Source: Lytechinus pictus | Lineage: Eukaryota | Length of the DNA stretch: 64,000 bases | NCBI RefSeq assembly: GCF_037042905.1 | Contig: NC_087250.1 | Span: 13,704,001 to 13,768,000, forward strand | Direction: 5' to 3' | Shown: piece after piece, positions 1 through 64,000 of the stretch | Numbering within the stretch: position 1 is the first letter of the stretch | How the letters are laid out: each line of letters begins with the position of its first letter | Position numbers and translations under genes: made by a program | The notes under the pieces: model-generated | What the model saw: only the letters and a program-made list of their open reading frames with translations | Told to the model about the DNA's origin: nothing | Databases searched by the model: none

Positions 1-31
1 TACCGTGTATGAACAGGATAATTTTTGTTAA

Positions 32-634
32 AGGTCAAGTCCACCTCAGAAAAATGTTGATTTGAATCAATAGAGAAAAATTAGACAACCACAATGCTGA
101 AAATTTCATCAAAATCGGATGTAAAATAAGAAAGTTATGACATTTCAAAGTTTCGCTTATTTTTAACAAAATAGTTATATGAACGAGCCAGTAACATCTA
201 AATGAGAGAGTCGATGAAGTCACTCACTCACTATTTCTTTTGTTTTTTATTGTTTGAATTATACAATATTTCAATTTTTACGAATTTGACGATTAGGACC
301 TCCTTGCCTGAAGCACAAAATGTTAAAATAATGGAATTCCACGTGTTCAGGGAGGAATGAAACTTCATTTCACATGACAATGACGAGAAAATCAAAATAT
401 TTCATATTTCATATAATAGAATACAAAAGAAATAGTGAGTGAGTGATGTCATCAGCTCCCTCATTTGCATACCGACCGAGATGTGCATATAACTGTTTTG
501 TGAAATGAAGCGAAAATTTAAAATGTCATAACTTTCTTATTTTACATCCGATTTTGATGAAATTTTCAGTGTTATGCTTGTTGAATTTTTCTCTTTTTAT
601 TCAAATCAATTTTTTGTTGGGGTGGACTTGTCCT
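32..634. mobile_element. Kolobok/T2-type MITE, family K1
   Basis: TTAA|AGGTCAAGTCCACC ... GGTGGACTTGTCCT|TTAA; long imperfect TIRs; related copies at 11161 and 33946. Confidence 0.85.
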
Positions 635-1370
635 TTAAATAAACATGTAAGACTTTCTCTGGAATTATATCTCCCTGCAAGGCCTGCCTGCAACAAATTC
701 TAAACTTTGAAAGTCACAGATTTTTTAAAACTCTAATATGTCATGTGACCCTTCAGGTACAGTGTAGTTTTTATGACTAGTATGTCTGGATCTTATTTCA
801 GAAAGAGGTAAAATCAAACGCAAATAAAAAAACGATCAAGTTTATTTTCAACCAATGATATGCGCGCATTACTGGGTTTGTTATTTTTTTTTTTTTACGT
901 TCAAACGCAACTATTTCTGCAACGCCCCCAGGAAACACATACATGTACATGCAAAAATGAATTTGCAGTAAAATGTTAAAAACTATTGTGCATAGTAGGG
1001 GGGGGGGGGCATTCAGACCCCCAACTTTTTTTGTGCTTCCTTGCTTCATGACCATTTTCTTTAGAATTTGCATGCATAGCACCGTTAGGGGAAACTTGCC
1101 TTCTTTGTACCACCGTCTCCCCTTGTATGTTTTTATTCTTATTTTTGGCACTCAAAGCTTGTCTAGAAGGTCAATCTTTTATTCAAAATTTCGTGAAACA
1201 ACCAAGCTTCTACGCTCCAGTGCAAGAATTTGGCAAACTTCCCCTACCCTCCCCCTCCCCCCCCCCCCGGGAGAGTCCTTCCCTTGCTAAAATTTGAACC
1301 TACATGTACGACCTTCTCTTTCAAAGGCAAGAGTCAGAACTACCAGACCGTCCACAACGCTCACAGTCTC

Positions 1371-3318
1371 AGACACCGTTCTCATTATGCTTTCTAAAAC
1401 TAGTTTAGGGTCATTACATGCCAATTCACCCAATGAATGTGCAATTTTGCACCCGACCCTCTCGGAATTCGTTGTAAATTGGAACACATAAAATTCACCA
1501 TGGCCCACGCACAAAACAAAAAAAATAAGTCCAATTGGTCCGTCGGTTCTCGCGCTACGGCCTGCCCTTTTCTCCTTGTTTTGACAAAAATGGGCGTGAC
1601 CTTCAAATTTCAATGGCCACTGCGTCGTAACGTGTTGATCAATTTTCATGAAACAGGTACCATTTATTAGGAAATTCAGAGAGGAATCCAAAACATGCAT
1701 CAAATAATGTATTCGAGCGATGTATAAGGTCGTGACCTTTGACCTTTACTTTGACCTTGAGTTTGACCCCCGGACAAATAATTTTTTAACTTGATTTTCA
1801 TGCATGTTAATTATTAGTATGATATTGACAAAATATGTTAAAATCAATGATGATATTATATTTCTTCACCTTTTAAAACTCTTCCAAAGATACCATGAAA
1901 TTTCACTCTAGTCCCACATACTAATATTCATGTTAGTAAAGTGTTTACCAGTTACATGATTTCTTCCAATCTTAAGTTACAGTATGCATGCACATGAAAA
2001 GAAATTAAGCTCATCAGTTCACAAATGAAACATTAAACATTTATGCTCATGAATAGGTATCTGTTTAGGCATTTTGATGTTCAGCAATATATATCATATA
2101 TATATATATATATATTCTTGTTAGTAAATAGGCATATACTCAACAATTTGATGATAAAAGTAAACACTTTACCATTAAACAAGAATATATATATATATAT
2201 ATATATATGATATATTGCTGAACATCAAAATGCCTAAACAGATACCTATTCATGAGCATAAATGTTTAATGTTTCATTTGTGAACTGATGAGCTTAATTT
2301 CTTTTCATGTGCATGCATACTGTAACTTAAGATTGGAAGAAATCATGTAACTGTTAAACACTTTTACTAACATGAATATTAGTATGTGGGACTTGAGTGA
2401 AATTTCATGGTATCTTTGGAAGAGTTTTAAAAGGTGAAGAAATAAAATATCATCATTGGTTTTAACATATTTTGTCAATATCATACAAATAATTAACATA
2501 CACGAAAATCAAGTTAAAAAATTATTTGTCCGGGGGTTAAACTCAAGGTCAAAGTAAAGGTCAAAGGTCACGACCTTATAAATCGCTCCAATACATTATT
2601 TGATGCATGTTTTGGATTCCTCTCTAAATTTCCTAATAAATGGTACCAGTTTCATGAAAATTGGTCAACATGTTACGACGCAGTGGCCATTGAAAGTTGA
2701 AGGTCACGCCCATTTTTGTCAAAACAAGGAGAAAAGGGCGGGCCGTAGCGCGAGAACCGACGGACCAATTGGACTTATTTTTTTTGTTTTGTACGTGGGC
2801 CATGGTGAATTTTATGTGTACCAAATTACAACGAATTCTGAGATGGTTGGGTGCAACCACTGGGTGAATCCAGATGGAATGACCCTTTACTAGAAAGCGG
2901 TTCAGGAAACCAGATCGGAAGATCGCTTTGCTAGCGTTCCCATTTGATCACACGAAAGTGGTTTTCAAAATCTTTTCACGTCAAGCGATCTTGTTGCCAT
3001 GGAAATGCTCTCAGTGGGGTGACACGTTTCACGCGAAATTCGAAACCACAGCGTAGGCATTCCGCACCTGTCGTGTGGAGAAACGCGCTCAAAATGTGCG
3101 AAGGTCGCTTCCTGAAGAACGGTTGTGTCCTCACTTACACTAAAACCACTTTAACAAGGCAAAGCGATCTTGAAAACTACATCGCGAGGTTCTTTTATGA
3201 ACCGTTTTGGAAGATAGCTTCCAAGATCGCTTCGACCTTTCTCATTACACTTTAAACTAGTTTTCACAAAACTAGTTTCCAGTAAACTAGTTTTAGGAAG
3301 GTAGTGAGAACGGTGTCT
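1371..3318. mobile_element. Non-autonomous TIR element (host of the 1408-2885 foldback)
   Basis: AGACACCGTTCTCA...AAAACTAGTTT at the left end and its reverse complement ending at 3318; TSD not resolved. Confidence 0.7.
1408..2885. mobile_element. ~1.48-kb foldback (near-palindromic) element, possibly Sola2-like
   Basis: GGGTCATT...AATGACCC termini; TTTA duplicated at 1404-7 and 2886-9; arms of about 700 bp around a spacer of about 55 bp. Mirror-image ORFs appear in the ORF track. Confidence 0.85.
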
Positions 3319-4158
3319 TGGTGATTATTTTTCTTTTTCCCTTTATAAGTTGTAGTAGGTCTGTCCATGGTCGTACTATCTCTGTTTATGGAGGGAGTAG
3401 AATGACCAAGGCAGGATCTAGAGTCTTGTCTGTTTCCTCTTTGTATTTCCTGATTATAATATCTGTTGATCAATCATGCTCATCATATTGTATAGTACAT
3501 GTTGGTTGAACTGTGTAGTATGTAATATCAATGCAATGCACTTTATTACATTCAACGTCGTACATATACATGTAGTTTCCTCCTTTGTATTTAACCATAT
3601 TTATTTCATTTTCTTGCAAAATTGAGAAGAATTTCCCTGTGAAACTCATTTTAATTTCATATCCTCCACATCACAACTTTTAAGGGTGTAATACAATTTT
3701 ACACGTAGGCCTACACATTGATCTACATTTATAATCTATGTAGACATGAACATGAAATATTTTGTGATAAATGACCCTGGGTGATTTGTACATATAGCCT
3801 ACACGTACATGTACATGGTTTGATTTATTGTTTTCTTCTGCATCCATGGAACATTCGTATAATACATTTTCCATACAACGTAATAAACATAATATGTTAG
3901 CATTTTTGGCATGAATCATAAATAAAGTGTACTAAAAAAAATGATTCCAGACAAAAATGATTAACTACCAAATCATTATACGATATTCACAATTTGCAGG
4001 AGAAGGATTGTCATCATAAGCAGATTGCTTGAAGAAAAATGACAATGAATGGTGCAGTGCAATGTCAAGAAATCTTTATTTTTGTGTATCTGTACGGTGC
4101 ACAAATAACTTTTATTATGGGAGTAAATCTGTCTTGCCTGCAAATTTGCATGTAAGAC

Positions 4159-7100
4159 TAAGCTTGTAACCGATTTTGCAATCGGCAACCGATTCCATTC
4201 GATTTCACCACAATCGGCAATCACTTGCCGATCTTCGATCATGCCCCTTGAAGGAAAAAATCGAAAATAAAAAATCGGCGTAGATCTGGTTACAGTGCGT
4301 GATCGCTCAGAACATATTTCAAGATTGTTTTTGAGGTGCTAGCTATTTAGAGGTCGCATTATTCAGGGAGAAAGTCGCGGTATTATCTATGGCAATGTTT
4401 AAGGGGATAGATATCTTCTCTTCCAACTCATGGTGATAGCGGATGCCGCCGTGAACTTTGAAAGGTCGTATTACCGACGGAGCTCACTGCGTTACTCTCT
4501 TACATCGTTTATGATTATATACATTTTATTTTCAACCTCGTGGTGATAGCGGATGCCGCCGTGAACTTTGAAAGGTCGTATTACCGACGGAGCTCACTGC
4601 GCTACTCTCTTACCCCCTTTATAATGATATAAATCTTCTCTTCAACCTCGTGGTGATAGCGGACCCCGCCATTAACTTTTAAAGACTGTACTATTGACGG
4701 AGCTTATTGCGTTGCTCTCTTACATCGTTTATGATGATATTCATTTTATTTTCAACCTCGTGGTGATAGCGGAAGCCGCCGTGAACTTTGAAAGGTCGTA
4801 TTACCGACGGAGCTCACTGCGCTACTCTCTTACATCGTTTATAATGATATAAATCTTCTCTTCAACCTCGTGGTGATAGCGGACCCCGCCAGAAACTTTT
4901 AAAGACTGTACTATTGACGGAGCTTATTGCGTTACTCTCTTACATCGTTTATGATGATTTACATTTTATTTTCAACCTCGTGGTGATAGCGGATGCCGCC
5001 GTGAACTTTGAAAGGTCGTATTACCGACGGAGCTCACTGCGCTACTCTCTTACCTCCCTTATAATGATATAAATCTTCTCTTCAACCTCGTGGTGATAGC
5101 GGACCCCGCCAGAAACTTTTAAAGACTGTACTATTGACGGAGCTTATTGCGTTACTCTCTTACATCGTTTATGATGATATACATTTTATTTTCAACCTCG
5201 TGGTGATAGCGGAAGCCGCCGTGAACTTTGAAAGGTCGTATTACCGACGGAGCTCACTGCGCTACTCTCTTACATCGTTTATAATGATATAAATCTTCTC
5301 TTCAACCTCGTGGTGATAGCGGACCCCGCCATAAACTTTTAAAGACTGTACTATTGACGGAGCTTATTGCGTTACTCTCTTACATCGTTTATGATGATAT
5401 ACATTTTATTTTCAACCTCGTGGTGATAGCGGATGCCGCCGTGAACTTTGAAAGGTCGTACTATTGACGGAGCTCATTGCGTTACTCTCTTACATCGTTT
5501 ATGATGATTTACATTTTATTTTCAACCTCGTGGTGATAGCGGACCCCGCCGTGAACTTTTAAAGATCGTGCTACTGACGGAGCTTATTGCGTTACTCTCT
5601 TACATCGTTTATGATGATATTCATTTTATTTTCAACCTCGTGGTGATAGCGGAAGCCGCCGTGAACTTTGAAAGGTCGTATTACCGACGGAGCTCACTGC
5701 GCTACTCTCTTACATCGTTTATAATGATATAAATCTTCTCTTCAACCTCGTGGTGATAGCGGACCCCGCCAGAAACTTTTAAAGACTGTACTATTGACGG
5801 AGCTTATTGCGTTACTCTCTTACATCGTTTATGATGATATACATTTTATTTTCAACCTCGTGGTGATAGCGGATGCCGCCATGAACTTTGAAAGGTCGTA
5901 CTATTGACGGAGCTCATTGCGTTACTCTCTTACATCGTTTATGATGATTTACATTTTATTTTCAACCTCGTGGTGATAGCGGAAGCCGCCGTGAACTTTG
6001 AAAGGTCGTATTACCGACGGAGCTCACTGCGCTACTCTCTTACATCGTTTATAATGATATAAATCTTCTCTTCAACCTCGTGGTGATAGCGGACCCCGCC
6101 AGAAACTTTTAAAGACTGTACTATTGACGGAGCTTATTGCGTTACTCTCTTACATCATTTATGATGATATTCATTTTATTTTCAACCTCGTGGTGATAGC
6201 GGAAGCCGCCGTGAACTTTGAAAGGTCGTATTACCGACGGAGCTCACTGCGCTACTCTCTTACATCGTTTATAATGATATAAATCTTCTCTTCAACCTCG
6301 TGGTGATAGCGGACCCCGCCAGAAACTTTTAAAGACTGTACTATTGACGGAGCTTATTGCGTTACTCTCTTACATCGTTTATGATGATTTACATTTTATT
6401 TTCAACCTCGTGGTGATAGCAGATGCCGCCGTGAACTTTGAAAGGTCGTATTACCGACGGAGCTCACTGCGCTACTCTCTTACCTCCCTTATAATGATAT
6501 AAATCTTCTCTTCAACCTCGTGGTGATAGCGGACCCCGCCGTGAACTTTTAAAGGTCGTATTACCGACGGAGCTTATTGCGTTACTCTCTTACATCGTTT
6601 ATGATGATATACATTTTATTTTCAATCTCGTGGTGATAGCGGATGCCGCCGTGAACTTTGAAAGGTCGTATTACCGACGGAGCTCACTGCGCTTCTCTCT
6701 TATCCCCTTTATGATGATAGACATCTTCTCTTCAACCTCGTGGTGATAGCGGACCCCGCCGTGAACTTCAAATTGATTTGAAAACGCTAGCTACCCAAAA
6801 CATTTTAATAACATATTTCAAATCATCGTGCGTGCTTGCGTCGTCTACTTCATTTTAATTGCACTTGCGACTTTAAGATGATGCGTCGTAAGAGATCATT
6901 CCAATAATTCTAAATCGCTAGCACCTAAAAATACTTCTAAAAGATGTCCCGCCGATCGTTCATTAACCTGTGATCTATGAGAAATATTTTCATTTTATTT
7001 TCCTTTGCGCCTTTGCTCGGAAGATGCGTCTTTCGTTTATCTTTCTAATAAAAATCACTCGGTTTATTTTAAAGCAATAACACCTCAAAACCCCTGGCTT

Positions 7101-7318
7101 TAAAACATGTTCCAAACGATCGCGCATGTTGGCGACTTCCATTCCAATGCATTCGTCTTTGTGACTTTGTCAGGAAGATGCGCGCGACCGCGAACAACAT
7201 TTTGATGTATTCCTTTGTTTTTAAACATCGCCGATTCGATTTTCGATTCGATTTCGATTTTAGAAGCTTAACTGCCGATCCGATTTTCGATCTGATTTTT
7301 GATCCGATTTACAACATA
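4159..7318. mobile_element. Non-autonomous hAT-like element carrying an internal satellite
   Basis: TGTAAGAC duplicated at 4151-8 and 7319-26; TA...TA termini with an imperfect TIR (TAAGCTTGTAA / TTACAACATA); subterminal CCGAT/ATCGG motifs. Confidence 0.75.
4415..6770. repeat. 110-bp tandem repeat, about 21.5 units, with A/B higher-order alternation
   Basis: TTCAACCTCGTGGTGATAGC (or a 1-nt variant) recurs every 110 bp at 4531, 4641 ... 6731, with no indels. Confidence 0.97.
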
Positions 7319-8442
7319 TGTAAGACGCACATTCTTCACTCCCTGGGGAGGATACCCTTGGAGTTCATTCCTACATGTACATGTATTTCACATTCGTGAA
7401 GAAATAATTGATTTATCATCATTGAGGGCCAACGTTATATATTATTTTGAAGACTATGTATTTAGTCCTGTAATGTAGAAACCATCAAAGTCATGTCCTA
7501 TAATTATTGCTGGTACGTTGTCCTCTTTTCCTCACTGTTGTGTTGATGTAGTCTGCAAGCAAAGACTCAAATTTGACACTTTGAGACCATAACCAAGACA
7601 CCAAACTTTCTGTCTGTGTCAAATTCAGATACAGCCACAATACATACATGTAGTGAATGTAGTCTCCCTACTTCAGACTCTGCAACATGCACTACATGTA
7701 TATGCAAATTGCGAAAACCAAGGGTCTATTCCTGCAGACTACTGTTGATGGTACATGTACATACTCTCACTGTACAATGCACTACCTATCGATCGAATTT
7801 TCAGCATTTTGCTTTGTGAATTTTACTCTATTTATTGAGATATAAATATATCCAGCCTGGACCATCCCTTTAAAAACACAGCATTTAAAAATATATACAC
7901 TGTAGCAAATATCAAATTTTCTACAGACTAATGTTCCAATTTGATTATTTGTAAAATTTCCACATTTTCAGAGTTAGCCTGAATTCTGTACGTTTATATT
8001 TATTGGTGTACATGTAGGCCTACATGTACATGCAATATTTTTCTTCCTTGAATGTATAGTTTAATTTGCACCTCAAAGTGTTCCGCCCGTCAAAAGACGA
8101 TGTACATGTATTACTGTAGGAATTAGTAGGCTGTAGTATAATTTATGGTTGTTGTATTAAATGTATGCGCTGGCATTGGAGGTTGGGATTAACAATGCTT
8201 TACAGTAAATGGCAACCAATAAACACTAACCAGCCCCCCCAAAAAACAAAATATATAGCATTGAACAAAACAAAAAATGACAATCAAATACCAAACCAAA
8301 ACACAACAACATCAACAAAAAGAGCCCTGTAAAATTCGCTCAATTCAAAAATATTTTGGGTACATAGAGGCCCACCCCAATTCCTTTCATTACTTGTGCC
8401 CCCCCCCCACCACAATGGACACTACAATGCTCTTTATTCTAA

Positions 8443-8838
8443 AGCTAAATGAACATAGTTGCAGTAAAACACTGATTTCGTGAGAAAGTCTGTAAAACCA
8501 AGGTAAAGTATTGATATATCATCGTGGATCTATATCTGGTACAGTTACATAAACTGAACTTTGTGAAATCATAATATCTAGCTAAAAAACGATCACACTC
8601 AAGATCGCCAACACAGATAGGCACACGTGGGACAGTGTGTTATTATTGCTGGAATAAAGACCCGACGGAAGTGATCGAATCCGCGCTTATTTTGCTTATT
8701 TCTCAGCAATTACACAATTTCTTCAAGAATCCTTTGGCACATATTTTTTATTCATACAAACAGACACTTTGGTGATCATTATTTTTAAATTCTGTAAAAA
8801 GTCATTTCAAGATCGTTCCCACAACTGGAATTTATCTT
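8443..8838. mobile_element. Degenerate Kolobok-like MITE, family K2 (relatives near 14925-15256, 31810-32180, 50480-50786)
   Basis: Shared internal motifs (GTTGCAG..AAAC..TTTC.TGAGAAAGTC, GATCTAGATCTGGTA, TGTGGGACAGT); ends in ...ATTTATCT|TTAA. Confidence 0.6.
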
Positions 8839-9289
8839 TAAAGATAAAAAAATCTTCATGAATCTCCTTGCTTGCACACTACTAATATGAACATGAAATT
8901 TGTTGATAAGCTGCCATCATGATCTCCATAACAAAGAGTTCTTTGTCAGTTCTACAAGCCTGTATGACATGTTTTTCTAATCACTTGATCAGCTTGTATA
9001 CAAAACACTTTACCAGCCTGTATGCTGTACCTAGTCTCACACAACAGCAGTTTTTTATGAGTGTCATGTGCATGTATCACATGTGAGCTTTACTGTGAAC
9101 TAGTCTTGTTATTAAAACAGATGTTTCACTAAAACATTCCTCAAATATCAACCAAAGCAAAGATTCAGACCCAAAATGGTGAATGTATACTAATTTTCTT
9201 TTTTATTCGAGGTGCTGATTATCTAGTTGCCTATTCAATGGCGCACTATACATGTACAATTTATTCTGGTTATACATGTAGCTCCAGCT

Positions 9290-9440
9290 GCCAAAGGCGC
9301 TTGGTGCATTCAAGGAATTAATCCTGCCTGGTACACATTCACCTCACCGGGGTTGAGTGCAGCACAATGTAGGCAAATCGAACCCGAGTCCCCCTCAGAT
9401 TTGAAGACGAGACCCTTGACCAGTAGACCACAACGCCCCC
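9290..9440 (-). mobile_element. Partial tRNA-derived SINE (same family as 54537 and 59587)
   Basis: Reverse complement reads GGGGCGTTGTGGTCTACTGG...GGGTTCGAT...TGTGCTGCACTCAACCC.GGTGAGGTGAATG.GTACC. Confidence 0.7.
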
Positions 9441-9449
9441 ACATGAGTG

Positions 9450-9850
9450 GTAAATTGCCAATTCGTCCACTCACCACATGGTCTACATACACCTTCATCT
9501 AGTCTAATGCCATTCCGTCCATCAACATTTTGACTAACAACCATTAGGTCCAATAACCATTTGGTCCAATCATCACTTTGTCTAATCACCATTTCATCTA
9601 TGACCATTTTGTCTCATGACCAGTTGGTCTAATATTTGTTTTATTTTCATTCATTTTGCCCAATTGACACTTAGTCTAATTAGACCAAATTGTATATGGA
9701 CTATTAATGGCTATTGGGCCAACTGGTTATAATATTAGACGAAATGGTGAGTGGACGAAATGGCAATTAGACCATGTGGATATTGGACGAACTGATGGTA
9801 GACCAAATGATAGTAGACGAGTACGGCAATTGGACGAATTGGCATAAAAT
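9450..9850. repeat. Quasi-palindromic repeat built from GGTCTA/TAGACC motifs (relative at about 29670-30225)
   Basis: TGCCAATTCGTCCA at the left is mirrored by TGGACGAATTGGCA at the right; many short internal repeats switch orientation at the centre. Confidence 0.65.
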
Positions 9851-10546
9851 GAAAATGAACCACATGAGCAATGGTTTGTGCATGCAGTCCTGCTCTGTCC
9901 AATGAGACACACACCCATACTATTGGATAACAGCCAATGATGTTTTATTTCATAACAATCTTACATGTATTTGTTTAAATGATGGAGGAAGTAGGAATTA
10001 TGATACAGGAAATTGGTGGAATAAATTCATTATATCTACATGTATCATGTACATGTACATCTAAGACCTTGTCTATATTGTACATGTTTCATCATTTTCC
10101 TGGACTTACATGTACAGTACATGTATCTGGTTTGGACTATTTAATTTTTGTTTGTTCTCTCTAATTTGTTCTGAGTAGAGAAAAATAATTGTGTATTGAT
10201 TTATTTCATTTTTTTGATTTTCTCAAATTATTAAATTTTGTATCACATGGCAGAGCTGCCAATTTGAAGAACTTTATCCTATTTATTAGGATTTTTACTT
10301 ACAGTAATAGGATTTCCCCGGGAATGGGATTTTTTAAACATGTTTGAATGATGATTTTTAGGTATGATTTTTTTTTAACGAAAGAAAAGTGGAAATTTAG
10401 GCTTGAAAATTGAATAAAAATTATTTTAGAATACACATTCACAAGTAAGGGTGGTAGCTCTGATAATATGGTGGAAATTTTCGATAATCAGTGAAAACAT
10501 TAATTTAGCACTTATTTTCTGATTCATTATTACCGGTATGTCCAGT

Positions 10547-10899
10547 GGAAGCGTCGTGGTGTAGCGGTTCTGACTCTCGCCTTGTAATCAGAGGGTCGTG
10601 TGTTCGATTCCCACCATGGCCTAGCGTCCTTTGGCAAGGCGTTAATCCACACTTTGCCACTCTCCACCCAGGTGTTAAATGGGTACCCGGTAGGATGGGA
10701 AAGCCTATATGTAGTATGCCTAGCAATTGAGTCGTGGAACTCTTGTTGGAATGCTCCCCAGGGAGTGGAGAAGGTGCATACATTGTATGCGGGCATGCAA
10801 GGATCCGAAGACCGGGGTAATAATATGTCTGGAAAGCGCTTAGAGACGTCGTTCCGATGTATTAAACGCTATATAAATGTGGAATATTATTATTATTAT
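10547..10899 (+). mobile_element. Full-length tRNA-derived SINE
   Basis: Pol III A box TGGTGTAGCGG and B box GTTCGATTCC; central CACCCAGGTGTTAAATGGGTACC domain; CGCTATATAAAT plus (TAT)n tail. Confidence 0.85.
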
Positions 10900-10992
10900 T
10901 TTTGTGTACTGTATGTCTGTATTTAAAGCCAAAGGAAGTATTGCGAGAAGTCATTTACATTGTACATGTATCTTTCTTTCATAATGTTTCAG

Positions 10993-11143
10993 ACCTTCCG
11001 TCCGAAGAAGAAGTTTGAGGCAGGTACGATGCGGTTCAATCTACACAAGAAAGCTCAAGCATCTCTCAACTCAGGCCTAGACCTTAAAGTAGTGGTCAAG
11101 CTCCCTGCAGAGGAGGACTTCAATGATTGGCTAGCTGTGCATG
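10993..11143 (+). CDS. MOB3: MOB kinase activator 3-like, first visible coding exon ([50 protein letters not shown])
   Basis: ttcAG acceptor at 10991-2 and GTAAGT donor at 11144; 151 nt, phase 0 to 1. Peptide matches the MOB3 N-terminal signature (TFRPK.KF..GT.R..LHK.AQASL..G.DL...V.LP..ED.NDW.AVH). Confidence 0.95.
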
Positions 11144-11160
11144 GTAAGTATTTATAGTAA

Positions 11161-11765
11161 AGGACAAGTCCACCCAAACAAAAAGTTTATTTGAATAAAT
11201 AGAGAAAAATCCAACGAGCATAACACTGAAAATTTCATCAAAATCGAATGTAAAATGAGAAAGTTATGCCATTTTTAAGTTTTGCTTAATTTCACATAAT
11301 AGTTATATGCACATCCCAGTCGGTATGCAAATGAGGGAACTGATGACATCACTCACTCACTTTTTCTTTTGTATTTTATTATAAGAAATGTGAAATATTC
11401 GAATTTTCTCCTCATTGTCCTGTGAAACAATGTTTTATTTCTCACTGAATATGTGGAATTACCATTGTTTAAAATAATATGGTTCAGTCAAGTTGGTCCT
11501 TTTTGTTAAATCTGTAAAAATTGAAATATTGTATAATTCAAACAATAAAAAAACAAAAAGAAATTGTGAGTGAGGGACATCATCGATTCTCTCATTTGCA
11601 TGTGACTAAATTGTGCATATAACTATTTTGTGAAAAATAAGCGAAACTTTAAGATGTCATAACTTTCCTGTTCTTCATCCGATTTTGATGAAATTTTCAG
11701 CATTATGCTTGTCTGATTTGTCTCTTTTGATTCAAATCAACATTTTAATGAGGTGGTCTTGTCCT
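11161..11765. mobile_element. Kolobok/T2-type MITE, family K1, 17 nt downstream of a MOB3 exon
   Basis: (G)TAA|AGGACAAGTCCACCC ... GGTCTTGTCCT|TTAA; opposite orientation to the 32-634 copy. Confidence 0.85.
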
Positions 11766-11777
11766 TTAAAACCAGTT

Positions 11778-11938
11778 GGGTGTTTCATAAAGCTGATCAT
11801 AAGTTGCGAGCGACTTTAGTAGGAATGACTAGCTATCCTTTCTTGTGGTAAATCATATACCAAATTTTCATTAATGTTGATTTTATGGGGAGGGATTACC
11901 AGGCGCTCGTAACTTACAAACAGATTTATGAAACACCC
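11778..11938. mobile_element. Short Harbinger-like MITE (relative at 61656-61818)
   Basis: GGGTGTTTCATAAA ... TTTATGAAACACCC TIRs. Confidence 0.65.
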
Positions 11939-12074
11939 ACCAGGATCTTAAAGCTTCTAAAGCAATTGGTTGTGGTGCTGATTTCTGCGACTGATCAAAC
12001 ATGATAATCAATGAAATCAATTGTATTATTTAGCCCCATGATTAATTGCTCAAGCTTTTAATTATGGAGCCCTG

Positions 12075-12430
12075 ATTTCTTGTTGGAATGCTCTTCGGGG
12101 AGTGGAGAAAGTCCTTGCATTTTGCATTTTTAAGGAAGCCAGGATCCGATGAAAGTGGTTACATTTGTATTAGCACTTTAGAATCGCCAAGTGGGTCCAG
12201 ATTTCTTGTTGGAATGCGCAGGGAGTGGAGAAAGTGCTTGCATTTTGCATAAAGAAGCCAGGATTCTGAAAGTGGTTAATACTTTTGTATTTTGTTATAA
12301 GCATTTTAGAATCGCCAAGTTGAGCCTAGATTTGTTGTTGGATGCTCTTCAGTGCATGTACATGCATTATATGTGGTCAAGCCAGGATACGATGACTGGG
12401 TCAATATCTGCCAAGCACTTCAGAGATGTA
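12075..12430 (+). repeat. Three degenerate tandem copies (about 125 bp) of a SINE 3' segment
   Basis: TTCTTGTTGGAATGC...GGGAGTGGAGAAAGT...AGCCAGGAT repeated; similar to 10741-10830. Confidence 0.65.
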
Positions 12431-12434
12431 TTAA

Positions 12435-12754
12435 ACACTTGACTGCTGACTGCCATAATGTGTATACAACCCCTCTGTGCTGAGCCAATTAAATACACAT
12501 TCAAATTTCACTACATAGCAAGTGGCTTTGAGCTTCTATAAATCACAGGGGAAGTCCCAAGAATGTTTTGTCATAGCGCCATCTGTTGTCCAAATCTGCA
12601 GTTTTTATAGTCCTGTGCTATTTCCACCATAGGGGTATTACAGCACGATGCTGACACTTAAATCAGACAGTGTTGTAAGTATGTAATATTACGTGGTCCG
12701 CACAGAATGCAAACTAGCCAAGCACATAATATTACGTTGTCAGCAGCCAAGTGG
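12435..12754. mobile_element. piggyBac-like MITE
   Basis: TTAA|ACACTTGACTGCTGAC ... GTCAGCAGCCAAGTGG|TTAA. Confidence 0.65.
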
Positions 12755-12967
12755 TTAAACACTGTATTATCAATGTATAAAAATTATGTTGTATTTATTA
12801 TGAAACTTGGTGCCAGTTCATATTTCCCAATCGAAAGGAGGTGAAGGGGGGGGGGGGGGAGGGTAGGTATGCATGTAGGTTTCAGCATCCAGTTTGGCAG
12901 CCGTTTGGTAATAGTACATTGCAGATTGAATTACTTCTGCATATTATGCCAATCGCTATTGCTTATG

Positions 12968-14545
12968 CAGAGCTGCCAACCATTACGTTTTTGCCGTAAT
13001 CATTACGTTTTTTCATTCAAATTCCGGCATTATGGTTTTTCTTTTCAAATTACGTTTTTTGACAATTTTGATAATGTGTGTACAGAATTGTATGTATGTG
13101 GAGTGCGTGTTGAGCCCGAGATGAGCCTGGTACTTGCGCGTGCGTAGTCGCCCGCCGGCCGGTTTTCCAACGCACTTTAATAATTTGATAGCGTGCACGT
13201 ACATATACGTTAGTTGAATATGCGAGCGGCATGCATGGTACGAATCGCGATGTATAGCGACTGGTAAATACGTCTGTAAGGATGATGACGTCATCCAAGA
13301 TGGCAACTTACGATGACAAACGAAAGGATCGAGGATGATTATGTTTTGACGGGCGGTACTGTCTGGTTAATTTTCATCAACTCGTATCAAACAAATACGA
13401 TGAATTCGGCTGTGAAAAGACCTGGAAAGCTCTTCATTGTCCCCTGAAGTAATAATTCTGGGTGATATTCAACATTTATTGATAGTTTTACATGATTTAT
13501 ACTATAGAGATGTCCTACTGCCTTTGGAATTCATTAAAAAAGTCGGCACTTTAGCATTCAGTTTAGCAGGAATGGGAAGATTTCTTCCCCAGTTCTGGCG
13601 GCCTAGATGTCTGCTCTATAGTGCTGTCACTGCTGGGGATGATTGAGTGTGCGTGCAGTGTGATTGAGGCTGAGCTGTGCACATGGTGAAGTGATTTACG
13701 ATGGGACTTTTGTGGAATGATTTCAACTTCTTATCTATACCTAGATCTATTTGAATTTTAGATTAGATTGATTTATGAATAATTTTTCTATATTTGTGGA
13801 ATGTTACATGTACACTTCCATTTTATGACACTTTAATTTTAAAGGGTACTGTTTGGCAAAAACAATGTTACTTCGGAAGAGAAGTCTGAATTGATGTCAC
13901 CTTTTTTTTTTCTTTCTCTTAGTCTACAATTTGGTAGTTTTGTCAGGAAACTCAACATAAAACAATTAATTATTTTAGAAGTGGAAAGGAAGCCCTAAAA
14001 ATGTTCACCAGAACTGATTTTGGTGCCCCTGAATTCCTGAAAGAATTTTTTCTCGACAGATCTTCACTTTGATAAGTGCCGGAGTAGGTTGCACTACAAA
14101 ATGAAAGGCCTACTTGTCATTTTTAGAAAAATTTGCCTAGGTGCCCATTTGACTAGAATAAAAGTGGCCTTGATACCCCTTGAAATTTTGGGGCATCCAA
14201 GGCCACTTTGCTGGTTGCCCCAAACTGAAAGTGCCCATTTAAAAATGGCCTTGCCCCTCTCAATTCTTAATTCAAGCCCTGCTACTGACTTAATTAAAGT
14301 TGGTAGATTATATCAAATGGCCCAAGACTAAGCTGGGTCCAATTTGTAACACTCCGTTACTTAGCCCAGACTAGGCCTAGAGATTAACTTTTTTTAAATT
14401 GTTCACTGCATACATACTTTTTGCATTGGATGTTTGTCGCATGTGGTTTTAAGGTTCGTTTTAACACATTCCTTTTTTTTGTTGGAAATTCCTTTTTTTG
14501 GCCATAATGATTCCTTTTTCTGCTTGCACAAGGTTGGCAGCTCTG
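12968..14545. mobile_element. Non-autonomous hAT-like element with a 6-bp TSD
   Basis: CTTATG|CAGAGCTGCCAACC ... GGTTGGCAGCTCTG|CTTATG. Confidence 0.8.
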
Positions 14546-14757
14546 CTTATGAGACTTGTTGTACTCATTGGTCTTAGAGTAAAGATTTGCGACATTTTCT
14601 GAATGTATCAGATACTGCATTTCTATTGTACTTGTGTTAAAGATCTAGATAGTTTAATGCAATATATTGGTGATAAGATGCTATTGCATTCACTGTATGT
14701 GTACATGTATGTTGACCTCTTCTAATTTGACTTCCTTGTTTTTCTTTTTGATTCCAG

Positions 14758-14851
14758 TGGTGGACTTCTTCAACAGAATTAACCTCATTTACGGGACGGT
14801 GTGTGAGTTTTGCAGTGCTGATACATGCCCCATCATGAGTGGGGGTCCAAG
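14758..14851 (+). CDS. MOB3: MOB3-like coding exon ([32 protein letters not shown])
   Basis: Polypyrimidine tract plus cAG acceptor; GTAAGT donor at 14852; 94 nt, phase consistent. Contains the MOB Zn-binding Cys pair. Confidence 0.95.
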
Positions 14852-17800
14852 GTAAGTGTCAACATCATGAGCTGCAATCCCGGGGGGGGGGGGGGATGTT
14901 CCCCCCTCGATTTTCAAAACTTAAAGGTAAAAAAAGAGTAGTTGCAGCAAACAATTATTTCATGAGAAAGTCTTTTAAATCAAGGTTAATTGTCAAAATA
15001 TTATACATCTAGATCTGGTATATTAATGTCAACTTTGTAAAATCATGAAATCTTAGCCCCAAATCGATAATGCTGATAATCACTTACACAAAAAAGCATA
15101 TGTGGGACAGTATGTATTACATTTGATGGAATTTCCTTATTTTGCTATTTTCTCAGCAATTACATACAAACAGCAATTACATACAAACTCTTTGGTGGTA
15201 ATATTGGATTCTGTTCGAACTCATTTTGAGATCGTTACCATAAACTGGTATTTATTTTAAAAAAATTTTATTGTAATTTTTACAAGTTTGATATTTTGTA
15301 TTTTCTCACCTTCCCAAGAGATAAATGTGATGGAAGTAAACTATCAAAGTTCTTAAATGCTGGAGAAGCAGGGCAAACGTCAATCAACACCCCAAATCAA
15401 CCAGAAGTTATACACCATGATGCTGTATGTGTACTTGGTTGATTTTGACATGCCCAGAAGGATTTCACACGATTATGTTCCACTAAATCGCCGCTACAGG
15501 TCCACTGCCCCGTCTTGATACAGAGTTACGATTGATAAAATCAATCACAATACAAAGTTATGATTGATCCAATCAATCACAACTGCATGGTAAATGTGAG
15601 GATGAGAACTTGCATGTGGTAAAGGTGCTACTATGTTGCTGTCAAACCGACGGAACACAACTAGTTTGAATGACTCTATATGAACCATTGATAATGGGAC
15701 AGTTTCATTCTTGCATTGTGCTTTTAGATAGTTTGTACAGTAACTTGGCCTTACAGTCTGAAGATTTTAGCTTAGTGGGGGCAGTATCGTCATTACTAGG
15801 CCGACACTATGCTTTACATAAAAATAAGAAATCTAACCTTCAATCTCATAGTACCCTAAATAGTCCGGGTTGTAATTGAGCAAGGTGCCACACGGAAAAG
15901 GAGAAATTTTCATATAGTGCTTCTAGACCAGTTTTTTTACGCTGAATATGAATATATGAGGTAACCAGGCTGTATCCTGAAAATTAACCCGTGAGGGCGC
16001 TTTTTTCAAAATGGCCGCCAAATTTTCAGAACATTTGAATTTTCGTACATAGATTTTGACATAAACATTCCTTTGCCACAAAATTAGTGTCATATGAAAG
16101 ACAAATAAATTTCCTACAATTTGGTACCATTTATAGGGGATAAGTAGGTCATTTGGCTGAGATTTTAAGTAGAAAACTGCATTTTTTGTCATTTTTTCCA
16201 AAAAATTGAAAATTTTGCAAATACATGATTTTACATAATTCTAAGAAAAATGAATCAATTACCTTGAAATGTTCCAGAAAACTTTATTGATATACTATTA
16301 TCATGTGGATGAAATTCCAATTCTGTATCATTCTTCTTAGCAAATTTATAAGGTATCAAACTTGAATACTTCAATTTCGGAAATGTCGCTTTTTGTATGC
16401 ATTTCCATAGACTAATACGTATAACATGTATAATATGTATAATGTATAGTTAAAAATTAAATGCAATTATCTCCGCTCGTTAATCACTTGGATAGTTAAG
16501 AGTAGGATTTTCTCTATCAGCTAAATAAACAAAATGTTTGCACATCAAGGCCTAACACTCTCATGGGGGGGGGGGGTCTTGAACCTCCCCCCCCCCCCTT
16601 GGCTATATCATGTTGTTGTATATTGCCTATTTATTGGAAAATCACCATTTTTTTAAGCACCCATTGAGACAAAAGACATTTCTGCTATACAGTACAGCCA
16701 CTTTAATTACTTTGAAACCACTTGGAGAGGAAAAGAGTAAGCTATGTTCTACCAGCTACATCAAAAGAAGTGGCACCTACATCGAATCCAACCCCTCTCA
16801 GGGGGGGGGGGGAGGCGCTGGGGAAGTCACTCCTCCCCCTTTTGCTTATTGCCAATTTATTCGGAAATTCACCATTTTGGACCCAACATTGAGGCAAAAA
16901 AGCGTTTGTGCCTTATAGTATTTTATTGCTTTGAGAAAGTAGAGTTCGTTCTACCAGCTACATAAATAAGCGCTAGCACATCGAACCCTAGCCCTCTCAG
17001 GGGATGTCTAGGTCACCCCCTCCTCTATATCATGTACAAAATATTGCCTATTTATTGAAAATTTCACCATATTGGATCACCCATTGAGGCATAAAGGCGT
17101 TTCTATATACCATACATCCAATTTTGTTTTCTTGCAATTACTTGGAGAGAAAAGCGTAGGCTTTGCTCTATCAGCTACATATTATTAAGAAGCGCTGGCA
17201 CATCGAAACCTACCCCTCTCAGGGGCTGTCTAAGTCAACCCCTCCCCCTCTATATCATGTATATTGCCTATTTATTGGAAATTACACCATTTTGAATCGC
17301 CCATTGAGGCAAAAGTGCGTTTCTAGTATATAGTACAGCCAATTTCATTTTCTTGCAATGAATTGGAGAGGGAAGAGTAGGCTTTGCTCTATCAGCTACA
17401 TATAAACAAGTGCTTGCAAAGAAAAGCCTACCCCCTCCGGGAAGCTGTTGAAATCACCCCATCCCTTTTGAAGCCCCCATTTAAGCAAAAAGGCGTTTCT
17501 GATATATAGTTCTGCCACTTTTACTGCCTTGAAACCACTGAGGGAGGAAAAAATAGGTTTTGCTTTATCAGCCACATATAAAGAAGTGCAGGCAAATAAA
17601 AACCTACCCCCTACGGGAGGCTGTTGAAATCACCCCATCCCTTTTGCATTATTGCCTATTTATTGGAAAATTAACCATTTTGGAGCCCCCATTTAGGCAA
17701 AAAGGCATTCCCGATATATACATGTAGTTCTGCCACTATTACTGCCTTGAAACCACTTAGGGAGGAAAGAATATGTTTTGCTTTATCAGCCACATATAAA

Positions 17801-18423
17801 GAAGTGCAGGCAAATGAAAGCCTACTTTCTTCAGGGTACTGTCGAAATTACCCCCCCTTGAAATTCTCCATTTTGGAGCCCCCATTGAGGCTAAAAGGCG
17901 TTTCTGATATATAGTTCTGCCACTTTTACTGCCTTGAAACCACTTGGGGAGGAAAGAATAGGTTTTGCTTTATCAGCCACATATAAAGAAGTGCAGGCAA
18001 ATAAAAGCCTACCCCCTCCAGGAGGCTGTCGAAATCACCCATCCCTTTTGCATTATTGCCTATTTATTGAAAAAATCACCACTTTGGAGCCCCCATTGAG
18101 GCAGAAAGTCATTTCTGATTATGTTTCTGCCGTTTTTCACCCTTGAAAACACTTGGAGAGAAAAAGAATAGGCTTTGATTTAACAGCTACATATAAAGAC
18201 ATGCTCGCAAATAAAAGCCTATCCCCATCAGAGGGCTGTTGAAATCACCCCACCCCTTTTTCATTATTGCTTATTTGGAAAATTCACCATTTTGGAGCCC
18301 CCTTTGAGGCAAAAAGGCGGTTCTGATATATAGTTCTGCCACTATTACCGCCTTGAAACTACTTGGAGAGGAAAGAGTAGGCTTTCCTCTAACAGCTACA
18401 TATAAAGAAGTAGCTCTACTATA

Positions 18424-19661
18424 CCGTAAGTAACGGTGTATTAACCGCACCTTTTTCTCGGCGGGACAGAATCAAAAGTCGGGGGTGCGGTTTATACACG
18501 GTGACAGGTCTGAGCCAAGCCAATCTCAGCCCGATACCACTACCAGTTTTCAACTCGCGTCGGGTGGGCGAGCGTAGCCGCTTGGGGCAATCCCGTTTAG
18601 AGGGGTATGAGCCGCGGGTATAAAAGGGAAGCAACTATGACTACCGGTATCTACCGTAAATGTCCCTCAAAGTTATATCACGGTAACAAACGCACCTACC
18701 TTCATGAAACTGACTTTTTTTAATGGTGTGACTCTGTCTTTGTTGTCATTTTTTAGTCATCGCGGCAAAGTTCAGACGCCAATCGATCACACAGCGCGGT
18801 GCAGCTAGCCGAATAAGACATGCATGTGTAATGTTTATCCCAACGTCAACGTAAGCTGGCGCTTTACCTTTCCGTGGAAGTTATTTTGTTTGACAAATTA
18901 TTGGTATTATTTGACAATTAATTTCTTTCATTTGCTTTTCCTTCATTTCTCTCTATCATCCATCATCTCAAAATCAGTCTTCAATCCCCATCTTCACTCC
19001 TTCCGACTTTTTATTTTTAATTATTATTCACTTTATTCCCGCCCAGAGCTCCCATTGAAAATACGGTATACCGGTACTAGCATTTTTTTTCCTATTTTGC
19101 TGTCTGTAAGATACCGCCACACACGTACTGTGAACTACCGGTAGTGGTTCAAAGCAGACAAGAAAAACACCTGAACAAAATCGCAAATTTCTCGTATCTT
19201 GAACCTTCCCATATTCCCTTGTCTAAAATTCATGTCAAGACATTGAATGCTAGACAGAATTCTGAAAGCAAAAGTGGGGCTGTGATGCAGGAAATATGAT
19301 ATGAACGATCTTCTGGTATGGGTGAGCCCCCATGTTGATGCTGGTATCGGTACTTGCAATGAACACCGGTACCATATGTGTGTGTGTGAGGTGAGTGTGG
19401 AAGTGGCCAATAATGTCGGCAACTTGCAGATAAGTGACGAAGCGCTGATTTCCCATCATTTTTTACCAGTAATTCTTCGATATTTTTTGGTTCTTGACTC
19501 TTTCTTAAATACGTATATTAGAGATAGAAAGTAAGTTTGATAAAAAAAAAATTTGATGAATTTTTTTTTTTTTTTTGATGATTTTTTTTTTTTTTTTTTT
19601 TCATCCGAAAATGGGGGGTGCGGTCAATACACGGGTGCGGTTAATACACCGTTACTTACGG
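18424..19661. mobile_element. Tc1/mariner (pogo)-like non-autonomous element nested in the Academ-like element
   Basis: TA|CCGTAAGTAACGGTGTATTAACCGCACC ... GGTGCGGTTAATACACCGTTACTTACGG|TA; perfect 28-bp TIR. Confidence 0.85.
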
Positions 19662-20935
19662 TATACCAAACACACGTTTTTTGCCTCAATGGGGGCTCCA
19701 AACTCCAAAATGGTGAGTTTTCCAATGAATTGGCAAAAATCGTAAAAAAGGTGGGGTAACATCTATAGTCCCCTCAAGCATGTCAAGTGGGCCAGGCTTC
19801 GATATGGCAGCAATTTGTTATATAATTTATAGCTGAAAGAGGGGAACCTACTCTTTCCTCTCCAAGTGGTTTCAAGAAAGAGAAATTGGGTGTTTTATAC
19901 AGCAGAAGTGCATATCACCTCAATGGATGCTCAAAAATGGTAAATTTTCAAATAATTAGGCAATAATGCAAGAGGGATGGGGTGATTTGACAGCCGCCCA
20001 GATGGGTATGCTTCAATGTGCCAGCACTTCTTTAGAGAGCAAAGCATATTCTGTCCACCTTAATTGGTTTCAAGGCAGTAAAAGTGGCAGAACTATATAT
20101 CAGAGATGCCTTTTTACCTCAATGGGGGCTCAAAAATGGTGAATTTCCAATAAATAGGCAATAACGCAAAGGGGTGAGGGGGCTGATTTCGACAGCCCCC
20201 AGAAGGGGTAGGCTTTTATTTGCCACCACAAAATTATGTAGCTGATAGAGCAAAGCCTATTCTTTCCTCTCTAAGTGGTTTCAAGGCAATAAAATGGGGT
20301 GTACAACAAAGCACAAACGCTCTATGGCCTCAATGTTGGTTCAAAAATTGTGAATTTTCAAATAAATATGCAATATTAAGCAAAAGCCCCCCCCCCCCCG
20401 AGAGGGGTAGGCTTCGATGTGCCACTTCTTTGGATGTAGCTGGTAGAACAAAGCCTACTCTTTCCTCTCCAAGTGGTTTCAAAGTAATCAACGTGGCTCT
20501 ACAGTATAGTAGAAATGCCTGTTTTTGCTTCAATGGGTGCTCCAAAAAACAGTGATTTTTTCCAACAAATAGGCAATATACAACAACATGATATAACCAA
20601 GGGGGGGGCTTCAACACCCCCACCCCATGAGAGTGTTAGGCCTTGATGTGCCAACATTCTGTTTTATGTAGCTAGAAGAGAAAATCCTACTCTTAACTAT
20701 CCAAGTGATTAATGAGCGGAGATAATTGCATTTAATTTTTAACTATACATTATACATATTATACATGTCATATGTATTAGTCTATGGAAATGCATACAAA
20801 AAGCGACATTTCTGAAATTGAAGTATTCAAGTTTGATACCTTATAAATTTGCTAAGAAAAATGATGCAGAATTTGAATTTCATCCACATGATAATAGTAT
20901 ATCAATAAAGTTTTCTGGAACATTTCAAGGTAATT

Positions 20936-21648
20936 CTCGCTACCCCAAATAGGAACAAAAATCTCATAATGCGCGAGACGAGATAATTTTCACTCCGTCG
21001 GGTCGTCATCACCACTTCCGGTTTAGAGTCATGCTCGCGCGAGGTTCGCGATACTGAGTTTTCCAGCACGCTGAAATCGATGCCAATCAGCGTAATATGT
21101 ACAGAGTATAATACTTTTTATTACATTTGGTCAGTTTTGATTCCATTTGAATTATAAATTAAAAAAAATATATATTTCGCGTGAGTATAATTTTTATTCA
21201 TGTTTTTATTTGGTTATAAAAAAATCAAACAAATAATGAATATCTTAAAATTTTGCATTTAGCGACCGGCCTGACATCACGATCGTATTCAACTAGACAC
21301 TAAATATATTCAGCATTCATTTCGTTCAATTTTTCGTCGACCACAAAATGGATAAAAATCAGTTTCGGAACTTAAAAAAATCTTAACTGACAGATGAATA
21401 CCGTGCAATGGAAAGCGTCAGGCAGAATTAGTGACTCTTGCAGAAAAGGCTGTAAAACTGTTAGTGAAAGAGAGGGTTGTGATCACGAACTTTCCGAGCG
21501 AAAGCTACGTTGTGTTGTTGTGCATGACGGCACTGTTGATCTGACTTCCGAACAGGAAGTTGTAATACCGAAAAAGCTATCCCATAATGCAATGCACGTT
21601 ACAGGGATTTTCCCGGATCTCGGCGAAATCGCTATTTGGGGTAGCGAG
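20936..21648. mobile_element. Sola1-like non-autonomous element nested in the right arm of the Academ-like element
   Basis: AATT|CTCGCTACCCCAAATAG ... CTATTTGGGGTAGCGAG|AATT; the left arm (16250-16270) preserves the empty site. Confidence 0.85.
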
Positions 21649-22476
21649 AATTGATTCATTTTTCTTAGAATTATGCAAAATCATCATCAATTTTTGGGAA
21701 AAAATGACAAAAAATGCAGTTTTCTACGTAAAATCTCAGCCAAATGACCTACTTATCCCCTATAAATGGTACCAAATTGTAGGAAATTTATTTGTCTTTC
21801 ATATGACACTAATTTTGTGGCAATGGAATGTTTAAGTCAAAATCTATGTACGAAAATTCAAATGTTCTAAAAATTTGGCGGCCATTTTGAAAAAAGCGCC
21901 CTCACGGGTTAATTTTCAGGATACAGCCTGGTTACCTCATATATTCATATTCAGCGTAAAAAACTGATCTAGAAGCACTATATGAAAATTTATCCTTTTC
22001 CATGTGGCACCTTGCTCAATTATAACCCGGACTAAAACAGGTATTTTGTCATGTTTCCCCTATTCTGAATAACATCTCAAATATTTTACTTTAACGGTAG
22101 GGTGCAAAAGTATTCCCTTTTCCTTGATTTGGGGCAATTTTGATACCCTTTGTCACTACGAGTTCCAGCCTTGGAAACGTCCTGTGGGAGACCTCACAAG
22201 ACATCGGGGGGGGGGGGGGTAAGTATCAAAGAAGGCCCCCAAAAATGTTAAACATCACCAACATTGACCCAAATGACAGGTCAGTATGGAAGAGGGCCAT
22301 CAAGGAAGTGAACAGACCAACCCTACAAAGTGAAGAAAAAAAGACTTTGAATACTGATGATGGGGGAGGGGGGGGGGGATTAAAGCAAAGTGTCTACATT
22401 GTAATGACAGCACCCCCCCCCCCCAACCCATGAGTACAATGATGAAGCCTTATCGTTTGTCATGTTTTATTTATAG

Positions 22477-22610
22477 GTATGAATACATGTGGATGGATGG
22501 AGAGAAATATAAGAAGCCCACAGCCCTCCCTGCAACAGACTATATCAACAATCTCATGGATTGGGTCGAACAACTCATCAATAATGAGAATATATTCCCT
22601 ATTAATACAG
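22477..22610 (+). CDS. MOB3: MOB3-like coding exon ([44 protein letters not shown])
   Basis: ttatAG acceptor; GTATAG donor at 22611; 134 nt, phase consistent; conserved MOB motif. Confidence 0.95.
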
Positions 22611-22802
22611 GTATAGTTTTATTGACCATATAAACAATGCCATCGACAATGAGAATATATTCCCTATTAATACAGGTATTGTTCTATCGACCATATATTA
22701 ACATTCTCATCAACAGTGAGAAGATATGAGAAGAACGTATAGCTTGAAACCATATTCCAGCCAATAGCCAAACGCTGTGAGAGTTAAAAGATGTAATATG
22801 CG

Positions 22803-22975
22803 TAATAATGATAATAATAATAATAGTAGTAGTAGTAGTAGTAGTAGTTGTTGTAGTAACAGTAGTAGTTGTAGTAATAGTAGTAGTAGTAGTAATAGTA
22901 AGAATAATAAGAATGATAATAATAATAATGATAATGATAATAATAATAATGATGATAATAATAATAATGATAATT
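22803..22975. repeat. (AAT)n/(AGT)n/(GAT)n microsatellite
   Basis: Directly visible. Confidence 0.95.
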
Positions 22976-23044
22976 AAAATAATTTCACACTGCCATGTAA
23001 GAGTAATCCTTCACTGTTTATTTTTTTGTTTTTTCCTTTTTCAG

Positions 23045-23160
23045 AGGTTAGTTTCCCTAAATCGTTTGTCTCCACATGTAAGAAGATGCTTACAAGATTA
23101 CACAGAGTTTTCATCCACGTCTACATCCATCACTTTGATAAACTCGTTGAGATCGGAGCG
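23045..23160 (+). CDS. MOB3: MOB3-like coding exon ([39 protein letters not shown])
   Basis: Long T tract plus cAG acceptor; GTAAGT donor at 23161; 116 nt. Contains the HVYIHHF Zn-binding His motif. Missed by the ORF track because this frame lacks an upstream start. Confidence 0.95.
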
Positions 23161-24140
23161 GTAAGTGCATGAAAATCGTATTTCAATAGGGAAATAGTCA
23201 AAGTTATTGCATTGGCAAATGGATTATATAATGATGAATGTATTGATAGATAGTAGTGTCCTCAGCCATGCTTACATCCATCACTTCGAAAAACTTGTTG
23301 GGATTTTAGCAGTAAGTGCATGAAAATCATATTACAAAAATATAGATTTTAGGGGAATAGTTAAAATTATTTCATTGGCAAATGGATTATATTTATAATG
23401 CTGAATATAATGATAGATAGTGTATTCAGCCATGTTCCATCACTTCAAAAACTTGTTGGGATTTGAGCGGTAAGTGCAGGATAATCATATAACAAAAATA
23501 TAGATTTTAGGGGAATAGTAAAAATTATTGCATTGGCAAATGGATTATATTTATAATGATAGATACTGTCTCCAGCCATGTTTACATCCATCACTGCGAA
23601 AAACTTGTTGGGATTTGAGCAGTAAGTGCATGAAAATCACATTACAAAAATATAGAATTTAGGGTAATAGTTAAAATTATTGCATTGGCCGAGGGTGCAT
23701 GATGGATAGAGTTTTTCCCTATACATCGCTTTGATAAACTTGTTGAGATTGCAACGGTAAGTAGGCGTTTCAGTTTGAAATGATTTTAATGATAATAGGC
23801 ATTTGTATAGCGCCATCTATCTAGAAACAATCTATTCCGAGGCGCATTGTTATTATTACAAAATCATATTACAAAATAGATTAGAGGGGAATAGTTGAAA
23901 TTATTGCATCAGCAGAAGGTCAATATATATGCTGTCTATATTCAGATGATGAAAAGAATATTAATCCTACATTCACCACTATGGTGAACTTGCTGAGATG
24001 GGAGTGGTAAGTGAATGAAGAGCAAATAATTTAAGATTTGATGCTGGGGAAATAGTTACAAGTATAGTATATCAGGGAATAGTTAAAACTATTGCATTGG
24101 AAGAGGGTGCATTATGCTGTCTACATTCAGAAGATGAAAA
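23115..24140 (+). repeat. Tandem array (about 150-bp unit) of a MOB3 exon 3' end + donor + proximal intron
   Basis: CATCCATCACTT...AAACT.GTTG.GAT...GC.GTAAGT unit repeated; donors at 23161, 23312, 23470, 23622, 23757, 24007. Confidence 0.9.
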
Positions 24141-24308
24141 CAGTTGGTAAAGGTATATGGGCAAACTTTCATTCTTGGCGAGCTGAATGTACATGGTTCC
24201 CCTTTGCTTTATATAGCTACATCAATATTGACTTTGAAGTGATAGTTTGCATTATTAACTGAAGTCAAAATGTGATTATTTGCTTTATATTTTGTGTCTG
24301 AAACCACA

Positions 24309-24487
24309 ACTGGGCGTTGTGGCGTATGCCTGTAATCCAAGCTATGTTGGGAAGTTACAAATTGATGCAGAGGTTCGGGGTTCGAGCCCTGGTCACGTCT
24401 TTTGGATGGTGACGTTAAAGGTCGGTCTAAGACGTAAATAATCATATCTGATTGATACATGTCTGACAAAACTCAAATACACACACA
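24309..24487 (+). mobile_element. Candidate 7SL(Alu-domain)-headed SINE
   Basis: Head ACTGGGCGTTGTGGCGTATGCCTGTAATCCAAGCTA, B-box-like GGTTCGAGCCC, and a (CA)n tail. Confidence 0.65.
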
Positions 24488-24676
24488 TTTAATTATAAAA
24501 GAGGAAACCGGTTTCTATACTTCTCTCCAACTGAAATATAAAAAACTCGAGGATTCCTTTGTACATTATTATTGCACTCTAGTCTTCAATGCTTGCTTTA
24601 CTGCTAGCATTTACATGTACGTGAACTGTGTAAATTACACTTTGTCATATGATTGACTTTTGATAGCAAGATTCTT

Positions 24677-24988
24677 GGGCCTGTATTCTGAAGTCGGGTT
24701 TAACTTAAACTCAGGTTTAAAGTTGTGGTTTAAGTATGGGAAGCCAAAAGTATCAATTTTTTTTATTAAGTTGTAGGTTTCTCCTGTTTACTGTGCTCTT
24801 TCCTGATTCATCGATGGTGAAGACAATAATTTTTCATACTTCCTAGACAATTATGAATGATTTGAGAGCCAAATGAGCTGAAATATGATATCTCTATTGT
24901 TAGTGATTTATGTAACAATTGGCTGTCCATACTTAAACCACAACTTTAAACCTAAGTCTAAATTAAATCCGACTTCAGAATACGGGCC
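24677..24988. mobile_element. Harbinger-like MITE (second copy at 29355-29665)
   Basis: GGCC(T/C)GTATTCTGAAGTC ... GACTTCAGAATACGGGCC TIRs. Confidence 0.8.
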
Positions 24989-25148
24989 ATGATATGCAAA
25001 ATGTGATCATTTATACCATGCTTGTCAGTCAAATTGTCAAAATTAAGTTTCATAAATGAAAAGAAAAATATATGAACAAAAATTATTACTATGATGAAAT
25101 GATAAATGTAATGATGGTGGATTGCTGTATTTCTTTTCTTCAATACAG

Positions 25149-25235
25149 GAAGCACACATAAACACATGCTACAAACACTTTTATTTCTTTGTGCATGAGT
25201 TCAACTTGGTTGATTCAAGAGAACTAGAACCTTTG
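25149..25235 (+). CDS. MOB3: MOB3-like coding exon ([29 protein letters not shown])
   Basis: tacAG acceptor; GTAAGT donor at 25236; 87 nt, phase 0-0. Matches the MOB3 C-terminal region EAH.NTCYKHF.....EF.L.D..ELEPL. Confidence 0.95.
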
Positions 25236-25976
25236 GTAAGTAAAATGTTCCCAGGTTTCTGCAATATGGAAAACAACTTTAATAAACAGAATTCGGGAAG
25301 AATGTTTGTTACTTTTAAGTTGGTAGGTCCATATTAGATTAACAATCAGTTCACCTTGCAATTGTAGTAATAATAATAATGTTTCTGAGTTCTTTACTTC
25401 CCAAAATCCCATCAAAGCGGCCAACCATTAGATTTGTATGTAATTATTGCTGTTTTGCGATCAAAATTACAGCATTTACAATTTTTCTTCATAACATACA
25501 ATCTTCTAAAATGGTTTTTTTTTTCGAAGACAATAATATCCTATTGTTTAGAAATTGCCTCTGTAGATCGCTATTTTATAAAGCTTATGTTAGTTTAGGT
25601 AATTGTAATTTCAGGTAACCTCATTAAAGGTCAGAGGTCATTTATTGATGTGTATTTCATACTAGCATTATGAGGAATACTGAATACAGTGTCTTATTAC
25701 CATAGGTTGGCAGGTCTTGTTTTGAGGGTCATGTTGAGAAAATATTTCTTTTTTTCGTTGGAATTTTCCAAATTCTTTTTGCTGTAATGGTTCCTTTTTT
25801 TGGTCGCACAAGGATGGCAGCTCTGGCATATGCATGGACATCGTCGCGCCGGCATCTTAGAGGCTGAAGTCATTGCCTTGCATGCGTTGGTGGTCTGCAG
25901 CTGGCGCACCTGTTGCTACTCCACTTGCATATTCTTATATCCCCTGAGGGTGGGTGCAATGAGATTATGATGTCAT

Positions 25977-27723
25977 TAGGAGTGGGCTATACATGAGTCA
26001 AAAATACTTTTTTTGTCAATTTAATATGGCAACAGTTTTTATCTATTCGTTGTAATGTATCTCAACATGAAAATGACAATATTTTTTTGTCTCGGGTCCG
26101 AGAAAAAAGTGTGTTGGGCCAAAATCCAAAATGGCCGCCAAACCCCCCAAATCACAGTTTTGGCCACCATTGGTGGTCTTTTTCTCTGGTTTTGGTGTCT
26201 ATTCATATGTTTTTGGGGGGCAGGCAATCTGTTTTACCTGAAATTAGTACTTAAAAACCATTATTTGTAGGGTTAAAGGGTCATTTTACCTAAATTTACG
26301 CATTTTTAGACCCATTCTTCAGCCAAAAATTAGGTTTCATCGTCTTGTGGTTCGTGGATATTAGATGATACGAGTTCCACAATAGCAAGTAGTTTCATAT
26401 GCTACATGTATATTGCTCTTGTTCAGGAATCTACTTTGGGTTCTACAGATATTTTCAAAATGTATCTTATTAAATTAAAAAAATGTTATTTATCTATAGG
26501 GGCCATACAGTATACAATGTATTGTACATACTGCACTGCATACATGTATGTCCATGCATTGACCACCATGGCAAGGTCTACAGGTAGATCTATATAAACT
26601 ATAGTGTCATAGAATTACCTCTTCAATTAGATGCCTCAGAAATTGAAGATACTGTATGTTTTGTCTCAGAAATTAAGACATGTTTTGTCAAATATGCTCA
26701 TTCAGGGGGCGGAGAGAGGAAAATATCATTAACAATGGATTATAGTCAACCCCACATTATGGCATTTACACTGTGGCTATTCTGTTACCATTATGGTAAC
26801 TTTTTTGCCATTCAATTGTAACTTGCATGGAATCCTTGATTCTGATTGGCCGTTGATAAGCGTTACCATGGTAGTTAACTGACAATATAAATATAGGGTT
26901 AGACACAACCAGGTACATGTAAAAACAAGCCTCCAAATAAAGAAGATATGGCTAAAAATGTGATGTGCGTACATGTACATGATGTTTACACTGTATGTGC
27001 AATTTATGTTAAGCATCGGGTTACATATTTCCATCATGTATATCAGCTAACAAGCAATCAAATCCACAAGTCACAATCTAATTCTAAACCTCGGGAGCTC
27101 ACTTCTATGACACTATAGTTTATATACAGGACTTGTTATATGTCATGGAGGTCAATGCATGGATATATGCAGTGTAGTATGTACAGTACATTGTATACCA
27201 TACAGCCCCTATGGACCAATGACGTTTTCTTTTATTTGATAAAATATATTTCGCAAATATCTGTCGACCACAATTTAAAGATATTAAAGCTCTATATCTA
27301 TATGAAGCTGCTTGCTACTGTTCAACTGGTATCGTCTAATATCCAAGAACCATGAGACAATGAAACCTAATTTTTGGCTGAAAAAAGGGTCTCAAAATTA
27401 GTAAATTCAAGTAAAATCACCTTATCACTCTACAAATAATGGTTTAAAAGTACTAGTTTTAGGAAAAACAAATTGCTTGCCCATAAAAACACACAATGTA
27501 TGAATAGACACCAAAACCAGAGAAAAAGACCACCAAATAAAGAAGTTGTGGCCAAAACTGTAATTTGGGGGGTTTTGGCGGCCATTCTGGATTTTGGCCC
27601 GACACACTTTTTTCTCGGACCCGAGACAAAAAATATCATTTCATGTTGAGATAAGGTAAAAGGAATACAAAAAAACTGTTGGCACAGTAAAACCCAAAAT
27701 CACCCATTTATAGCCCACTCCTA
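25977..27723. mobile_element. Non-autonomous foldback element with ~650-bp arms and a 7-bp TSD
   Basis: ATGTCAT|TAGGAGTGGGCTATA ... TATAGCCCACTCCTA|ATGTCAT. Confidence 0.85.
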
Positions 27724-28653
27724 ATGTCATATGCATAGGGTCTTTTAAAAAAGCTCATACTTATTGGTATATTTTAGTACTATAGATTTTTTACCTCCAT
27801 TTCTCAAATTCAATTGATCGTATGAAGGGTGAACTGGGGCTATTAGGAAACCTGTGTTAACAAATCTCTGCTTTGAATTGCTGTAAGAAGCCACCAGTGT
27901 AGGAAATATATGAAGGTGATAGGTGATTTTGCCTTCATGGCAGCCCAAATCGCCCTTAAAATTGCAAAATGGAATTCTTCGGGGCAACCATCATTTCTAT
28001 ACATGTAGTTGCCCCAATAGTTGCTCCATAAATATTCAAGAACATTGAGAAAATGAATTTTCTACATGCATGAGAATAATGCCTTTACAGCATTATTGCC
28101 CACTGGGGAAAAAAGCCCTTCAAATGAAAGAAAATAGCCCCCAAAATTCAGCTATCGCCCCAATGTGGCAAAAAAAATTGCCTCTAAAAATATTTTCTAC
28201 CCTGGAAGCCACTCATATTCTTGCATTTGCTTTTGCGAAGTGTTAATAAAGCTTTGAGCATGTTCTTTTCAGCACTTATTAAAAAGAGTTTTGTGAGAAC
28301 AGACAATGGTGAATATATGAAGAGATCTCTTTATTCTAAGATTTATTTTAACTGTAAAATCTTGCTCAAGTTTCGTTCATGTGCTGTCATATCTTGAAGA
28401 AAAAAACATTTACTGTGGGGCTAGTTTTAGAATTTCCATGAATTGATAAGCGACAGTCTTTGCTATCCAATCAAATCCAAAGTTCATTTGATCTAGCGCC
28501 TTTTCCTTTCGGTTACAAAGCGCTGCACACACTACTCCATGTGTGGGCCACTAAAACAATAATTAAACACCTCAGAATGATTACCTTAATCCATGCATTT
28601 TACTGTCTCGGTGTCTAATTCATATTTCTATCTGCTTTTGTTTCTCTTCACAG

Positions 28654-28683
28654 AGAGATATGATCCACAAAATCTGCATATGA
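28654..28683 (+). CDS. MOB3: MOB3-like terminal coding exon (RDMIHKICI*)
   Basis: Strong polypyrimidine tract plus cacAG; 9 codons then TGA; resembles the vertebrate MOB3 ending (KEMT.RMCH-like). Confidence 0.85.
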   Translation, partial: RDMIHKICI

Positions 28684-29354
28684 GCGCTCCTTTGACCTTT
28701 GACCCTTCCTCCTGACCTAGCACCTAGGGATATCTACAACAGCTCATTGACCTTTGAACTCTTGGGCTCACCATGTCTTAATATGTGAAGGCTCCAATTT
28801 GGATGTACGTTCCTTGTAGAACTAACAGCAAGAAGTAGCCCTGATCTTACTTCCCCATGATGGCATCTCAGCTTTGAACTTTGACCTGACCTTTGTTCAG
28901 TTACACATGACCTTTGAACCCATGTCACATGAAGGCTTCTCCTGAGATCTATACACTTTTGTGTTCCGCTATATTGAACCCATTCATCCTATAACCGCCA
29001 ACTGCAACCAAACCTAGCTCTTCGTGTGCGTATTCTCAGCTGAACTTTGACCTTTGTCCAGGTGGACATGACCTTTGAACCGATGTCATATGAAGCCTCC
29101 TATATTAAGCAACAACCACACCAAGAATGTAGCCTGATTGAAAATCTTCAAAAGCAGATATCTGGCCTCACTAGTTTACAGAAATACTCTATGTGGCCTC
29201 CTGAGATATTTATTATACCTATCACAGATTTATTACAATGTGCTAGTTTTTAATATCTTAATTGATTGTAGTAACCATAATATTTTCTATTCAAGTTGTT
29301 AGAGGTGATGTATTGCCCAGACGTTGGTTTATATTCACTTTGTCTATACACAAT

Positions 29355-29665
29355 GGCCCGTATTCTGAAGTCAGATTTAACTTAGACCATGGTCTAACTC
29401 TGCTAAAGTTATGGAAAGCCAAACATGTCAAAATTGTCCTTAAATTGCATGTTTCTTATGCTTACTTTGCTCTTCCCTAACTCTTGAATGGTGAAGAAAG
29501 TTATCTTATTTATCTTTCCGAAAACAGTTAAGAATGGTTTGAGCGAAAAAGGAGCTGATACATTTATATTATATTGTTAGAGATTTATGCCACTATTTGC
29601 TGTTCATAGTTAAAACACAACTTTAAACCAGAGTTTGAATTAAAACCGACTTCAGAATACGGGCC
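29355..29665. mobile_element. Harbinger-like MITE in the probable MOB3 3' UTR
   Basis: Same TIRs as 24677-24988. Confidence 0.75.
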
Positions 29666-30448
29666 AGTTGGTCTACTTTATCAGATGGTCTCATACCACA
29701 TGGGCTAGAACCCAATTTGGTCTACTGTTCACTTGGTCCTGCTCGGTTTAGACTACACTTGGTCTAATACACACTTGGTCTAATTCCCATTTAGTCTATT
29801 GCCCAGTTGGTCTAATTTCCAGTTTGTCTCTTGTTTTTATTTTTTACTTTGTCAAATGAAAATTTGGTGCATATATAGTTTATCTCACCATATACTGTTG
29901 ACTAAATGATGTTCAGGGGAGGGTTTCATTAATATTTTTGTCCAACGAGTTGTCAGATCTGACAACTTTCCCTGATTCTGATTGGCTGTGAGGCACTGTT
30001 ACTATGGAAACTGTCAAATAAACACTGTGAAACACTGACCAATTGGATTTTAGATAAAATGTATATTGCCTAACTGGAAATATAGCAAAATTGTTAATGG
30101 ACTAAATGGCAATAAACCCAAATGGTTAGTAGACAAACTGGTTATAGACAAACTAGGATTATACCATTTGGGATGAAACAAAACAGAAAGTGGACAGAGT
30201 TGATCTAGACCATTAGCAATTGACTGTTGGCACTCCCATGTGTGATTAATTCACTTTATGTTAAGAGGTTCGGTACAGACCAATATATTTATTACAGTTT
30301 CTATGTCATGAAAGTTATTACCATCATATTGTATAGCCCTATTACCAATATGCTTTGATATTTATTAATGTAGCCAGGATTGTAGTTTATCTATAAGCAT
30401 TCTAGGTAGCAATTTTTCCAAACATTTTTTAATGTGATCTTCCTCAGG

Positions 30449-30606
30449 GGGGGCGTTTCATGAAAGGACTTGTCGGACGTTTTATCCGACAAGTCCCATT
30501 TTATCCGACAGTTACCATAGGAACAGTGCCTCTCTGCCAATCAAAATCATGGAAAGATGTCAGATCTGACAACTTGTCGGATGAAAATATTGATGAAACG
30601 CTCCCC
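30449..30606. mobile_element. Short Harbinger-like MITE (decayed relatives near 29915, 32997, 52700, 54880, 60105, 61080)
   Basis: GGGGCGTTTCAT ... ATGAAACGCTCCCC; shared internal GCCAATCA(A/G)AAT and GTCAGATCTGACAA motifs. Confidence 0.7.
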
Positions 30607-30779
30607 AGGTCGTTACTTTCACATTGCAAAGGTCCAAGGTCAAATATTAATCAAACGTCAAGTCCACCTCATAAAGAGTTGATATGAATCCATTTCACAT
30701 GATCCCTGTGTATTGGAGGCTTCTTGAAATGGTTCGTCTCTATTTTTCAGTTCATTAAAAAATTTGTAGTGCTCATATT

Positions 30780-31020
30780 CACTGCAAAAATACTGGTGTT
30801 AAATTAACACCAGCTGGTATCTGTACAGGAAAGCACCAGAGAGGTGTTGAAACAGCACTACTTTGGCTTTAGGCTAACACCAAATAGGCATTTAAACAAC
30901 ACTAATCAGTCTTAAACCAACATCGGTTTGATTCTTTACTGGTGTCGTTTCAACACTTTCCTGGTGTTTTCCGATATAGATACTGGTTGGTGTTAAATCA
31001 ACACTGGTGTTTTTGCGGTG
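30780..31020. mobile_element. CACTG-terminated (EnSpm/CACTA-like) MITE
   Basis: CACTGCAAAAA ... TTTTTGCGGTG with internal ACACCA/TGGTGT repeats. Confidence 0.6.
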
Positions 31021-31594
31021 TACTATCATGGCTTGTCGCTTTCCATGAGGTAGAGTAAATTGAGAAAAAGTGGAGCCTTCATATACATGTAGTTATTACT
31101 TGCCATTGTATTAAAAAATGATATTTTTGGAATACAAAATAAAAATGTTATTAACCATTAGTTTACTCCCCATCCTACTCGTGAACTTATTTTTTGTATA
31201 TTTTGCTTTCTTTCAATTTGTACTAAGGTACATTTTTATATTGATGTTCTTTTTAATCATATTTTTTATTCATTATTTGAGAATATCATGATGCATTTTT
31301 TATCAATAACTGTTCATTGTTTATAGATATGTATACCCAGGCAGTGATAGCTAAAACAGAAAACATACTTTGAATAGATAATATGTCATGAATTTCTGAG
31401 ATTCCAGTTTGAAATTCATATTCTCATGTCTACTGCTTGGGCGAAATTTTAAAAAAGGTGGTTCTGAATCTGTAGTCTCAGACCTGAAAAGAGTCCTGTT
31501 ATCAATGCTAGCTACTGACATACGGGGCTATTAAAGTTTGTGTGTGTGTTTCTTACAGATAACATACATGTATTAGTGAGCAATCTGCACTCTG

Positions 31595-31776
31595 CAGGGG
31601 TGTGAGTGTTCAGATTTTTATCTGATTTCAGATTTTTTTGTTTTGATTTTCAGCTTAATTTCAGCTTATTTTTGGTTTTCCTCTACAAAAAGTATGGGAG
31701 CTCTTTCTATTTCAGACTTTTTCAACGCTCTTCAGCTTTTTTCAGATCTTTTTATTTGTGACCACTCACACCCCTG
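31595..31776. mobile_element. Small hAT-like MITE
   Basis: ACTCTG|CAGGGGTGTGAGTG ... CACTCACACCCCTG|AATCTG (flanks match at 5 of 6 positions). Confidence 0.7.
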
Positions 31777-33157
31777 AATCTGCTTTTGATTTGTTATGTT
31801 TTAAATTTTAATGAGAAATTCCAGTTGTAACGATCTCAAACCGAGCAAAGCAGAGTCAAATTAAATGACCATCCACACGTTTGTATGTATAAATTATAAA
31901 ATATATGAAAAGCTGCTCTGGAAGGAAATGTCAAATTGATGAGAAATAAGCAAAATGAACATGGAATTCCATCAAATGTCAAGTATTTTCCAAACATTTT
32001 TAATACACTGTCCCACATGTGCTTCTCTGTGTTAGTGATCGAAGGTGTCGTCAGTTTTCAGCTAAGATTTCATGATTTTACAGAGTTAAGTGTATGTTAG
32101 TGTACCATATCTAGATCTATGATAATATGGTGACACTGAATCCTGATTCCAAGGACTCTCATGAAATAATTGTTTGCTTCAGTTAAGAAGCAGAAACGGT
32201 TCCACCAAATCATGGATTTACTTGTAAGGCCACCTTTCTTAATTTGAGCCTATGTGTTCATGTTATACACAGGAATTATCAGAAACAAGTGCAAGCAAGT
32301 TCACCTGAAACTAACTACACCAAATTATAATTCATGTTTGTTAGGAACATTTCATACTCTTTAAATAAAAATTTCATAATGTTAGTTTTAAATGAGCTGT
32401 GTTGAAAAAAGCACTTAAGTAGTGTGTAAAAGTAGATTTTATAAGAATGAATTATTCATTTATATCATTCAACATTTCGTTCAGGGTATTTACGTTGTAA
32501 AAAGTTAACCAAGGAGACTAGCCATACAATCAAGTAAGTTATTTGGTTTTAAATCGTGTTTGAATGAATGAAAAAAATTGATATGTGCTCTGTAGAAAAG
32601 TTTTCCATGTACTTTCATAAATCTTATGTATTTTCGATGAGAGATAAAGATATTTTCATAATTGTGACTTTTATGTACCGAAATCAAAGAGCCTAATCTG
32701 CAATTCTACACAGTATATGTATTGTATTGTCTATGTTATATGTACAATGTATTGTAAAGTATCACATTTTTTGCGCAGTGTATTGCACTTTTCCTAACAT
32801 TGCCTTGTCTAAAATTTCCATGCAAGATCAAAATCCCTTCAAAAATCTAATTTCTCGAGTTGCTCATCAAGTGCTATTGTACCTATGTCAAAGTTATCTT
32901 GTACAGGTATTTACTTTATGTTTATTAGAGAGTATGATGTTTATTTATGATGTGTTTCCTTGAGGTTTTATACAGTTATTCTTCTGAAAAATTACTTGGT
33001 CCCGTTTCATAAAGACTTGTTACAAGAACAAATGCACAATTTTTATAGCAAATTTACCATCATCCAATCAGATTGAAGGATTTCAGTAGCTTTTAACTGT
33101 TATTTCAAATTTGTTATTGAAACAAGATTTATGAAACTGACCGCAGATACATTGCTG

Positions 33158-33270
33158 CAGTGGCAGACCATGACCCGGAGGAGACAAAGCATTGGAGGGG
33201 CACTGTAAAGTTTGTGAACAATGCTGTGCCCCCCAATGCTTTGTCTCCTCCGGGTCACGGTCCGCCACTG
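33158..33270. mobile_element. 113-bp hairpin hAT-like MITE
   Basis: CATTGCTG|CAGTGGC...GCCACTG|CATTGCTA (TSD matches at 7 of 8); near-perfect stem of about 45 bp. Confidence 0.8.
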
Positions 33271-33362
33271 CATTGCTACTCATATCATGTATTGTTACTA
33301 TTTGCACATTATCATATTATTGCGAATACTTCTGATATATTGAATAAAGATTAAGAACATTA

Positions 33363-34991
33363 GGGGCCTGTTTCTCAACACATGGACAAGTTAGTCATAT
33401 CTTTATCCACCAACCACGGAGTTAGTTCCAATCTTACTAAACCTGTTTCACAAAAGGCTTCCTAACTAGAATACCTTGATATCAACCTGTCGGTAGAAAA
33501 AACAGACGAGACGTAGCCTTAGTCACAAACTAGCATAATTTTCAAAAAGAAAAATTATGACAAAATTGCAAATATTGTGATGAATTGGGAAATACATCTT
33601 TTCAAAATAATAGCACAGATGAACTATGCATCATACATACTTAGTCCATGAAGACTGGAGCATTCAATTGCTGAGAAAATTAAATTATGAATAATTAATT
33701 TCATGACTAAAAAATCTCTTGTGGACGTTGAGATGGGTACCCCCGGGATATCCAATTTTAATAGTTTAGGAAAGTAAACCATAGCGGTTTTCTTTGTAAA
33801 ATGATGATAATTATACGGTCTTTTACGCTTCCAAACATCATCAAAATATAGTTTAACGAAACATTTTAAAATCTTTGATACCAAAACATACGATATTTGA
33901 CAAATTATATGCATAAATTAGAGATAGAATTTATCCAACTGTTAAAGGACAAGTCCACCCCAGCGAAAAGTTCATTTGAATAAAAAGATAAAAATCCAAT
34001 AAGCATAACACTGAAAATTTCATCAAAATCGGATGTAAAATAAGAAAGTTATGACATTTTAAAGTTTCGCTTTATTTCACAAAACAGTTATATGCACATC
34101 CTGGTCCATATGCAAATGAGGAGACTGATGACATCATCCACTCACTATTTCTTTTGTATTTCATTATATGAAATAATCTAATTTTCTCCTCTTTGTCAAG
34201 TGAAAAAACGATTAATTCCTCCATGAACATGTGGAATTAGCATTGTTTAATACTATATGGTTCAGTCAAGTTGGTCCTTACTGTCAAATCTGAAAAAAAT
34301 TAAATATTGTATATTTCAAACAATAGAAAACAAAAGAAATAGTGAGTGAGGGACATCATCGACCGTCTCATTTGCATGTCACTGAGATGTGCATATCACT
34401 GTTTTGTGAAAAATAAGCGAAACTTTAAAATGTCATAACTTTCTTATTTTACATCCGATTTTGATGAAATTTTCAGCATTATGCTAGTTTGATTTTTCTC
34501 TATTTATTCAAATCAACATTTTCTGGGGTGGACTTGACCTTTAATAAGGGTCTGAAAACAACAAATAAGAGTCCAGTTATGGATGGCCTGATGTGGTAGA
34601 ATCTTTATCGATTAAATTATTTTACTATTTCAAAATGAATGGTATTGTGGCGTTTTACCAACAGTTTTTATAGTTTCTTTGTATTACAATTATCATTGAA
34701 TGCATTATTCCACTTGTTTTGTGATGTAATTTCAACCTCTATGATTGATTACGTGAGATTATAATTTAAAAATTTCTAGGCACTTTTGCATGTCATAGTC
34801 TACCCACGTGATGCCACTATGTCATTAAGAAAGAAGTTATGACAGGTTCGGAGGTGTCATAAATATTTAGTGAAGTTGTTGTACTCGATCTTGGTAAAGA
34901 GGGCTTCGTGAAACGATTAGCGGACAAGTAGCTCACTATCTCCGATTTAGTCAAGAAGTTAGACTTATGACGGTGTTGAGAAACAGGCCCC
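33363..34991. mobile_element. Harbinger-like non-autonomous element hosting a K1 MITE
   Basis: GGGGCCTGTTTCTCAACAC ... GTGTTGAGAAACAGGCCCC; perfect 19-bp TIR. Confidence 0.8.
33946..34540. mobile_element. Kolobok/T2-type MITE, family K1 (nested)
   Basis: TTAA|AGGACAAGTCCACCCC ... GGGGTGGACTTGACCT|TTAA. Confidence 0.9.
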
Positions 34992-36229
34992 AGGACTTTT
35001 GTGTTTCATGAAAATCCTGCATTCATTTAGAAGCAGTACATTTTGATTTAGATAGAAATTTTGGTCTCTCAAACTGAACGTTGAACAGCCATGTTATTGT
35101 CACTTCTTTTAAAAGAATTCAAAACTGTTTGAAAACTTAATACTTTGTTACTTAGAATTTCTTGAATTATACAAGAAACATTGAACAGCCATGTTAATGT
35201 TCTTTTTTTTTTATCAACTAAAAGTTTGACAAATTAATATATACCTGTTTGCAGAAGTGAATGGTATACAGATATTGACCGGTCATGAGTAAAAACTATT
35301 GCCCCCAAAGTGATCTCAAGATGAACAGGTCTATAGTAGGTCCGTAGTGTAAAGATCACTGAGGGATAATGCATTTTGCTATTGCCTGCAGATGCAGTTT
35401 GTATTTTTTTATATAAAACTATTGTTTTTAGTAGGGTAATATAGTAAAATCTATTGCCCTGTTCAAATCATGCCAATTGGTCTATAACAGGTCTTATTTA
35501 ATTTCCTTCATGTATTTATTTTCAGTCTATCATGCAAATCAAGTTTACATTTTTAATGGCTGTGGTACTTGTATTTGTATGTTGTTTGATTTTGTATGCC
35601 GTGTGCTCCATTACTCAGTTACGTAATGCTATTTCATTATCACTCTTATTACATGATCAACTTTCAAATGATTGTTGGTTATTATATAAAGATATTTGTC
35701 CATACACAGTAGGACTTGCAGCTGCAGAGATTTAACAAAAAATTAGTGCAAATTTTCACAAAATTGCTTGAAATTATGGTTTTAACTATATAGTAAGGTA
35801 CAAAATGGTGCCTGAATATAACAGCTACCCCCACCCCTCCAAAAAAAAAAAATCCTGCAATATATAATAATGAGTTATTTACCCAGTGCAACCAGTGATG
35901 AATTGCTCTACATGTGGGTCCTACATTGTGATATTATGTTACTTGTAAACAAGGTTTGATTAAAAATATATGAAATACTTTTGAATTATTTTGCACAATG
36001 CAATTTATGAGTTTGTCATGCATTGATAACCAATTGCCCCGGTTTGGCTTTAAAGAATTACGTAAAGAAGTGGAATCATTTAATCAACACTTGTTATATC
36101 CTTTGCTCAAATGCATTTTTCGTCAAATGAATCTTCTTTGCCATAAGCAATTAACCATATAATAATCATTTACTTGTTTCTTATTGCATAACTCACTTTT
36201 AAGTGTCCCAGCGCTCTAATCCCTAACCC

Positions 36230-36460
36230 GTTCTAGTGACAAAAAGTATTGCATTGATTTAGTACACTCAAACTTAAATAGATGTCGAAATTTTGAATGA
36301 TAAATTGTTCTAGTGACAAAAAGTATTGCATTGATTTTGCAGAATCAAACATGAATAGATTTTGGAATTTGAAATGATAAATTGTTCTAGTGATAGAGTA
36401 TTGCATTGATTTTGTACAATCAAACCTGATTAGATGTCAAAATTTTGAATGATAAATTGG
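36230..36460. repeat. About 77-bp tandem repeat, 3 copies
   Basis: GTTCTAGTGA...AGTATTGCATTGATTT...GAATGATAAATT repeated three times. Confidence 0.85.
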
Positions 36461-36589
36461 GATTTTAATATGAACATGCAGCAAGAAGATAGAGTTCCCA
36501 TTTACCACCCAAAAGTGGAAAAATACCAGATGATACTCATGCATACATCTGTTTTTGTTTTTAATTTTTATGTTATACCGAGTTTTTTA

Positions 36590-36780
36590 CCTGACTGCTA
36601 AGAAAGCACGAATGCCTGTGAGCAAGCAACCAGAGGACCGACGGCTTAAGGTCCTCTCCGAGGGACCTGGTAATGAGGATAAATGCCTTACCAAAGGGCA
36701 CTAGCGCACCACGTGGGAATCGAACCCGGGTCACCGGAATCCGAAACCCCCGCTCTACCGACTGAGCTATCGCGCCTCCC
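36590..36780 (-). mobile_element. tRNA-derived SINE (third family)
   Basis: Reverse complement reads GGAGGCGCGATAGCTCAGTCGGTAGAGCG...GGGTTCGATTCCC, followed by a non-tRNA body (CCCTTTGGTAAGGCATTTATCC...). Confidence 0.8.
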
Positions 36781-37029
36781 TGAGGAGTAGGAAGATATAT
36801 CTTTTAATTTGTGATTTGTTTTGCATTAGTAAGATCAATGCTTTTTGGGGGGATTATGATATGTCATGTTCAAGTTTAATAGTAAAAGGAAAAGGCAACA
36901 AACATAAAATGTATATACCATATTGAATCTTGTACTGAACATTTTTTTGAATAACATTGTATTTGCAATTTATACAAGAATATTTATATGTGTATGGACT
37001 TGTTTCTTACCGTGAGGTTTTGTGTTGTG

Positions 37030-37990
37030 TGGGAGAGAGAGCGAGAGGGGGGAGGAAAGAAAGAAAGAGCATAAGAAGGGAAGGAAAGAGTTAACAGCTT
37101 AGTAAGAAAGAAAGAGGGTTAGTAAGAAAAAAAGATTGTAAGAAAAAAGGAAAGAGTTAGCAGGTTAGTAAGAAAGAAAGAAAGAAAGAACGAGTGTAAG
37201 AAAAAGGGGAAGTTAGCAGGTTAGTAAGAAAGAAAGAGGGTTAGTAAGAAAGAAAGAGAGAGAGAAAGAAAGAAGGGGGCTAATAGACATACATGCAGGG
37301 ATTATAAGGTTTAGTAAAGGCAAAGGAAAAAGAAAGAAGAGGGATATAAAAGAGGGTGAGAAAAGGTGCTGAAAAAAAAAACCACTGTAAAATTCTTTTT
37401 TTTTAAGTGCTTAATGAAATAAGATAATCACGTAAATTATGCAGGCGAGACTCCACGAGGTGTTCCATCATCGTGCCTTATCGATTTGTTAAAAGAGAGG
37501 TTGCAATGATAGAAATGAAGAGGGAGGGGGAGGGGTGCGAGTATAGGAAATGAGAGGATGGAGGAGGTGTTCCATCAACGTGTCTTATCGAGAACATAAG
37601 TTTACGAAAAGGGGTGAAAAGAGAGATTGCAATGATAGAAACGAGGAGAAAGAGATAGGGGAGAGGTGCGAGTATAGGAAATGAGAGGATGGAGGTCGAT
37701 CGGAGGATAGAAAAGACTAAGTGGAAGAAGCGAGGGGTGATGAGTAGGAAGGAAGAGAGAGAGGAGAAAAAAAAAGGGAGGGGATGGGAGGAGGGGATTT
37801 AAAGGATTAACTGAAAGAGTAGATGGAGGCGGTAGTATAATTTTTTAAAGATAGGGGCATGATATGGGGACGAAGAAGCCAGTAAATCAAAAGGGGGGAA
37901 GAGGGGTGTGTAGGAAAGAAATGAAAGAAGATCGGAATCATAAGAGAGAAGAGAAAAGGGAAGAATGAGTTAAGAAAGAGTGATGAGCGA
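37030..37990. repeat. Purine-rich (GA/GAAA) low-complexity tract with an internal ~120-bp duplication
   Basis: Directly visible; GAGGTGTTCCATCA...GGTGCGAGTATAGGAAATGAGAGGATGGAGG occurs twice (37457-37695). Confidence 0.85.
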
Positions 37991-38039
37991 CGATTTGGTT
38001 GCATGGGACGGAGGAGCCTGAAAATGCTGCGCAGACTGT

Positions 38040-41000
38040 TAGTATCCCGTAATTAGAAACCAACTGGAATAAAATTATTGGAAATGGTTTTTTGACTGAT
38101 TTGAGTAGGTATGGGTGTCAACATTTACCAAAAAAAGTTAGGAGGAATACGGGTTGGGAAAAGTGCTTTTTTTTTAAGGTCAAAGGTCAATGACCTTTTT
38201 AAATATACTGTATCATGGTATCTCCCAGATAAAATATTACAGGTTGGTGATCATGGTGTCAAAATGCACAGATTCTTACAAGAAGATCGAATAAAATCAA
38301 ATCAATTACCTACAATGCTCATTCACCCATGAAATTCAAGGTCAAAGCCTTTCAAAGTTCAATGACCTTTATTACATTATATACCATATACGGTATAATG
38401 GTATCTCTGAGATGAAAAGGTGCAGGTTGGTGATCTAGGTGTCAAAATGCAGAGGTTCTTACAGGAAGATCAAATAAAATCAAATTAATTACCCAGAATG
38501 CTCATTCACCCATGAAATTCAAGGTCAAAGCCTTTCAAAGGTCAATGACCTTTTTAACATTATGTATCATACTGTATAATAGTATCTCTGAGATGAAACG
38601 GCACAGGTTGGTGATCGTTGTATCAAAATTCCCAGATTCTTACAGGAAGGTCAAATAAGATAAAGTTAATCACCTAGAATGCATACTAATCCATAAAGTT
38701 CAAGGTCAAAGGTCAGTGACCTTTTTACGTAGGCTATATATCGTTAAAGGTATCTCTGAGATAAAACGCTGCATGTTGGTGATTTTGATGTCAAAAAGCA
38801 ATTTGTACAAGAAGATAAAAAGGACTCAAAATAATCATACATAATAATCCAATATCCAAAGTCAAAGGTCAAAAGTTGATAACTATTTATATATCCATGC
38901 ATGATTCCCCCCAAAAAGAAATTAATCCATTATATTCACATTTTATTTGTGAATAATAGAAAGAAAGATAACTATTTGTAATGAAAACTTGGAAGTCTAA
39001 TAATTTCACTCTGAAATAAGGATAAAAAATGGCCATGGAAAATATATTTAGGAGTTAAAGGTCAATCAACTATGTCAATAACGTCAGGGAATTTAACGTG
39101 ATTGTGGCATGTAGGTATAGTGATTCTGATGGGAAAAACCTGACATGCGTGGAAAAAGAACACAAATTTAATAGTTGAATCCTTGACCAAAGTTCGAGGT
39201 AAAATTTGATCAAATAGCACTTTTTCTTATAATATACTGTAATGCATTGACAAAAGTGTAAAAAAAATCATGTGTGATATAATTTGAAATGGTGACAATG
39301 GTGAAGTTACCTTAAGTAGCAGCATTTAGATATATGCATTTTATAAATCTTAATCAAGGTACTAATTTCTCTGTAGCAATAGGTCACTTACCTCAAATGC
39401 TATAATCAATACTATAACACTATAACGTAATCTGTAAATGGAAAGGATAGGCCTAACTCTTATGGCAAGCATCATCCGAGAACATTTTTATATAGCCAGG
39501 GACAATGACGAAAAATTAAAATAAGGCAATCATTAGAGCTTCAGCTTTTGTCATAGATGAAGTGAAGTGTCTCAACTTCAGCAAAGAGTAATTGAACTCT
39601 TGAAAACCTTCTGACATTTTCAAGACTTTGATCTGGCCCATTCAATGAAAGCCTTACGTTCTGTCAAGGGATATCAGACCAGGATCTATAGTATTACTGA
39701 TAATTGCACAGCTTGATTCTCAAGAACTGGAAGTGGTGCTGTAGGAGTTTTGTTAGGTCGATGGATGTGTACTTGTAAGCTATTATCTCCTTTTGAATTT
39801 CATTGTTATATGCCTAATTTGTGCATGATAACAATCAGTTGTTCTGGACCAAAAACATGATCCTCGTACAAACTGATACCTAGTAGAAGTAGCATCATGG
39901 GTAACGTACGGCAGAGAGCAGATATGAAGTTTTGTCTTGCAGCATTAGCATCACAAGAGATTCTGGCAGCTCGCAATGAAATGATGAAAGGTAATTGATA
40001 ATAATACGGGAATTAACCTTTCTTGAAGTTGATATATATGTAATTTACTACATGTATGCAGAAGCTGCAGCTCTAATGATGACCTTCATTTCATCATCCC
40101 TCTGCTGTTTGGAAATGCTCTCAGATGATGCTAGCTGTGACATGAGAGTTAGACCTGTCCTATCCATTTTCAGAAGATTAAGCTAATAGTTTATAGTATT
40201 TATTATAGCATTGAGGTGAGTGGCCTATCGCTGGAGAGAAAAGACACGACAACCTTGATTTAGATATAATGATGCATTAAATGCTGCATGCTACTCAAGA
40301 TAAAAATCATTTCAAATTATATACTTGATTTCATTTATTTTTTCAGTGCTTTTGGCAATGCATCGCAGTATATGAAAAAGTGTTATTTGGTTATCAATTT
40401 TTTTTACTTAATTTCCACTGATATTTTGGAAAGGGCTCATTGACCTCTGACCCCTAAATACATTCTCCATGGCCTTCATTATTTCAGACCAAAATCACGA
40501 AACCTCCATGTTTTCATTACAAATTAGCCATGGTTATTTACATTATTCAGATATAAAATATGAACACTAAAAATATTGTTTTTGGTTATTTTTATGTCAT
40601 ATAGATTATATATTTCCTCCGATCTAGGATTTCAACGGTGAAAGTTTATTCTTTATACTTATTTTAGTGTTGTTAAATAATTCTTGTACAAGTCTTTGGA
40701 TTTTGGCACCAAGATCACCAACCTGCAGTGTTTTATCTCAGAGATACCATTATTATTATCTAATGTTAAAAATGACATTGACCTTTGTCCTTGAATTTTA
40801 TGGGTGAATGTACATTTTCTATGCTTAATTTTATTTTATCTTCCTGTAAGAATATGCGTGTTTTGACACCAAGAACACCAACCTGCACCGTTTTATCTTA
40901 GAGATACAATTATATAATATGGTATATATAGTATAAAAGGTCATTGACCTTTGGCCTTAAATTTTATGCGTGAATGTGCATTCTAGGTACTTAATTTTAT

Positions 41001-41629
41001 TCTATTTGATCTTCTGGTAAGAATCTGTGCATTTTGACACCATGATCACCAACCTGTGATTTTTCATCTCAGGGATACCATTATACAGTATGGTATATAA
41101 TGTAAATAGGTCATATTGACCTTTGAAAAGCTTTGACCTTGAATTTTATTGGTGAATGTGCAGTCTAGGTACTTAAATTTATTTTATTTGATCTTCTTGT
41201 AAGAATCTGTACATTTTGACACCATGATCACCAGCATGTACCTTATCATCTCAGAGATACCGTACAGTATGGTATATAATGTAAAAAAGGTCACTGACCT
41301 TTTGAAAGGCTTTGACCTTGAATTTTATAGGTGAATGTGTATTCTAGGTCATTAATTTTATTCTATTTGATATTCTGGTAAGAATTTGTGCATTTTGACA
41401 CCATTATCACCAACCTGCGCCTTTCCATCTCAGAGATACCATTATACAGTATGTACAAAAAGGTCATTGACCTTTGACCTTGAAAAAAAGCACTTTCCCC
41501 AACCCGTATTCCTCCTAACTTTTTTTTTGGGTAAATGTTGACACCCATACCTACTCAAATCAGTCAAAAAACCATTTCCAATAATTTTATTCCAGATTGG
41601 CTCTTTTGGGGTCTAATTTAGGGATACTA
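38040..41629. mobile_element. 3.6-kb Academ-like element with long TIRs and ~180-bp subterminal repeats
   Basis: TGT|TAGTATCCC ... GGGATACTA|TGT (3-bp TSD, TAG...CTA termini); arms mirror each other for more than 1 kb. Confidence 0.85.
39600..39965 (-). pseudogene. Degenerate transposase-like coding remnant inside the Academ-like element
   Basis: Minus strand reads AARQNFISALCRTLPMMLLLLGISLYEDHVFGPEQLIVIMHKLGI*, then YNNEIQK in a shifted frame. This recalls the LG..L.H.FGS..LI..LH.LG...SY.E..K segment I associate with Academ-type ORFs (from memory). Confidence 0.4.
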
Positions 41630-42019
41630 TGTATCATATGCAGGGGGTCGAGGGTGAAAGGAAAGGAAAACTCGGAGAGGGAGTGGGGGAGGAAGGGCTG
41701 AAGGGAAACTGCATCTTGAAAATATAGGCATATTGTTTTTTAAAAAAGAAGAATAAAAATTTATAAAATGAAAACATGAAGGGAAACTATTGAAAACATA
41801 TATAAAAGCAAACTGTATATCTATGGGGATCCTGAAATCATGGTGGCAGTTTTATAGTCGGGGCGTAAAATAGGAGGTTATCTTTTTATTGGGTTTCATC
41901 CCGGGTTTCATTTAGATCGGTCATGAGCAGTTGGATGTAAATTCGTTAGCACCGCAGTGTTTTTATGGTCTTCTTATTTGGTGTTCACTCCCAGACGCGT
42001 CCTTGTGTAATTCGTTCAC

Positions 42020-42195
42020 ATATCACTTCGCACTATGTCATGGGATCTTCGATCGGAGAAATCCGCCGTAAATGAAATAGACCCCCAAAAATCTGTAATT
42101 GAGAAGGATAGGTTCAGCCAATTCGTATTTTGACTGGTGTGGAAAGACATAAGACTTTGCTGAAATTATTTCCTGAATATCGTCAATAACTGACC
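42020..42195 (+). other. Probable non-coding first exon / promoter region of the V-ATPase C gene (5' boundary uncertain)
   Basis: Locally CpG-rich, apparently non-repetitive sequence at about 41940-42440. Perfect GTAAGT donor at 42196. The first coding exon starts with ATG immediately after its AG, so an upstream UTR exon is required. Confidence 0.6.
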
Positions 42196-42488
42196 GTAAG
42201 TATCCGAGTTCTCGAGTGTTTGTGTGCAGCCCTGGATCTGGAGCTGTTTGAGCGAACGAGTGCGACTGCGAGTACCGGTACACATATGTGCGGGTGTGTG
42301 AGTGAAGTTGTCGGGGAACTACTCCGTTGGCGTCAGTGGGTTACCGTTGAGCATTGAGCCGAGCCTGGGCTGTCATGCATGCCTGTGCAGTGCTATGCCT
42401 AGGCCTATGACCGGTGCTCGATGCGTGATTATGCGGACGTGTGCTGTTGAGTTACTTCAAGTTCAGGATAGGAATTTTATTTGTATGT

Positions 42489-42898
42489 CAGTAAAGGCGC
42501 ACGGCCAATATGGGAGACTCTCTCCAATAGGGGAGACAATCTCCCACATGGTACATTGGAGACTTGCTTTGCAAAAGGACAAAAGAAACAACACCAACAA
42601 AAGCATGATTTTTTCCACCCAAAATTTTGTCTCGCTGAGGTCATTTGTTTTGTGTGTGATTGACAACAAAAATCCTTATCAAAACAAAAGTAGACGGTGA
42701 ATTTTTAAAGTAGACGGTGAAAAGGGGTAATTATTCAAGGTAATCCATTTGCAGCAAATGTAAACAAAGGAAATTGGTCTCCAAAACTGGAGACTGTCTC
42801 TGAAATTGGATACCCAAATTCTTTACAAAAGTCTCTGATATTGGAGATAATCTCCCACATTGGAGACAGTCTCCAATATTGGCCGTGCGCCTCTACTG
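42489..42898. mobile_element. Tc1/mariner-like MITE in the first intron of the V-ATPase C gene
   Basis: CAGTAAAGGCGCACGGCCAATA ... TATTGGCCGTGCGCCTCTACTG|TA; internal GGAGAC/GTCTCC repeats. Confidence 0.75.
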
Positions 42899-43269
42899 TA
42901 CCTGTATGTGTGGTGGGGGTGGGGGGTAGCCAGGAGCCTCCTAGAGAGTAAAAATCTTAATCATTTACTAACGTGCTTGCTCTCCACGGAGCCAGGGATT
43001 GAGTCCCATTCTGAACCATACGTACCGCGAAAAAAACTGAAACTTTCGCCCCCGAGATTTCTACTTTCTTTCTAAAACTAAAAGATCTAGCCCTAAATCA
43101 TGTAAATAAGATTAAGATACTTCATTTCCGACATTTCTACGATATTGATTTCATTTTTAAGCAAGAATTAAAAAAAAGAAACAAGAAAAATATGAAAAGA
43201 CGGGGAAAACTTGCCACCGTGTTTTCTTTGTCTTTCGACAAGACGACAGCACGCATATCGCGGCACCAA

Positions 43270-45601
43270 AATAATCATCGTCATCATCATTGCCACCATT
43301 CATCATCATCAATAATTACAATCATCATTACCATCATCTTCATTATCACCATCATCACCATCATCATCACTATCATTTTCATCATTATCATCATCACCAT
43401 CTTCACATCATCTTCATCATCACCGTCATCATCACCATCATCATTACCATCATCATCATCATCACCATCTTCATAATCGTCATCATCATTATTATCATCA
43501 TCATCACCATCATTACCATCATCATCATCATTACCATCATCATCACCACCATCATCATCATCTTCATCACTATCTTCATCATTATCATCATCATCACCAT
43601 CTTCATCATCATCTTCATCACCTTCTACATCATCACCACCATCATCATTACAATTATCATCCTTACCATCATCATCACCATCATCATCATTATAATCATC
43701 ACCATTTTCATCATCATTATCATCATAACCATCATCATCATCATTATAATCACAGGGCGCGACAAACCCGCTTGCCCGGGGCAAGTGAAATTGACGTGCG
43801 GGCAAGCATTTTTCAAAGTCCATTGCCTGATCGGGCAAGTGCTTGTTTTGAAAATGAAAAAGATAAATTGACAGTAAAGTTTAATAATTTTTTGATAAAT
43901 TGCAATCATCGGCCAATTATCTCTCATACAATGTGATACCAGTAAAAAAAAAGTGGAAACATGTCAAATCAGCGCCAATTTACCGACATTTTATCGCCAG
44001 CGGTCCCGTTCGATGGGGGCTGCCATTTTACTTTCTAAACTACACTGTGCGCATGCGCTACCAATCGACGAAGGAGCTAGCTGGGGAAACCTCTCTCTCG
44101 CCCTCTGAGCGCATGCTCTAATACATCGGCGCTACAGTACATGTACGGACGTACACGAGCGATCGCAAGCCAGTCGACTCTCGAGCTAGATCGCGCTGAA
44201 TGCATGCAAGCTTCGGACTGACTCGGCCAGGACCAGGGTGAACAGACATCCCGTATTTTATTCATTTCTAAAACAGTTTAGTTTTTTTTTTTTTTTTAAT
44301 ATATATAAAAAAACACCAAATATCATGTGGATTTTTGTTATATGATTGGATTGTTTTTATTTGCTTGAAGTTTGAACTTTTTCCTCTTTCTTTCTTTTCT
44401 ATCCTTCCTTCTTGCCCTTTTTGTTACATATCTATTTTTATTTCCTTATCCTTTCTCTCTCTGTTCATTTTCTTTCTTTCTTTCTCTTACTTGCCTTCTT
44501 TATTACATTTCCTTTTTCTATTTCCTTCATTCCTTCTCCCTTCCACTCGTTTATTTTCGTTCTTTCTCTCCTTCCATTATTTTCTTCTTTTTTTTTCATT
44601 CTGGCCTCCCTTCATTCTTTCCTCCCTCTCTTTCCTCCTTTCTTTCTTTCTTTCATTATTTATTTCATTTTGTCCTTATTCTTTCTTTCCCTTTCTTCCT
44701 TCATTCCTTCCCTCCTTCTTGTTTTCTTCTTTCTTTCAAGAATGAAGGAAACATTTTCTTTCCTTCTTTCTTTCCTCTTCCCTTTTTCTTACTTTCTTTT
44801 TGTCTTTCTCTTCTTTATTTTGACTTTCACACATTTATTCATCTTCCCTTCTTTTTTATCTATTTTTATTCTCTCTCTCATCCTTCTTTAATTAGAACTT
44901 TCTTATATTTTTTTATTATTTCCTTCATTTTCCCCTTCATTTTTTCTTTCTTTCTTCTCAATTCATCTCTTTTCTTTCTCTCCTTTATTCTTTCGTTCAC
45001 CCTCCCTTCCAATTCTGTATATTTTTTTCACAAGTCTAACACTGTGTAGCCTTCTTTCTTGATCTTTTTTTTGTCGATTGTCCTGTATTTCATAATTTTG
45101 TGAAATCTTGTCACCCTGGCCAGGACTCGGCTTCAACTTCAAACCAAATAAACAATGAGTTGTCAGACTAAAATAGGCTACTTTTGTCGTCGTGATCGGC
45201 GACCAGAACAACTTGAACAAGAGTCAAGAAAAAGAAATGCCAAGGGCAGCGCCAGTAAATCAAGTTCAGCCAGGATAGAAAAGAATAATTAAGAGCAAAA
45301 GAATTTTTGAAAAAAAATCGGGCAAGCAGTTTTTTCTATCGGGCAAGCAGATTTTTTTATCACTTGCCCGACAGGGCAAGTGATGATTTTTTTTTTTGTA
45401 GAGGCCTGTAATCATCACCATTTTCATCATCATCATCATCATTACCATCATCACCATCATTATCATCATCACCATCTTCTTCATCACCATCATCTTTCCC
45501 AAGTATTGTAGGAGTCTTATAGAGTGCAGTAGAATACTTTAATAAGTGAATAGTTTTTGCAATCTATTATTATTATCATAATTATCATTATTATTATTAT
45601 T

Positions 45602-45647
<46 letters not shown>

Positions 45648-45968
45648 CCACCATCATCACCACCATCATCACCATCATCATCATCATTACCATCATCATC
45701 ATCTAATCATCACCATCATCATCACCATCATCACCATCATCTTCTTCACCATCATCACCATCATCATCATTACCATCATCATCATTATCATCATTAACAT
45801 CATCATCTTCATCACCATCATCATTTTATCACCTTTCACAAGTATTGTAGGAGTCTTACAGAGTGCAGTAGAATACTTAAATGAATAGTTTCTGCAATAT
45901 ATTTATTATTATTATCATTATTATTATCATCATCACCACCACCATCATCATCATCATCATTACCATCA
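43270..45968. repeat. Long compound (CAT/CAC/TAT)n microsatellite field interrupted by a transposon and by LINE tails
   Basis: Directly visible; it generates the poly-H/D/I/M ORFs in the track. Confidence 0.95.
43753..45408. mobile_element. hAT-like non-autonomous element with a 6-bp TSD and an internal CT-rich tract
   Basis: TAATCA|CAGGGCGCGACAAA ... TTTGTAGAGGCCTG|TAATCA; subterminal CTTGCCCG/CGGGCAAG motifs. Confidence 0.75.
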
Positions 45969-46604
45969 TGGGTACTGCTTCATGAACTCGGGCAGTAGTC
46001 TTATAATCGAAGAGGTACTTCAAGCTTCAGGCTGTAATTAATGCAATTTAAATCAGGCAGACAAAATGCTGAAATTTTTTATCGAAATGGGACAAGGAAT
46101 AACGAAGTTACTGTATGGCATTTAAAGGTTTATAATTCATTTTGGTGAAACAATCCTATGCATAGCAAGATGATGTTGTCATCTCCCCACGTATTCTTTT
46201 GTGATTTTTATTTCTTTAAAAAAAAAAATCAAATTTTGAACTCTAAGAATGTAACAATAGGAATTGGTATCTGATTTTGATATAATATAATCATTGCACT
46301 GCAACTTGTTCTGTTAAAATGGAGACAGAAATGTGATACATGTGCATGGACATGGAGAGATAAAATTATTATGATCTCATGTACGTAATAGATTGAGATA
46401 AAGGAAAGTAGGAACATGACACCAGCCTACACTATGTACAATGTAGGCCTACATGTTGTGGATTCATGATTGCATTTATACATGTCTGTTAAAATTCATG
46501 TTTGATATTTTGCTAAAGCCTAATCTTTAAAATTCAGTAAATCTTTGTCATTGTTTAATTACATTTGGATGAAATTTCAGTGTTTTTACCATTTAGTATT
46601 TTAA

Positions 46605-47198
46605 AGGGGAATCCAGCCTTGGCCATAAAATGTTGTGTTGGGAAGGAGAAAAATAAATTAAACAGAATGGTGAAAGTTTGAAAGAAATCGGACTAGCATT
46701 AAGAAAGTTATAGCTGCTTTAAAATTGAGATCACTAATACTATGTAGATTTCAAATTGGCAACTGAGTGAGTAAATTATGACAAGGGGCAAGGACAACTT
46801 TCCCATAGGCCATGTACTTTACTATCAGGGATTTGTGGTTTTCTCCTAAGTACTCATTCCCCTGGGGCAGTAATCTAAATATAACCCAGGTAGTATATTG
46901 TTTTATGTCCTCATGAAAGAAAAATATAATTTGAAATAAAACTTTTGGGAAAAATGAAATTTTAGCCAAAATATATATTGGAGTTCATGGAAGAGTAGTC
47001 CTTGCCTTACATCACTATGACATCCCATATGCGGCCAATTTTAAGTCTCCATGGGTATAGTGATTACCAATATTTACAACTGTAAAAATTCATAACTTTC
47101 TTGTTGTTTGTCCAATATTGTTCAAACTTTCACCTATCAACTTGTCTGATTTTTCTTTTCCCTATAAAAACAAGTTTTTATTTGGGTTGGATTCCCCT
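46605..47198. mobile_element. Kolobok/T2-type MITE, family K3
   Basis: TTAA|AGGGGAATCCA ... TGGATTCCCCT|TTAA. Confidence 0.85.
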
Positions 47199-48646
47199 TT
47201 AAATGACATCAGCCTACTGTACATGTAGATATCAAGGATTCATGATGGCATGCATACATCTACATGAAATCTGTTCAAATTCACATATTGCCAAACTTTG
47301 AAATATAATAAATCTTTGCTATTTTTTAATTACATTTTGATGAAATTTCAGTGTTTTAGAGTACTCTATTTAATCTAGCTAAATAATTTTCACCCAGGAG
47401 TTTGCCTCACAGAGAGCTTCATATTGAGAAAGAGAGGAAGTGACAGAAATAGAAAGAGGAAGCCTCATTAGTCTCACTCTACTCCTGTTCTCAATCATAT
47501 TAATAGTCTTATTTCCAGACAAATTCGAATAAGATGGTTACAAATATTATTGTCTTCTTACTCTTCTATCTTCTTTCAAAGAGGAAATTAGGATACCTTC
47601 CAAATCATAATAGCCAGGAAAAAATGGTACAGGTAAACATGCATTTATAAGTTGACTGTCTATGCATGTTAGTCAAATATATACACTGCACCATCCAGGT
47701 CAAAGCAATTTTAAGACCAGATTTAATGAAATATTATCTCTTTGAAGTCCCAAAAGATTTGACAGGAGGCAAATATTTTCTGTCAGGGGGCCATCTTTTT
47801 TCGATATTTTCTGTTCACACTTTGCTTTGAGATAAATGATCATTTACAAGTGTGTTTTTTTTGTAGGTTTTTTTTTTCGCTGCATGTACTTTAAGGAGCT
47901 TTTTCTTACAATTTAGGGGCTACAGTAATGTGCCATCAATTCATATTTTCCTTTTTGTTTTGCGAACATAAAAATGACATAAAATGTGTTATTTTAATAC
48001 AACACTAGATAGTAGATACACTCATAATTTTTCAGGGTTTGTAATTTCCTGGCAAATGCTGGAAAAAAAAATTGTAATTTGCTGGGAATATATACAGGGA
48101 GGTACTGGGAAATGCTGGAATATGATTTAGAAATGCCTTGAGGCAATACCTGAAAATATTCAAAAAGTATGTTTTGTAGTTTTTTCCTGCATTTTCAAAT
48201 ATTTTCAATTTTCCTCAAGAATTATTTATTGAAGCAGTATTTATTGGTATTTACCACCAGTATTTCCCATTCTCACCAACCTTATAATGTTCTGGGCCCA
48301 ATCGTACAAACAGTTGCGATTGATCCAATCAATCACAATTATGGAAAGCCAGCAAATTTAATATCTAAAATGCATGTTTGTTTAAAAAAAAACTAGATAC
48401 GAAAATTCATTGATTTCTTGACAATTTGGTGTGTTCTCCTTTGTTTGCAAAGGATATTTTACAAATTTCCTGTAGAAAAAATGATGACACTGATGGATTT
48501 CCAGAGTTACGATTGATTGGATGATTTGGATCAATTGTAACTCTTTGTAAGACGGATCCCTTTTGTTTTTAAATAATGCTGCAAGAACAAGGAACGTAAC
48601 ATTATAATGAACAGTGCTTTAATTGTTTATTATATATTCATTTCAG

Positions 48647-48846
48647 ATGAGTGGTGAGTTTTGGTTGATCTCTGCCCCAGGCGAGAAGACCTGCCAGCAG
48701 ACATGGGAAAGGCTGAACGGCGCCACCGTCAGGTTCGATTTGTCCTTGAATTACAAGTTTCCGATACCAGACCTGAAGGTCGGAACACTGGACACGCTGG
48801 TTGGGCTCTCGGATGAGCTGGGGAAACTGGATTCTTATGTTGACAA
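48647..48846 (+). CDS. ATP6V1C: V-type proton ATPase subunit C, coding exon 1 ([24 protein letters not shown]...[25 protein letters not shown])
   Basis: ttcAG|ATG; GTAAGT donor at 48847; 200 nt. Hallmark [17 protein letters not shown] and [15 protein letters not shown] motifs. Confidence 0.97.
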
Positions 48847-49068
48847 GTAAGTATCATGTTCCCCAGGGAGTGGAGAAAGTTATATGTGGGGGGCAAGCAT
48901 GAATCTGATGACAATCTTAACTTGGGCCAGGTGGCCGATTTTGAGTGAGTTGATTGGTGGGATTGTGTGTGCCAATAAATAAATGTGCATTGATGAAACT
49001 GATCCTAACTAAAACTATTTCAGAGAATAGGAATGAATGTTATCCCTCCCACTTTATGAATCACCCTT

Positions 49069-49232
49069 ATACCTCGGTCACATTTGCTCTACGGCAGCCG
49101 TACGGTGAGTCGAAAACGGCCATTTTATTCATTTTTATTGAAACCACCTATATTTAGCTGGTCCAAAAAATGTTAAAACAACTGTTTTTTACTTGCCGTA
49201 CGTCCGCCGTAGAACAAATGTGACCGAGGTAT
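49069..49232. mobile_element. Short palindromic MITE
   Basis: ATACCTCGGTCACATTTG ... CAAATGTGACCGAGGTAT. Confidence 0.8.
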
Positions 49233-49318
49233 TAATATTGATAGCCTACTTGAAGATTATTTTATTGTCTATCTCCCTCTCTTATCTCTCTCCATATCTC
49301 TCCCCCTATCTCTCTCAG

Positions 49319-49404
49319 TATCACTCACAAGCTTGCCCATTACCTCGGTGAGGTATTAGAAGACCAGAAAGACAGACTTGCAGAGAATCTCATGGCCAAC
49401 AGAA
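49319..49404 (+). CDS. ATP6V1C: V-ATPase C coding exon 2 (NITHKLAHYLGEVLEDQKDRLAENLMANR)
   Basis: CT-rich acceptor; GTAAGT donor; 86 nt; phase consistent. Confidence 0.95.
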
Positions 49405-49504
49405 GTAAGTTAATAATAATAATAGTAATAATGATAATAAGGTCATATTTTACCCAGGGAAGCCACTTCAGTTCTAAAAACTTGTCTACCAGCGGACCCT
49501 GCTT

Positions 49505-49591
49505 AACATGATAATGTTATTAATAATAATGATAATAATGATAATGATATGGATAGTGATAATGATAGTGATCATGATAACGATAATGATA

Positions 49592-49638
<47 letters not shown>

Positions 49639-49890
49639 AATGATGATGATAATAATAATAATGATAATAGTAATGATGATAATTATAAATAGAGTGCAGA
49701 AACTATTCATTTAATTATTCTACTGCACTCTATAAGACTCCTACAATGCTTTTTAATGAAATAGATGTGTTTTGAGTTTTGATTTGAAGTTGTTTGTGGA
49801 TGGTGCCTTCCTGACTTCCAGGGGTAAGCTATTCCAGAGTTTGGGGCTAGACAAGCAAATGCTCGATCACTTCGCATCATTTTGTGATAG
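49505..49890 (-). mobile_element. 5'-truncated L2-clade LINE 3' end with (ATC)n tail
   Basis: With one frameshift, the minus strand encodes RSDRAFACLAP/KLWNSLPLEVRKAPSTNNFKSKLKTHLFH*, the typical L2/CR1-group ORF2 C-terminus. A short UTR and a microsatellite tail follow. Confidence 0.85.
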
Positions 49891-50819
49891 GAAGAGAACA
49901 TGATTGATTGTAAAGGGGCTTTCACTCCTTATGATCGCTTTAGCCAGCTTGCCGATGGACTTATGGCAAGCCATGTCATCAATAAATCTTGTAAACCTCT
50001 ATAATTTAAAAGAAAAATCGTTATTGATATCAGGGGCAGGTACAGGATTTTCCAGGGGGGGGGGGCATTTTTTTTTACAGGAAAAGTTGATAAGTGAAAA
50101 AAGGGGGGGGGGGGGTTTACTACAAAATGGAGGTCATTTTGTTCCAGGAAATATTTGATAAGCAAAAGAAGAAAAAAAGGTCCACATTCGAGTATGAATG
50201 ACATATATCCCAATAAATATTTGTTGTGTCTCTCAAAAGGGGAGGGGGCGTGAGGCTGGGTGTGCCCCGACCTGGATCCGCCAGTAATTGATATGAAGAA
50301 CTGCCATTTGTTATCACCACTGAAACGGTCAGTCATCCAGGTTTTAAATCTGGTTTAGTCCCCGACTGTGGGGTGGCTGAATTCACCTCACACTCACCCC
50401 TCTCCCCCTTCCCCCACTTTCTCTCTATGCGATGCATCCTCCTCCCTCCAACTGATTTATTGACTGTAAGAAACAAATTATTGATATCAAGAATATGCCA
50501 ATATCAAAAATTCTTGAAGAAACTGTGTATTGTTGAGAAATGAGCAGAACAAGTGTAAAATTCCAGCTGAGATGTCGGTTCTTATTCCAAGCAATGCTAA
50601 TACACTTTCCCACATGTGCATGTCTGTATTGGTAATCGTTTTTTGCTGAAATTCATGATTTCATACAATTCCCTTATTGTTACTCTACCAGATCTTTATC
50701 TACGATTATATAGTGAAAATTAACCTTGGTTAAATACAGACTTTATCAGGAAATCAGTGTTTATGGTAACTAGTGTCATTTATCTTTAATATGTGACATT
50801 TATTCATTAATTCTTTTAG

Positions 50820-50914
50820 TGGACCTGAGCACGTATGTAACTAGATTTCAATGGGACGTAGCCAAGTATCCAATCAAATTACAGCTAAAGAGCATCGCTG
50901 AGATCATTAGCAAG
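50820..50914 (+). CDS. ATP6V1C: V-ATPase C coding exon 3 ([32 protein letters not shown])
   Basis: ttttAG acceptor; GTGGGT donor; 95 nt; TRFQWD.AKYPIK motif. Confidence 0.95.
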
Positions 50915-50929
50915 GTGGGTATTTGTCAT

Positions 50930-51165
50930 CTATTAATTCATTTATTCACAAATTAATTTATTCTTCAATTCATTTTTTCATTCATTCATTTATTCATTCA
51001 ATTCATTTATTCATTCATTCAATTCATTTATTCATTCATTCATTCATCAATTCATTCGTTCATTCATCAATTCATTCATTCATTTATTCATTCATCAATT
51101 CATTTATTCATTCATCAATTCATTTATTCATTCATCAATTCATTTATTCATTCATTCATTCATTT
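50930..51165. repeat. (ATTC)n microsatellite
   Basis: Directly visible; continues in degenerate form to about 51750. Confidence 0.95.
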
Positions 51166-52003
51166 ATTACCGCTAAAGAGCATCGCTGAGATCATTAGCA
51201 AGGTAGGTAAAGTGTCATTCATTGGGTTTATTCATTTATTCATCAATTCACATTAATTTGATATATTGTAATAATGATGGCCAAAATTTATATCACGCTT
51301 TACCCAAATGGCCCAAAGCGCTCACAATTTCAGTTTACCTAATTCGAACAAAAATATACAGAATAACATACATATAAATAAAGGCAGTTGCCGAGAACAA
51401 AAAAAAAGATTTTAGGGACCACTTGAATGACTCAAAGAGTCCCTCACTCATTCATTTGTTTATTCATAAATTCATTTATTTATTTTTTATTTATTCATTT
51501 AGCCGTGTATACTTTTACTCATGCATTTATGTATTCATTCATTAATTAATTATTTTTTTCTTTATTCATTCATTTATATATTAATTCATCTGTTCATATT
51601 CATGTATTCATTTATTCATATATTCATGAATTCATTTTATTTTGAAGCATTTATTCATACTCATTTCCATTTACCCATTTATTTATTCACTCATTCAGTC
51701 AATATACAGTGATCAAAATTGTTTTATTTGTCTTCTTCATTCATTTAATTTCTTTTATTCGGATGCTTGAATTACATCAATGCTAATTTGGGTCTGTAAT
51801 CTTGTCATATAGTGACAAGGTATTACATTTAGTGACAAAATGATCGCTCAACCCGTTTGTCATTTGACCAATAAATTGCTGCTGCTAATGATGATGGTTC
51901 TTATATAGCACCGGTATCCATCTCTGCTGGGTGCTCATGGCGCTCAAAAATAGGAAATGTCGTGTCACAAATTTCATTGTCTTCAAACAGTGCTTGGAAT
52001 CGT

Positions 52004-52278
52004 GGAAGCGCCGTGGTGTAATCAGAGGGTCGTGTGTTCGAATCCCACCATGGCCTAGCGTCCTTTGGCAAGGCGTCAATCCACACTTTGCCACTCTCAC
52101 CCAGGTGCTGATTGGGTACCGGTAGGAAACAACCGTCATTGTGGTTGGTTTAGCAAGTTTGCGCCTTACAGGCTGCTTGAAATGCTATGAATCCAGTGAC
52201 CGGGTAATAATAATTGTGAAGCGCTTTGAACAGTCGTAGATTGATAAAGCGCTATATAAATGCCAATTATTATTATCA
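52004..52278 (+). mobile_element. tRNA-derived SINE, same head family as 10547, with a 23-bp head deletion
   Basis: Near-identical B box and body; AGCGCTATATAAAT plus (TAT)n tail. Confidence 0.85.
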
Positions 52279-52372
52279 TCATTCAGTTCAGTCTGAAATG
52301 TAACAAAATACATCCACCTGTATTTCAGTTCATATTTGACATGATTTGTATTATTTCCTTTCTTTTTTTCAG

Positions 52373-52464
52373 CAAGTATCACAGATGGATGGCGATCTGA
52401 AGACCAAATCTCATGCATATAACAGTATTAAGGGAAATCTGCAAACACTAGAGAGAAAAGCCAC
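52373..52464 (+). CDS. ATP6V1C: V-ATPase C coding exon 4 (QVSQMDGDLKTKSHAYNSIKGNLQTLERKAT)
   Basis: Polypyrimidine tract plus cAG; GTAAGT donor; 92 nt. Confidence 0.95.
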
Positions 52465-52945
52465 GTAAGTTACAGGTCAAAGGCCAAGTCAATGGCCTTT
52501 GGAGCACTATGTTAACCGATGGTTTAATGGATAACTAAAGTTGTATGTGGGATACATGGATAGTGATCAAGTTTGACCAAATTGCTGTTTTGGTGCAAGT
52601 TTCAACTCATAACCAAAATCTGAAAATGAGCTAGCATACAGAGTCTGATTACAGTAGTATTAAACTCTGTTATGCACAAGGGCAAACTAATTCTTACTCT
52701 CGTATTTCATCAAAATTTGTTGACTGACAAGTTGTTAGATCTGACAATTTCCTTGATTTTGATTGGCTCAGAAACATCGTTACTATACTAATTGTGGGAT
52801 AAAAAACAGGATTTGTTGGAAGGATAATCTGACAAATCTTGTGAAATGTTCCGGGAAGACAAAAATTGAGGTCAGACGTACGGAAAAGATAATTATTTCA
52901 TGAAATTGCTCGGATATAAAAGTGGAATTCTCTTTTATTTTACAG

Positions 52946-53044
52946 AGGAAGCTTATTGTCGCGGAACCTTGGAGACATCGTCAAGAAGGATGATTTCATC
53001 AATGAGTCAGAATATCTCACAACGCTGCTTGTCGTCGTTCAAAA
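52946..53044 (+). CDS. ATP6V1C: V-ATPase C coding exon 5 ([33 protein letters not shown])
   Basis: tacAG acceptor; GTAGGA donor; 99 nt; SEYL.TLLVVV motif. Confidence 0.95.
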
Positions 53045-53543
53045 GTAGGATATATTCTCATCTATTTCATATGCATTTATAGTATTAAAGGAGAGTGACA
53101 CACTGGGAACCAGTTAGCTTGTATGAAAATAGAAAAATAAAAAAATGCACTTATAAATGATTATACAATTCCCAGTGCTTATACTCTCTAAATTAGCAAC
53201 ACAAATGAAAACAAATATTAAAAAATATTATTTCTATCTTTTTGAATATTTTTGAAAATGTCATTCATATACGTTTTTACTCTTTCTTGTATTGGTACAC
53301 ATGTAAACCAATATTTGGTTACTTCAGATTATGTTCATGAGTAAAATAGTTGTAAATTTGAGGCTAAAAAGTTGTGTTTCTCTATGTATTATATGTATAA
53401 ACACGGCTCTTAACAAAGCCCAACCCTAGAAGTCTCCGTCAACTCTAAGTGGGGGGGGGGGGGGGGGGCTTTAATAAAGTCATATCTGACATTATTTCTG
53501 AAATAATTCTCATGTTATTGTTTTGTTTCTTTCTCTTTGGCAG

Positions 53544-53612
53544 GAATCTCTACTCTGATTGGACTTTGAAGTATGAGAAACTTTCAGACATGGTTGTACC
53601 AAGGTCAACAAG
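53544..53612 (+). CDS. ATP6V1C: V-ATPase C coding exon 6 (NLYSDWTLKYEKLSDMVVPRSTR)
   Basis: ggcAG acceptor; GTGAGT donor; 69 nt; YE.L..MVVPRS motif. Confidence 0.95.
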
Positions 53613-53760
53613 GTGAGTCAAACAAGCAAATGTTTTTTTTATATCCTTTGCTTAAAGATTGTTGCACTGAAAGTGGACACAAAGAGTAAACAAACAGATT
53701 TACTAGGAAAAAAACTTTTGCCATGAAATAGTTCATTTTCCTTGCTGATGTCACGCTTAT

Positions 53761-53973
53761 GGGGTGTTGCAAGAAACTTGCGATCAATTGCAAGTCTATT
53801 TTTGGACCCTAAATCAATCATGTGTCTTGTAGTTAATTGCAAATTAGTGATTGATTGTTAATCTTTAAACAAGAAGTTTAATCTGATGTGCTACAACTAT
53901 CGTTGATCTATCATTTGTAAAATTGCAACCGAATATTTGCAATTGATCGCAAATATTTTCTTGCAACACCCCC
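53761..53973. mobile_element. Harbinger-like MITE
   Basis: GGGGTGTTGCAAGAAA ... TTTCTTGCAACACCCC. Confidence 0.8.
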
Positions 53974-54536
53974 TAAGTCCATGTTTTCCAGAGGGAACAA
54001 AATGAACTATACATGTACGTTTTTCCGACCCCCCCCCCACGCGTACTGCACTCAAGACCCGTACACTGTCATGCATGGCAGCTGAAGCCACTGTGCGCAT
54101 CTCACTGGGTGTGCCTAGCACTGGGGGGGGGGGGGGATGGGCTGCCTGCAAAGTGATCAGCATATCCGAAAAGTTAATGAAATTGTTCCTAAGTTATTAG
54201 TTTTTTAAATATTTATTTTCTCTTTTTTGATGTGATGAGGAATGATATAGGTGGAGGGGATATAAATCAAGTGTACAATGACTCATTCTCGGAACAGTAA
54301 AACTATACACACTCAAGGGTGCTATTGATGTTCTTTCAATGTGAATAATTTCAGCCAGATTCTCGAGCGTCATAGTATATTTGTACATTAACATGGAGTT
54401 TGTGGGGTTTGTCATTATCCTGAATGGTAGCAGTTACAAATGGAATACGGTTCTGCGCTCAGAATGTTGCATTGTGGGTAAGGAACTTGTCCAGAATTGA
54501 ATGGTTGAGGACTTTAGTTGGTACTATAGTGGTGGT

Positions 54537-54815
54537 GGAGCGTTGTGGCCCATTGGATTAATCTCCGGACTTTGAAACAGAGGGTCGTGCTTGGGTTCAA
54601 ATCCCAGCCATGGCGTAGTTTCCTTCAGCCAGAAATTAATCCACCTGGGTGAGGTGAATGGGTACCAGGCAGGAATTTATTCCTTGAAATGCCGAGCGCG
54701 TAAAAGCTGCTTGAGCTACAGCCGGGGTAATAATATCCAAGTCCTTTGGAAGCGAATAGAGACCTTACTCATAATGTGTTAGGCGCTATACAAGAACCGA
54801 CTATTATTATTATTA
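54537..54815 (+). mobile_element. tRNA-derived SINE
   Basis: GGAGCGTTGTGGCCCATTGG (A box), GGTTCAAATCCC (B box), GGTGAATGGGTACC core and (TAT)n tail. Confidence 0.8.
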
Positions 54816-55171
54816 TACTAGACTTCAGATAATTATTTGCATTGAATGGGTGAAAGCTTGTCTTCAGTATTGATTCTACGGTATGTTTCATGAAGCACTT
54901 TGTCAGTGATTTTCACAAGCAATTCATTCTGAGCCAATCAGATGCAAGGATTTCAGTAGCTTATAACAATAGTGAAAAATCAATGATTATTTGTTTCATG
55001 AAATGCTCCCCTGTTTAAATCAAGAGTGCTTATTAAAAGAGCAGAGTACATTACCTGAAGAAGACAAGAAAGCTTTAGCCAATCGGATGCAAGGATTTCA
55101 GTGGCTTTTAACAGTTTTTGGTGGAAATCGTTTATTTTGTGAAATACCCTCCATGTTTGTTTATTATGCAG

Positions 55172-55264
55172 GATGATCTATGAGGACAATGATCATGGTT
55201 TATACAGCGTCACATTATTCAAGAAAGTCGTAGATGAATACAAGCTACATGCCAGGGAAAACAA
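55172..55264 (+). CDS. ATP6V1C: V-ATPase C coding exon 7 (MIYEDNDHGLYSVTLFKKVVDEYKLHARENK)
   Basis: tgcAG acceptor; GTGAGT donor; 93 nt; VTLF.K.VD......RENK motif. Confidence 0.93.
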
Positions 55265-55611
55265 GTGAGTATTGATCCATGCTTGCCAACTGTCCCCATT
55301 TAACCCTAATACTCTTGACATTTATTGCAAAATATCCGCGGCACAAAATTGTTTCCTCACCACTCTCTAACATTTTTAGACCAATTTTGCGATGCCGGGG
55401 AGAGAAAACAAGAAAATTTTCATCCACAATGTCCCTATTTTTAGTGAAACTTTGCCCACAGGCTTGTGTAAAAAGTTTAGCAATGTCCCTATTTTGTTAT
55501 TTTTAATTTATTTTTTGTGATACCTTGTACCTGTTAAATGGACTTGAAATGTTGGCAGGTATGTGAATCTAAGATTCGTCAGTAGTGAATTCATTATAGG
55601 GTGATAATTAG

Positions 55612-55704
55612 AATAGGGAAAAGGGACAATGATCGGGGTTTATACAGCGTTACATTATTCAAGAAAGTCGTAGACGAATGCAAACTACATGCCAGGGAAA
55701 ACAA
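55612..55704 (+). pseudogene. Tandem duplicate of V-ATPase C exon 7 (pseudo-exon or alternative exon 7b)
   Basis: 55624-55704 matches exon 7 with 6 substitutions and keeps the GTGAGT donor. An AG lies at the homologous position (55610-11), giving an open 93-nt frame. Confidence 0.8.
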
Positions 55705-55989
55705 GTGAGTATCAAAACAAGCTCCATTTATTATAGTGTGAGAATAAAAGAAAGAGATAGTGATCATGGTTTATACCATGTAACATTTCTGTTATTTTCA
55801 GCAGGTACTTTTCACAACTAATTGCTTTTAATCTGCAATATCGATTTAGCTTTAATTTTGCATTGAATGGGGAATTTTGGAGTTTATTTTTTTTTTATTT
55901 CCAGGGCTCTTTTGATCATTTTGGGGGCGAAATCGCCCTGAGCCCCTCTGTATTTTTTCCCTGGTTTATACAAGCGTCATGTGAGTTGA

Positions 55990-56670
55990 TAATAACCATT
56001 CATTTACTTTTACCTTTAACCTCTTGCATATAGGTTCACGGTGAAAGATTTTATATACAAGAAAATGTAACTCATAACCATACATTTAACCTTTGAACTT
56101 TGACCTCTTACACAGATGTATTATCTGAGAGTGTACATACAATGATCAATGTTGCTAATCAGAACATTCTCATATAACTTGAAATTTGACATATTGCATA
56201 CGTTCAGGGTGGAATGGCTCATATAAATTGAGATGTTTGAATAAACTTTAATGCTAAACTAACCTTTCATTTAATATTTGAACTTCGACCTTTTTCACAG
56301 GTTTATTGTTAGAGATTTCACATACAATGAAGAGTAATGCTAACAATAGACTAATTTAAACTTTGAACTCTGACCTTTTGTAGGTCTGTAGTAAGTGGTC
56401 TCATGTACAATAAAAATTAAATGCCAACTATAACCTTTCATTTAAACTTTGAACTTTGACCCCTTATGTAGGTTCATGGTCAGAGATACAATGAAGAGTA
56501 ATGCTAACAATAGACTTAGTTCAACTTTGAACTCTGACCTTGTGTAGGTTTGTAGTAAGTGATCTCATGTACAATACAAATCCAATTCCAACCATAACCT
56601 TTCATTTAAACTTTGAACTTTGACCCCTTACATAGGTTCATGGTCAGAGAGTTCACATACAATGAAGAGG
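55990..56670 (+). repeat. Tandem array (about 85-bp unit) of the V-ATPase C exon 8 acceptor + exon start
   Basis: CTTTGAACT.TGACC...YAG|GT....G..AG.GA.....TACAAT unit; AGs end at 56033, 56115, 56300, 56383, 56471, 56547 and 56635 (functional). Confidence 0.9.
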
Positions 56671-56729
56671 AGTTAAATGCAGGGAAGAATGAGCTTAACA
56701 AGCTAGCAGCTGACAAGAAAAGGCAATAT
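56636..56729 (+). CDS. ATP6V1C: V-ATPase C coding exon 8 (FMVREFTYNEEELNAGKNELNKLAADKKRQY)
   Basis: catAG acceptor; GTAAGA donor; 94 nt. It is the only copy in the acceptor array that continues as an open exon. Confidence 0.93.
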
Positions 56730-57285
56730 GTAAGAAACCATTTTAATCTAATTTATTTTAGACAAAGTAGCGATACGTTATAGTTTGGTTATAGATTTGT
56801 TATGCAGAACCTAAAACAAAATCGTGCCAAAGGCATCAAATGGAAGCGTAAATTCTTGTAATATTTTTTTGCACATTTTATTGCACATTTTATTCAATAT
56901 CTTTGTCCACAGGAAAATAATTATTGAAATGGTAATGTGATAGAAATGTCCATTGCTGGGAGGGGGGGGGGGGTTTCATGCAATATGGCAAAATAAATTT
57001 TAGATAGATATTAGCACAATGTTTCTTTAAATTATTATCACTAATTTTATGCAAAAATGGAGATTTAAAAAGGAAAAAAAATGCAGCAATGAAGAAAAAG
57101 TTCTTATGTTGCCAATTGAAATAATGTACAGTTGATTGTTTCCTGCTAGGTGTAATGTATAAATAAGCTCACACCAATTTTAATAATTTTTAAGTGAAGA
57201 TATAACGAAAAGAATTTCCACTGTGGGTATTATTTATCAATAGTTTGTGCGTACATAACGCCCATTTCTTTATGTTTTTTTGCAG

Positions 57286-57383
57286 GGACCTCTGGTTCGA
57301 TGGCTCAAGATCAACTTCAGTGAAGCATTCCAAGCTTGGGTACACGTCAAAGCTCTAAGGGTGTTCGTAGAATCAGTTTTAAG
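57286..57383 (+). CDS. ATP6V1C: V-ATPase C coding exon 9 ([33 protein letters not shown])
   Basis: T tract plus gcAG; GTAGGT donor; 98 nt; highly conserved family motif. Confidence 0.97.
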
Positions 57384-57409
57384 GTAGGTTCGATGATGAA
57401 CAGAGAACT

Positions 57410-58070
57410 TTTGGAGCCGCTTGTCTGACGGCAGCGGCGTCTTCAACATTGAAATCTTGACCAACTTTAAGTTTTTGAAATGTCATAACTTAGAAAGTAT
57501 GCGGACTTTTTCATGAGCTTGGACATACGAGTAATCAAGTATCACTGAACATCCTGCCTAAGTTTCAGGATACATGACCAAGGTCAAAGGTCATTTAGGG
57601 TCAATGAACTCAAACTGTTTTGGGGGGATCAACATTGAAATCTTAAACAAGGTTAGGTATTTGTAATGTTATAACTTTGAAAGTATATGGATCTAGTTAA
57701 TGAAATTTGGATGTAAGAGTAATCAAGTATCACTGATTGTCTTTCATGATCAAGGTCAAAGGTCATTTAGGTCAATGAACTTTGACCGTGTTGGGGGTAT
57801 TTGTTGAAATGCTGTCAAAACTTTGAAAGACCATGGATTTAGTTCATGAAAACATGGGCATAAGGGTAGTCAAATATCACCTATTGCCTTGCACAAGTCT
57901 TTGGTCACATGATCAAGGTCATTTAGGGTCAGTGAGCTTAGTAATTCATTGTCATATGATTGGTATTTTTTGTAAATGAATCTTCATCTTAGTTGTTTTC
58001 TAAGTCAGCACTGCTGCAGTATCAAATCGCGTAATGCAGGTGAGTCTGCCAGAGGCTTTCCACTTGTTTC
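57410..58070 (+). mobile_element. Non-autonomous repeat with internal GGTCAAAGGTCA-containing tandem units (possibly Helentron/HINE-like)
   Basis: About 3 internal ~180-bp units; ends in GCAGGTGAG...GCCAGAGGC..TCCACTTGTT; T-rich flanks. Classification is tentative. Confidence 0.5.
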
Positions 58071-58122
58071 TGCATTCTACTTGTTTACCAAATCGCTTTG
58101 ATCTCTCAAATTTTTCTTCTAG

Positions 58123-58258
58123 ATATGGTCTACCAGTCAACTTCCAGCCCATGATACTACAACCTTACAAGAAAACGCAAAAGAAAATGAGGGAGGTCCT
58201 AAACACGCTCTACGGCCATTTAGACGGAAGCAACATTACAGCCAAAGATGCAAAAGTG
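58123..58258 (+). CDS. ATP6V1C: V-ATPase C coding exon 10 (YGLPVNFQPMILQPYKKTQKKMREVLNTLYGHLDGSNITAKDAKV)
   Basis: ttctAG acceptor; GTAAGT donor at 58259; 136 nt; YGLPVNFQ motif. Confidence 0.95.
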
Positions 58259-59586
58259 GTAAGTATGATTAGGTTGTGCTATAAAACGGGTTCAAGGATG
58301 TAGCCATGGGCATCAGAGCAAAGGATTATATTTTGGTATTGGTGAAACATTTATTGCACCTCCCCCATGCACAAAAGATAATCCTCTGCGCTGACGCCCA
58401 TGGATGTAGCTAATATCAAGTGGGCATACAAGCCTTGCGTCCATGCTTTATTTCTATAATTGTTTCTTTATGCCTTGTTTTTGGGGTGCAGTGCTGCATG
58501 TGATATATAATATAATATAATAATTCTTCAAAGGAAAGGTTATGCCCCAAGGATTTTGACGTGCTTGCTCAGGCGCGCATACTGGATATGCCTGTCACGT
58601 CACTATAGCAGGAGCCAGATGTGATCTCTTCTTTTTTGCAATCCTAGCAAACAAATTATGCAGAGACCTAGTAATCACTTTTCCTGTTAGTCTGTCGGTC
58701 TGTTACAAATATGTTTTTGTTTTACTTGCTCTCATTATGTTCGCACTTCCTACAAACGATCCTTGGGTAATACCTCATTTGTTTTCAAGAGGATGATTTG
58801 ATGGGTCAAAAGGTAAAATGATATGAGGCCATGTCTATCCTTTTTCAAAGGTTTTGTTTAACTTGCTCTCATTTCTTTAATTTTTTTAACATCAATTGTG
58901 ATCACAATTGGTACAAATGATACTTGTGTAATACCCCATGTGTGTTCATGAGGATAATGAGGCCAATGGTCACTTAGAGGTCAAAAGATCATATTGCATA
59001 TTTCATTGATTGCAAAATTGGGAGACTCATGATTCCGTATCACGGTGTATAAAATAAATTATGCGTATTGTTTATAATCACTTGGTTTATAAACAGTTGG
59101 TCTACTTCCCACATAGTCCTATCATCATTTATATGTACTGTAGACAGTCCTGCTTTTTGTAATCAATAATGGTTTATGTATGGAATACCAGTTTGCCTGT
59201 TTTGAAATTATCCCTCACTCCTCATAACATGCGTCCAAGTCTAATGTCTTTTTTGAGATAGGCTGCAGAGCACTTTTAAGATTATAGCAGATGATGATGA
59301 TGATGATGATGATTGTCTCTGTGTCAGGCAATCATCTAAGAGTTTCCTGTCAGTGGGGTTTGAGATTTTGGTCAAATTATCTTTATCTGCACATGTGCAG
59401 ATCGTATCAACGAACTGGCCTATTTGCTGAGTTTTCATACATCCTTCTCATTCTCTCTCTATTCTCTTCTTGATTTATCATTATTATTTGAGTGTGTTCA
59501 TAACAGCTTCTGAAATCTTATGTTCTTTCTTGCCTTTCAGATAAATTTTTTCATATAAATTTATCTGATAGCTTTATCTGAAAATA

Positions 59587-59868
59587 TTGTGGCCCAGTGG
59601 ATTAGTCTTCTTACTTTGAAACAGAGGGTCATGGGTTCGAATCCCAGCCATGGTGTAATTTCCTTCAGCAAGAAATGTATCCACATTGTGCTGCACCCAA
59701 CCCAGATGAGGTGAATGGGTACCCGGCAGAATTAATTCCTTGAATGCACTGAGTGCTGAAAGGCAGCTCGAGCTCAAGCCGGGGTAATAATAATAAACAA
59801 TGCGACTCGGAATAGATTATTTCTAGATAGATGGCGCTATATAAGTTCCTATTATTATTTTTATTATC
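59587..59868 (+). mobile_element. tRNA-derived SINE ending about 35 nt upstream of the last V-ATPase C exon
   Basis: TGTGGCCCAGTGG (A box), GGTTCGAATCCC (B box), GGTGAATGGGTACC core and GGCGCTATATAAG+(TAT)n tail. A reversed tail fragment of this family lies at 23790-23857. Confidence 0.85.
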
Positions 59869-59902
59869 ATGTCCTCCTTTTCTCTTTTCTCTTCTTTCAC
59901 AG

Positions 59903-59989
59903 GCTGTTGATATGCCAGGTCTAATGTTTGCAAACACCGAGTACTACCCCTATGTCTTCTACCCTATTCAAATCAACTTCTGCGACTGA
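59903..59989 (+). CDS. ATP6V1C: V-ATPase C terminal coding exon 11 (AVDMPGLMFANTEYYPYVFYPIQINFCD*)
   Basis: Strong acceptor; D.PGL....EYYPYV motif; TGA at 59987-9. Summed CDS is 1149 nt = 382 aa. Confidence 0.95.
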   Translation, partial: AVDMPGLMFANTEYYPYVFYPIQINFCD

Positions 59990-62451
59990 GCCGAACTTTC
60001 CAGCCGTCATCGTGGACTTTTTTAACCTTAGCTAGGACACAGTACATCTCATTCATCAAGTTTGTCATTTTCTTTATTGTTGATCCCCTTCTGAGTCCCC
60101 CAGTTTATGTTTCATGCAAGGACCTGTCAGATGATTTATCTGACAAAGTCTGTTTTATTTGACAGTTACCATGGTAACAGTGCTTGTCAGCCAATCAAAA
60201 TCAAGGAAAGTTGTGAGACAAGGAATGTTGATAAAAGCTCCTCAGATGTGTTATCCGACAATGTCTGCTTCAGACAGTAACCATACTAACGGTTGGACAA
60301 TGGTGCATCTCAGACAATCATAAACAAGAAAAGTTATCAGGGGGCGTAAACTGATGTCAGCAATGACTAAGTTGTCAGCGCTGATAATTTCAGTGAAATC
60401 CTTGGTTTTGGTTAGCTGAGAGGCACTGGCTTCTGACAATTAGTATGGTAATTGTCAGGGAAAGACAAATTGTCAGTGCTGACTACTTTCATGAAGTGGT
60501 CCCACGATCTTGAAAACTTGTCTGATAACAAATATTGATGACACCCCCCCCCCCTGTAGTTCAAAGCTGATGATCGTATTCCTCGTCACGAATAAGAACC
60601 CCATGCTCATTACACTGTGTGATTTCTAGTTTTATTGTTAACTGTTTGGTGTCAGTGTTTAGCTGATATTTACCATATCTCAGCACGAATCTTAAAATGA
60701 ATCCAGCGCTGTAGCCATACTCAAAAGGTAATGAAGTAGCAATAATGCAATTTGAATCTCTTCTGTAAGCTTACATTAGATGTTGAAGGTTTTATCTATC
60801 TTTTAAATGCCAAAACGAAACACGAAAATTAAAATCACTGTATGGAGCTCATTTTTGAGAAATTCATTTTGGGGTTGCAAGTAACTTATGTATTGTTGAT
60901 TGCAAATTTCATTAGCAAATTTGTCACTGATCAATCAATTCTAATATAAACAAGATACAGGTGTCACAATACAGGCCATAGAACTCAAACAATTGGCAAA
61001 GTTGCAGCAGGTTTTGAGTCAGGTATGCAAGCTATGTACTGCTTATATAAAGTAAAATTTCACCCCAAGTTTATCAGAGGAGCGTTTCATGAAATGTTTT
61101 GTCGGTGATATTTACTGACTGATTTACTCTCGGCCAATCAGATGCTAGGATTTCAGTAGCTTATAACAATTGTCAGTGAAGCTCATTATTTGCTTCATGA
61201 AACAAGCCCCATATTTTACTGTTCCCAATACTTTCAAATTAGGCAGAGTTTAGTATGGATATTGAAATTTAAATATTATGTCCATCACTGACAAATCTTA
61301 CAAACTACTGCAAATCCTAGCATCCGATTGATCACTGAATATACTTTTTCCATGAAACAGTCCTCTTATTTTAGAAGGCCTATTCCTACAATCTATAAAT
61401 TCACTTGTACATATTAACCGATATTCTAATTTTATGAGACAATGCTGTTTATTTAAACTGTGAAAAGTATGTGTTTTACAAATTTGGGGCAATAATAGTG
61501 TTTAAACTATGTTCTTTGTATTTCCATTATTTGTGTAAAGGTAGCTAGCTTTCTGGGTCCATATTTATATAACCTGAATATTGGTCGCATTTATCGTATT
61601 TTCAAGAAATTATGAAGAAAACCCTGTCATTTGTTTATGTGAAGGAAGACATCTGGGGCCGTTTCATAAAGCTGCTTGTAAGTTAAGAGTGACTTTAAGA
61701 ATGACTGGTGATCCTTGTGGTAAATGATATTCACCATTAAATGTTCATTGGTGATTATTTAGCACGCAAGAAAGGATCACCAGTCATTCTTATATACAAA
61801 CAGCTTTATGAAACACCCATCTGGTCCAGGAGTTTGTTGCAGAAAGAGTTGCGATCAAACACAACACAAAAAAATTGAATGCAACTTCATTTTCAACCTA
61901 TGAAATGTGTGTATTAGGGGCTTGCAATTGATATTTTTTAAGTTACCTTTAAACACAACTCCTTCTGCAACTTCGACCTGAAGGGGTATTGGCCTCAGTA
62001 GTGTCACCAAAGGTTTTATAAAAAGATCCTATAACTTGTTTATGTGTAGGTGTAAGACATCCAGGCCAGGTCTTACGAAGAGTGTCATTGATCCAATAAA
62101 TTTCAACTTTGGAAATCCATTGATATCATAATTCTTTGAAGAAATGTCCACTCCATTGTAAACCAAAAAGATCACATTTATTGATCATGAAAACGATGTA
62201 TGCACAAGTGCCCATCATATTGAGAATTGATTTTGTTTTAACAAAATGTGCTCTACAGGCTTCCTGAGTTTTGAAGAGCTGCGATTGATCCGAATGATCT
62301 CGTGTATAAATAGAAAGCCAGCGGGGCCAACATGTAGAACATCCATTCAAACTTTTTACTAAATACAATATACATTTGGAACATGTATCATTGTCTTGAC
62401 AAAATAGGGTGCTTCTTCATGTCCAAAGGGACATTGTGCACAATTTCTATA

Positions 62452-62926
62452 CAGTGTGTCCCACAAAAAAGGAAACCCGTTTTCAGATACAGACTTCACA
62501 GTTATTCAATATGTTTTCACTATAAATTTGACACTTGTGGAAAGAGTGGATTCTCTTCTCTAGTTTGAGACCTTGCAAATCTTTTCCGTGTGGGAGAATA
62601 CAAACGGTAAATATTGAGGCCTATCAGAAACTTGCATGTGAATCTGAATCCACTCTCATATTAGAGATCACTGACTTCATTTAAGAGATCACTGAACTTC
62701 ATATCAAACCAATCTTCTCAAATTTGTCTGTGCAACCTGATTTTGACATTGAAATTTCAAATTTGTCTTGCTCATATGTGCATGAAATTTCTGCCTCATA
62801 TTAGGTTTCGAAATAGAGAGCAATTACAAATAATTTTCTGAAGATGTAAATGAAATATACAGTAATTAATTTGCCTTTGAAGAAAAAAGATGTGAATTCT
62901 GGATTCCTTTTTTATGGGATACACTG
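62452..62926. mobile_element. Tc1/mariner-like MITE
   Basis: TA|CAGTGTGTCCCACAAAAAAGG ... CCTTTTTTATGGGATACACTG|TA. Confidence 0.8.
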
Positions 62927-64000
62927 TATAAGAATAAATGAATTATGATATTAATTGAGCTCCAGGTTTAAGTTGATAAGATCAGTAGCAATTCTTCTGA
63001 AAACTGGTTTTGTATGTACGATCGAGGATACCTTTAGTAGAGTTCTGCATGAGAATGAAAATTGATGACAATTTGTTAAAAATCAGTACTTGAAATTGGT
63101 ATGAGATGCAAATATAACAAAGATGAAATGTGAGCAACCTATATTATTTATCCTTAAATGTTCATCAATGTTTGTTCTTGAAAATCTTTGGTAGGTGAGG
63201 AAGTAGCTGGGTATATGTAATTTGATTTGTATATGACCCATTGATGAAAATAATTAATTTCTGTCAAGATTAGGGAGTCAATCATTCCTAGAATTAGACC
63301 ACTCCCTGCTGACTTAAGAGGATTTTTAAAAAATAATGTTACATCGGTGCTTGTCATGTATCTGAATCACATCTGACTGTAGTTTTTCCTCATGTGATCC
63401 TGTAAATGTTCAGTTTCTATGCCTGAGAGACAATACATGCTCAGCATTCAAATATATGTATTTTGAAGTAACGAGTACAGACTTAGTGAGAAACGTACCC
63501 TTGAATGTAAATCCTGTAACGAAAGTTATCATTATGCAAGTTTATTTGTAGAACTGATGAAACATTCCATTGCTCTAAACCTATTTTCATGATAAATCCA
63601 GTTCTAAAGATGTATCACGGAATAATTTTCCTGGTAGTACATCGCAATATGCTCCACTTTGTTAAAGACTGCTACAAAAAAGTCTTTAATGTACATTGTA
63701 GCAGAATATTTAGGAGGACTGTACAGAACACAATTGGGAGCTTGATCAATAAGATTATGCATTACATATCATATACGCGTCGGCATTTAAGTGCAACTCG
63801 AAGTCATACTTTACACTTTGTGAAACACCCCCCTGGTTTGGGTAGTATTAAAGTCCAGGGGAGTGTTTCACAAAAGTCAAATGTGTCTTAGAATCATGTT
63901 TGAACACCAGCACGCATGCATGATGTGGTATGTAACTCATAATCCATTGCTGACTACGCCGAAGTGCACGTCTCCTGAGCTTGATCTGACCATTGCGGTG

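Follow-up and report, generated by a model that had tools for sequence, protein, structure and literature searches.

Locus and junction arrays

The window analysed here, a 64,000-nt stretch of the Lytechinus pictus genome, contains two neighbouring genes, MOB3 and V-ATPase C, with six and eleven coding exons, respectively (17 in total). The authentic exons of V-ATPase C form a single GT-AG chain that yields the annotated 382-aa protein P0002 exactly, the six coding pieces of MOB3 were matched to the protein P0121 by tblastn, and both reading frames are uninterrupted. Exon boundaries were fixed by these proteins (the exon chain of P0002 for V-ATPase C, P0121 for MOB3), and duplicate copies were placed by blastn. 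A first-pass annotation had reported five duplications of exon edges with their splice signals among the 17 coding exons, and all five were recovered at or near those places by TRF, blastn and reading. It had also claimed that the extra copies always lie on the intron side and that the frame stays intact; both statements hold, and P0002 was rebuilt from authentic exons. In all five cases, the unit takes in the boundary between exon and intron, and the end unit of each array is the authentic exon edge. The duplicated stretches measure 44 to about 290 nt, and the copies are 67-96% identical. Three arrays are clearly head-to-tail, namely 22569-22727 (65 nt × 2.4), 23111-24140 (about 151 nt × 6-7) and 56069-56669 (85/164 nt), whereas the copies of V-ATPase C exons 3 and 7 are local but set apart by 244 and 335 nt of intervening sequence, and are tandem in a loose sense only. 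All exons and junction copies described below lie on the plus strand.

Coding exon 3 of MOB3 (22477-22610; PF03637 match, residues 92-136 of P0121 by tblastn) has the donor ACAG/GTATAG. Its edge is part of a 65-nt array of 2.4 copies (22569-22727; TRF period 65, blastn), whose unit comprises the last 42 nt of the exon, GTATAG and about 23 intron nt; by blastn, 22583-22632 and 22648-22697 are 94% identical over 50 nt, with a further, 22-nt third fragment. The decoy donor at 22675/22676, if used, would insert 65 nt and, as worked out by hand, shift the frame. Coding exon 4 (23045-23160; PF03637 match, P0121), with the donor GCG/GTAAGT, continues into an array with a unit of about 151 nt (23111-24140; TRF, self-blastn, unit alignment), consisting of six units and a degenerate seventh. 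Each unit is composed of GTAAGT flanked by about 50 nt of exon and about 100 nt of intron, and GTAAGT is found at 23161 (authentic) and in decoys at 23312, 23470, 23622, 23757 and 24007, whose use would, by hand calculation, shift the frame by about +151 nt. The CpG preceding GTAAGT is gone from three of these five decoys. In units 2-4, the exon-derived part is preceded by a CAG/, which gives predicted pseudo-exons of 40-46 nt. In the alignment of the six units, the longest run without variation is GTAAGT, which is not compelling as a sign of selection, given that roughly half the exon-derived columns are also invariant.

Exons 3, 7 and 8 of V-ATPase C were delimited by the exon chain giving P0002. 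Downstream of coding exon 3 (50820-50914, donor AAG/GTGGGT), blastn and reading place a copy of its last 37 nt plus GTAGGTA at 51166-51209. This copy lies 288 nt downstream of its source (50878-50921) and is identical to it at 42 of 44 nt by blastn; an (ATTC)n microsatellite (50932-51168, TRF) separates it from the exon edge. Its decoy donor, if used, would lead to a stop after 13 codons. Coding exon 7 (55172-55264, 93 nt, phase 2-2) has a near-complete copy of 105 nt, “exon 7b” (55600-55704; Pfam V-ATPase_C match 214-242, blastn, translation), and 55184-55272 and 55624-55712 are 93.3% identical over 89 nt by blastn. This copy has its own TATAG/ acceptor and /GTGAGTAT donor, shares the phase of exon 7 and is open over 35 codons. 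Its 5' end encodes VIIRIGKR where exon 7 has MIYE, and it carries an H-to-R and a Y-to-C change in a segment that is identical in five of five echinoid orthologues among the matches listed. The 5' part of exon 7 occurs a third time as a truncated copy (55735-55790, with a 16/16 core at 55761-55776; tblastn, blastn, reading) that has an upstream insertion in common with 7b, and the spacer between exon 7 and 7b contains an old dispersed repeat (55397-55577), for which ten other loci, 70-83% identical, were scored in a genome search.

Coding exon 8 (56636-56729) carries an array on its acceptor side (56069-56669; TRF, reading, blastn), with an 85-nt sub-unit and a 164-185-nt unit. It comprises five upstream copies of the acceptor with up to 34 exon nt; decoy AG/ sites lie at 56115, 56300, 56383, 56471 and 56547, and the authentic AG/G (56635/56636) is last. 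These decoys end in AGA/GTAATG, and the one at 56300 ends in TAA (worked out by hand).

Dispersed repeats and arrays elsewhere

Local repeats are 4-7 times more abundant in the window than in a sample of 49 loci, and most mid-intron arrays are transposon-derived, either as dispersed repeats or as foldback arms. By self-blastn and genome search, the intron-only array of V-ATPase C at 57443-57939 is a roughly 500-bp dispersed repeat that contains internal sub-repeats. At least 54 further places match it at 67-92% identity (the best 40 of 5403 first-look candidates were scored), and it does not represent a local duplication of unique DNA. A foldback-like element in MOB3 intron 2 (15861-22034), delineated by inverted self-matches and genome search, has an outer inverted repeat (15861-16260 and 21649-22034, 94%), arms made of mutually inverted sub-repeats of about 200 nt (16482-18411 and 19678-20710) and a centre (18422-19663) that is a young 1.24-kb dispersed repeat, with 39 copies scored at 94-98%. 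The array at 12071-12342, like the previous two, is dispersed or part of an element. As to whether the junction arrays themselves are transposon-borne, MOB3 units 1-2 (23161-23470) and the exon 8 array, the two junction arrays that the genome search covered, matched their own locus only, in a search that skipped very common words and scored the best candidates only. For the comparison with mid-intron positions in unique DNA that the first-pass annotation had proposed, most mid-intron arrays are dispersed or foldback-derived. Unique arrays with no known junction exist at 36230-36459 and 28866-29101 in the window and at L074 and L076b in the sample.

Junction arrays of like kind are found elsewhere in the genome, at loci L045, L064, L076 and L056, with three more in L061, and a kinesin exon has four decoy acceptors. 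Decoys at these places can lose their splice signal: L056 keeps it in one of three decoys and L061e in three of four complete decoys.

Origin and fate of the copies

The five features are likely to be junction minisatellites of the “mirage” type, in which an exon edge and splice signal included by chance were duplicated in tandem. The duplicated segment, 44 to about 290 nt long and holding the exon edge with its splice signal, would have been copied once or, in some cases, repeatedly, presumably through slippage or unequal exchange. The copy that adjoins the exon body would stay functional, as the most upstream donor on the donor side and as the last acceptor on the acceptor side, and the gene would therefore survive. 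The extra copies would be pseudo-sites that drift and decay; they would always be intronic, with the frame intact, because only the exon-contiguous copy works and the rest is intronic by definition. Tandem and inverted repeats are locally very abundant, and the arrays would be one visible portion of this load. The junction copies are probably harmless, and the decoys appear to be silent and selectively neutral, judging from the annotated protein and from analogy. Their use would be predicted to break the message, through the stop after the exon 3 decoy, the MOB3 frame shifts and the TAA in the exon 8 array.

Minisatellites whose first unit lies across an exon-intron boundary are known as “mirages” from amphioxus (lancelet). 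The excerpts consulted describe them in Adh3, troponin C, the globins BflGb6 and BflGb9, and PGBD5, state that they leave regular splicing undisturbed, and report length polymorphism and somatic instability for Adh3 (via citing papers) and BflGb6 (PMC3087553, PMC3902484). The kind is already known, and the L. pictus arrays are, as judged from sequence, an echinoderm case of it. As far as the excerpts go, both have tandem units with an exon edge and AG or GT at 5' as well as 3' boundaries, units of tens to about 160 nt, and 2-6 or more copies. Amphioxus globin units are 81-100% identical in these accounts, whereas several L. pictus copies are older (67-85%). The host here is an echinoderm rather than a cephalochordate, and in two of the five cases the copy has become separated from its source, the spacer now containing a microsatellite or an old dispersed repeat. 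The L. pictus arrays are known from one assembly.

A similar arrangement is described for the human F7 intron 7 VNTR, a 37-bp minisatellite with its first unit across the exon 7 boundary and silent pseudo-donors (PMC1557585). Its authentic donor followed by repeated pseudo-donors corresponds to the 151-nt and 65-nt arrays of MOB3. According to that excerpt, the F7 pseudo-sites are identical and minigene-tested, whereas the L. pictus copies have diverged and are known from sequence alone; the excerpt gives F7 no acceptor-side counterpart, unlike the L. pictus exon 8 array. Tandem genomic duplication also underlies a model of intron gain (Rogers model; Hellsten et al. 2011; Lehmann et al. 2010), in which, as excerpted, a duplicated exonic AGGT yields a new intron (PMC2891723, PMC3443670, PMC3265369). 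A local tandem duplication that copies splice signals is common to that model, as excerpted, and to the arrays; here, however, a pre-existing junction was duplicated, and no new intron or exon was seen. Intron gain through a duplicated exonic AGGT was accordingly set aside for V-ATPase C, where no extra intron was seen and all eleven exons are joined through pre-existing junctions only. Gao and Lynch 2009 is reportedly a further source for intron gain by tandem genomic duplication.

The first-pass annotation had also suggested that decoy sites are retained as splicing regulators, a notion that finds no support here. More broadly, selection might keep the decoys as U1/U2AF landing pads or poison/alternative exons, with 7b as a nascent alternative exon, which we consider improbable. 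GT or AG is preserved in each of the 12 decoy junction copies of the window (1, 5, 1 and 5), and 7b keeps both besides; such retention would exceed the expectation from 67-96% identity but is not compelling, and signals have been lost in decoys at other loci (L056, L061e). The pseudo-exons of MOB3 units 2-4 and the AGA/GTAATG ends of the exon 8 decoys are also consistent with function. Copy 7b has the structure of an alternative exon (a homologous neighbour, both splice signals, the same phase, an open frame and a length divisible by three), and it could be used because it is complete, open, in phase and equipped with both signals. It nevertheless differs from exon 7 by three synonymous and three non-synonymous base changes (hand count), which is indistinguishable from neutrality, and it alters residues that are invariant in the five echinoid orthologues listed. 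P0002 is built from authentic exons only, and its 90%-identity cluster has no other member. Copy 7b is absent from the annotated proteins P0001 and P0002, each the sole member of its 90%-identity cluster, although a 7b isoform could belong to another cluster. The known precedents, amphioxus mirages and human F7, are silent in the excerpted accounts.

Tandem exon duplication giving mutually exclusive exons was reportedly described by Kondrashov and Koonin 2001 and Letunic et al. 2002. Copy 7b resembles such a case: it repeats a whole exon within the following intron, has both signals and matches exon 7 in phase, and its length is a multiple of three. Unlike mutually exclusive exons, it lies outside the annotated protein, has VIIRIGKR for MIYE and is changed at orthologue-invariant residues.

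Sea urchins are highly heterozygous, and in a genome with very high polymorphism, haplotypes that were collapsed or stacked could have been written as tandem copies. Two copy pairs that are 93-95% alike would fit such an assembly artefact, as would the amphioxus globin mirage that was, according to the excerpt, mis-assembled in the draft genome (PMC3087553). However, most copies are 15-30% divergent and carry indels, as many as seven units occur in an array, the duplicated segments (44-290 nt) are far under haplotig size, and a like architecture recurs at unrelated loci. We regard an artefact as very improbable.

Do duplications favour junctions?

Accepting the arrays as junction minisatellites, the question is whether they gather at exon edges. 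The first-pass annotation had set a mutational process focused on junctions against a null of survivor bias, and the outcome is mixed for both. Plain coverage gives no excess, as the null would have it: in the window, local direct repeats cover 5/30 junctions (16.7%); for intron positions the figure is 21.1%, and for positions no more than 700 nt from an exon it is 13.6%. In 49 independent loci, sampled blind to the feature, 3/142 junctions are covered, against 4.0% of positions. The junction share of the non-TE arrays, by contrast, lies above the uniform expectation. In the two genes, five of six such arrays hold a junction (0.72-1.22 expected, P = 7 × 10−5 to 5 × 10−4), in a window picked post hoc and with the genome-wide dispersal search covering two of the six arrays, both of them at junctions. 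In the 49 loci, the share is 7/12 (2.0-4.1 expected for a junction density assumed without annotation, one per 800-400 nt; P = 0.001-0.058), where five of the 12 had no dispersal check or had their scored candidates taken up by a nearby MITE. The latter P becomes 0.005-0.17 when three ambiguous TE-containing arrays are counted as local duplications, and 0.02-0.29 when the hot gene L061 is counted once. Slower decay of the selected copy would, by our estimate, account for only about a 1.3-fold excess. A 2-3-fold junction excess is, therefore, suggested but not established, given the small sample and the post hoc window, and junction copies may arise at exon edges above the chance rate.

A stronger version, in which tandem duplications of unique DNA are several times commoner at exon edges while the arrays are still neutral by-products, is tentative and somewhat less probable than its opposite. 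Possible causes include fork stalling or breakage at polypyrimidine tracts, nucleosome-bound exons and splicing-linked R-loops. Besides the shares of 5/6 and 7/12, this version is consistent with the kinase gene L061, which has three junction arrays in 3 kb, and with several units near 140-205 nt (151, 140, about 150, 174 and 205; kinesin 141-151), to which the amphioxus globin units of 150-160 nt, as excerpted, may be added (PMC3087553). The absence of an excess in plain coverage, in the window or the 49 loci, the weakened P values, the assumed junction density, the five weakly checked “non-TE” labels and the unique arrays off junctions (36230-36459, 28866-29101, L074, L076b) all argue against it. 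The exonic share of the unit, moreover, ranges from about 0.14 to 0.8 (tabulated by hand), and with such a spread, the units are not centred on the junction.

It is conceivable, though we would not yet favour it, that short tandem duplication of unique DNA hits junctions about 2-4 times as often as other genic DNA, clustered by gene and with units often near 140-200 nt, perhaps also in further deuterostomes with very high polymorphism, amphioxus for example. If so, mirages would mark a junction-linked fragility, associated with the polypyrimidine tract, the exon nucleosome or the splicing-coupled R-loop, rather than random minisatellite birth.

Splice-Junction Arrays in MOB3 and V-ATPase C

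The window covers G000:C6:13704001-13768000. Its V-ATPase C gene (V-type proton ATPase subunit C) lies on the + strand and has 11 coding exons, at 48647-48846, 49319-49404, 50820-50914, 52373-52464, 52946-53044, 53544-53612, 55172-55264, 56636-56729, 57286-57383, 58123-58258 and 59903-59989. With splice sites taken near the tblastn matches, exactly one GT-AG chain through these exons reproduces P0002, a public protein named 'V-type proton ATPase subunit C-like [Lytechinus pictus]', letter for letter. P0001, another public V-ATPase C protein of the species, differs from P0002 at three residues (78, 195 and 198), which probably reflects two assemblies or haplotypes. MOB3 has six coding pieces (up to 11142, 14754-14852, 22477-22610, 23045-23160, 25149-25235 and 28654-28683), located by comparison with P0121, a MOB kinase activator 3B-like protein of S. 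purpuratus, which brings the two genes to the 17 coding exons counted in the first-pass annotation.

That annotation also described five duplications spanning splice junctions, at MOB3 exons 3 and 4 and V-ATPase C exons 3, 7 and 8, and each of these was found by TRF, blastn and reading. In such junction arrays, or mirages, the repeat unit spans an exon edge together with its splice signal, and the extra intronic copies are referred to here as decoys. The array of MOB3 exon 3, on the donor side, consists of 2.4 copies of a 65-nt unit (42 exon nt, GTATAG and intron sequence). MOB3 exon 4 is followed by an array with a unit of ~151 nt (~50 exon nt, GTAAGT and ~100 intron nt), present as 6 units and a degenerate 7th, with GTAAGT at 23161, 23312, 23470, 23622, 23757 and 24007. 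The last 37 nt of V-ATPase C exon 3, with GT[G/A]GGTA, are repeated 288 nt downstream at an identity of 42/44 nt, and an (ATTC)n microsatellite lies between the exon edge and its copy. Nearly the whole of exon 7 recurs in the following intron as copy 7b (55600-55704), which has a TATAG acceptor, a GTGAGTAT donor and 105 nt (35 aa) open in the same phase, within a surrounding open frame of just 39 codons; blastn aligns 89 nt of it with exon 7 at 93.3% identity. A truncated third copy of exon 7 occupies 55735-55790, and there is a weak 11-nt trace at 55962 (E 0.019). Ahead of exon 8, five copies of the acceptor with up to 34 exon nt lie inside an 85/164-nt array.

Because the first-pass annotation had named equally frequent duplication of unique DNA away from junctions as the outcome that would speak against it, arrays were compared with the whole 812-Mb assembly, in a search that passes over very common words and gives scores to the best candidates only. 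Within that scope, the stretch 23161-23470, with units 1-2 of the array after MOB3 exon 4, had no match beyond its own locus, and the exon 8 array likewise matched only itself; on these results, the idea that the junction arrays are transposon cargo was rejected. Also rejected was a reading of the 440-nt spacing of the exon 7 copies as one big tandem unit, given that the 93% alignment covers 89 nt only and the spacer is partly an old dispersed repeat. It seems clear that the five features are mirage-type junction minisatellites derived from local unique DNA.

Precedents and Origin

This kind of feature is already known. In human F7, the first unit of the intron 7 minisatellite spans the exon 7 boundary, and the pseudo-donors are described as functional, yet outcompeted by the most upstream site (PMC1557585). 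Reports on amphioxus describe mirages at both 5' and 3' boundaries in several genes, with units of 10-160 nt; splicing is reported there to be undisturbed, and the generating mechanism is termed unclear (PMC3087553, PMC3902484). No paper on junction minisatellites in sea urchins was found in the open-access literature.

Junction minisatellites would be tolerated because the splice site contiguous with the exon is the one used. Non-adjacent copies may arise by tandem duplication followed by spacer growth or insertion. The exon 3 spacer contains the (ATTC)n microsatellite, and a transposon occupies the spacer at L064 (950-1479), a sample locus cut from the same genome, where a decoy acceptor copy is parted from the authentic exon by a 270-bp MITE-like element lying exactly between them. 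This element gave 3233 first-look candidates, of which the best-scoring full-length copies are 86-90% identical, and its insertion shows a route from a tandem junction copy to a distant one. For the exon 7 copies, duplication followed by insertion appears to be an only partly satisfying fit, since the spacer's dispersed repeat appears to predate the 93% copy.

Arrays in Introns and Elsewhere in the Window

None of the searched intron-only arrays of the two genes is a local duplication of unique DNA. Two of them (16482-18411 and 19678-20710), built of ~200-nt sub-repeats, are the inverted arms of a foldback-like element in MOB3 intron 2 (15861-22034), whose outer inverted repeat is 94% identical. 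At the centre of the element lies a 1.24-kb repeat, which has at least 39 genome copies at 94-98% identity and, judged from these copies, looks young and recently active. The V-ATPase C intron array at 57443-57939 is a dispersed ~500-bp repeat with internal sub-repeats (5403 first-look candidates), and the intron array at 12071-12342 consists of two neighbouring copies of a ~75-nt dispersed element. Beyond these searched arrays, the one intron-only repeat left is a 37-nt pair (54932/55077). Two arrays outside the genes (36230-36459 and 28866-29101) and the sample arrays L074 and L076b are local-only and have no junction.

The window holds several other repeats. A second foldback-like structure (38040-39593 / 40011-41629) has two ~1.5-kb arms in inverted orientation, 69-83% identical and made up of 172-183-nt sub-repeats, and a spacer of ~400 nt. 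To either side of it are found long (ATC)n microsatellites (43274-43752, 45411-45969) together with tracts of opposite skew, purine-rich and pyrimidine-rich (37099-37365, 44469-44993), the GC skew being +0.38 over 36-38 kb and -0.40 over 44-46 kb. A third inverted pair, in MOB3 intron 5 (25970-26614 / 27103-27730), is 78% identical, and a satellite at 4397-6768 has ~21 copies of a 110-nt unit at 83-95% identity.

Junction Arrays Elsewhere in the Genome

Internal exons listed for this genome in the kinase and myosin profile tables supplied an independent sample (49 loci, 178 kb). Loci L004-L033 (27 used, ~100 kb), with 9 arrays and none over a kinase match, were excluded from the junction tests because their exon structure is unknown. 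Among the 21 sample arrays, 9 are themselves dispersed or have dispersed elements within them (L037, L040, L054, L059, L061a, L073, L080a, L080b and L081; letters mark separate arrays in one locus). L045, L056, L074 and L076b matched their own loci only, apart from one 73-nt match of L045 to a paralogous kinase exon. L076a, compared with the other sample loci only, had no match among them.

When the open frames around 'non-junction' sample arrays were scanned with Pfam and then read, four of these arrays turned out to span junctions of nearby exons that had not been listed. L056 is on the acceptor side and has three decoys. L061b (locus 654-1094), on the donor side with a 205-nt unit, has a decoy frame that itself matches Pkinase 94-122; L061d (locus 2473-2598) is a 30-nt acceptor copy 96 nt upstream. 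L061e (locus 2699-3000), on the donor side with a 55-nt unit, shows five copies after the authentic one, the last cut at the locus end, beyond which the local array runs on to give six or more copies in all. Three separate junction arrays therefore lie in 3 kb of one kinase gene (L061, G000:C6:7259801-7262800).

A further case came by a separate route, from the kinesin profile table, and stands outside the junction tests. In this kinesin array, L083 (G000:C9:19767450-19768649, locus 254-962), four decoys of the acceptor and first 117 exon nt precede the real exon. The units are 141-151 nt long and 88-93% identical, all copies keep ATAG/G, an open frame and a nearly unchanged peptide, and 3 of the 4 decoys score as kinesin exons in a profile search.

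Unit lengths fall within 140-205 nt in 7 of 13 junction arrays (window, L045, L056, L061, L064 and L083), near nucleosome size, in a tally that covers junction arrays alone. Units of amphioxus globin mirages are given as 150-160 nt (PMC3087553).

Is There a Junction Preference?

The first-pass annotation took survivor bias from a generally high duplication rate as its null hypothesis. Local repeats were defined by same-strand blastn self-alignment of the window, with spacing <=800 nt and a single score threshold, and coverage was measured as how often a point falls inside one. In the two genes, coverage was 5/30 for junctions (16.7%), 21.1% for intron positions and 13.6% for positions <=700 nt from an exon, and it was 14.8% in the rest of the window. 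In the sample, 3/142 junction points (2.1%) were covered, vs 3081/77290 control positions (4.0%); the window is 4-7 times richer in local repeats. By plain coverage there is no junction excess in the window genes or in the 49-locus sample. Arrays counted as events lead to the same result: 5/10 window arrays include a junction, where 3.3 would be expected by span (P 0.20) and 1.65 by unit (P 0.009), and a listed junction point falls in 4/21 sample spans, with 5.2 or 2.8 expected.

A pure null with no enrichment is weakened by the findings that mid-intron arrays are mostly transposon-derived and that four 'non-junction' sample arrays are in fact junction arrays. Among 12 non-TE sample arrays, counted to include L076a and five arrays with no dispersal class (L044, L061b, L061c, L061d and L071), 7 have a junction (L045, L064, L076a, L056, L061b, L061d and L061e) and 5 have none (L074, L076b, L044, L071 and the weak L061c). 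Unit-sized random placement, with one junction per 400-800 nt as assumed from annotatable genes, predicts 4.1-2.0 (P 0.058-0.001). The range becomes P 0.17-0.005 if three ambiguous arrays are taken as local duplications, and P 0.29-0.02 if L061 is counted once. In the window, which was chosen for this look, 5/6 arrays have a junction, where 0.72-1.22 would be expected (P 7e-5 to 5e-4). By our own arithmetic from the blastn score threshold, an array would stay detectable only ~1.3-fold longer through selection on its authentic copy. Plain coverage favours the null. The non-TE count suggests a 2-3-fold junction excess, both in the window, which was selected, and in a small sample drawn blind; that the preference is real is considered possible, if rather doubtful.

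Fate of the Decoys

Judged from the reading frames, use of a decoy would harm the message, 7b being a possible exception. The exon 3 decoy donor, if used, leads to a stop after 13 codons; by hand reading, the MOB3 decoys would cause a frameshift and the exon 8 decoy at 56300 is followed by TAA. The junction copies decay. The CpG ahead of GTAAGT is gone in 3 of 5 MOB3 decoys, 7b is altered in a segment that is invariant across the five echinoid orthologues compared, and the splice signal is kept by 1 of 3 decoys at L056 and 3 of 4 at L061e.

Retention of the decoys for some function is quite improbable. It finds a weak hint in the window, where GT or AG is retained in 12/12 decoy junction copies, and another in GTAAGT, since no invariant run in the alignment of the MOB3 units is longer. 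Invariance also extends to about half of the exon-derived columns, so P for that place is estimated at ~0.016.

Implications

Near-identical splice-site arrays offer natural experiments in spliceosome choice between equivalent sites, and they provide material from which new exons, new introns and poison exons can form. They also mislead gene finders; in profile searches, 7b and the kinesin decoys are scored like real exons. Five arrays in two adjacent housekeeping genes, with further genomic cases, show that the amphioxus phenomenon also occurs in an echinoid, and not rarely. Should the junction excess prove true across the genome, it would indicate that structural mutation has a junction-linked source so far unrecognised.

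Follow-up and report, generated by a model that had tools for sequence, protein, structure and literature searches.

In a 64,000-nt stretch of Lytechinus pictus DNA (hereafter the window), we found a 179-nt SINE-type element at 24309–24487, inside an intron of a MOB3-like gene, whose head derives from the 5' Alu domain of 7SL RNA and whose body belongs to a tRNA-type SINE. The element is probably a decayed single copy from a multi-copy sea-urchin SINE family that was born by head replacement. A first-pass annotation had described a head, a B-box-like motif, a body and a tail at this place, and all four were present as quoted; its further claims that the window holds one copy and that no clear target-site duplication (TSD) is visible were both borne out. 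BLAST and nhmmer agreed on a single copy in the 64-kb window, where the body profile gave no second match at E<0.8. A search of the flanks for exact repeats found none longer than 6 nt, the best 6-nt ones did not abut both ends, and a 4-nt CA overlap at the two element ends was indistinguishable from chance.

The head (24309–24355; like all parts of the element, on the plus strand) corresponds to about nt 1–47 of 7SL/SRP RNA, the 5' Alu domain. The first-pass annotation had proposed a comparison with the metazoan SRP model, and such a scan, of the region 22000–27000 (5 kb) against all 4227 Rfam families, returned Metazoa_SRP (RF00017) as the top match over 24309–24403, with 31.6 bits, well under the gathering score of 70, and an E of 1.6e-5 (2e-4 when the whole window was taken). 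The match was concentrated in the first 48 nt, with identity at 35/45 of the first consensus positions by our own count on the alignment, and 223 model positions were left unaligned. A 7SL RNA gene, full-length at ~300 nt and with an S domain, was ruled out by this score and these unaligned positions, as the first-pass annotation had already held; the 28/36 identities it counted are arithmetically right for the human 7SL string that it quoted. Its description of an Alu-domain head applies to the 5' half that is present and not to the other half, which is absent: 7SL homology stops at nt ~47, and the two Alu-domain halves were not both kept. The stretch that Rfam fitted to the 3' end of the model also occurs in tRNA-headed relatives without an SRP match. 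Because the B-box arm is common to these relatives, we rejected it as a 7SL 3' end and place the end of 7SL homology at about nt 47, the rest being better explained as a T-arm followed by a core.

All listed pair positions of the Alu 5' domain (16/16) can pair in the head, covering the terminal helix, two hairpins and three loop-loop pairs, although the shuffle control for these 16 pairs was not clean, the positions having been chosen partly from the predicted fold. For the loop-loop pairs we assumed positions according to the human numbering. The two hairpins form the minimum-energy fold, with an energy no better than that of shuffles (z 0.12), and the terminal helix can pair, with both of its strands altered against the Rfam consensus. 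Nucleotides 23–27 of the element carry what we take to be the motif of the SRP9/14 site, UGUNR. A U9–A18 pair was considered as compensatory and dropped, since P0008–P0010, three of the translated records of other copies described below, keep the consensus G at position 18, which points to decay in the window copy. The putative Pol III A box (24313–24322) occupies a 7SL-like position and shows 2/10 differences from the human box printed in PMC7245038. When the head was compared by eye with the consensus of the hagfish element SINE1-1_EBu, 26/30 of the first nucleotides were identical.

The body has relatives in metagenomes. A 17-nt body pattern hit 93 loci there, of which three were true relatives and the other 90, matching the seed only, were dropped. 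The three lie on metagenome contigs at ~325–485 (L066), ~170–370 (L082) and ~300–481 (L044), combine one and the same core and hairpin with heads that differ between them, and are identical to the element at 87% over 110 nt, 84% over 94 and 79% over 106, respectively. From the B-box arm onwards, through a Deu-like core and a 3' hairpin to a CA tail, the element and these three copies correspond in register. The 5' parts of the relatives look tRNA-like in type by eye and did not align with the 7SL-derived head (p 0.36–0.92); none of the three gave an Rfam match at E<=1, and ARAGORN, likewise Rfam, called no tRNA in the element or in the three relatives.

Immediately behind the 7SL junction, which forms its left edge, lies a spacer (24356–24378) that appears to be the 3' half of a tRNA-type SINE head. 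It aligned to L082 with a score of 22, reached by 0.3% of 5000 shuffles (p 0.003), and showed no significant alignment to L066 or L044. The putative Pol III B box (24379–24389) is of the tRNA T-arm type and stands exactly 25 nt ahead of the body anchor, both here and in 3/3 tRNA-headed relatives. The B-box-like motif of the first-pass annotation is thereby confirmed and its origin refined to a tRNA-type SINE instead of 7SL, whereas the 'unrelated' body of the same annotation proved to be a misnomer: it starts with a Deu-like (Nin/Inv) core shared with tRNA-headed SINEs. This core (24392–24428) resembles the first ~37 nt of the domain, and 26/37 columns were identical in a by-eye alignment with AmnSINE1_HS, taken from the domain as printed in the PMC7245038 supplement; the remaining ~100 nt of the domain printed there have no counterpart in the element. 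The core is followed by a 3' hairpin (24430–24464), a candidate LINE-recognition element, which structure prediction gave for the window copy, for L066 and for the consensus of the four sequences; among these four, 0/25 pairs were changed on both sides. The hairpin loop of L082 carries a 9-nt duplication. A CA-repeat tail at 24479–24487 completes the element; the (CA)n tail reported earlier is thus real, and consists of four units only. Tails of CA were also present in L066 and the translated records, and L082 ends in an ACCA repeat.

Further copies of the chimera were sought in protein collections, where spurious ORFs read through the antisense strand of the element, so that these copies are known as translated ORFs from ENA assemblies and not as DNA. 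A 39-residue body-side query gave 5 matches among 1.84 billion representatives, and follow-up queries from the body-side regions of P0008 and P0009 gave 4/7 candidates each, with 0 and 3 new; the P0009 query includes the spacer and favours that variant. Of the resulting records, 6/8 (P0008, P0009, P0010, P0013, P0014 and P0015) run into the head at the same junction, reach element nt 1–5 and then pass into different flanks, and the other two (P0011 and P0012) do not continue into the head. The agreement within the head is far beyond background: P0008 has 2 mismatches in 12 codons, where the background mean is 20.6 and the minimum in 20,000 draws is 9, and P0009 and P0010 have 3 mismatches in 10 codons each against a mean of 17.3. 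P0009 and P0010 have 60 residues in common across the element and diverge beyond the tail. Two variants share the junction, one comprising the window copy and P0008 and the other the remaining five head-bearing records. The 5' flank of P0008 weakly resembles that of the window (P 0.03 for the proximal part and 0.0025 for the distal part, with no excess over all 22 codons), and P0008 may be the same locus in another individual, leaving five other loci. Exact-pattern scans gave 0 hits in viral contigs, in prokaryote genomes and, for the head-plus-body pattern, in metagenomes. Because head, body and tail recur as a unit with different flanks and a constant junction, this is, on the sequence evidence, an interspersed chimeric family with two variants, which supports the earlier proposal that an invertebrate genome carries a chimeric SINE headed by a 7SL Alu domain.

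The window copy itself bears marks of decay. Within the head, P0008 has other bases at positions 18, 19 and 37, and positions 95, 120, 121 and 152 set the window copy apart from the ORF records. The change at nt 95 creates a T4 run (24400–24403), the sole T-run of the element and private to this copy: the site is C in all three of L066, L082 and L044, and in the ORFs a C is fixed in 4/5 and ambiguous in 1/5. Pol III transcription of Alu ends at four or more T, and a T4 at this place would probably stop the polymerase at nt ~95 and make a full transcript unlikely. The window copy is thus probably dead as a source on account of its internal T4.

The element lies in sense orientation in the intron at 23161–25148 of the MOB3-like gene. 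The exons of this gene (about 22477–22613, 23045–23160 and 25149–25235, plus strand) were placed by Pfam Mob1_phocein matches on 3/3 pieces and by splice sites, and the first piece is 95% identical to Strongylocentrotus purpuratus MOB3B-like, the other 6 matches being at <=73%, which marks the host as a sea urchin or a close relative. At 23100–24140 there is a ~155-bp tandem array, with 3.2 copies (TRF) at 23187–23689 and fragments to ~24140; it seems to be a decayed repetition of the 3' portion, splice donor included, of the MOB3 exon that stops at 23160. Several other repeats were seen in the window. A tRNA-headed SINE with an (ATT)n tail lies at about 10545–10890 on the plus strand, with a fragment again near 52017–52127, and an ARAGORN 'tRNA-Arg' at about 36600–36775 on the minus strand, with a Deu-like motif in the body behind it, is probably another tRNA-type SINE head. 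A repeat of ~610 bp, MITE-like and self-matching in reverse, is present in three copies (25–638, 11155–11779 and 33935–34547); a big tandem array with 110/220-bp periodicity occupies 4397–6768; and a long near-perfect hairpin at 33155–33273, with weak scores against several miRNA models, is perhaps a small inverted-repeat element. A V-ATPase subunit C exon lies at 58004–58303.

We propose that the family would have arisen by a fusion in which some 47 nt of 7SL RNA, namely its 5' Alu domain with the A box, came to stand before the 3' half of a tRNA-type SINE; this SINE would have supplied the B box, a short Deu-like core, the 3' hairpin and the CA tail. By what is known of SINE biology, intact copies would be transcribed by Pol III from the hybrid A+B promoter, the head would fold, bind SRP9/14 and carry the RNA to ribosomes, and a LINE enzyme would recognise the 3' hairpin or tail and insert the element by target-primed reverse transcription. 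Put more fully, and as a tentative reading that we hold to be possible but short of probable, the element would be a natural 'SA46' SINE, named after the engineered domain compared below: an invertebrate lineage would have independently cut 7SL down to its SRP9/14-binding 5' domain, with the 7SL A box and a tRNA-derived B box together replacing the missing promoter, and would have kept the head for SRP9/14-mediated ribosome targeting despite a LINE partner that is not L1 and recognises a hairpin. The family would be an undescribed one with at least two subfamilies.

The main rival departs from this explanation in the functional step only. It accepts a real family and makes the head merely an A-box donor or a neutral passenger, SRP9/14 binding being irrelevant to mobility, a plausible though somewhat doubtful account. 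In its favour, the A box shares its 47 nt with the structure, the folding energy has no significant z-score, the U9–A18 pair reflects decay, and a young head would pair simply as 7SL does. Against it, the junction coincides with the end of the 5' domain, well past the A box; pairing is possible throughout the terminal helix, the two hairpins and the loop-loop contacts; and hagfish SINE1 also retains the fold (PMC7245038). A different objection concerns novelty and leaves the anatomy as it is. The family might already stand in Repbase or Dfam as a tRNA-SINE, such as a SINE2-n_SP entry, with the 7SL head overlooked or noted, which we think unlikely. Several SINE2-n_SP sea-urchin families exist, all listed as tRNA-derived and one of them a Deu-SINE, and a 47-nt head would miss the 60-nt 7SL overlap used by SINEBase; yet a 2026 paper (PMC13023118), in its accessible text, limits 7SL SINEs to supraprimates, hagfish and the shrew mole, and neither of the body motifs gtgacgttaaa and gacgtaaataat occurred in the paper supplements searched for them.

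Two further accounts were weighed. According to one, the chimeras are one-off or low-copy products of template switching, comparable to U6/L1 pseudogenes, in which 7SL cDNA and a tRNA-SINE met in single insertions with no self-propagating family behind them. The single copy in 64 kb, the existence of tRNA-headed partners and the small number of head-bearing records, just 6, would be in keeping with this, but independent switches should vary in their junctions, whereas one junction occurs in all 6 records and both variants, and P0009 and P0010, though from different loci, do not differ across the element; we regard such an origin as very improbable. Chance resemblance to 7SL, or contamination by a human Alu, is scarcely credible even with an Rfam score under the gathering cut-off, for the whole-window E is 2e-4 against all families, the element sits in a sea-urchin intron joined to a non-Alu body, and the same head appears again in other assemblies.

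Measured against the general descriptions of SINEs, the element gives a mixed picture. Its 5' part comes from 7SL RNA as in SINE1 (35/45 RF00017 positions, at a sub-gathering score), and it is short, interspersed and non-tandem as SINEBase describes (179 nt, with at least 5 other head-bearing records in different flanks). It also carries the two putative Pol III boxes described above. On the other hand, the two Alu-domain parts of SINE1 are not both present, the ~47-nt 7SL part is shorter than the >=60 nt over which SINEBase expects >=60% identity to tRNA, 5S or 7SL, and the TSD general to SINEs was not found. The element would work like a SINE1 but lacks two listed features, both Alu halves and the 60-nt overlap, and so we do not count it as a member of a described family.

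According to the accessible text of the 2026 paper, 7SL SINEs are exceptional and known only from supraprimates/Euarchontoglires, hagfish and the shrew mole, all of the central-deletion type (PMC13023118); the first-pass annotation had correctly named Euarchontoglires and hagfish as hosts and lacked the shrew-mole Urop. No 7SL-headed SINE was reported from an invertebrate in the literature searched, which covered few subscription titles, mostly by listing, and within that literature the sea-urchin family would be the first 7SL SINE outside vertebrates and the first without the central-deletion design. As described in the text available for PMC13023118, the Euarchontoglires families Alu, FLAM, B1 and Tu, and Urop from the shrew mole, resemble the element in starting with the 5' Alu domain and its A box, but they have a central 7SL deletion, keep both Alu-domain halves and rely on L1 by way of a poly(A) tail; Euarchontoglires SINE1 retain 7SL 1–63, 76–83 and 267–299 (PMC7245038). 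Known 7SL SINEs, as far as the accessible sources describe them, keep the 7SL B box, and the sea-urchin element borrows that of a tRNA. The 7SL-tRNA dimers of rodents and tree shrews join whole units (accessible text of PMC13023118), whereas here half-heads of two RNAs make up one promoter.

A close natural parallel, SINE1-1_EBu of the hagfish Eptatretus burgeri (PMC7245038), likewise set an independent 7SL head on an older tRNA-SINE and has a simple-repeat tail other than poly(A). It keeps 7SL 1–96, including the B box of 7SL, as well as the 3' end of that RNA, in contrast to the nt ~1–47 and tRNA-type B box of the sea-urchin element, and has a bipartite RTE tail and TSDs of ~17 bp, where the sea-urchin element has a Deu-like body and neither a TSD nor an RTE segment was seen (PMC7245038). 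With the Deu/Nin/Inv SINEs (AmnSINE1, EbuSINE1 and SINE2-3_SP) the element appears to share the first ~37 nt of the core, and swapping of heads and tails is typical of this group; the members described in the accessible parts of PMC4824008, PMC4758252, PMC5804259 and PMC3747384 are tRNA- or 5S-headed, however, and the element would carry only the start of the domain. As the tRNA-headed relatives have the same body and tail, head swaps would be a clean test of whether SRP9/14 recruitment benefits a SINE outside the L1/poly(A) system.

A further comparison is with SA46, an engineered 46-nt 5' Alu domain that, in the text available for PMC12199147, binds SRP9/14 and reaches 86% of Alu-level retrotransposition in HeLa-HA cells. 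It is the same ~46-nt 5' domain as the head of the element and was sufficient for one round of retrotransposition, but SA46 lacks a B box and was CMV-driven (PMC12199147, accessible text), whereas the B box of the sea-urchin element comes from a SINE of tRNA type. The family would bear directly on the conjecture offered in that 2025 work, as far as its text was available, that a 46-nt Alu 5' domain is enough for mobilisation and that truncated 7SL had no evolutionary success because it lacked a B box or internal promoter (PMC12199147). The sea-urchin element looks like that missing case, with its B box borrowed.

Follow-up and report, generated by a model that had tools for sequence, protein, structure and literature searches.

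The window analysed here is a stretch of 64 kb from the 812-Mb assembly of Lytechinus pictus (G000:C6:13704001-13768000), and it carries the gene for V-ATPase subunit C. The gene's first coding exon shows 100% identity with the corresponding part of the protein "V-type proton ATPase subunit C-like [Lytechinus pictus]", and mapping of the same protein by tblastn placed eleven coding exons at 48647-59989. A search of the whole assembly with PF03223 yielded 11 scored candidates. All five significant matches fall within the V-ATPase C locus, indicating that the gene is present in a single copy. The exons, intron 7 and the boundary copies of the gene described below are on the + strand, and all positions are those of the window. 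Exon 7 (55172-55264) matches residues 214-245 at 100% identity (tblastn, P0002 query) and ends in phase 2 with ...AACAA/GTGAGT; its borders correspond to the RNA junctions 53610 to 55170 (cut +2) and 55264 to 56636. The latter junction also delimits intron 7 (55265-56635), which is 1,371 nt long and of the GT..AG type. Exon 8 (56636-56729, 94 nt), bounded by the RNA junctions 55264 to 56636 and 56729 to 57286, matches residues 246-276 of solved vertebrate V-ATPase subunit C structures (E 8e-7). Its acceptor reads AG/GTTCAT because the third base of a Lys codon and then a Phe codon form the start of the exon. The region 53400-58400 gave no matches in Rfam and tRNA scans.

The end of intron 7 and the start of exon 8 contain an array of eight contiguous units of ~85 bp, arranged head-to-tail at 55985-56672, which was delimited with a unit profile (nhmmer tiles, E 1e-15 to 1e-24). 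Each unit consists of ~45 nt derived from the end of intron 7 and ~40 nt derived from the start of exon 8, and aligns at -50..+40 around the real AG. The authentic acceptor is located in the edge unit, which is continuous with exon 8: unit 8 (56588-56672, E 1.2e-24) carries the real AG, which ends at 56635, and reaches 37 nt into exon 8. Among the seven upstream copies, the YAG is kept in six, referred to here as decoys, and lost in one. Decoy d1 (unit 1, 55985-56071, E 1.1e-15) has an AG ending at 56033 which reads AG/GT, and d2 (unit 2, 56067-56150, E 2e-18) has an AG ending at 56115 which reads AG/AT. Unit 3 (56153-56237, E 3.2e-15) has lost its AG and reads CATACG for CATAGG, with CG for AG. 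In d4 (unit 4, 56253-56339, E 2.3e-20) the AG ends at 56300 and the unit reads KFIVRDFTYNEE followed by a stop. The AG of d5 (unit 5, B type, 56338-56419, E 4.8e-18) ends at 56383 and is followed by GTAAGT at 56391-56396 and by AATAAA at 56409-56414. Decoy d6 (unit 6, A type, 56422-56503, E 1.3e-20), with its AG ending at 56471, carries a 7-nt deletion in the exon-derived part, and d7 (unit 7, B type, 56502-56581, E 4e-17) has an AG ending at 56547 and GTAAGT at 56555-56560. In both B-type decoys GTAAGT lies 7 nt past the AG, and five of the six AG-bearing decoys read AG/GT. If spliced to exon 7 (phase 2, ...AA/), the decoys would give in-frame stops after 4 (d2), 12 (d1 and two others), 25 and 25 codons. 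A sequence-only reading of this DNA had already listed the seven AGs, the copy near 56200 without an AG, the five AG/GT decoys, the two GTAAGT motifs, the AATAAA and an in-frame stop within about 25 codons for every decoy, and each of these proved correct.

An identity matrix and a self-comparison distinguished two subtypes of unit, A and B, which alternate through the whole array with a period of 164-169 bp. The array matches itself (55968-56498 vs. 56137-56669) at 71% over 561 nt, and the periodicity is sharpest in the last four units. These four units, the ones nearest to exon 8, form two 164-bp dimers which are 92% identical (56322-56485 vs. 56486-56649 in the repeat search). Decoy d6 and the real unit share 90% identity and d5 and d7 share 89%, and over the whole array the units differ mutually by 8-50%. 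Tandem Repeats Finder reported a period of 86 with 4.6 copies (67% matches) as well as a period of 164 with 2.0 copies (92%, score 567) over 56240-56650. The dimeric alternation that the sequence-only reading assigned to the distal copies is thus real, with the refinement that it runs through the whole array and is most pronounced beside exon 8.

Two other readings of the units were considered and dropped. Unit 4 encodes a vertebrate-like FIVRDF where the live exon encodes FMVREF, which could make it a fossil of an older coding state. This was rejected, as Diadema and another echinoid encode FIVREF and as each of the four bases by which unit 4 departs from the live exon in these codons has changed to T. 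From these codon changes, the vertebrate-like FIVRDF is best read as AT-biased decay. The unit motif TGAACTTTGACC could be taken as a nuclear-receptor DR1-like element; this was set aside, as motifs of this class abound in several repeats of this genome that are unrelated to one another. In the array units the motif coincides with the branch-point region. Elsewhere in the window, TGAMCYNTGAMCY (mostly TGACCTTTGACCT; a TTTGACC-type 7-mer repeat, nuclear-receptor DR1-like) was observed in several unrelated repeats, at 1733, 2558, 25628, 28693-29081, 38177, 38703, 40441, 41468, 57581 and 57753, with 20 matches in the window vs. 0.1 expected. It adjoins arrays with ~180-bp units, at both ends of 38203-38711 and at one end of 40949-41453, and these two arrays are inverted relative to one another. 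In the window as a whole some ten distinct arrays were counted, their periods ranging from 56 to 405 bp, and at 4427-6768 there is a large satellite-like array with a 110-bp unit in 21 copies (83% matches).

The origin of the array was examined by comparing it with the rest of the genome. When the 164-bp dimer was searched against its own 812-Mb assembly, four matches were found, every one inside the array, showing that the locus is single copy. Within the 64-kb window, the best match of the unit profile outside the array had an E value of 0.012 and comprised merely a short shared motif of 24 nt. An origin from a dispersed repeat or satellite is ruled out by these results. As judged from the alignment of the units, the look-alike acceptors exist upstream solely through descent from the real acceptor, and the AG/GT, the in-frame stops and the branch-point motif of the decoys are present because they were inherited from the real boundary. 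The founding segment would have consisted of ~45 nt of intron, with a branch-point-like TTGAC, a short pyrimidine stretch and a YAG, followed by ~40 nt of exon. Several rounds of tandem duplication of this ~85-bp segment across the intron 7/exon 8 boundary, with unequal crossing-over or replication slippage as the most likely mechanism, probably gave rise to the array, after which the units would have diverged to the A and B subtypes. The youngest step appears to have been the duplication of the 164-bp A-B dimer, including the real acceptor. The resulting array would have lengthened the intron and been tolerated without having a function of its own.

A mis-assembled or falsely expanded repeat could produce a ladder of this kind, and an amphioxus repeat of comparable type was, according to the accessible part of the report, wrongly assembled in a draft genome (PMC3087553). 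Expression of intron 7 is below detection, so that the array itself has no reads that are independent of the assembly. Nevertheless, an assembly artefact is very unlikely. The units differ by far more than the near-identical copies which result from assembly errors, the window contains no N, and similar arrays are present at other loci of the same assembly (see below). In addition, an independent transcript contig corresponds to 55543-55693 without differences and crosses the border of the exon 7 copy in the intron.

This exon 7 copy is one of several further boundary copies in the gene. It comprises exon 7, its donor and 19 nt of intron (55624-55723; 89% identity in blastn and the repeat search), matches residues 219-245 in tblastn and carries GTGAGT at 55705. 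The pseudo-donor at 55705 occurs in none of the listed RNA joints, and the sense depth in the bin 55571-55737 is 0.11-0.43. It is followed by a decayed copy of the end of intron 6 with the first half of exon 7 (55715-55787; 67% in blastn, weak in tblastn with E 0.37). At 55963-55984, the sequence shows part of exon 7 with a deletion inside it, followed by GTGAGT and adjoining unit 1. Together with unit 1 this fragment gives the stretch 55963-56071 the appearance of a miniature pseudo-gene piece, in which an exon 7 fragment and GTGAGT are followed, after ~49 nt, by an AG and a start like that of exon 8; this may be the remnant of a duplication across a once shorter intron, or the product of a later deletion. 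Because the fragment and its GTGAGT abut unit 1, a duplication of a whole module consisting of exon 7, a short ancestral intron and the start of exon 8 was considered. It is not supported, as the profile detected no exon-8-like unit upstream of the exon 7 copies or elsewhere in 55265-55984. Taken together, copies of its own two boundaries make up ~872 of the 1,371 nt (64%) of intron 7. A third coding exon is also affected: the end of coding exon 3 (GCTAAAGAG...AGCAAG) is repeated at 51172-51210, as found by tblastn and blastn, with the original at 50884-50916, 289 nt upstream. The last 31 nt of exon 3 plus the donor GT form 33 identical nt at 50884-50916 and 51172-51204, and an (ATTC)n microsatellite at 50932-51168 separates the two copies. 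Boundary copies are therefore associated with three of the eleven coding exons of the gene.

Single-base differences between RNA and assembly were observed in exons at 55196, 55244, 55247, 56696, 57300 and 57336. Some of these are fixed in every run (e.g., 55244 G>A) and others occur at about 50%, which fits the high polymorphism of sea urchins. The RNA allele at 55244 is the base that is retained in the intronic exon 7 copy.

To determine which acceptors are used, RNA reads from three stranded rRNA-depleted libraries (X9-X11; one study, same species label, ~6% of each run read) and one transcript contig set (X1) were aligned to 53400-58400. The junctions 53610 to 55170, 55264 to 56636, 56729 to 57286 and 57381 to 58121 were each represented by 16-54 reads per run, and all four are also present in one 1,247-nt transcript contig. 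All 124 listed exon 7 junction reads (47, 54 and 23 in the three libraries) join 55264 to 56636 in gene orientation, as does one contig, and a decoy AG was found in none of the best 15 of 63 joints. In the bins 56239-56405 and 56406-56572, which span decoys d4 to d7, the depth was 0 on both strands in all four runs. The sense depth was at most 0.01 in the bin 55905-56071 and 0 in the bin 56072-56238, where a few reads of opposite orientation were seen. As reads spliced to a decoy must cover the decoy stretches, and the sense depth there is essentially zero, no such reads are present. In the RNA examined, splicing uses the last copy only, and the exact 95% upper bound for 0/124 limits decoy use to less than ~2.4% in the steady-state RNA of the three libraries. 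The sequence-only reading had named the absence of reads on the decoy AGs as one of the signs of a neutral array, and within these libraries no such reads were found. A neutral array is the most likely reading.

The RNA depth at 54569-54735 and 54903-55069 (intron 6) and at 57408-57908 (intron 9) was far above that of the exons, up to ~290. These stretches show many loose ends, rearranged joints and opposite-strand joints, and the RNA appears to come from repeated elements at other places in the genome rather than from V-ATPase C pre-mRNA.

The presence of five decoys with AG/GT, each after a pyrimidine-rich stretch and a branch-point-like motif, had led to the proposal that they act as ratchet points for a stepwise removal of intron 7. 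In the accessible parts of the literature, recursive sites are characterized by strong 3' and 5' motifs in juxtaposition and by their location in very long introns, of more than 40 kb in flies (PMC6110457) and with medians of hundreds of kb in human studies (PMC10156609). The decoys share with such ratchet points (PMC6110457, PMC8605326, PMC10156609) the YAG/GT pattern inside an intron, as far as the portions of these reports at hand describe it. Unlike ratchet points, they have no strong juxtaposed 5' splice-site motif, as the donors that would be regenerated (such as CAA/GTTCAT and CAA/GTCTGT) agree with GTAAGT in just 2-4 of the 6 positions, and they are located in an intron of 1.4 kb instead of tens to hundreds of kb. 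The AG/GT itself is inherited, since the real acceptor also reads AG/GT, and no RNA reads were found on the decoys. The depth in intron 7 (0-1) is too low to reveal nascent intermediates, and ratchet-junction reads, lariats or a sawtooth pattern were not seen. Based on these results we regard recursive splicing as highly improbable.

The AATAAA of unit 5 had likewise been put forward as an intronic poly(A) signal. This strand of the window has 58 occurrences of the hexamer (0.9 per kb), three of them in intron 7 vs. ~1.2 expected, which does not set it apart from chance, and it is absent at the homologous place in the sister unit d7. No RNA ends were found near 56430 in the three libraries and the contig set, where the depth is 0. 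Intronic polyadenylation is not supported by these data.

A further possibility is unproductive splicing, noisy or regulated, in which decoys or latent exons are used weakly or conditionally and NMD destroys the products, thereby trimming V-ATPase C expression. At the sequence level, two latent exons can be recognized, 56301-56390 (90 nt; YAG of d4, GTAAGT at 56391) and 56472-56554 (83 nt; YAG of d6, GTAAGT at 56555), each with an internal stop. In both, an A-type acceptor with a consensus GTAAGT 84-91 nt further on forms an exon-sized unit with both splice sites, so that acceptor, donor and premature stop of a poison cassette exon are all in place. Moreover, all decoy products have early stops, and d6 equals the real site by simple descriptors. 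Decoy transcripts carry premature stops and could be removed by NMD, and steady-state RNA would miss such products, for which reason the absence of decoy reads bounds their abundance and not their production. Against these points, there were 0 sense reads on decoys vs. 124 canonical junction reads in the three total-RNA libraries, and inclusion of the latent stop-containing exons was not observed, with a depth of 0 in 56239-56572 in all four runs. The GTAAGT, in turn, arose in one B unit, and its pair stems from the last dimer duplication alone. Finally, boundary copies are as frequent in this genome as ordinary intronic duplications, with no sign of selection for them. Unproductive splicing is therefore an unlikely explanation, although less so than recursive splicing or an assembly artefact. 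With respect to the interpretation offered by the sequence-only reading, the skipping of six look-alike acceptors stands and exon definition fits the data, while recursive splicing, regulated truncated or NMD isoforms and intronic polyadenylation are not supported.

We compared the decoys with the real site to see how the last acceptor could be distinguished. By simple 3' splice-site descriptors, d6 and the real site are identical in pyrimidine content, in branch-point candidates (TTGAC, with the A at -13, and TTCAT at -32) and in their 76-nt AG-free zone. As d6 is indistinguishable from the real site in these respects, the deciding information must be outside the repeated 86 nt, in the context downstream. 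The 94 nt past the real AG, which constitute exon 8, are 67% purine, contain four GAR-like motifs and are followed by the donor GTAAGA at 56730, whereas the corresponding stretches past the decoys are 43-53% purine and contain 0-1 motifs. Only unit 8 is continuous with the rest of exon 8, purine-rich and seemingly enhancer-rich, and only its acceptor would pair with a good donor 94 nt downstream. Because of this continuity with an enhancer-rich exon and a donor, the last acceptor alone would complete a well-defined exon. In the B-type decoys, the GTAAGT is probably too near to the AG to make an exon. Composition and published work on other genes indicate that the choice of the last acceptor is likely to be based on exon definition.

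Arrays of this kind have been described before. In amphioxus, head-to-tail minisatellites across an exon-intron boundary, called mirages, leave normal splicing undisturbed, and length polymorphism and somatic instability have been reported for them (available sections of PMC3087553 and PMC3902484). The units of the amphioxus gene BflGb6 consist of an intron's 3' end together with the 5' portion of the exon, and are present as 3-6 copies of 150-160 bp with 81-100% identity (PMC3087553, in the part available); according to the same sections of the two reports, many units retain AG/GT and splicing is regular (PMC3087553, PMC3902484). The array in the V-ATPase C gene shows the same characteristics: it is tandem and head-to-tail, its unit spans the boundary and contains the splice signal, the authentic site is in the edge unit, and regular splicing is undisturbed within the steady-state RNA of the three libraries. 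It is an acceptor-side mirage minisatellite in an echinoderm, and as such belongs to a kind that is already known. It differs from the amphioxus mirages in that its host is an echinoderm and its gene a housekeeping gene present as a single copy, and in that its units are older, more diverged (50-92% identity) and organized as a higher-order A-B dimer.

In human genes, junction minisatellites are known at the donor side, namely in F7 intron 7 (37 bp), the interferon-inducible gene 6-16, CBS intron 13 (31 bp), LMNB2 (100 bp) and PDGF intron 4 (81 bp). In F7, LMNB2 and PDGF, the site attached to the exon is the only one used, while some pseudo-sites are used in 6-16 and CBS, according to the sections of PMC1557585 available. 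The V-ATPase C array resembles these five in having the authentic junction in an edge unit next to a row of similar pseudo-sites. The human arrays, as described in these sections, repeat 5' splice sites downstream of the exon, whereas in V-ATPase C it is the 3' splice sites that are repeated, upstream of the exon; and compared with 6-16 and CBS, where some pseudo-sites are active, none was seen in use in the V-ATPase C array. Natural acceptor-side minisatellites were not found among the literature matches listed, and a full-text literature search, with most subscription journals outside its coverage, gave no sea-urchin report of such arrays.

The duplications in intron 7 can also be related to models of intron evolution. 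Intron gain and growth by internal tandem duplication, the Rogers model, was reportedly addressed by Hellsten and colleagues in 2011. The model is also discussed in the accessible part of an amphioxus report (PMC3087553). As in intron growth under this model, the duplicated boundary segments have become intron sequence; unlike in Rogers-model intron gain, intron 7 has been lengthened and no new intron has been formed. Taking the evidence together, the array is probably a locus-specific, mirage-type intronic minisatellite that is tolerated, has no function of its own and is not a device for the control of splicing.

To estimate how often exons in this genome have boundary copies nearby, a census was made of exon-level matches to two unrelated families, chaperonin (PF00118) and kinesin (PF00225). 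It covered 60 loci with 1.5 kb of flank each, of which two with a match of more than 400 nt were left out. A locus was scored as positive if a copy in direct orientation lay no more than 700 nt away and took in 25 nt or more of the exon match; exon edges in this census are the edges of profile matches and may differ from the splice sites. A local copy was found for 6 of 58 exons (1/28 chaperonin, 5/30 kinesin; 95% interval 4-21%). Equally long flanking intronic control segments had a copy in 16 of 116 cases (8-21%), which is not different from the exons (Fisher p 0.63). In at least four of the six positives, the copy continues from the exon match into the flanking sequence. The frequency in the V-ATPase C gene (3/11) is not significantly higher than that in the census (p 0.15). 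One of the positive loci (L036:848-1731, contig C9) is a kinesin motor-domain exon with a five-unit acceptor-side array of ~150-bp units with 88-95% identity. Its four upstream copies contain the end of the intron and the first 108 nt of the exon, and all retain the polypyrimidine tract and the AG. This array is of the same kind as that in the V-ATPase C gene and is younger. Although the census is small, it suggests that this genome has frequent junction copies, with no depletion compared to intronic duplications. That boundary-copy minisatellites are general in this urchin genome, and possibly in highly polymorphic marine invertebrates such as amphioxus and urchins, is a tentative idea which we consider rather doubtful at present.

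Taken alone, the array is an ordinary tolerated repeat, and its value is that of a natural experiment and a model for 3' splice-site choice. Decoy d6 is located 164 nt upstream of the real acceptor, is transcribed earlier and cannot be told apart from it by simple descriptors, yet it is ignored in a single-copy gene. As it is ignored in spite of this likeness, the information that selects the acceptor should lie deeper in the exon, beyond its first ~40 nt, or at the donor downstream. For donor choice, the human F7 minisatellite has played the same role. Sea-urchin embryos accept injected minigenes, which makes the choice of the acceptor testable. Junction copies may be abundant in this genome in general, and the array adds a single case to this picture. 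Should a genome-wide count with a gene annotation bear out their frequency and lack of depletion, this would be relevant to the lengthening of introns and to the rise of new exons and introns. If about one in ten sampled exons indeed has a nearby copy, no rarer than in intronic DNA, selection would barely purge duplicated splice sites. Boundary copies would then be a major route of intron growth, as in intron 7, and would supply a lasting stock of latent exons, among them the two complete A-B units with stops described here, from which regulated poison exons or new introns could be recruited.
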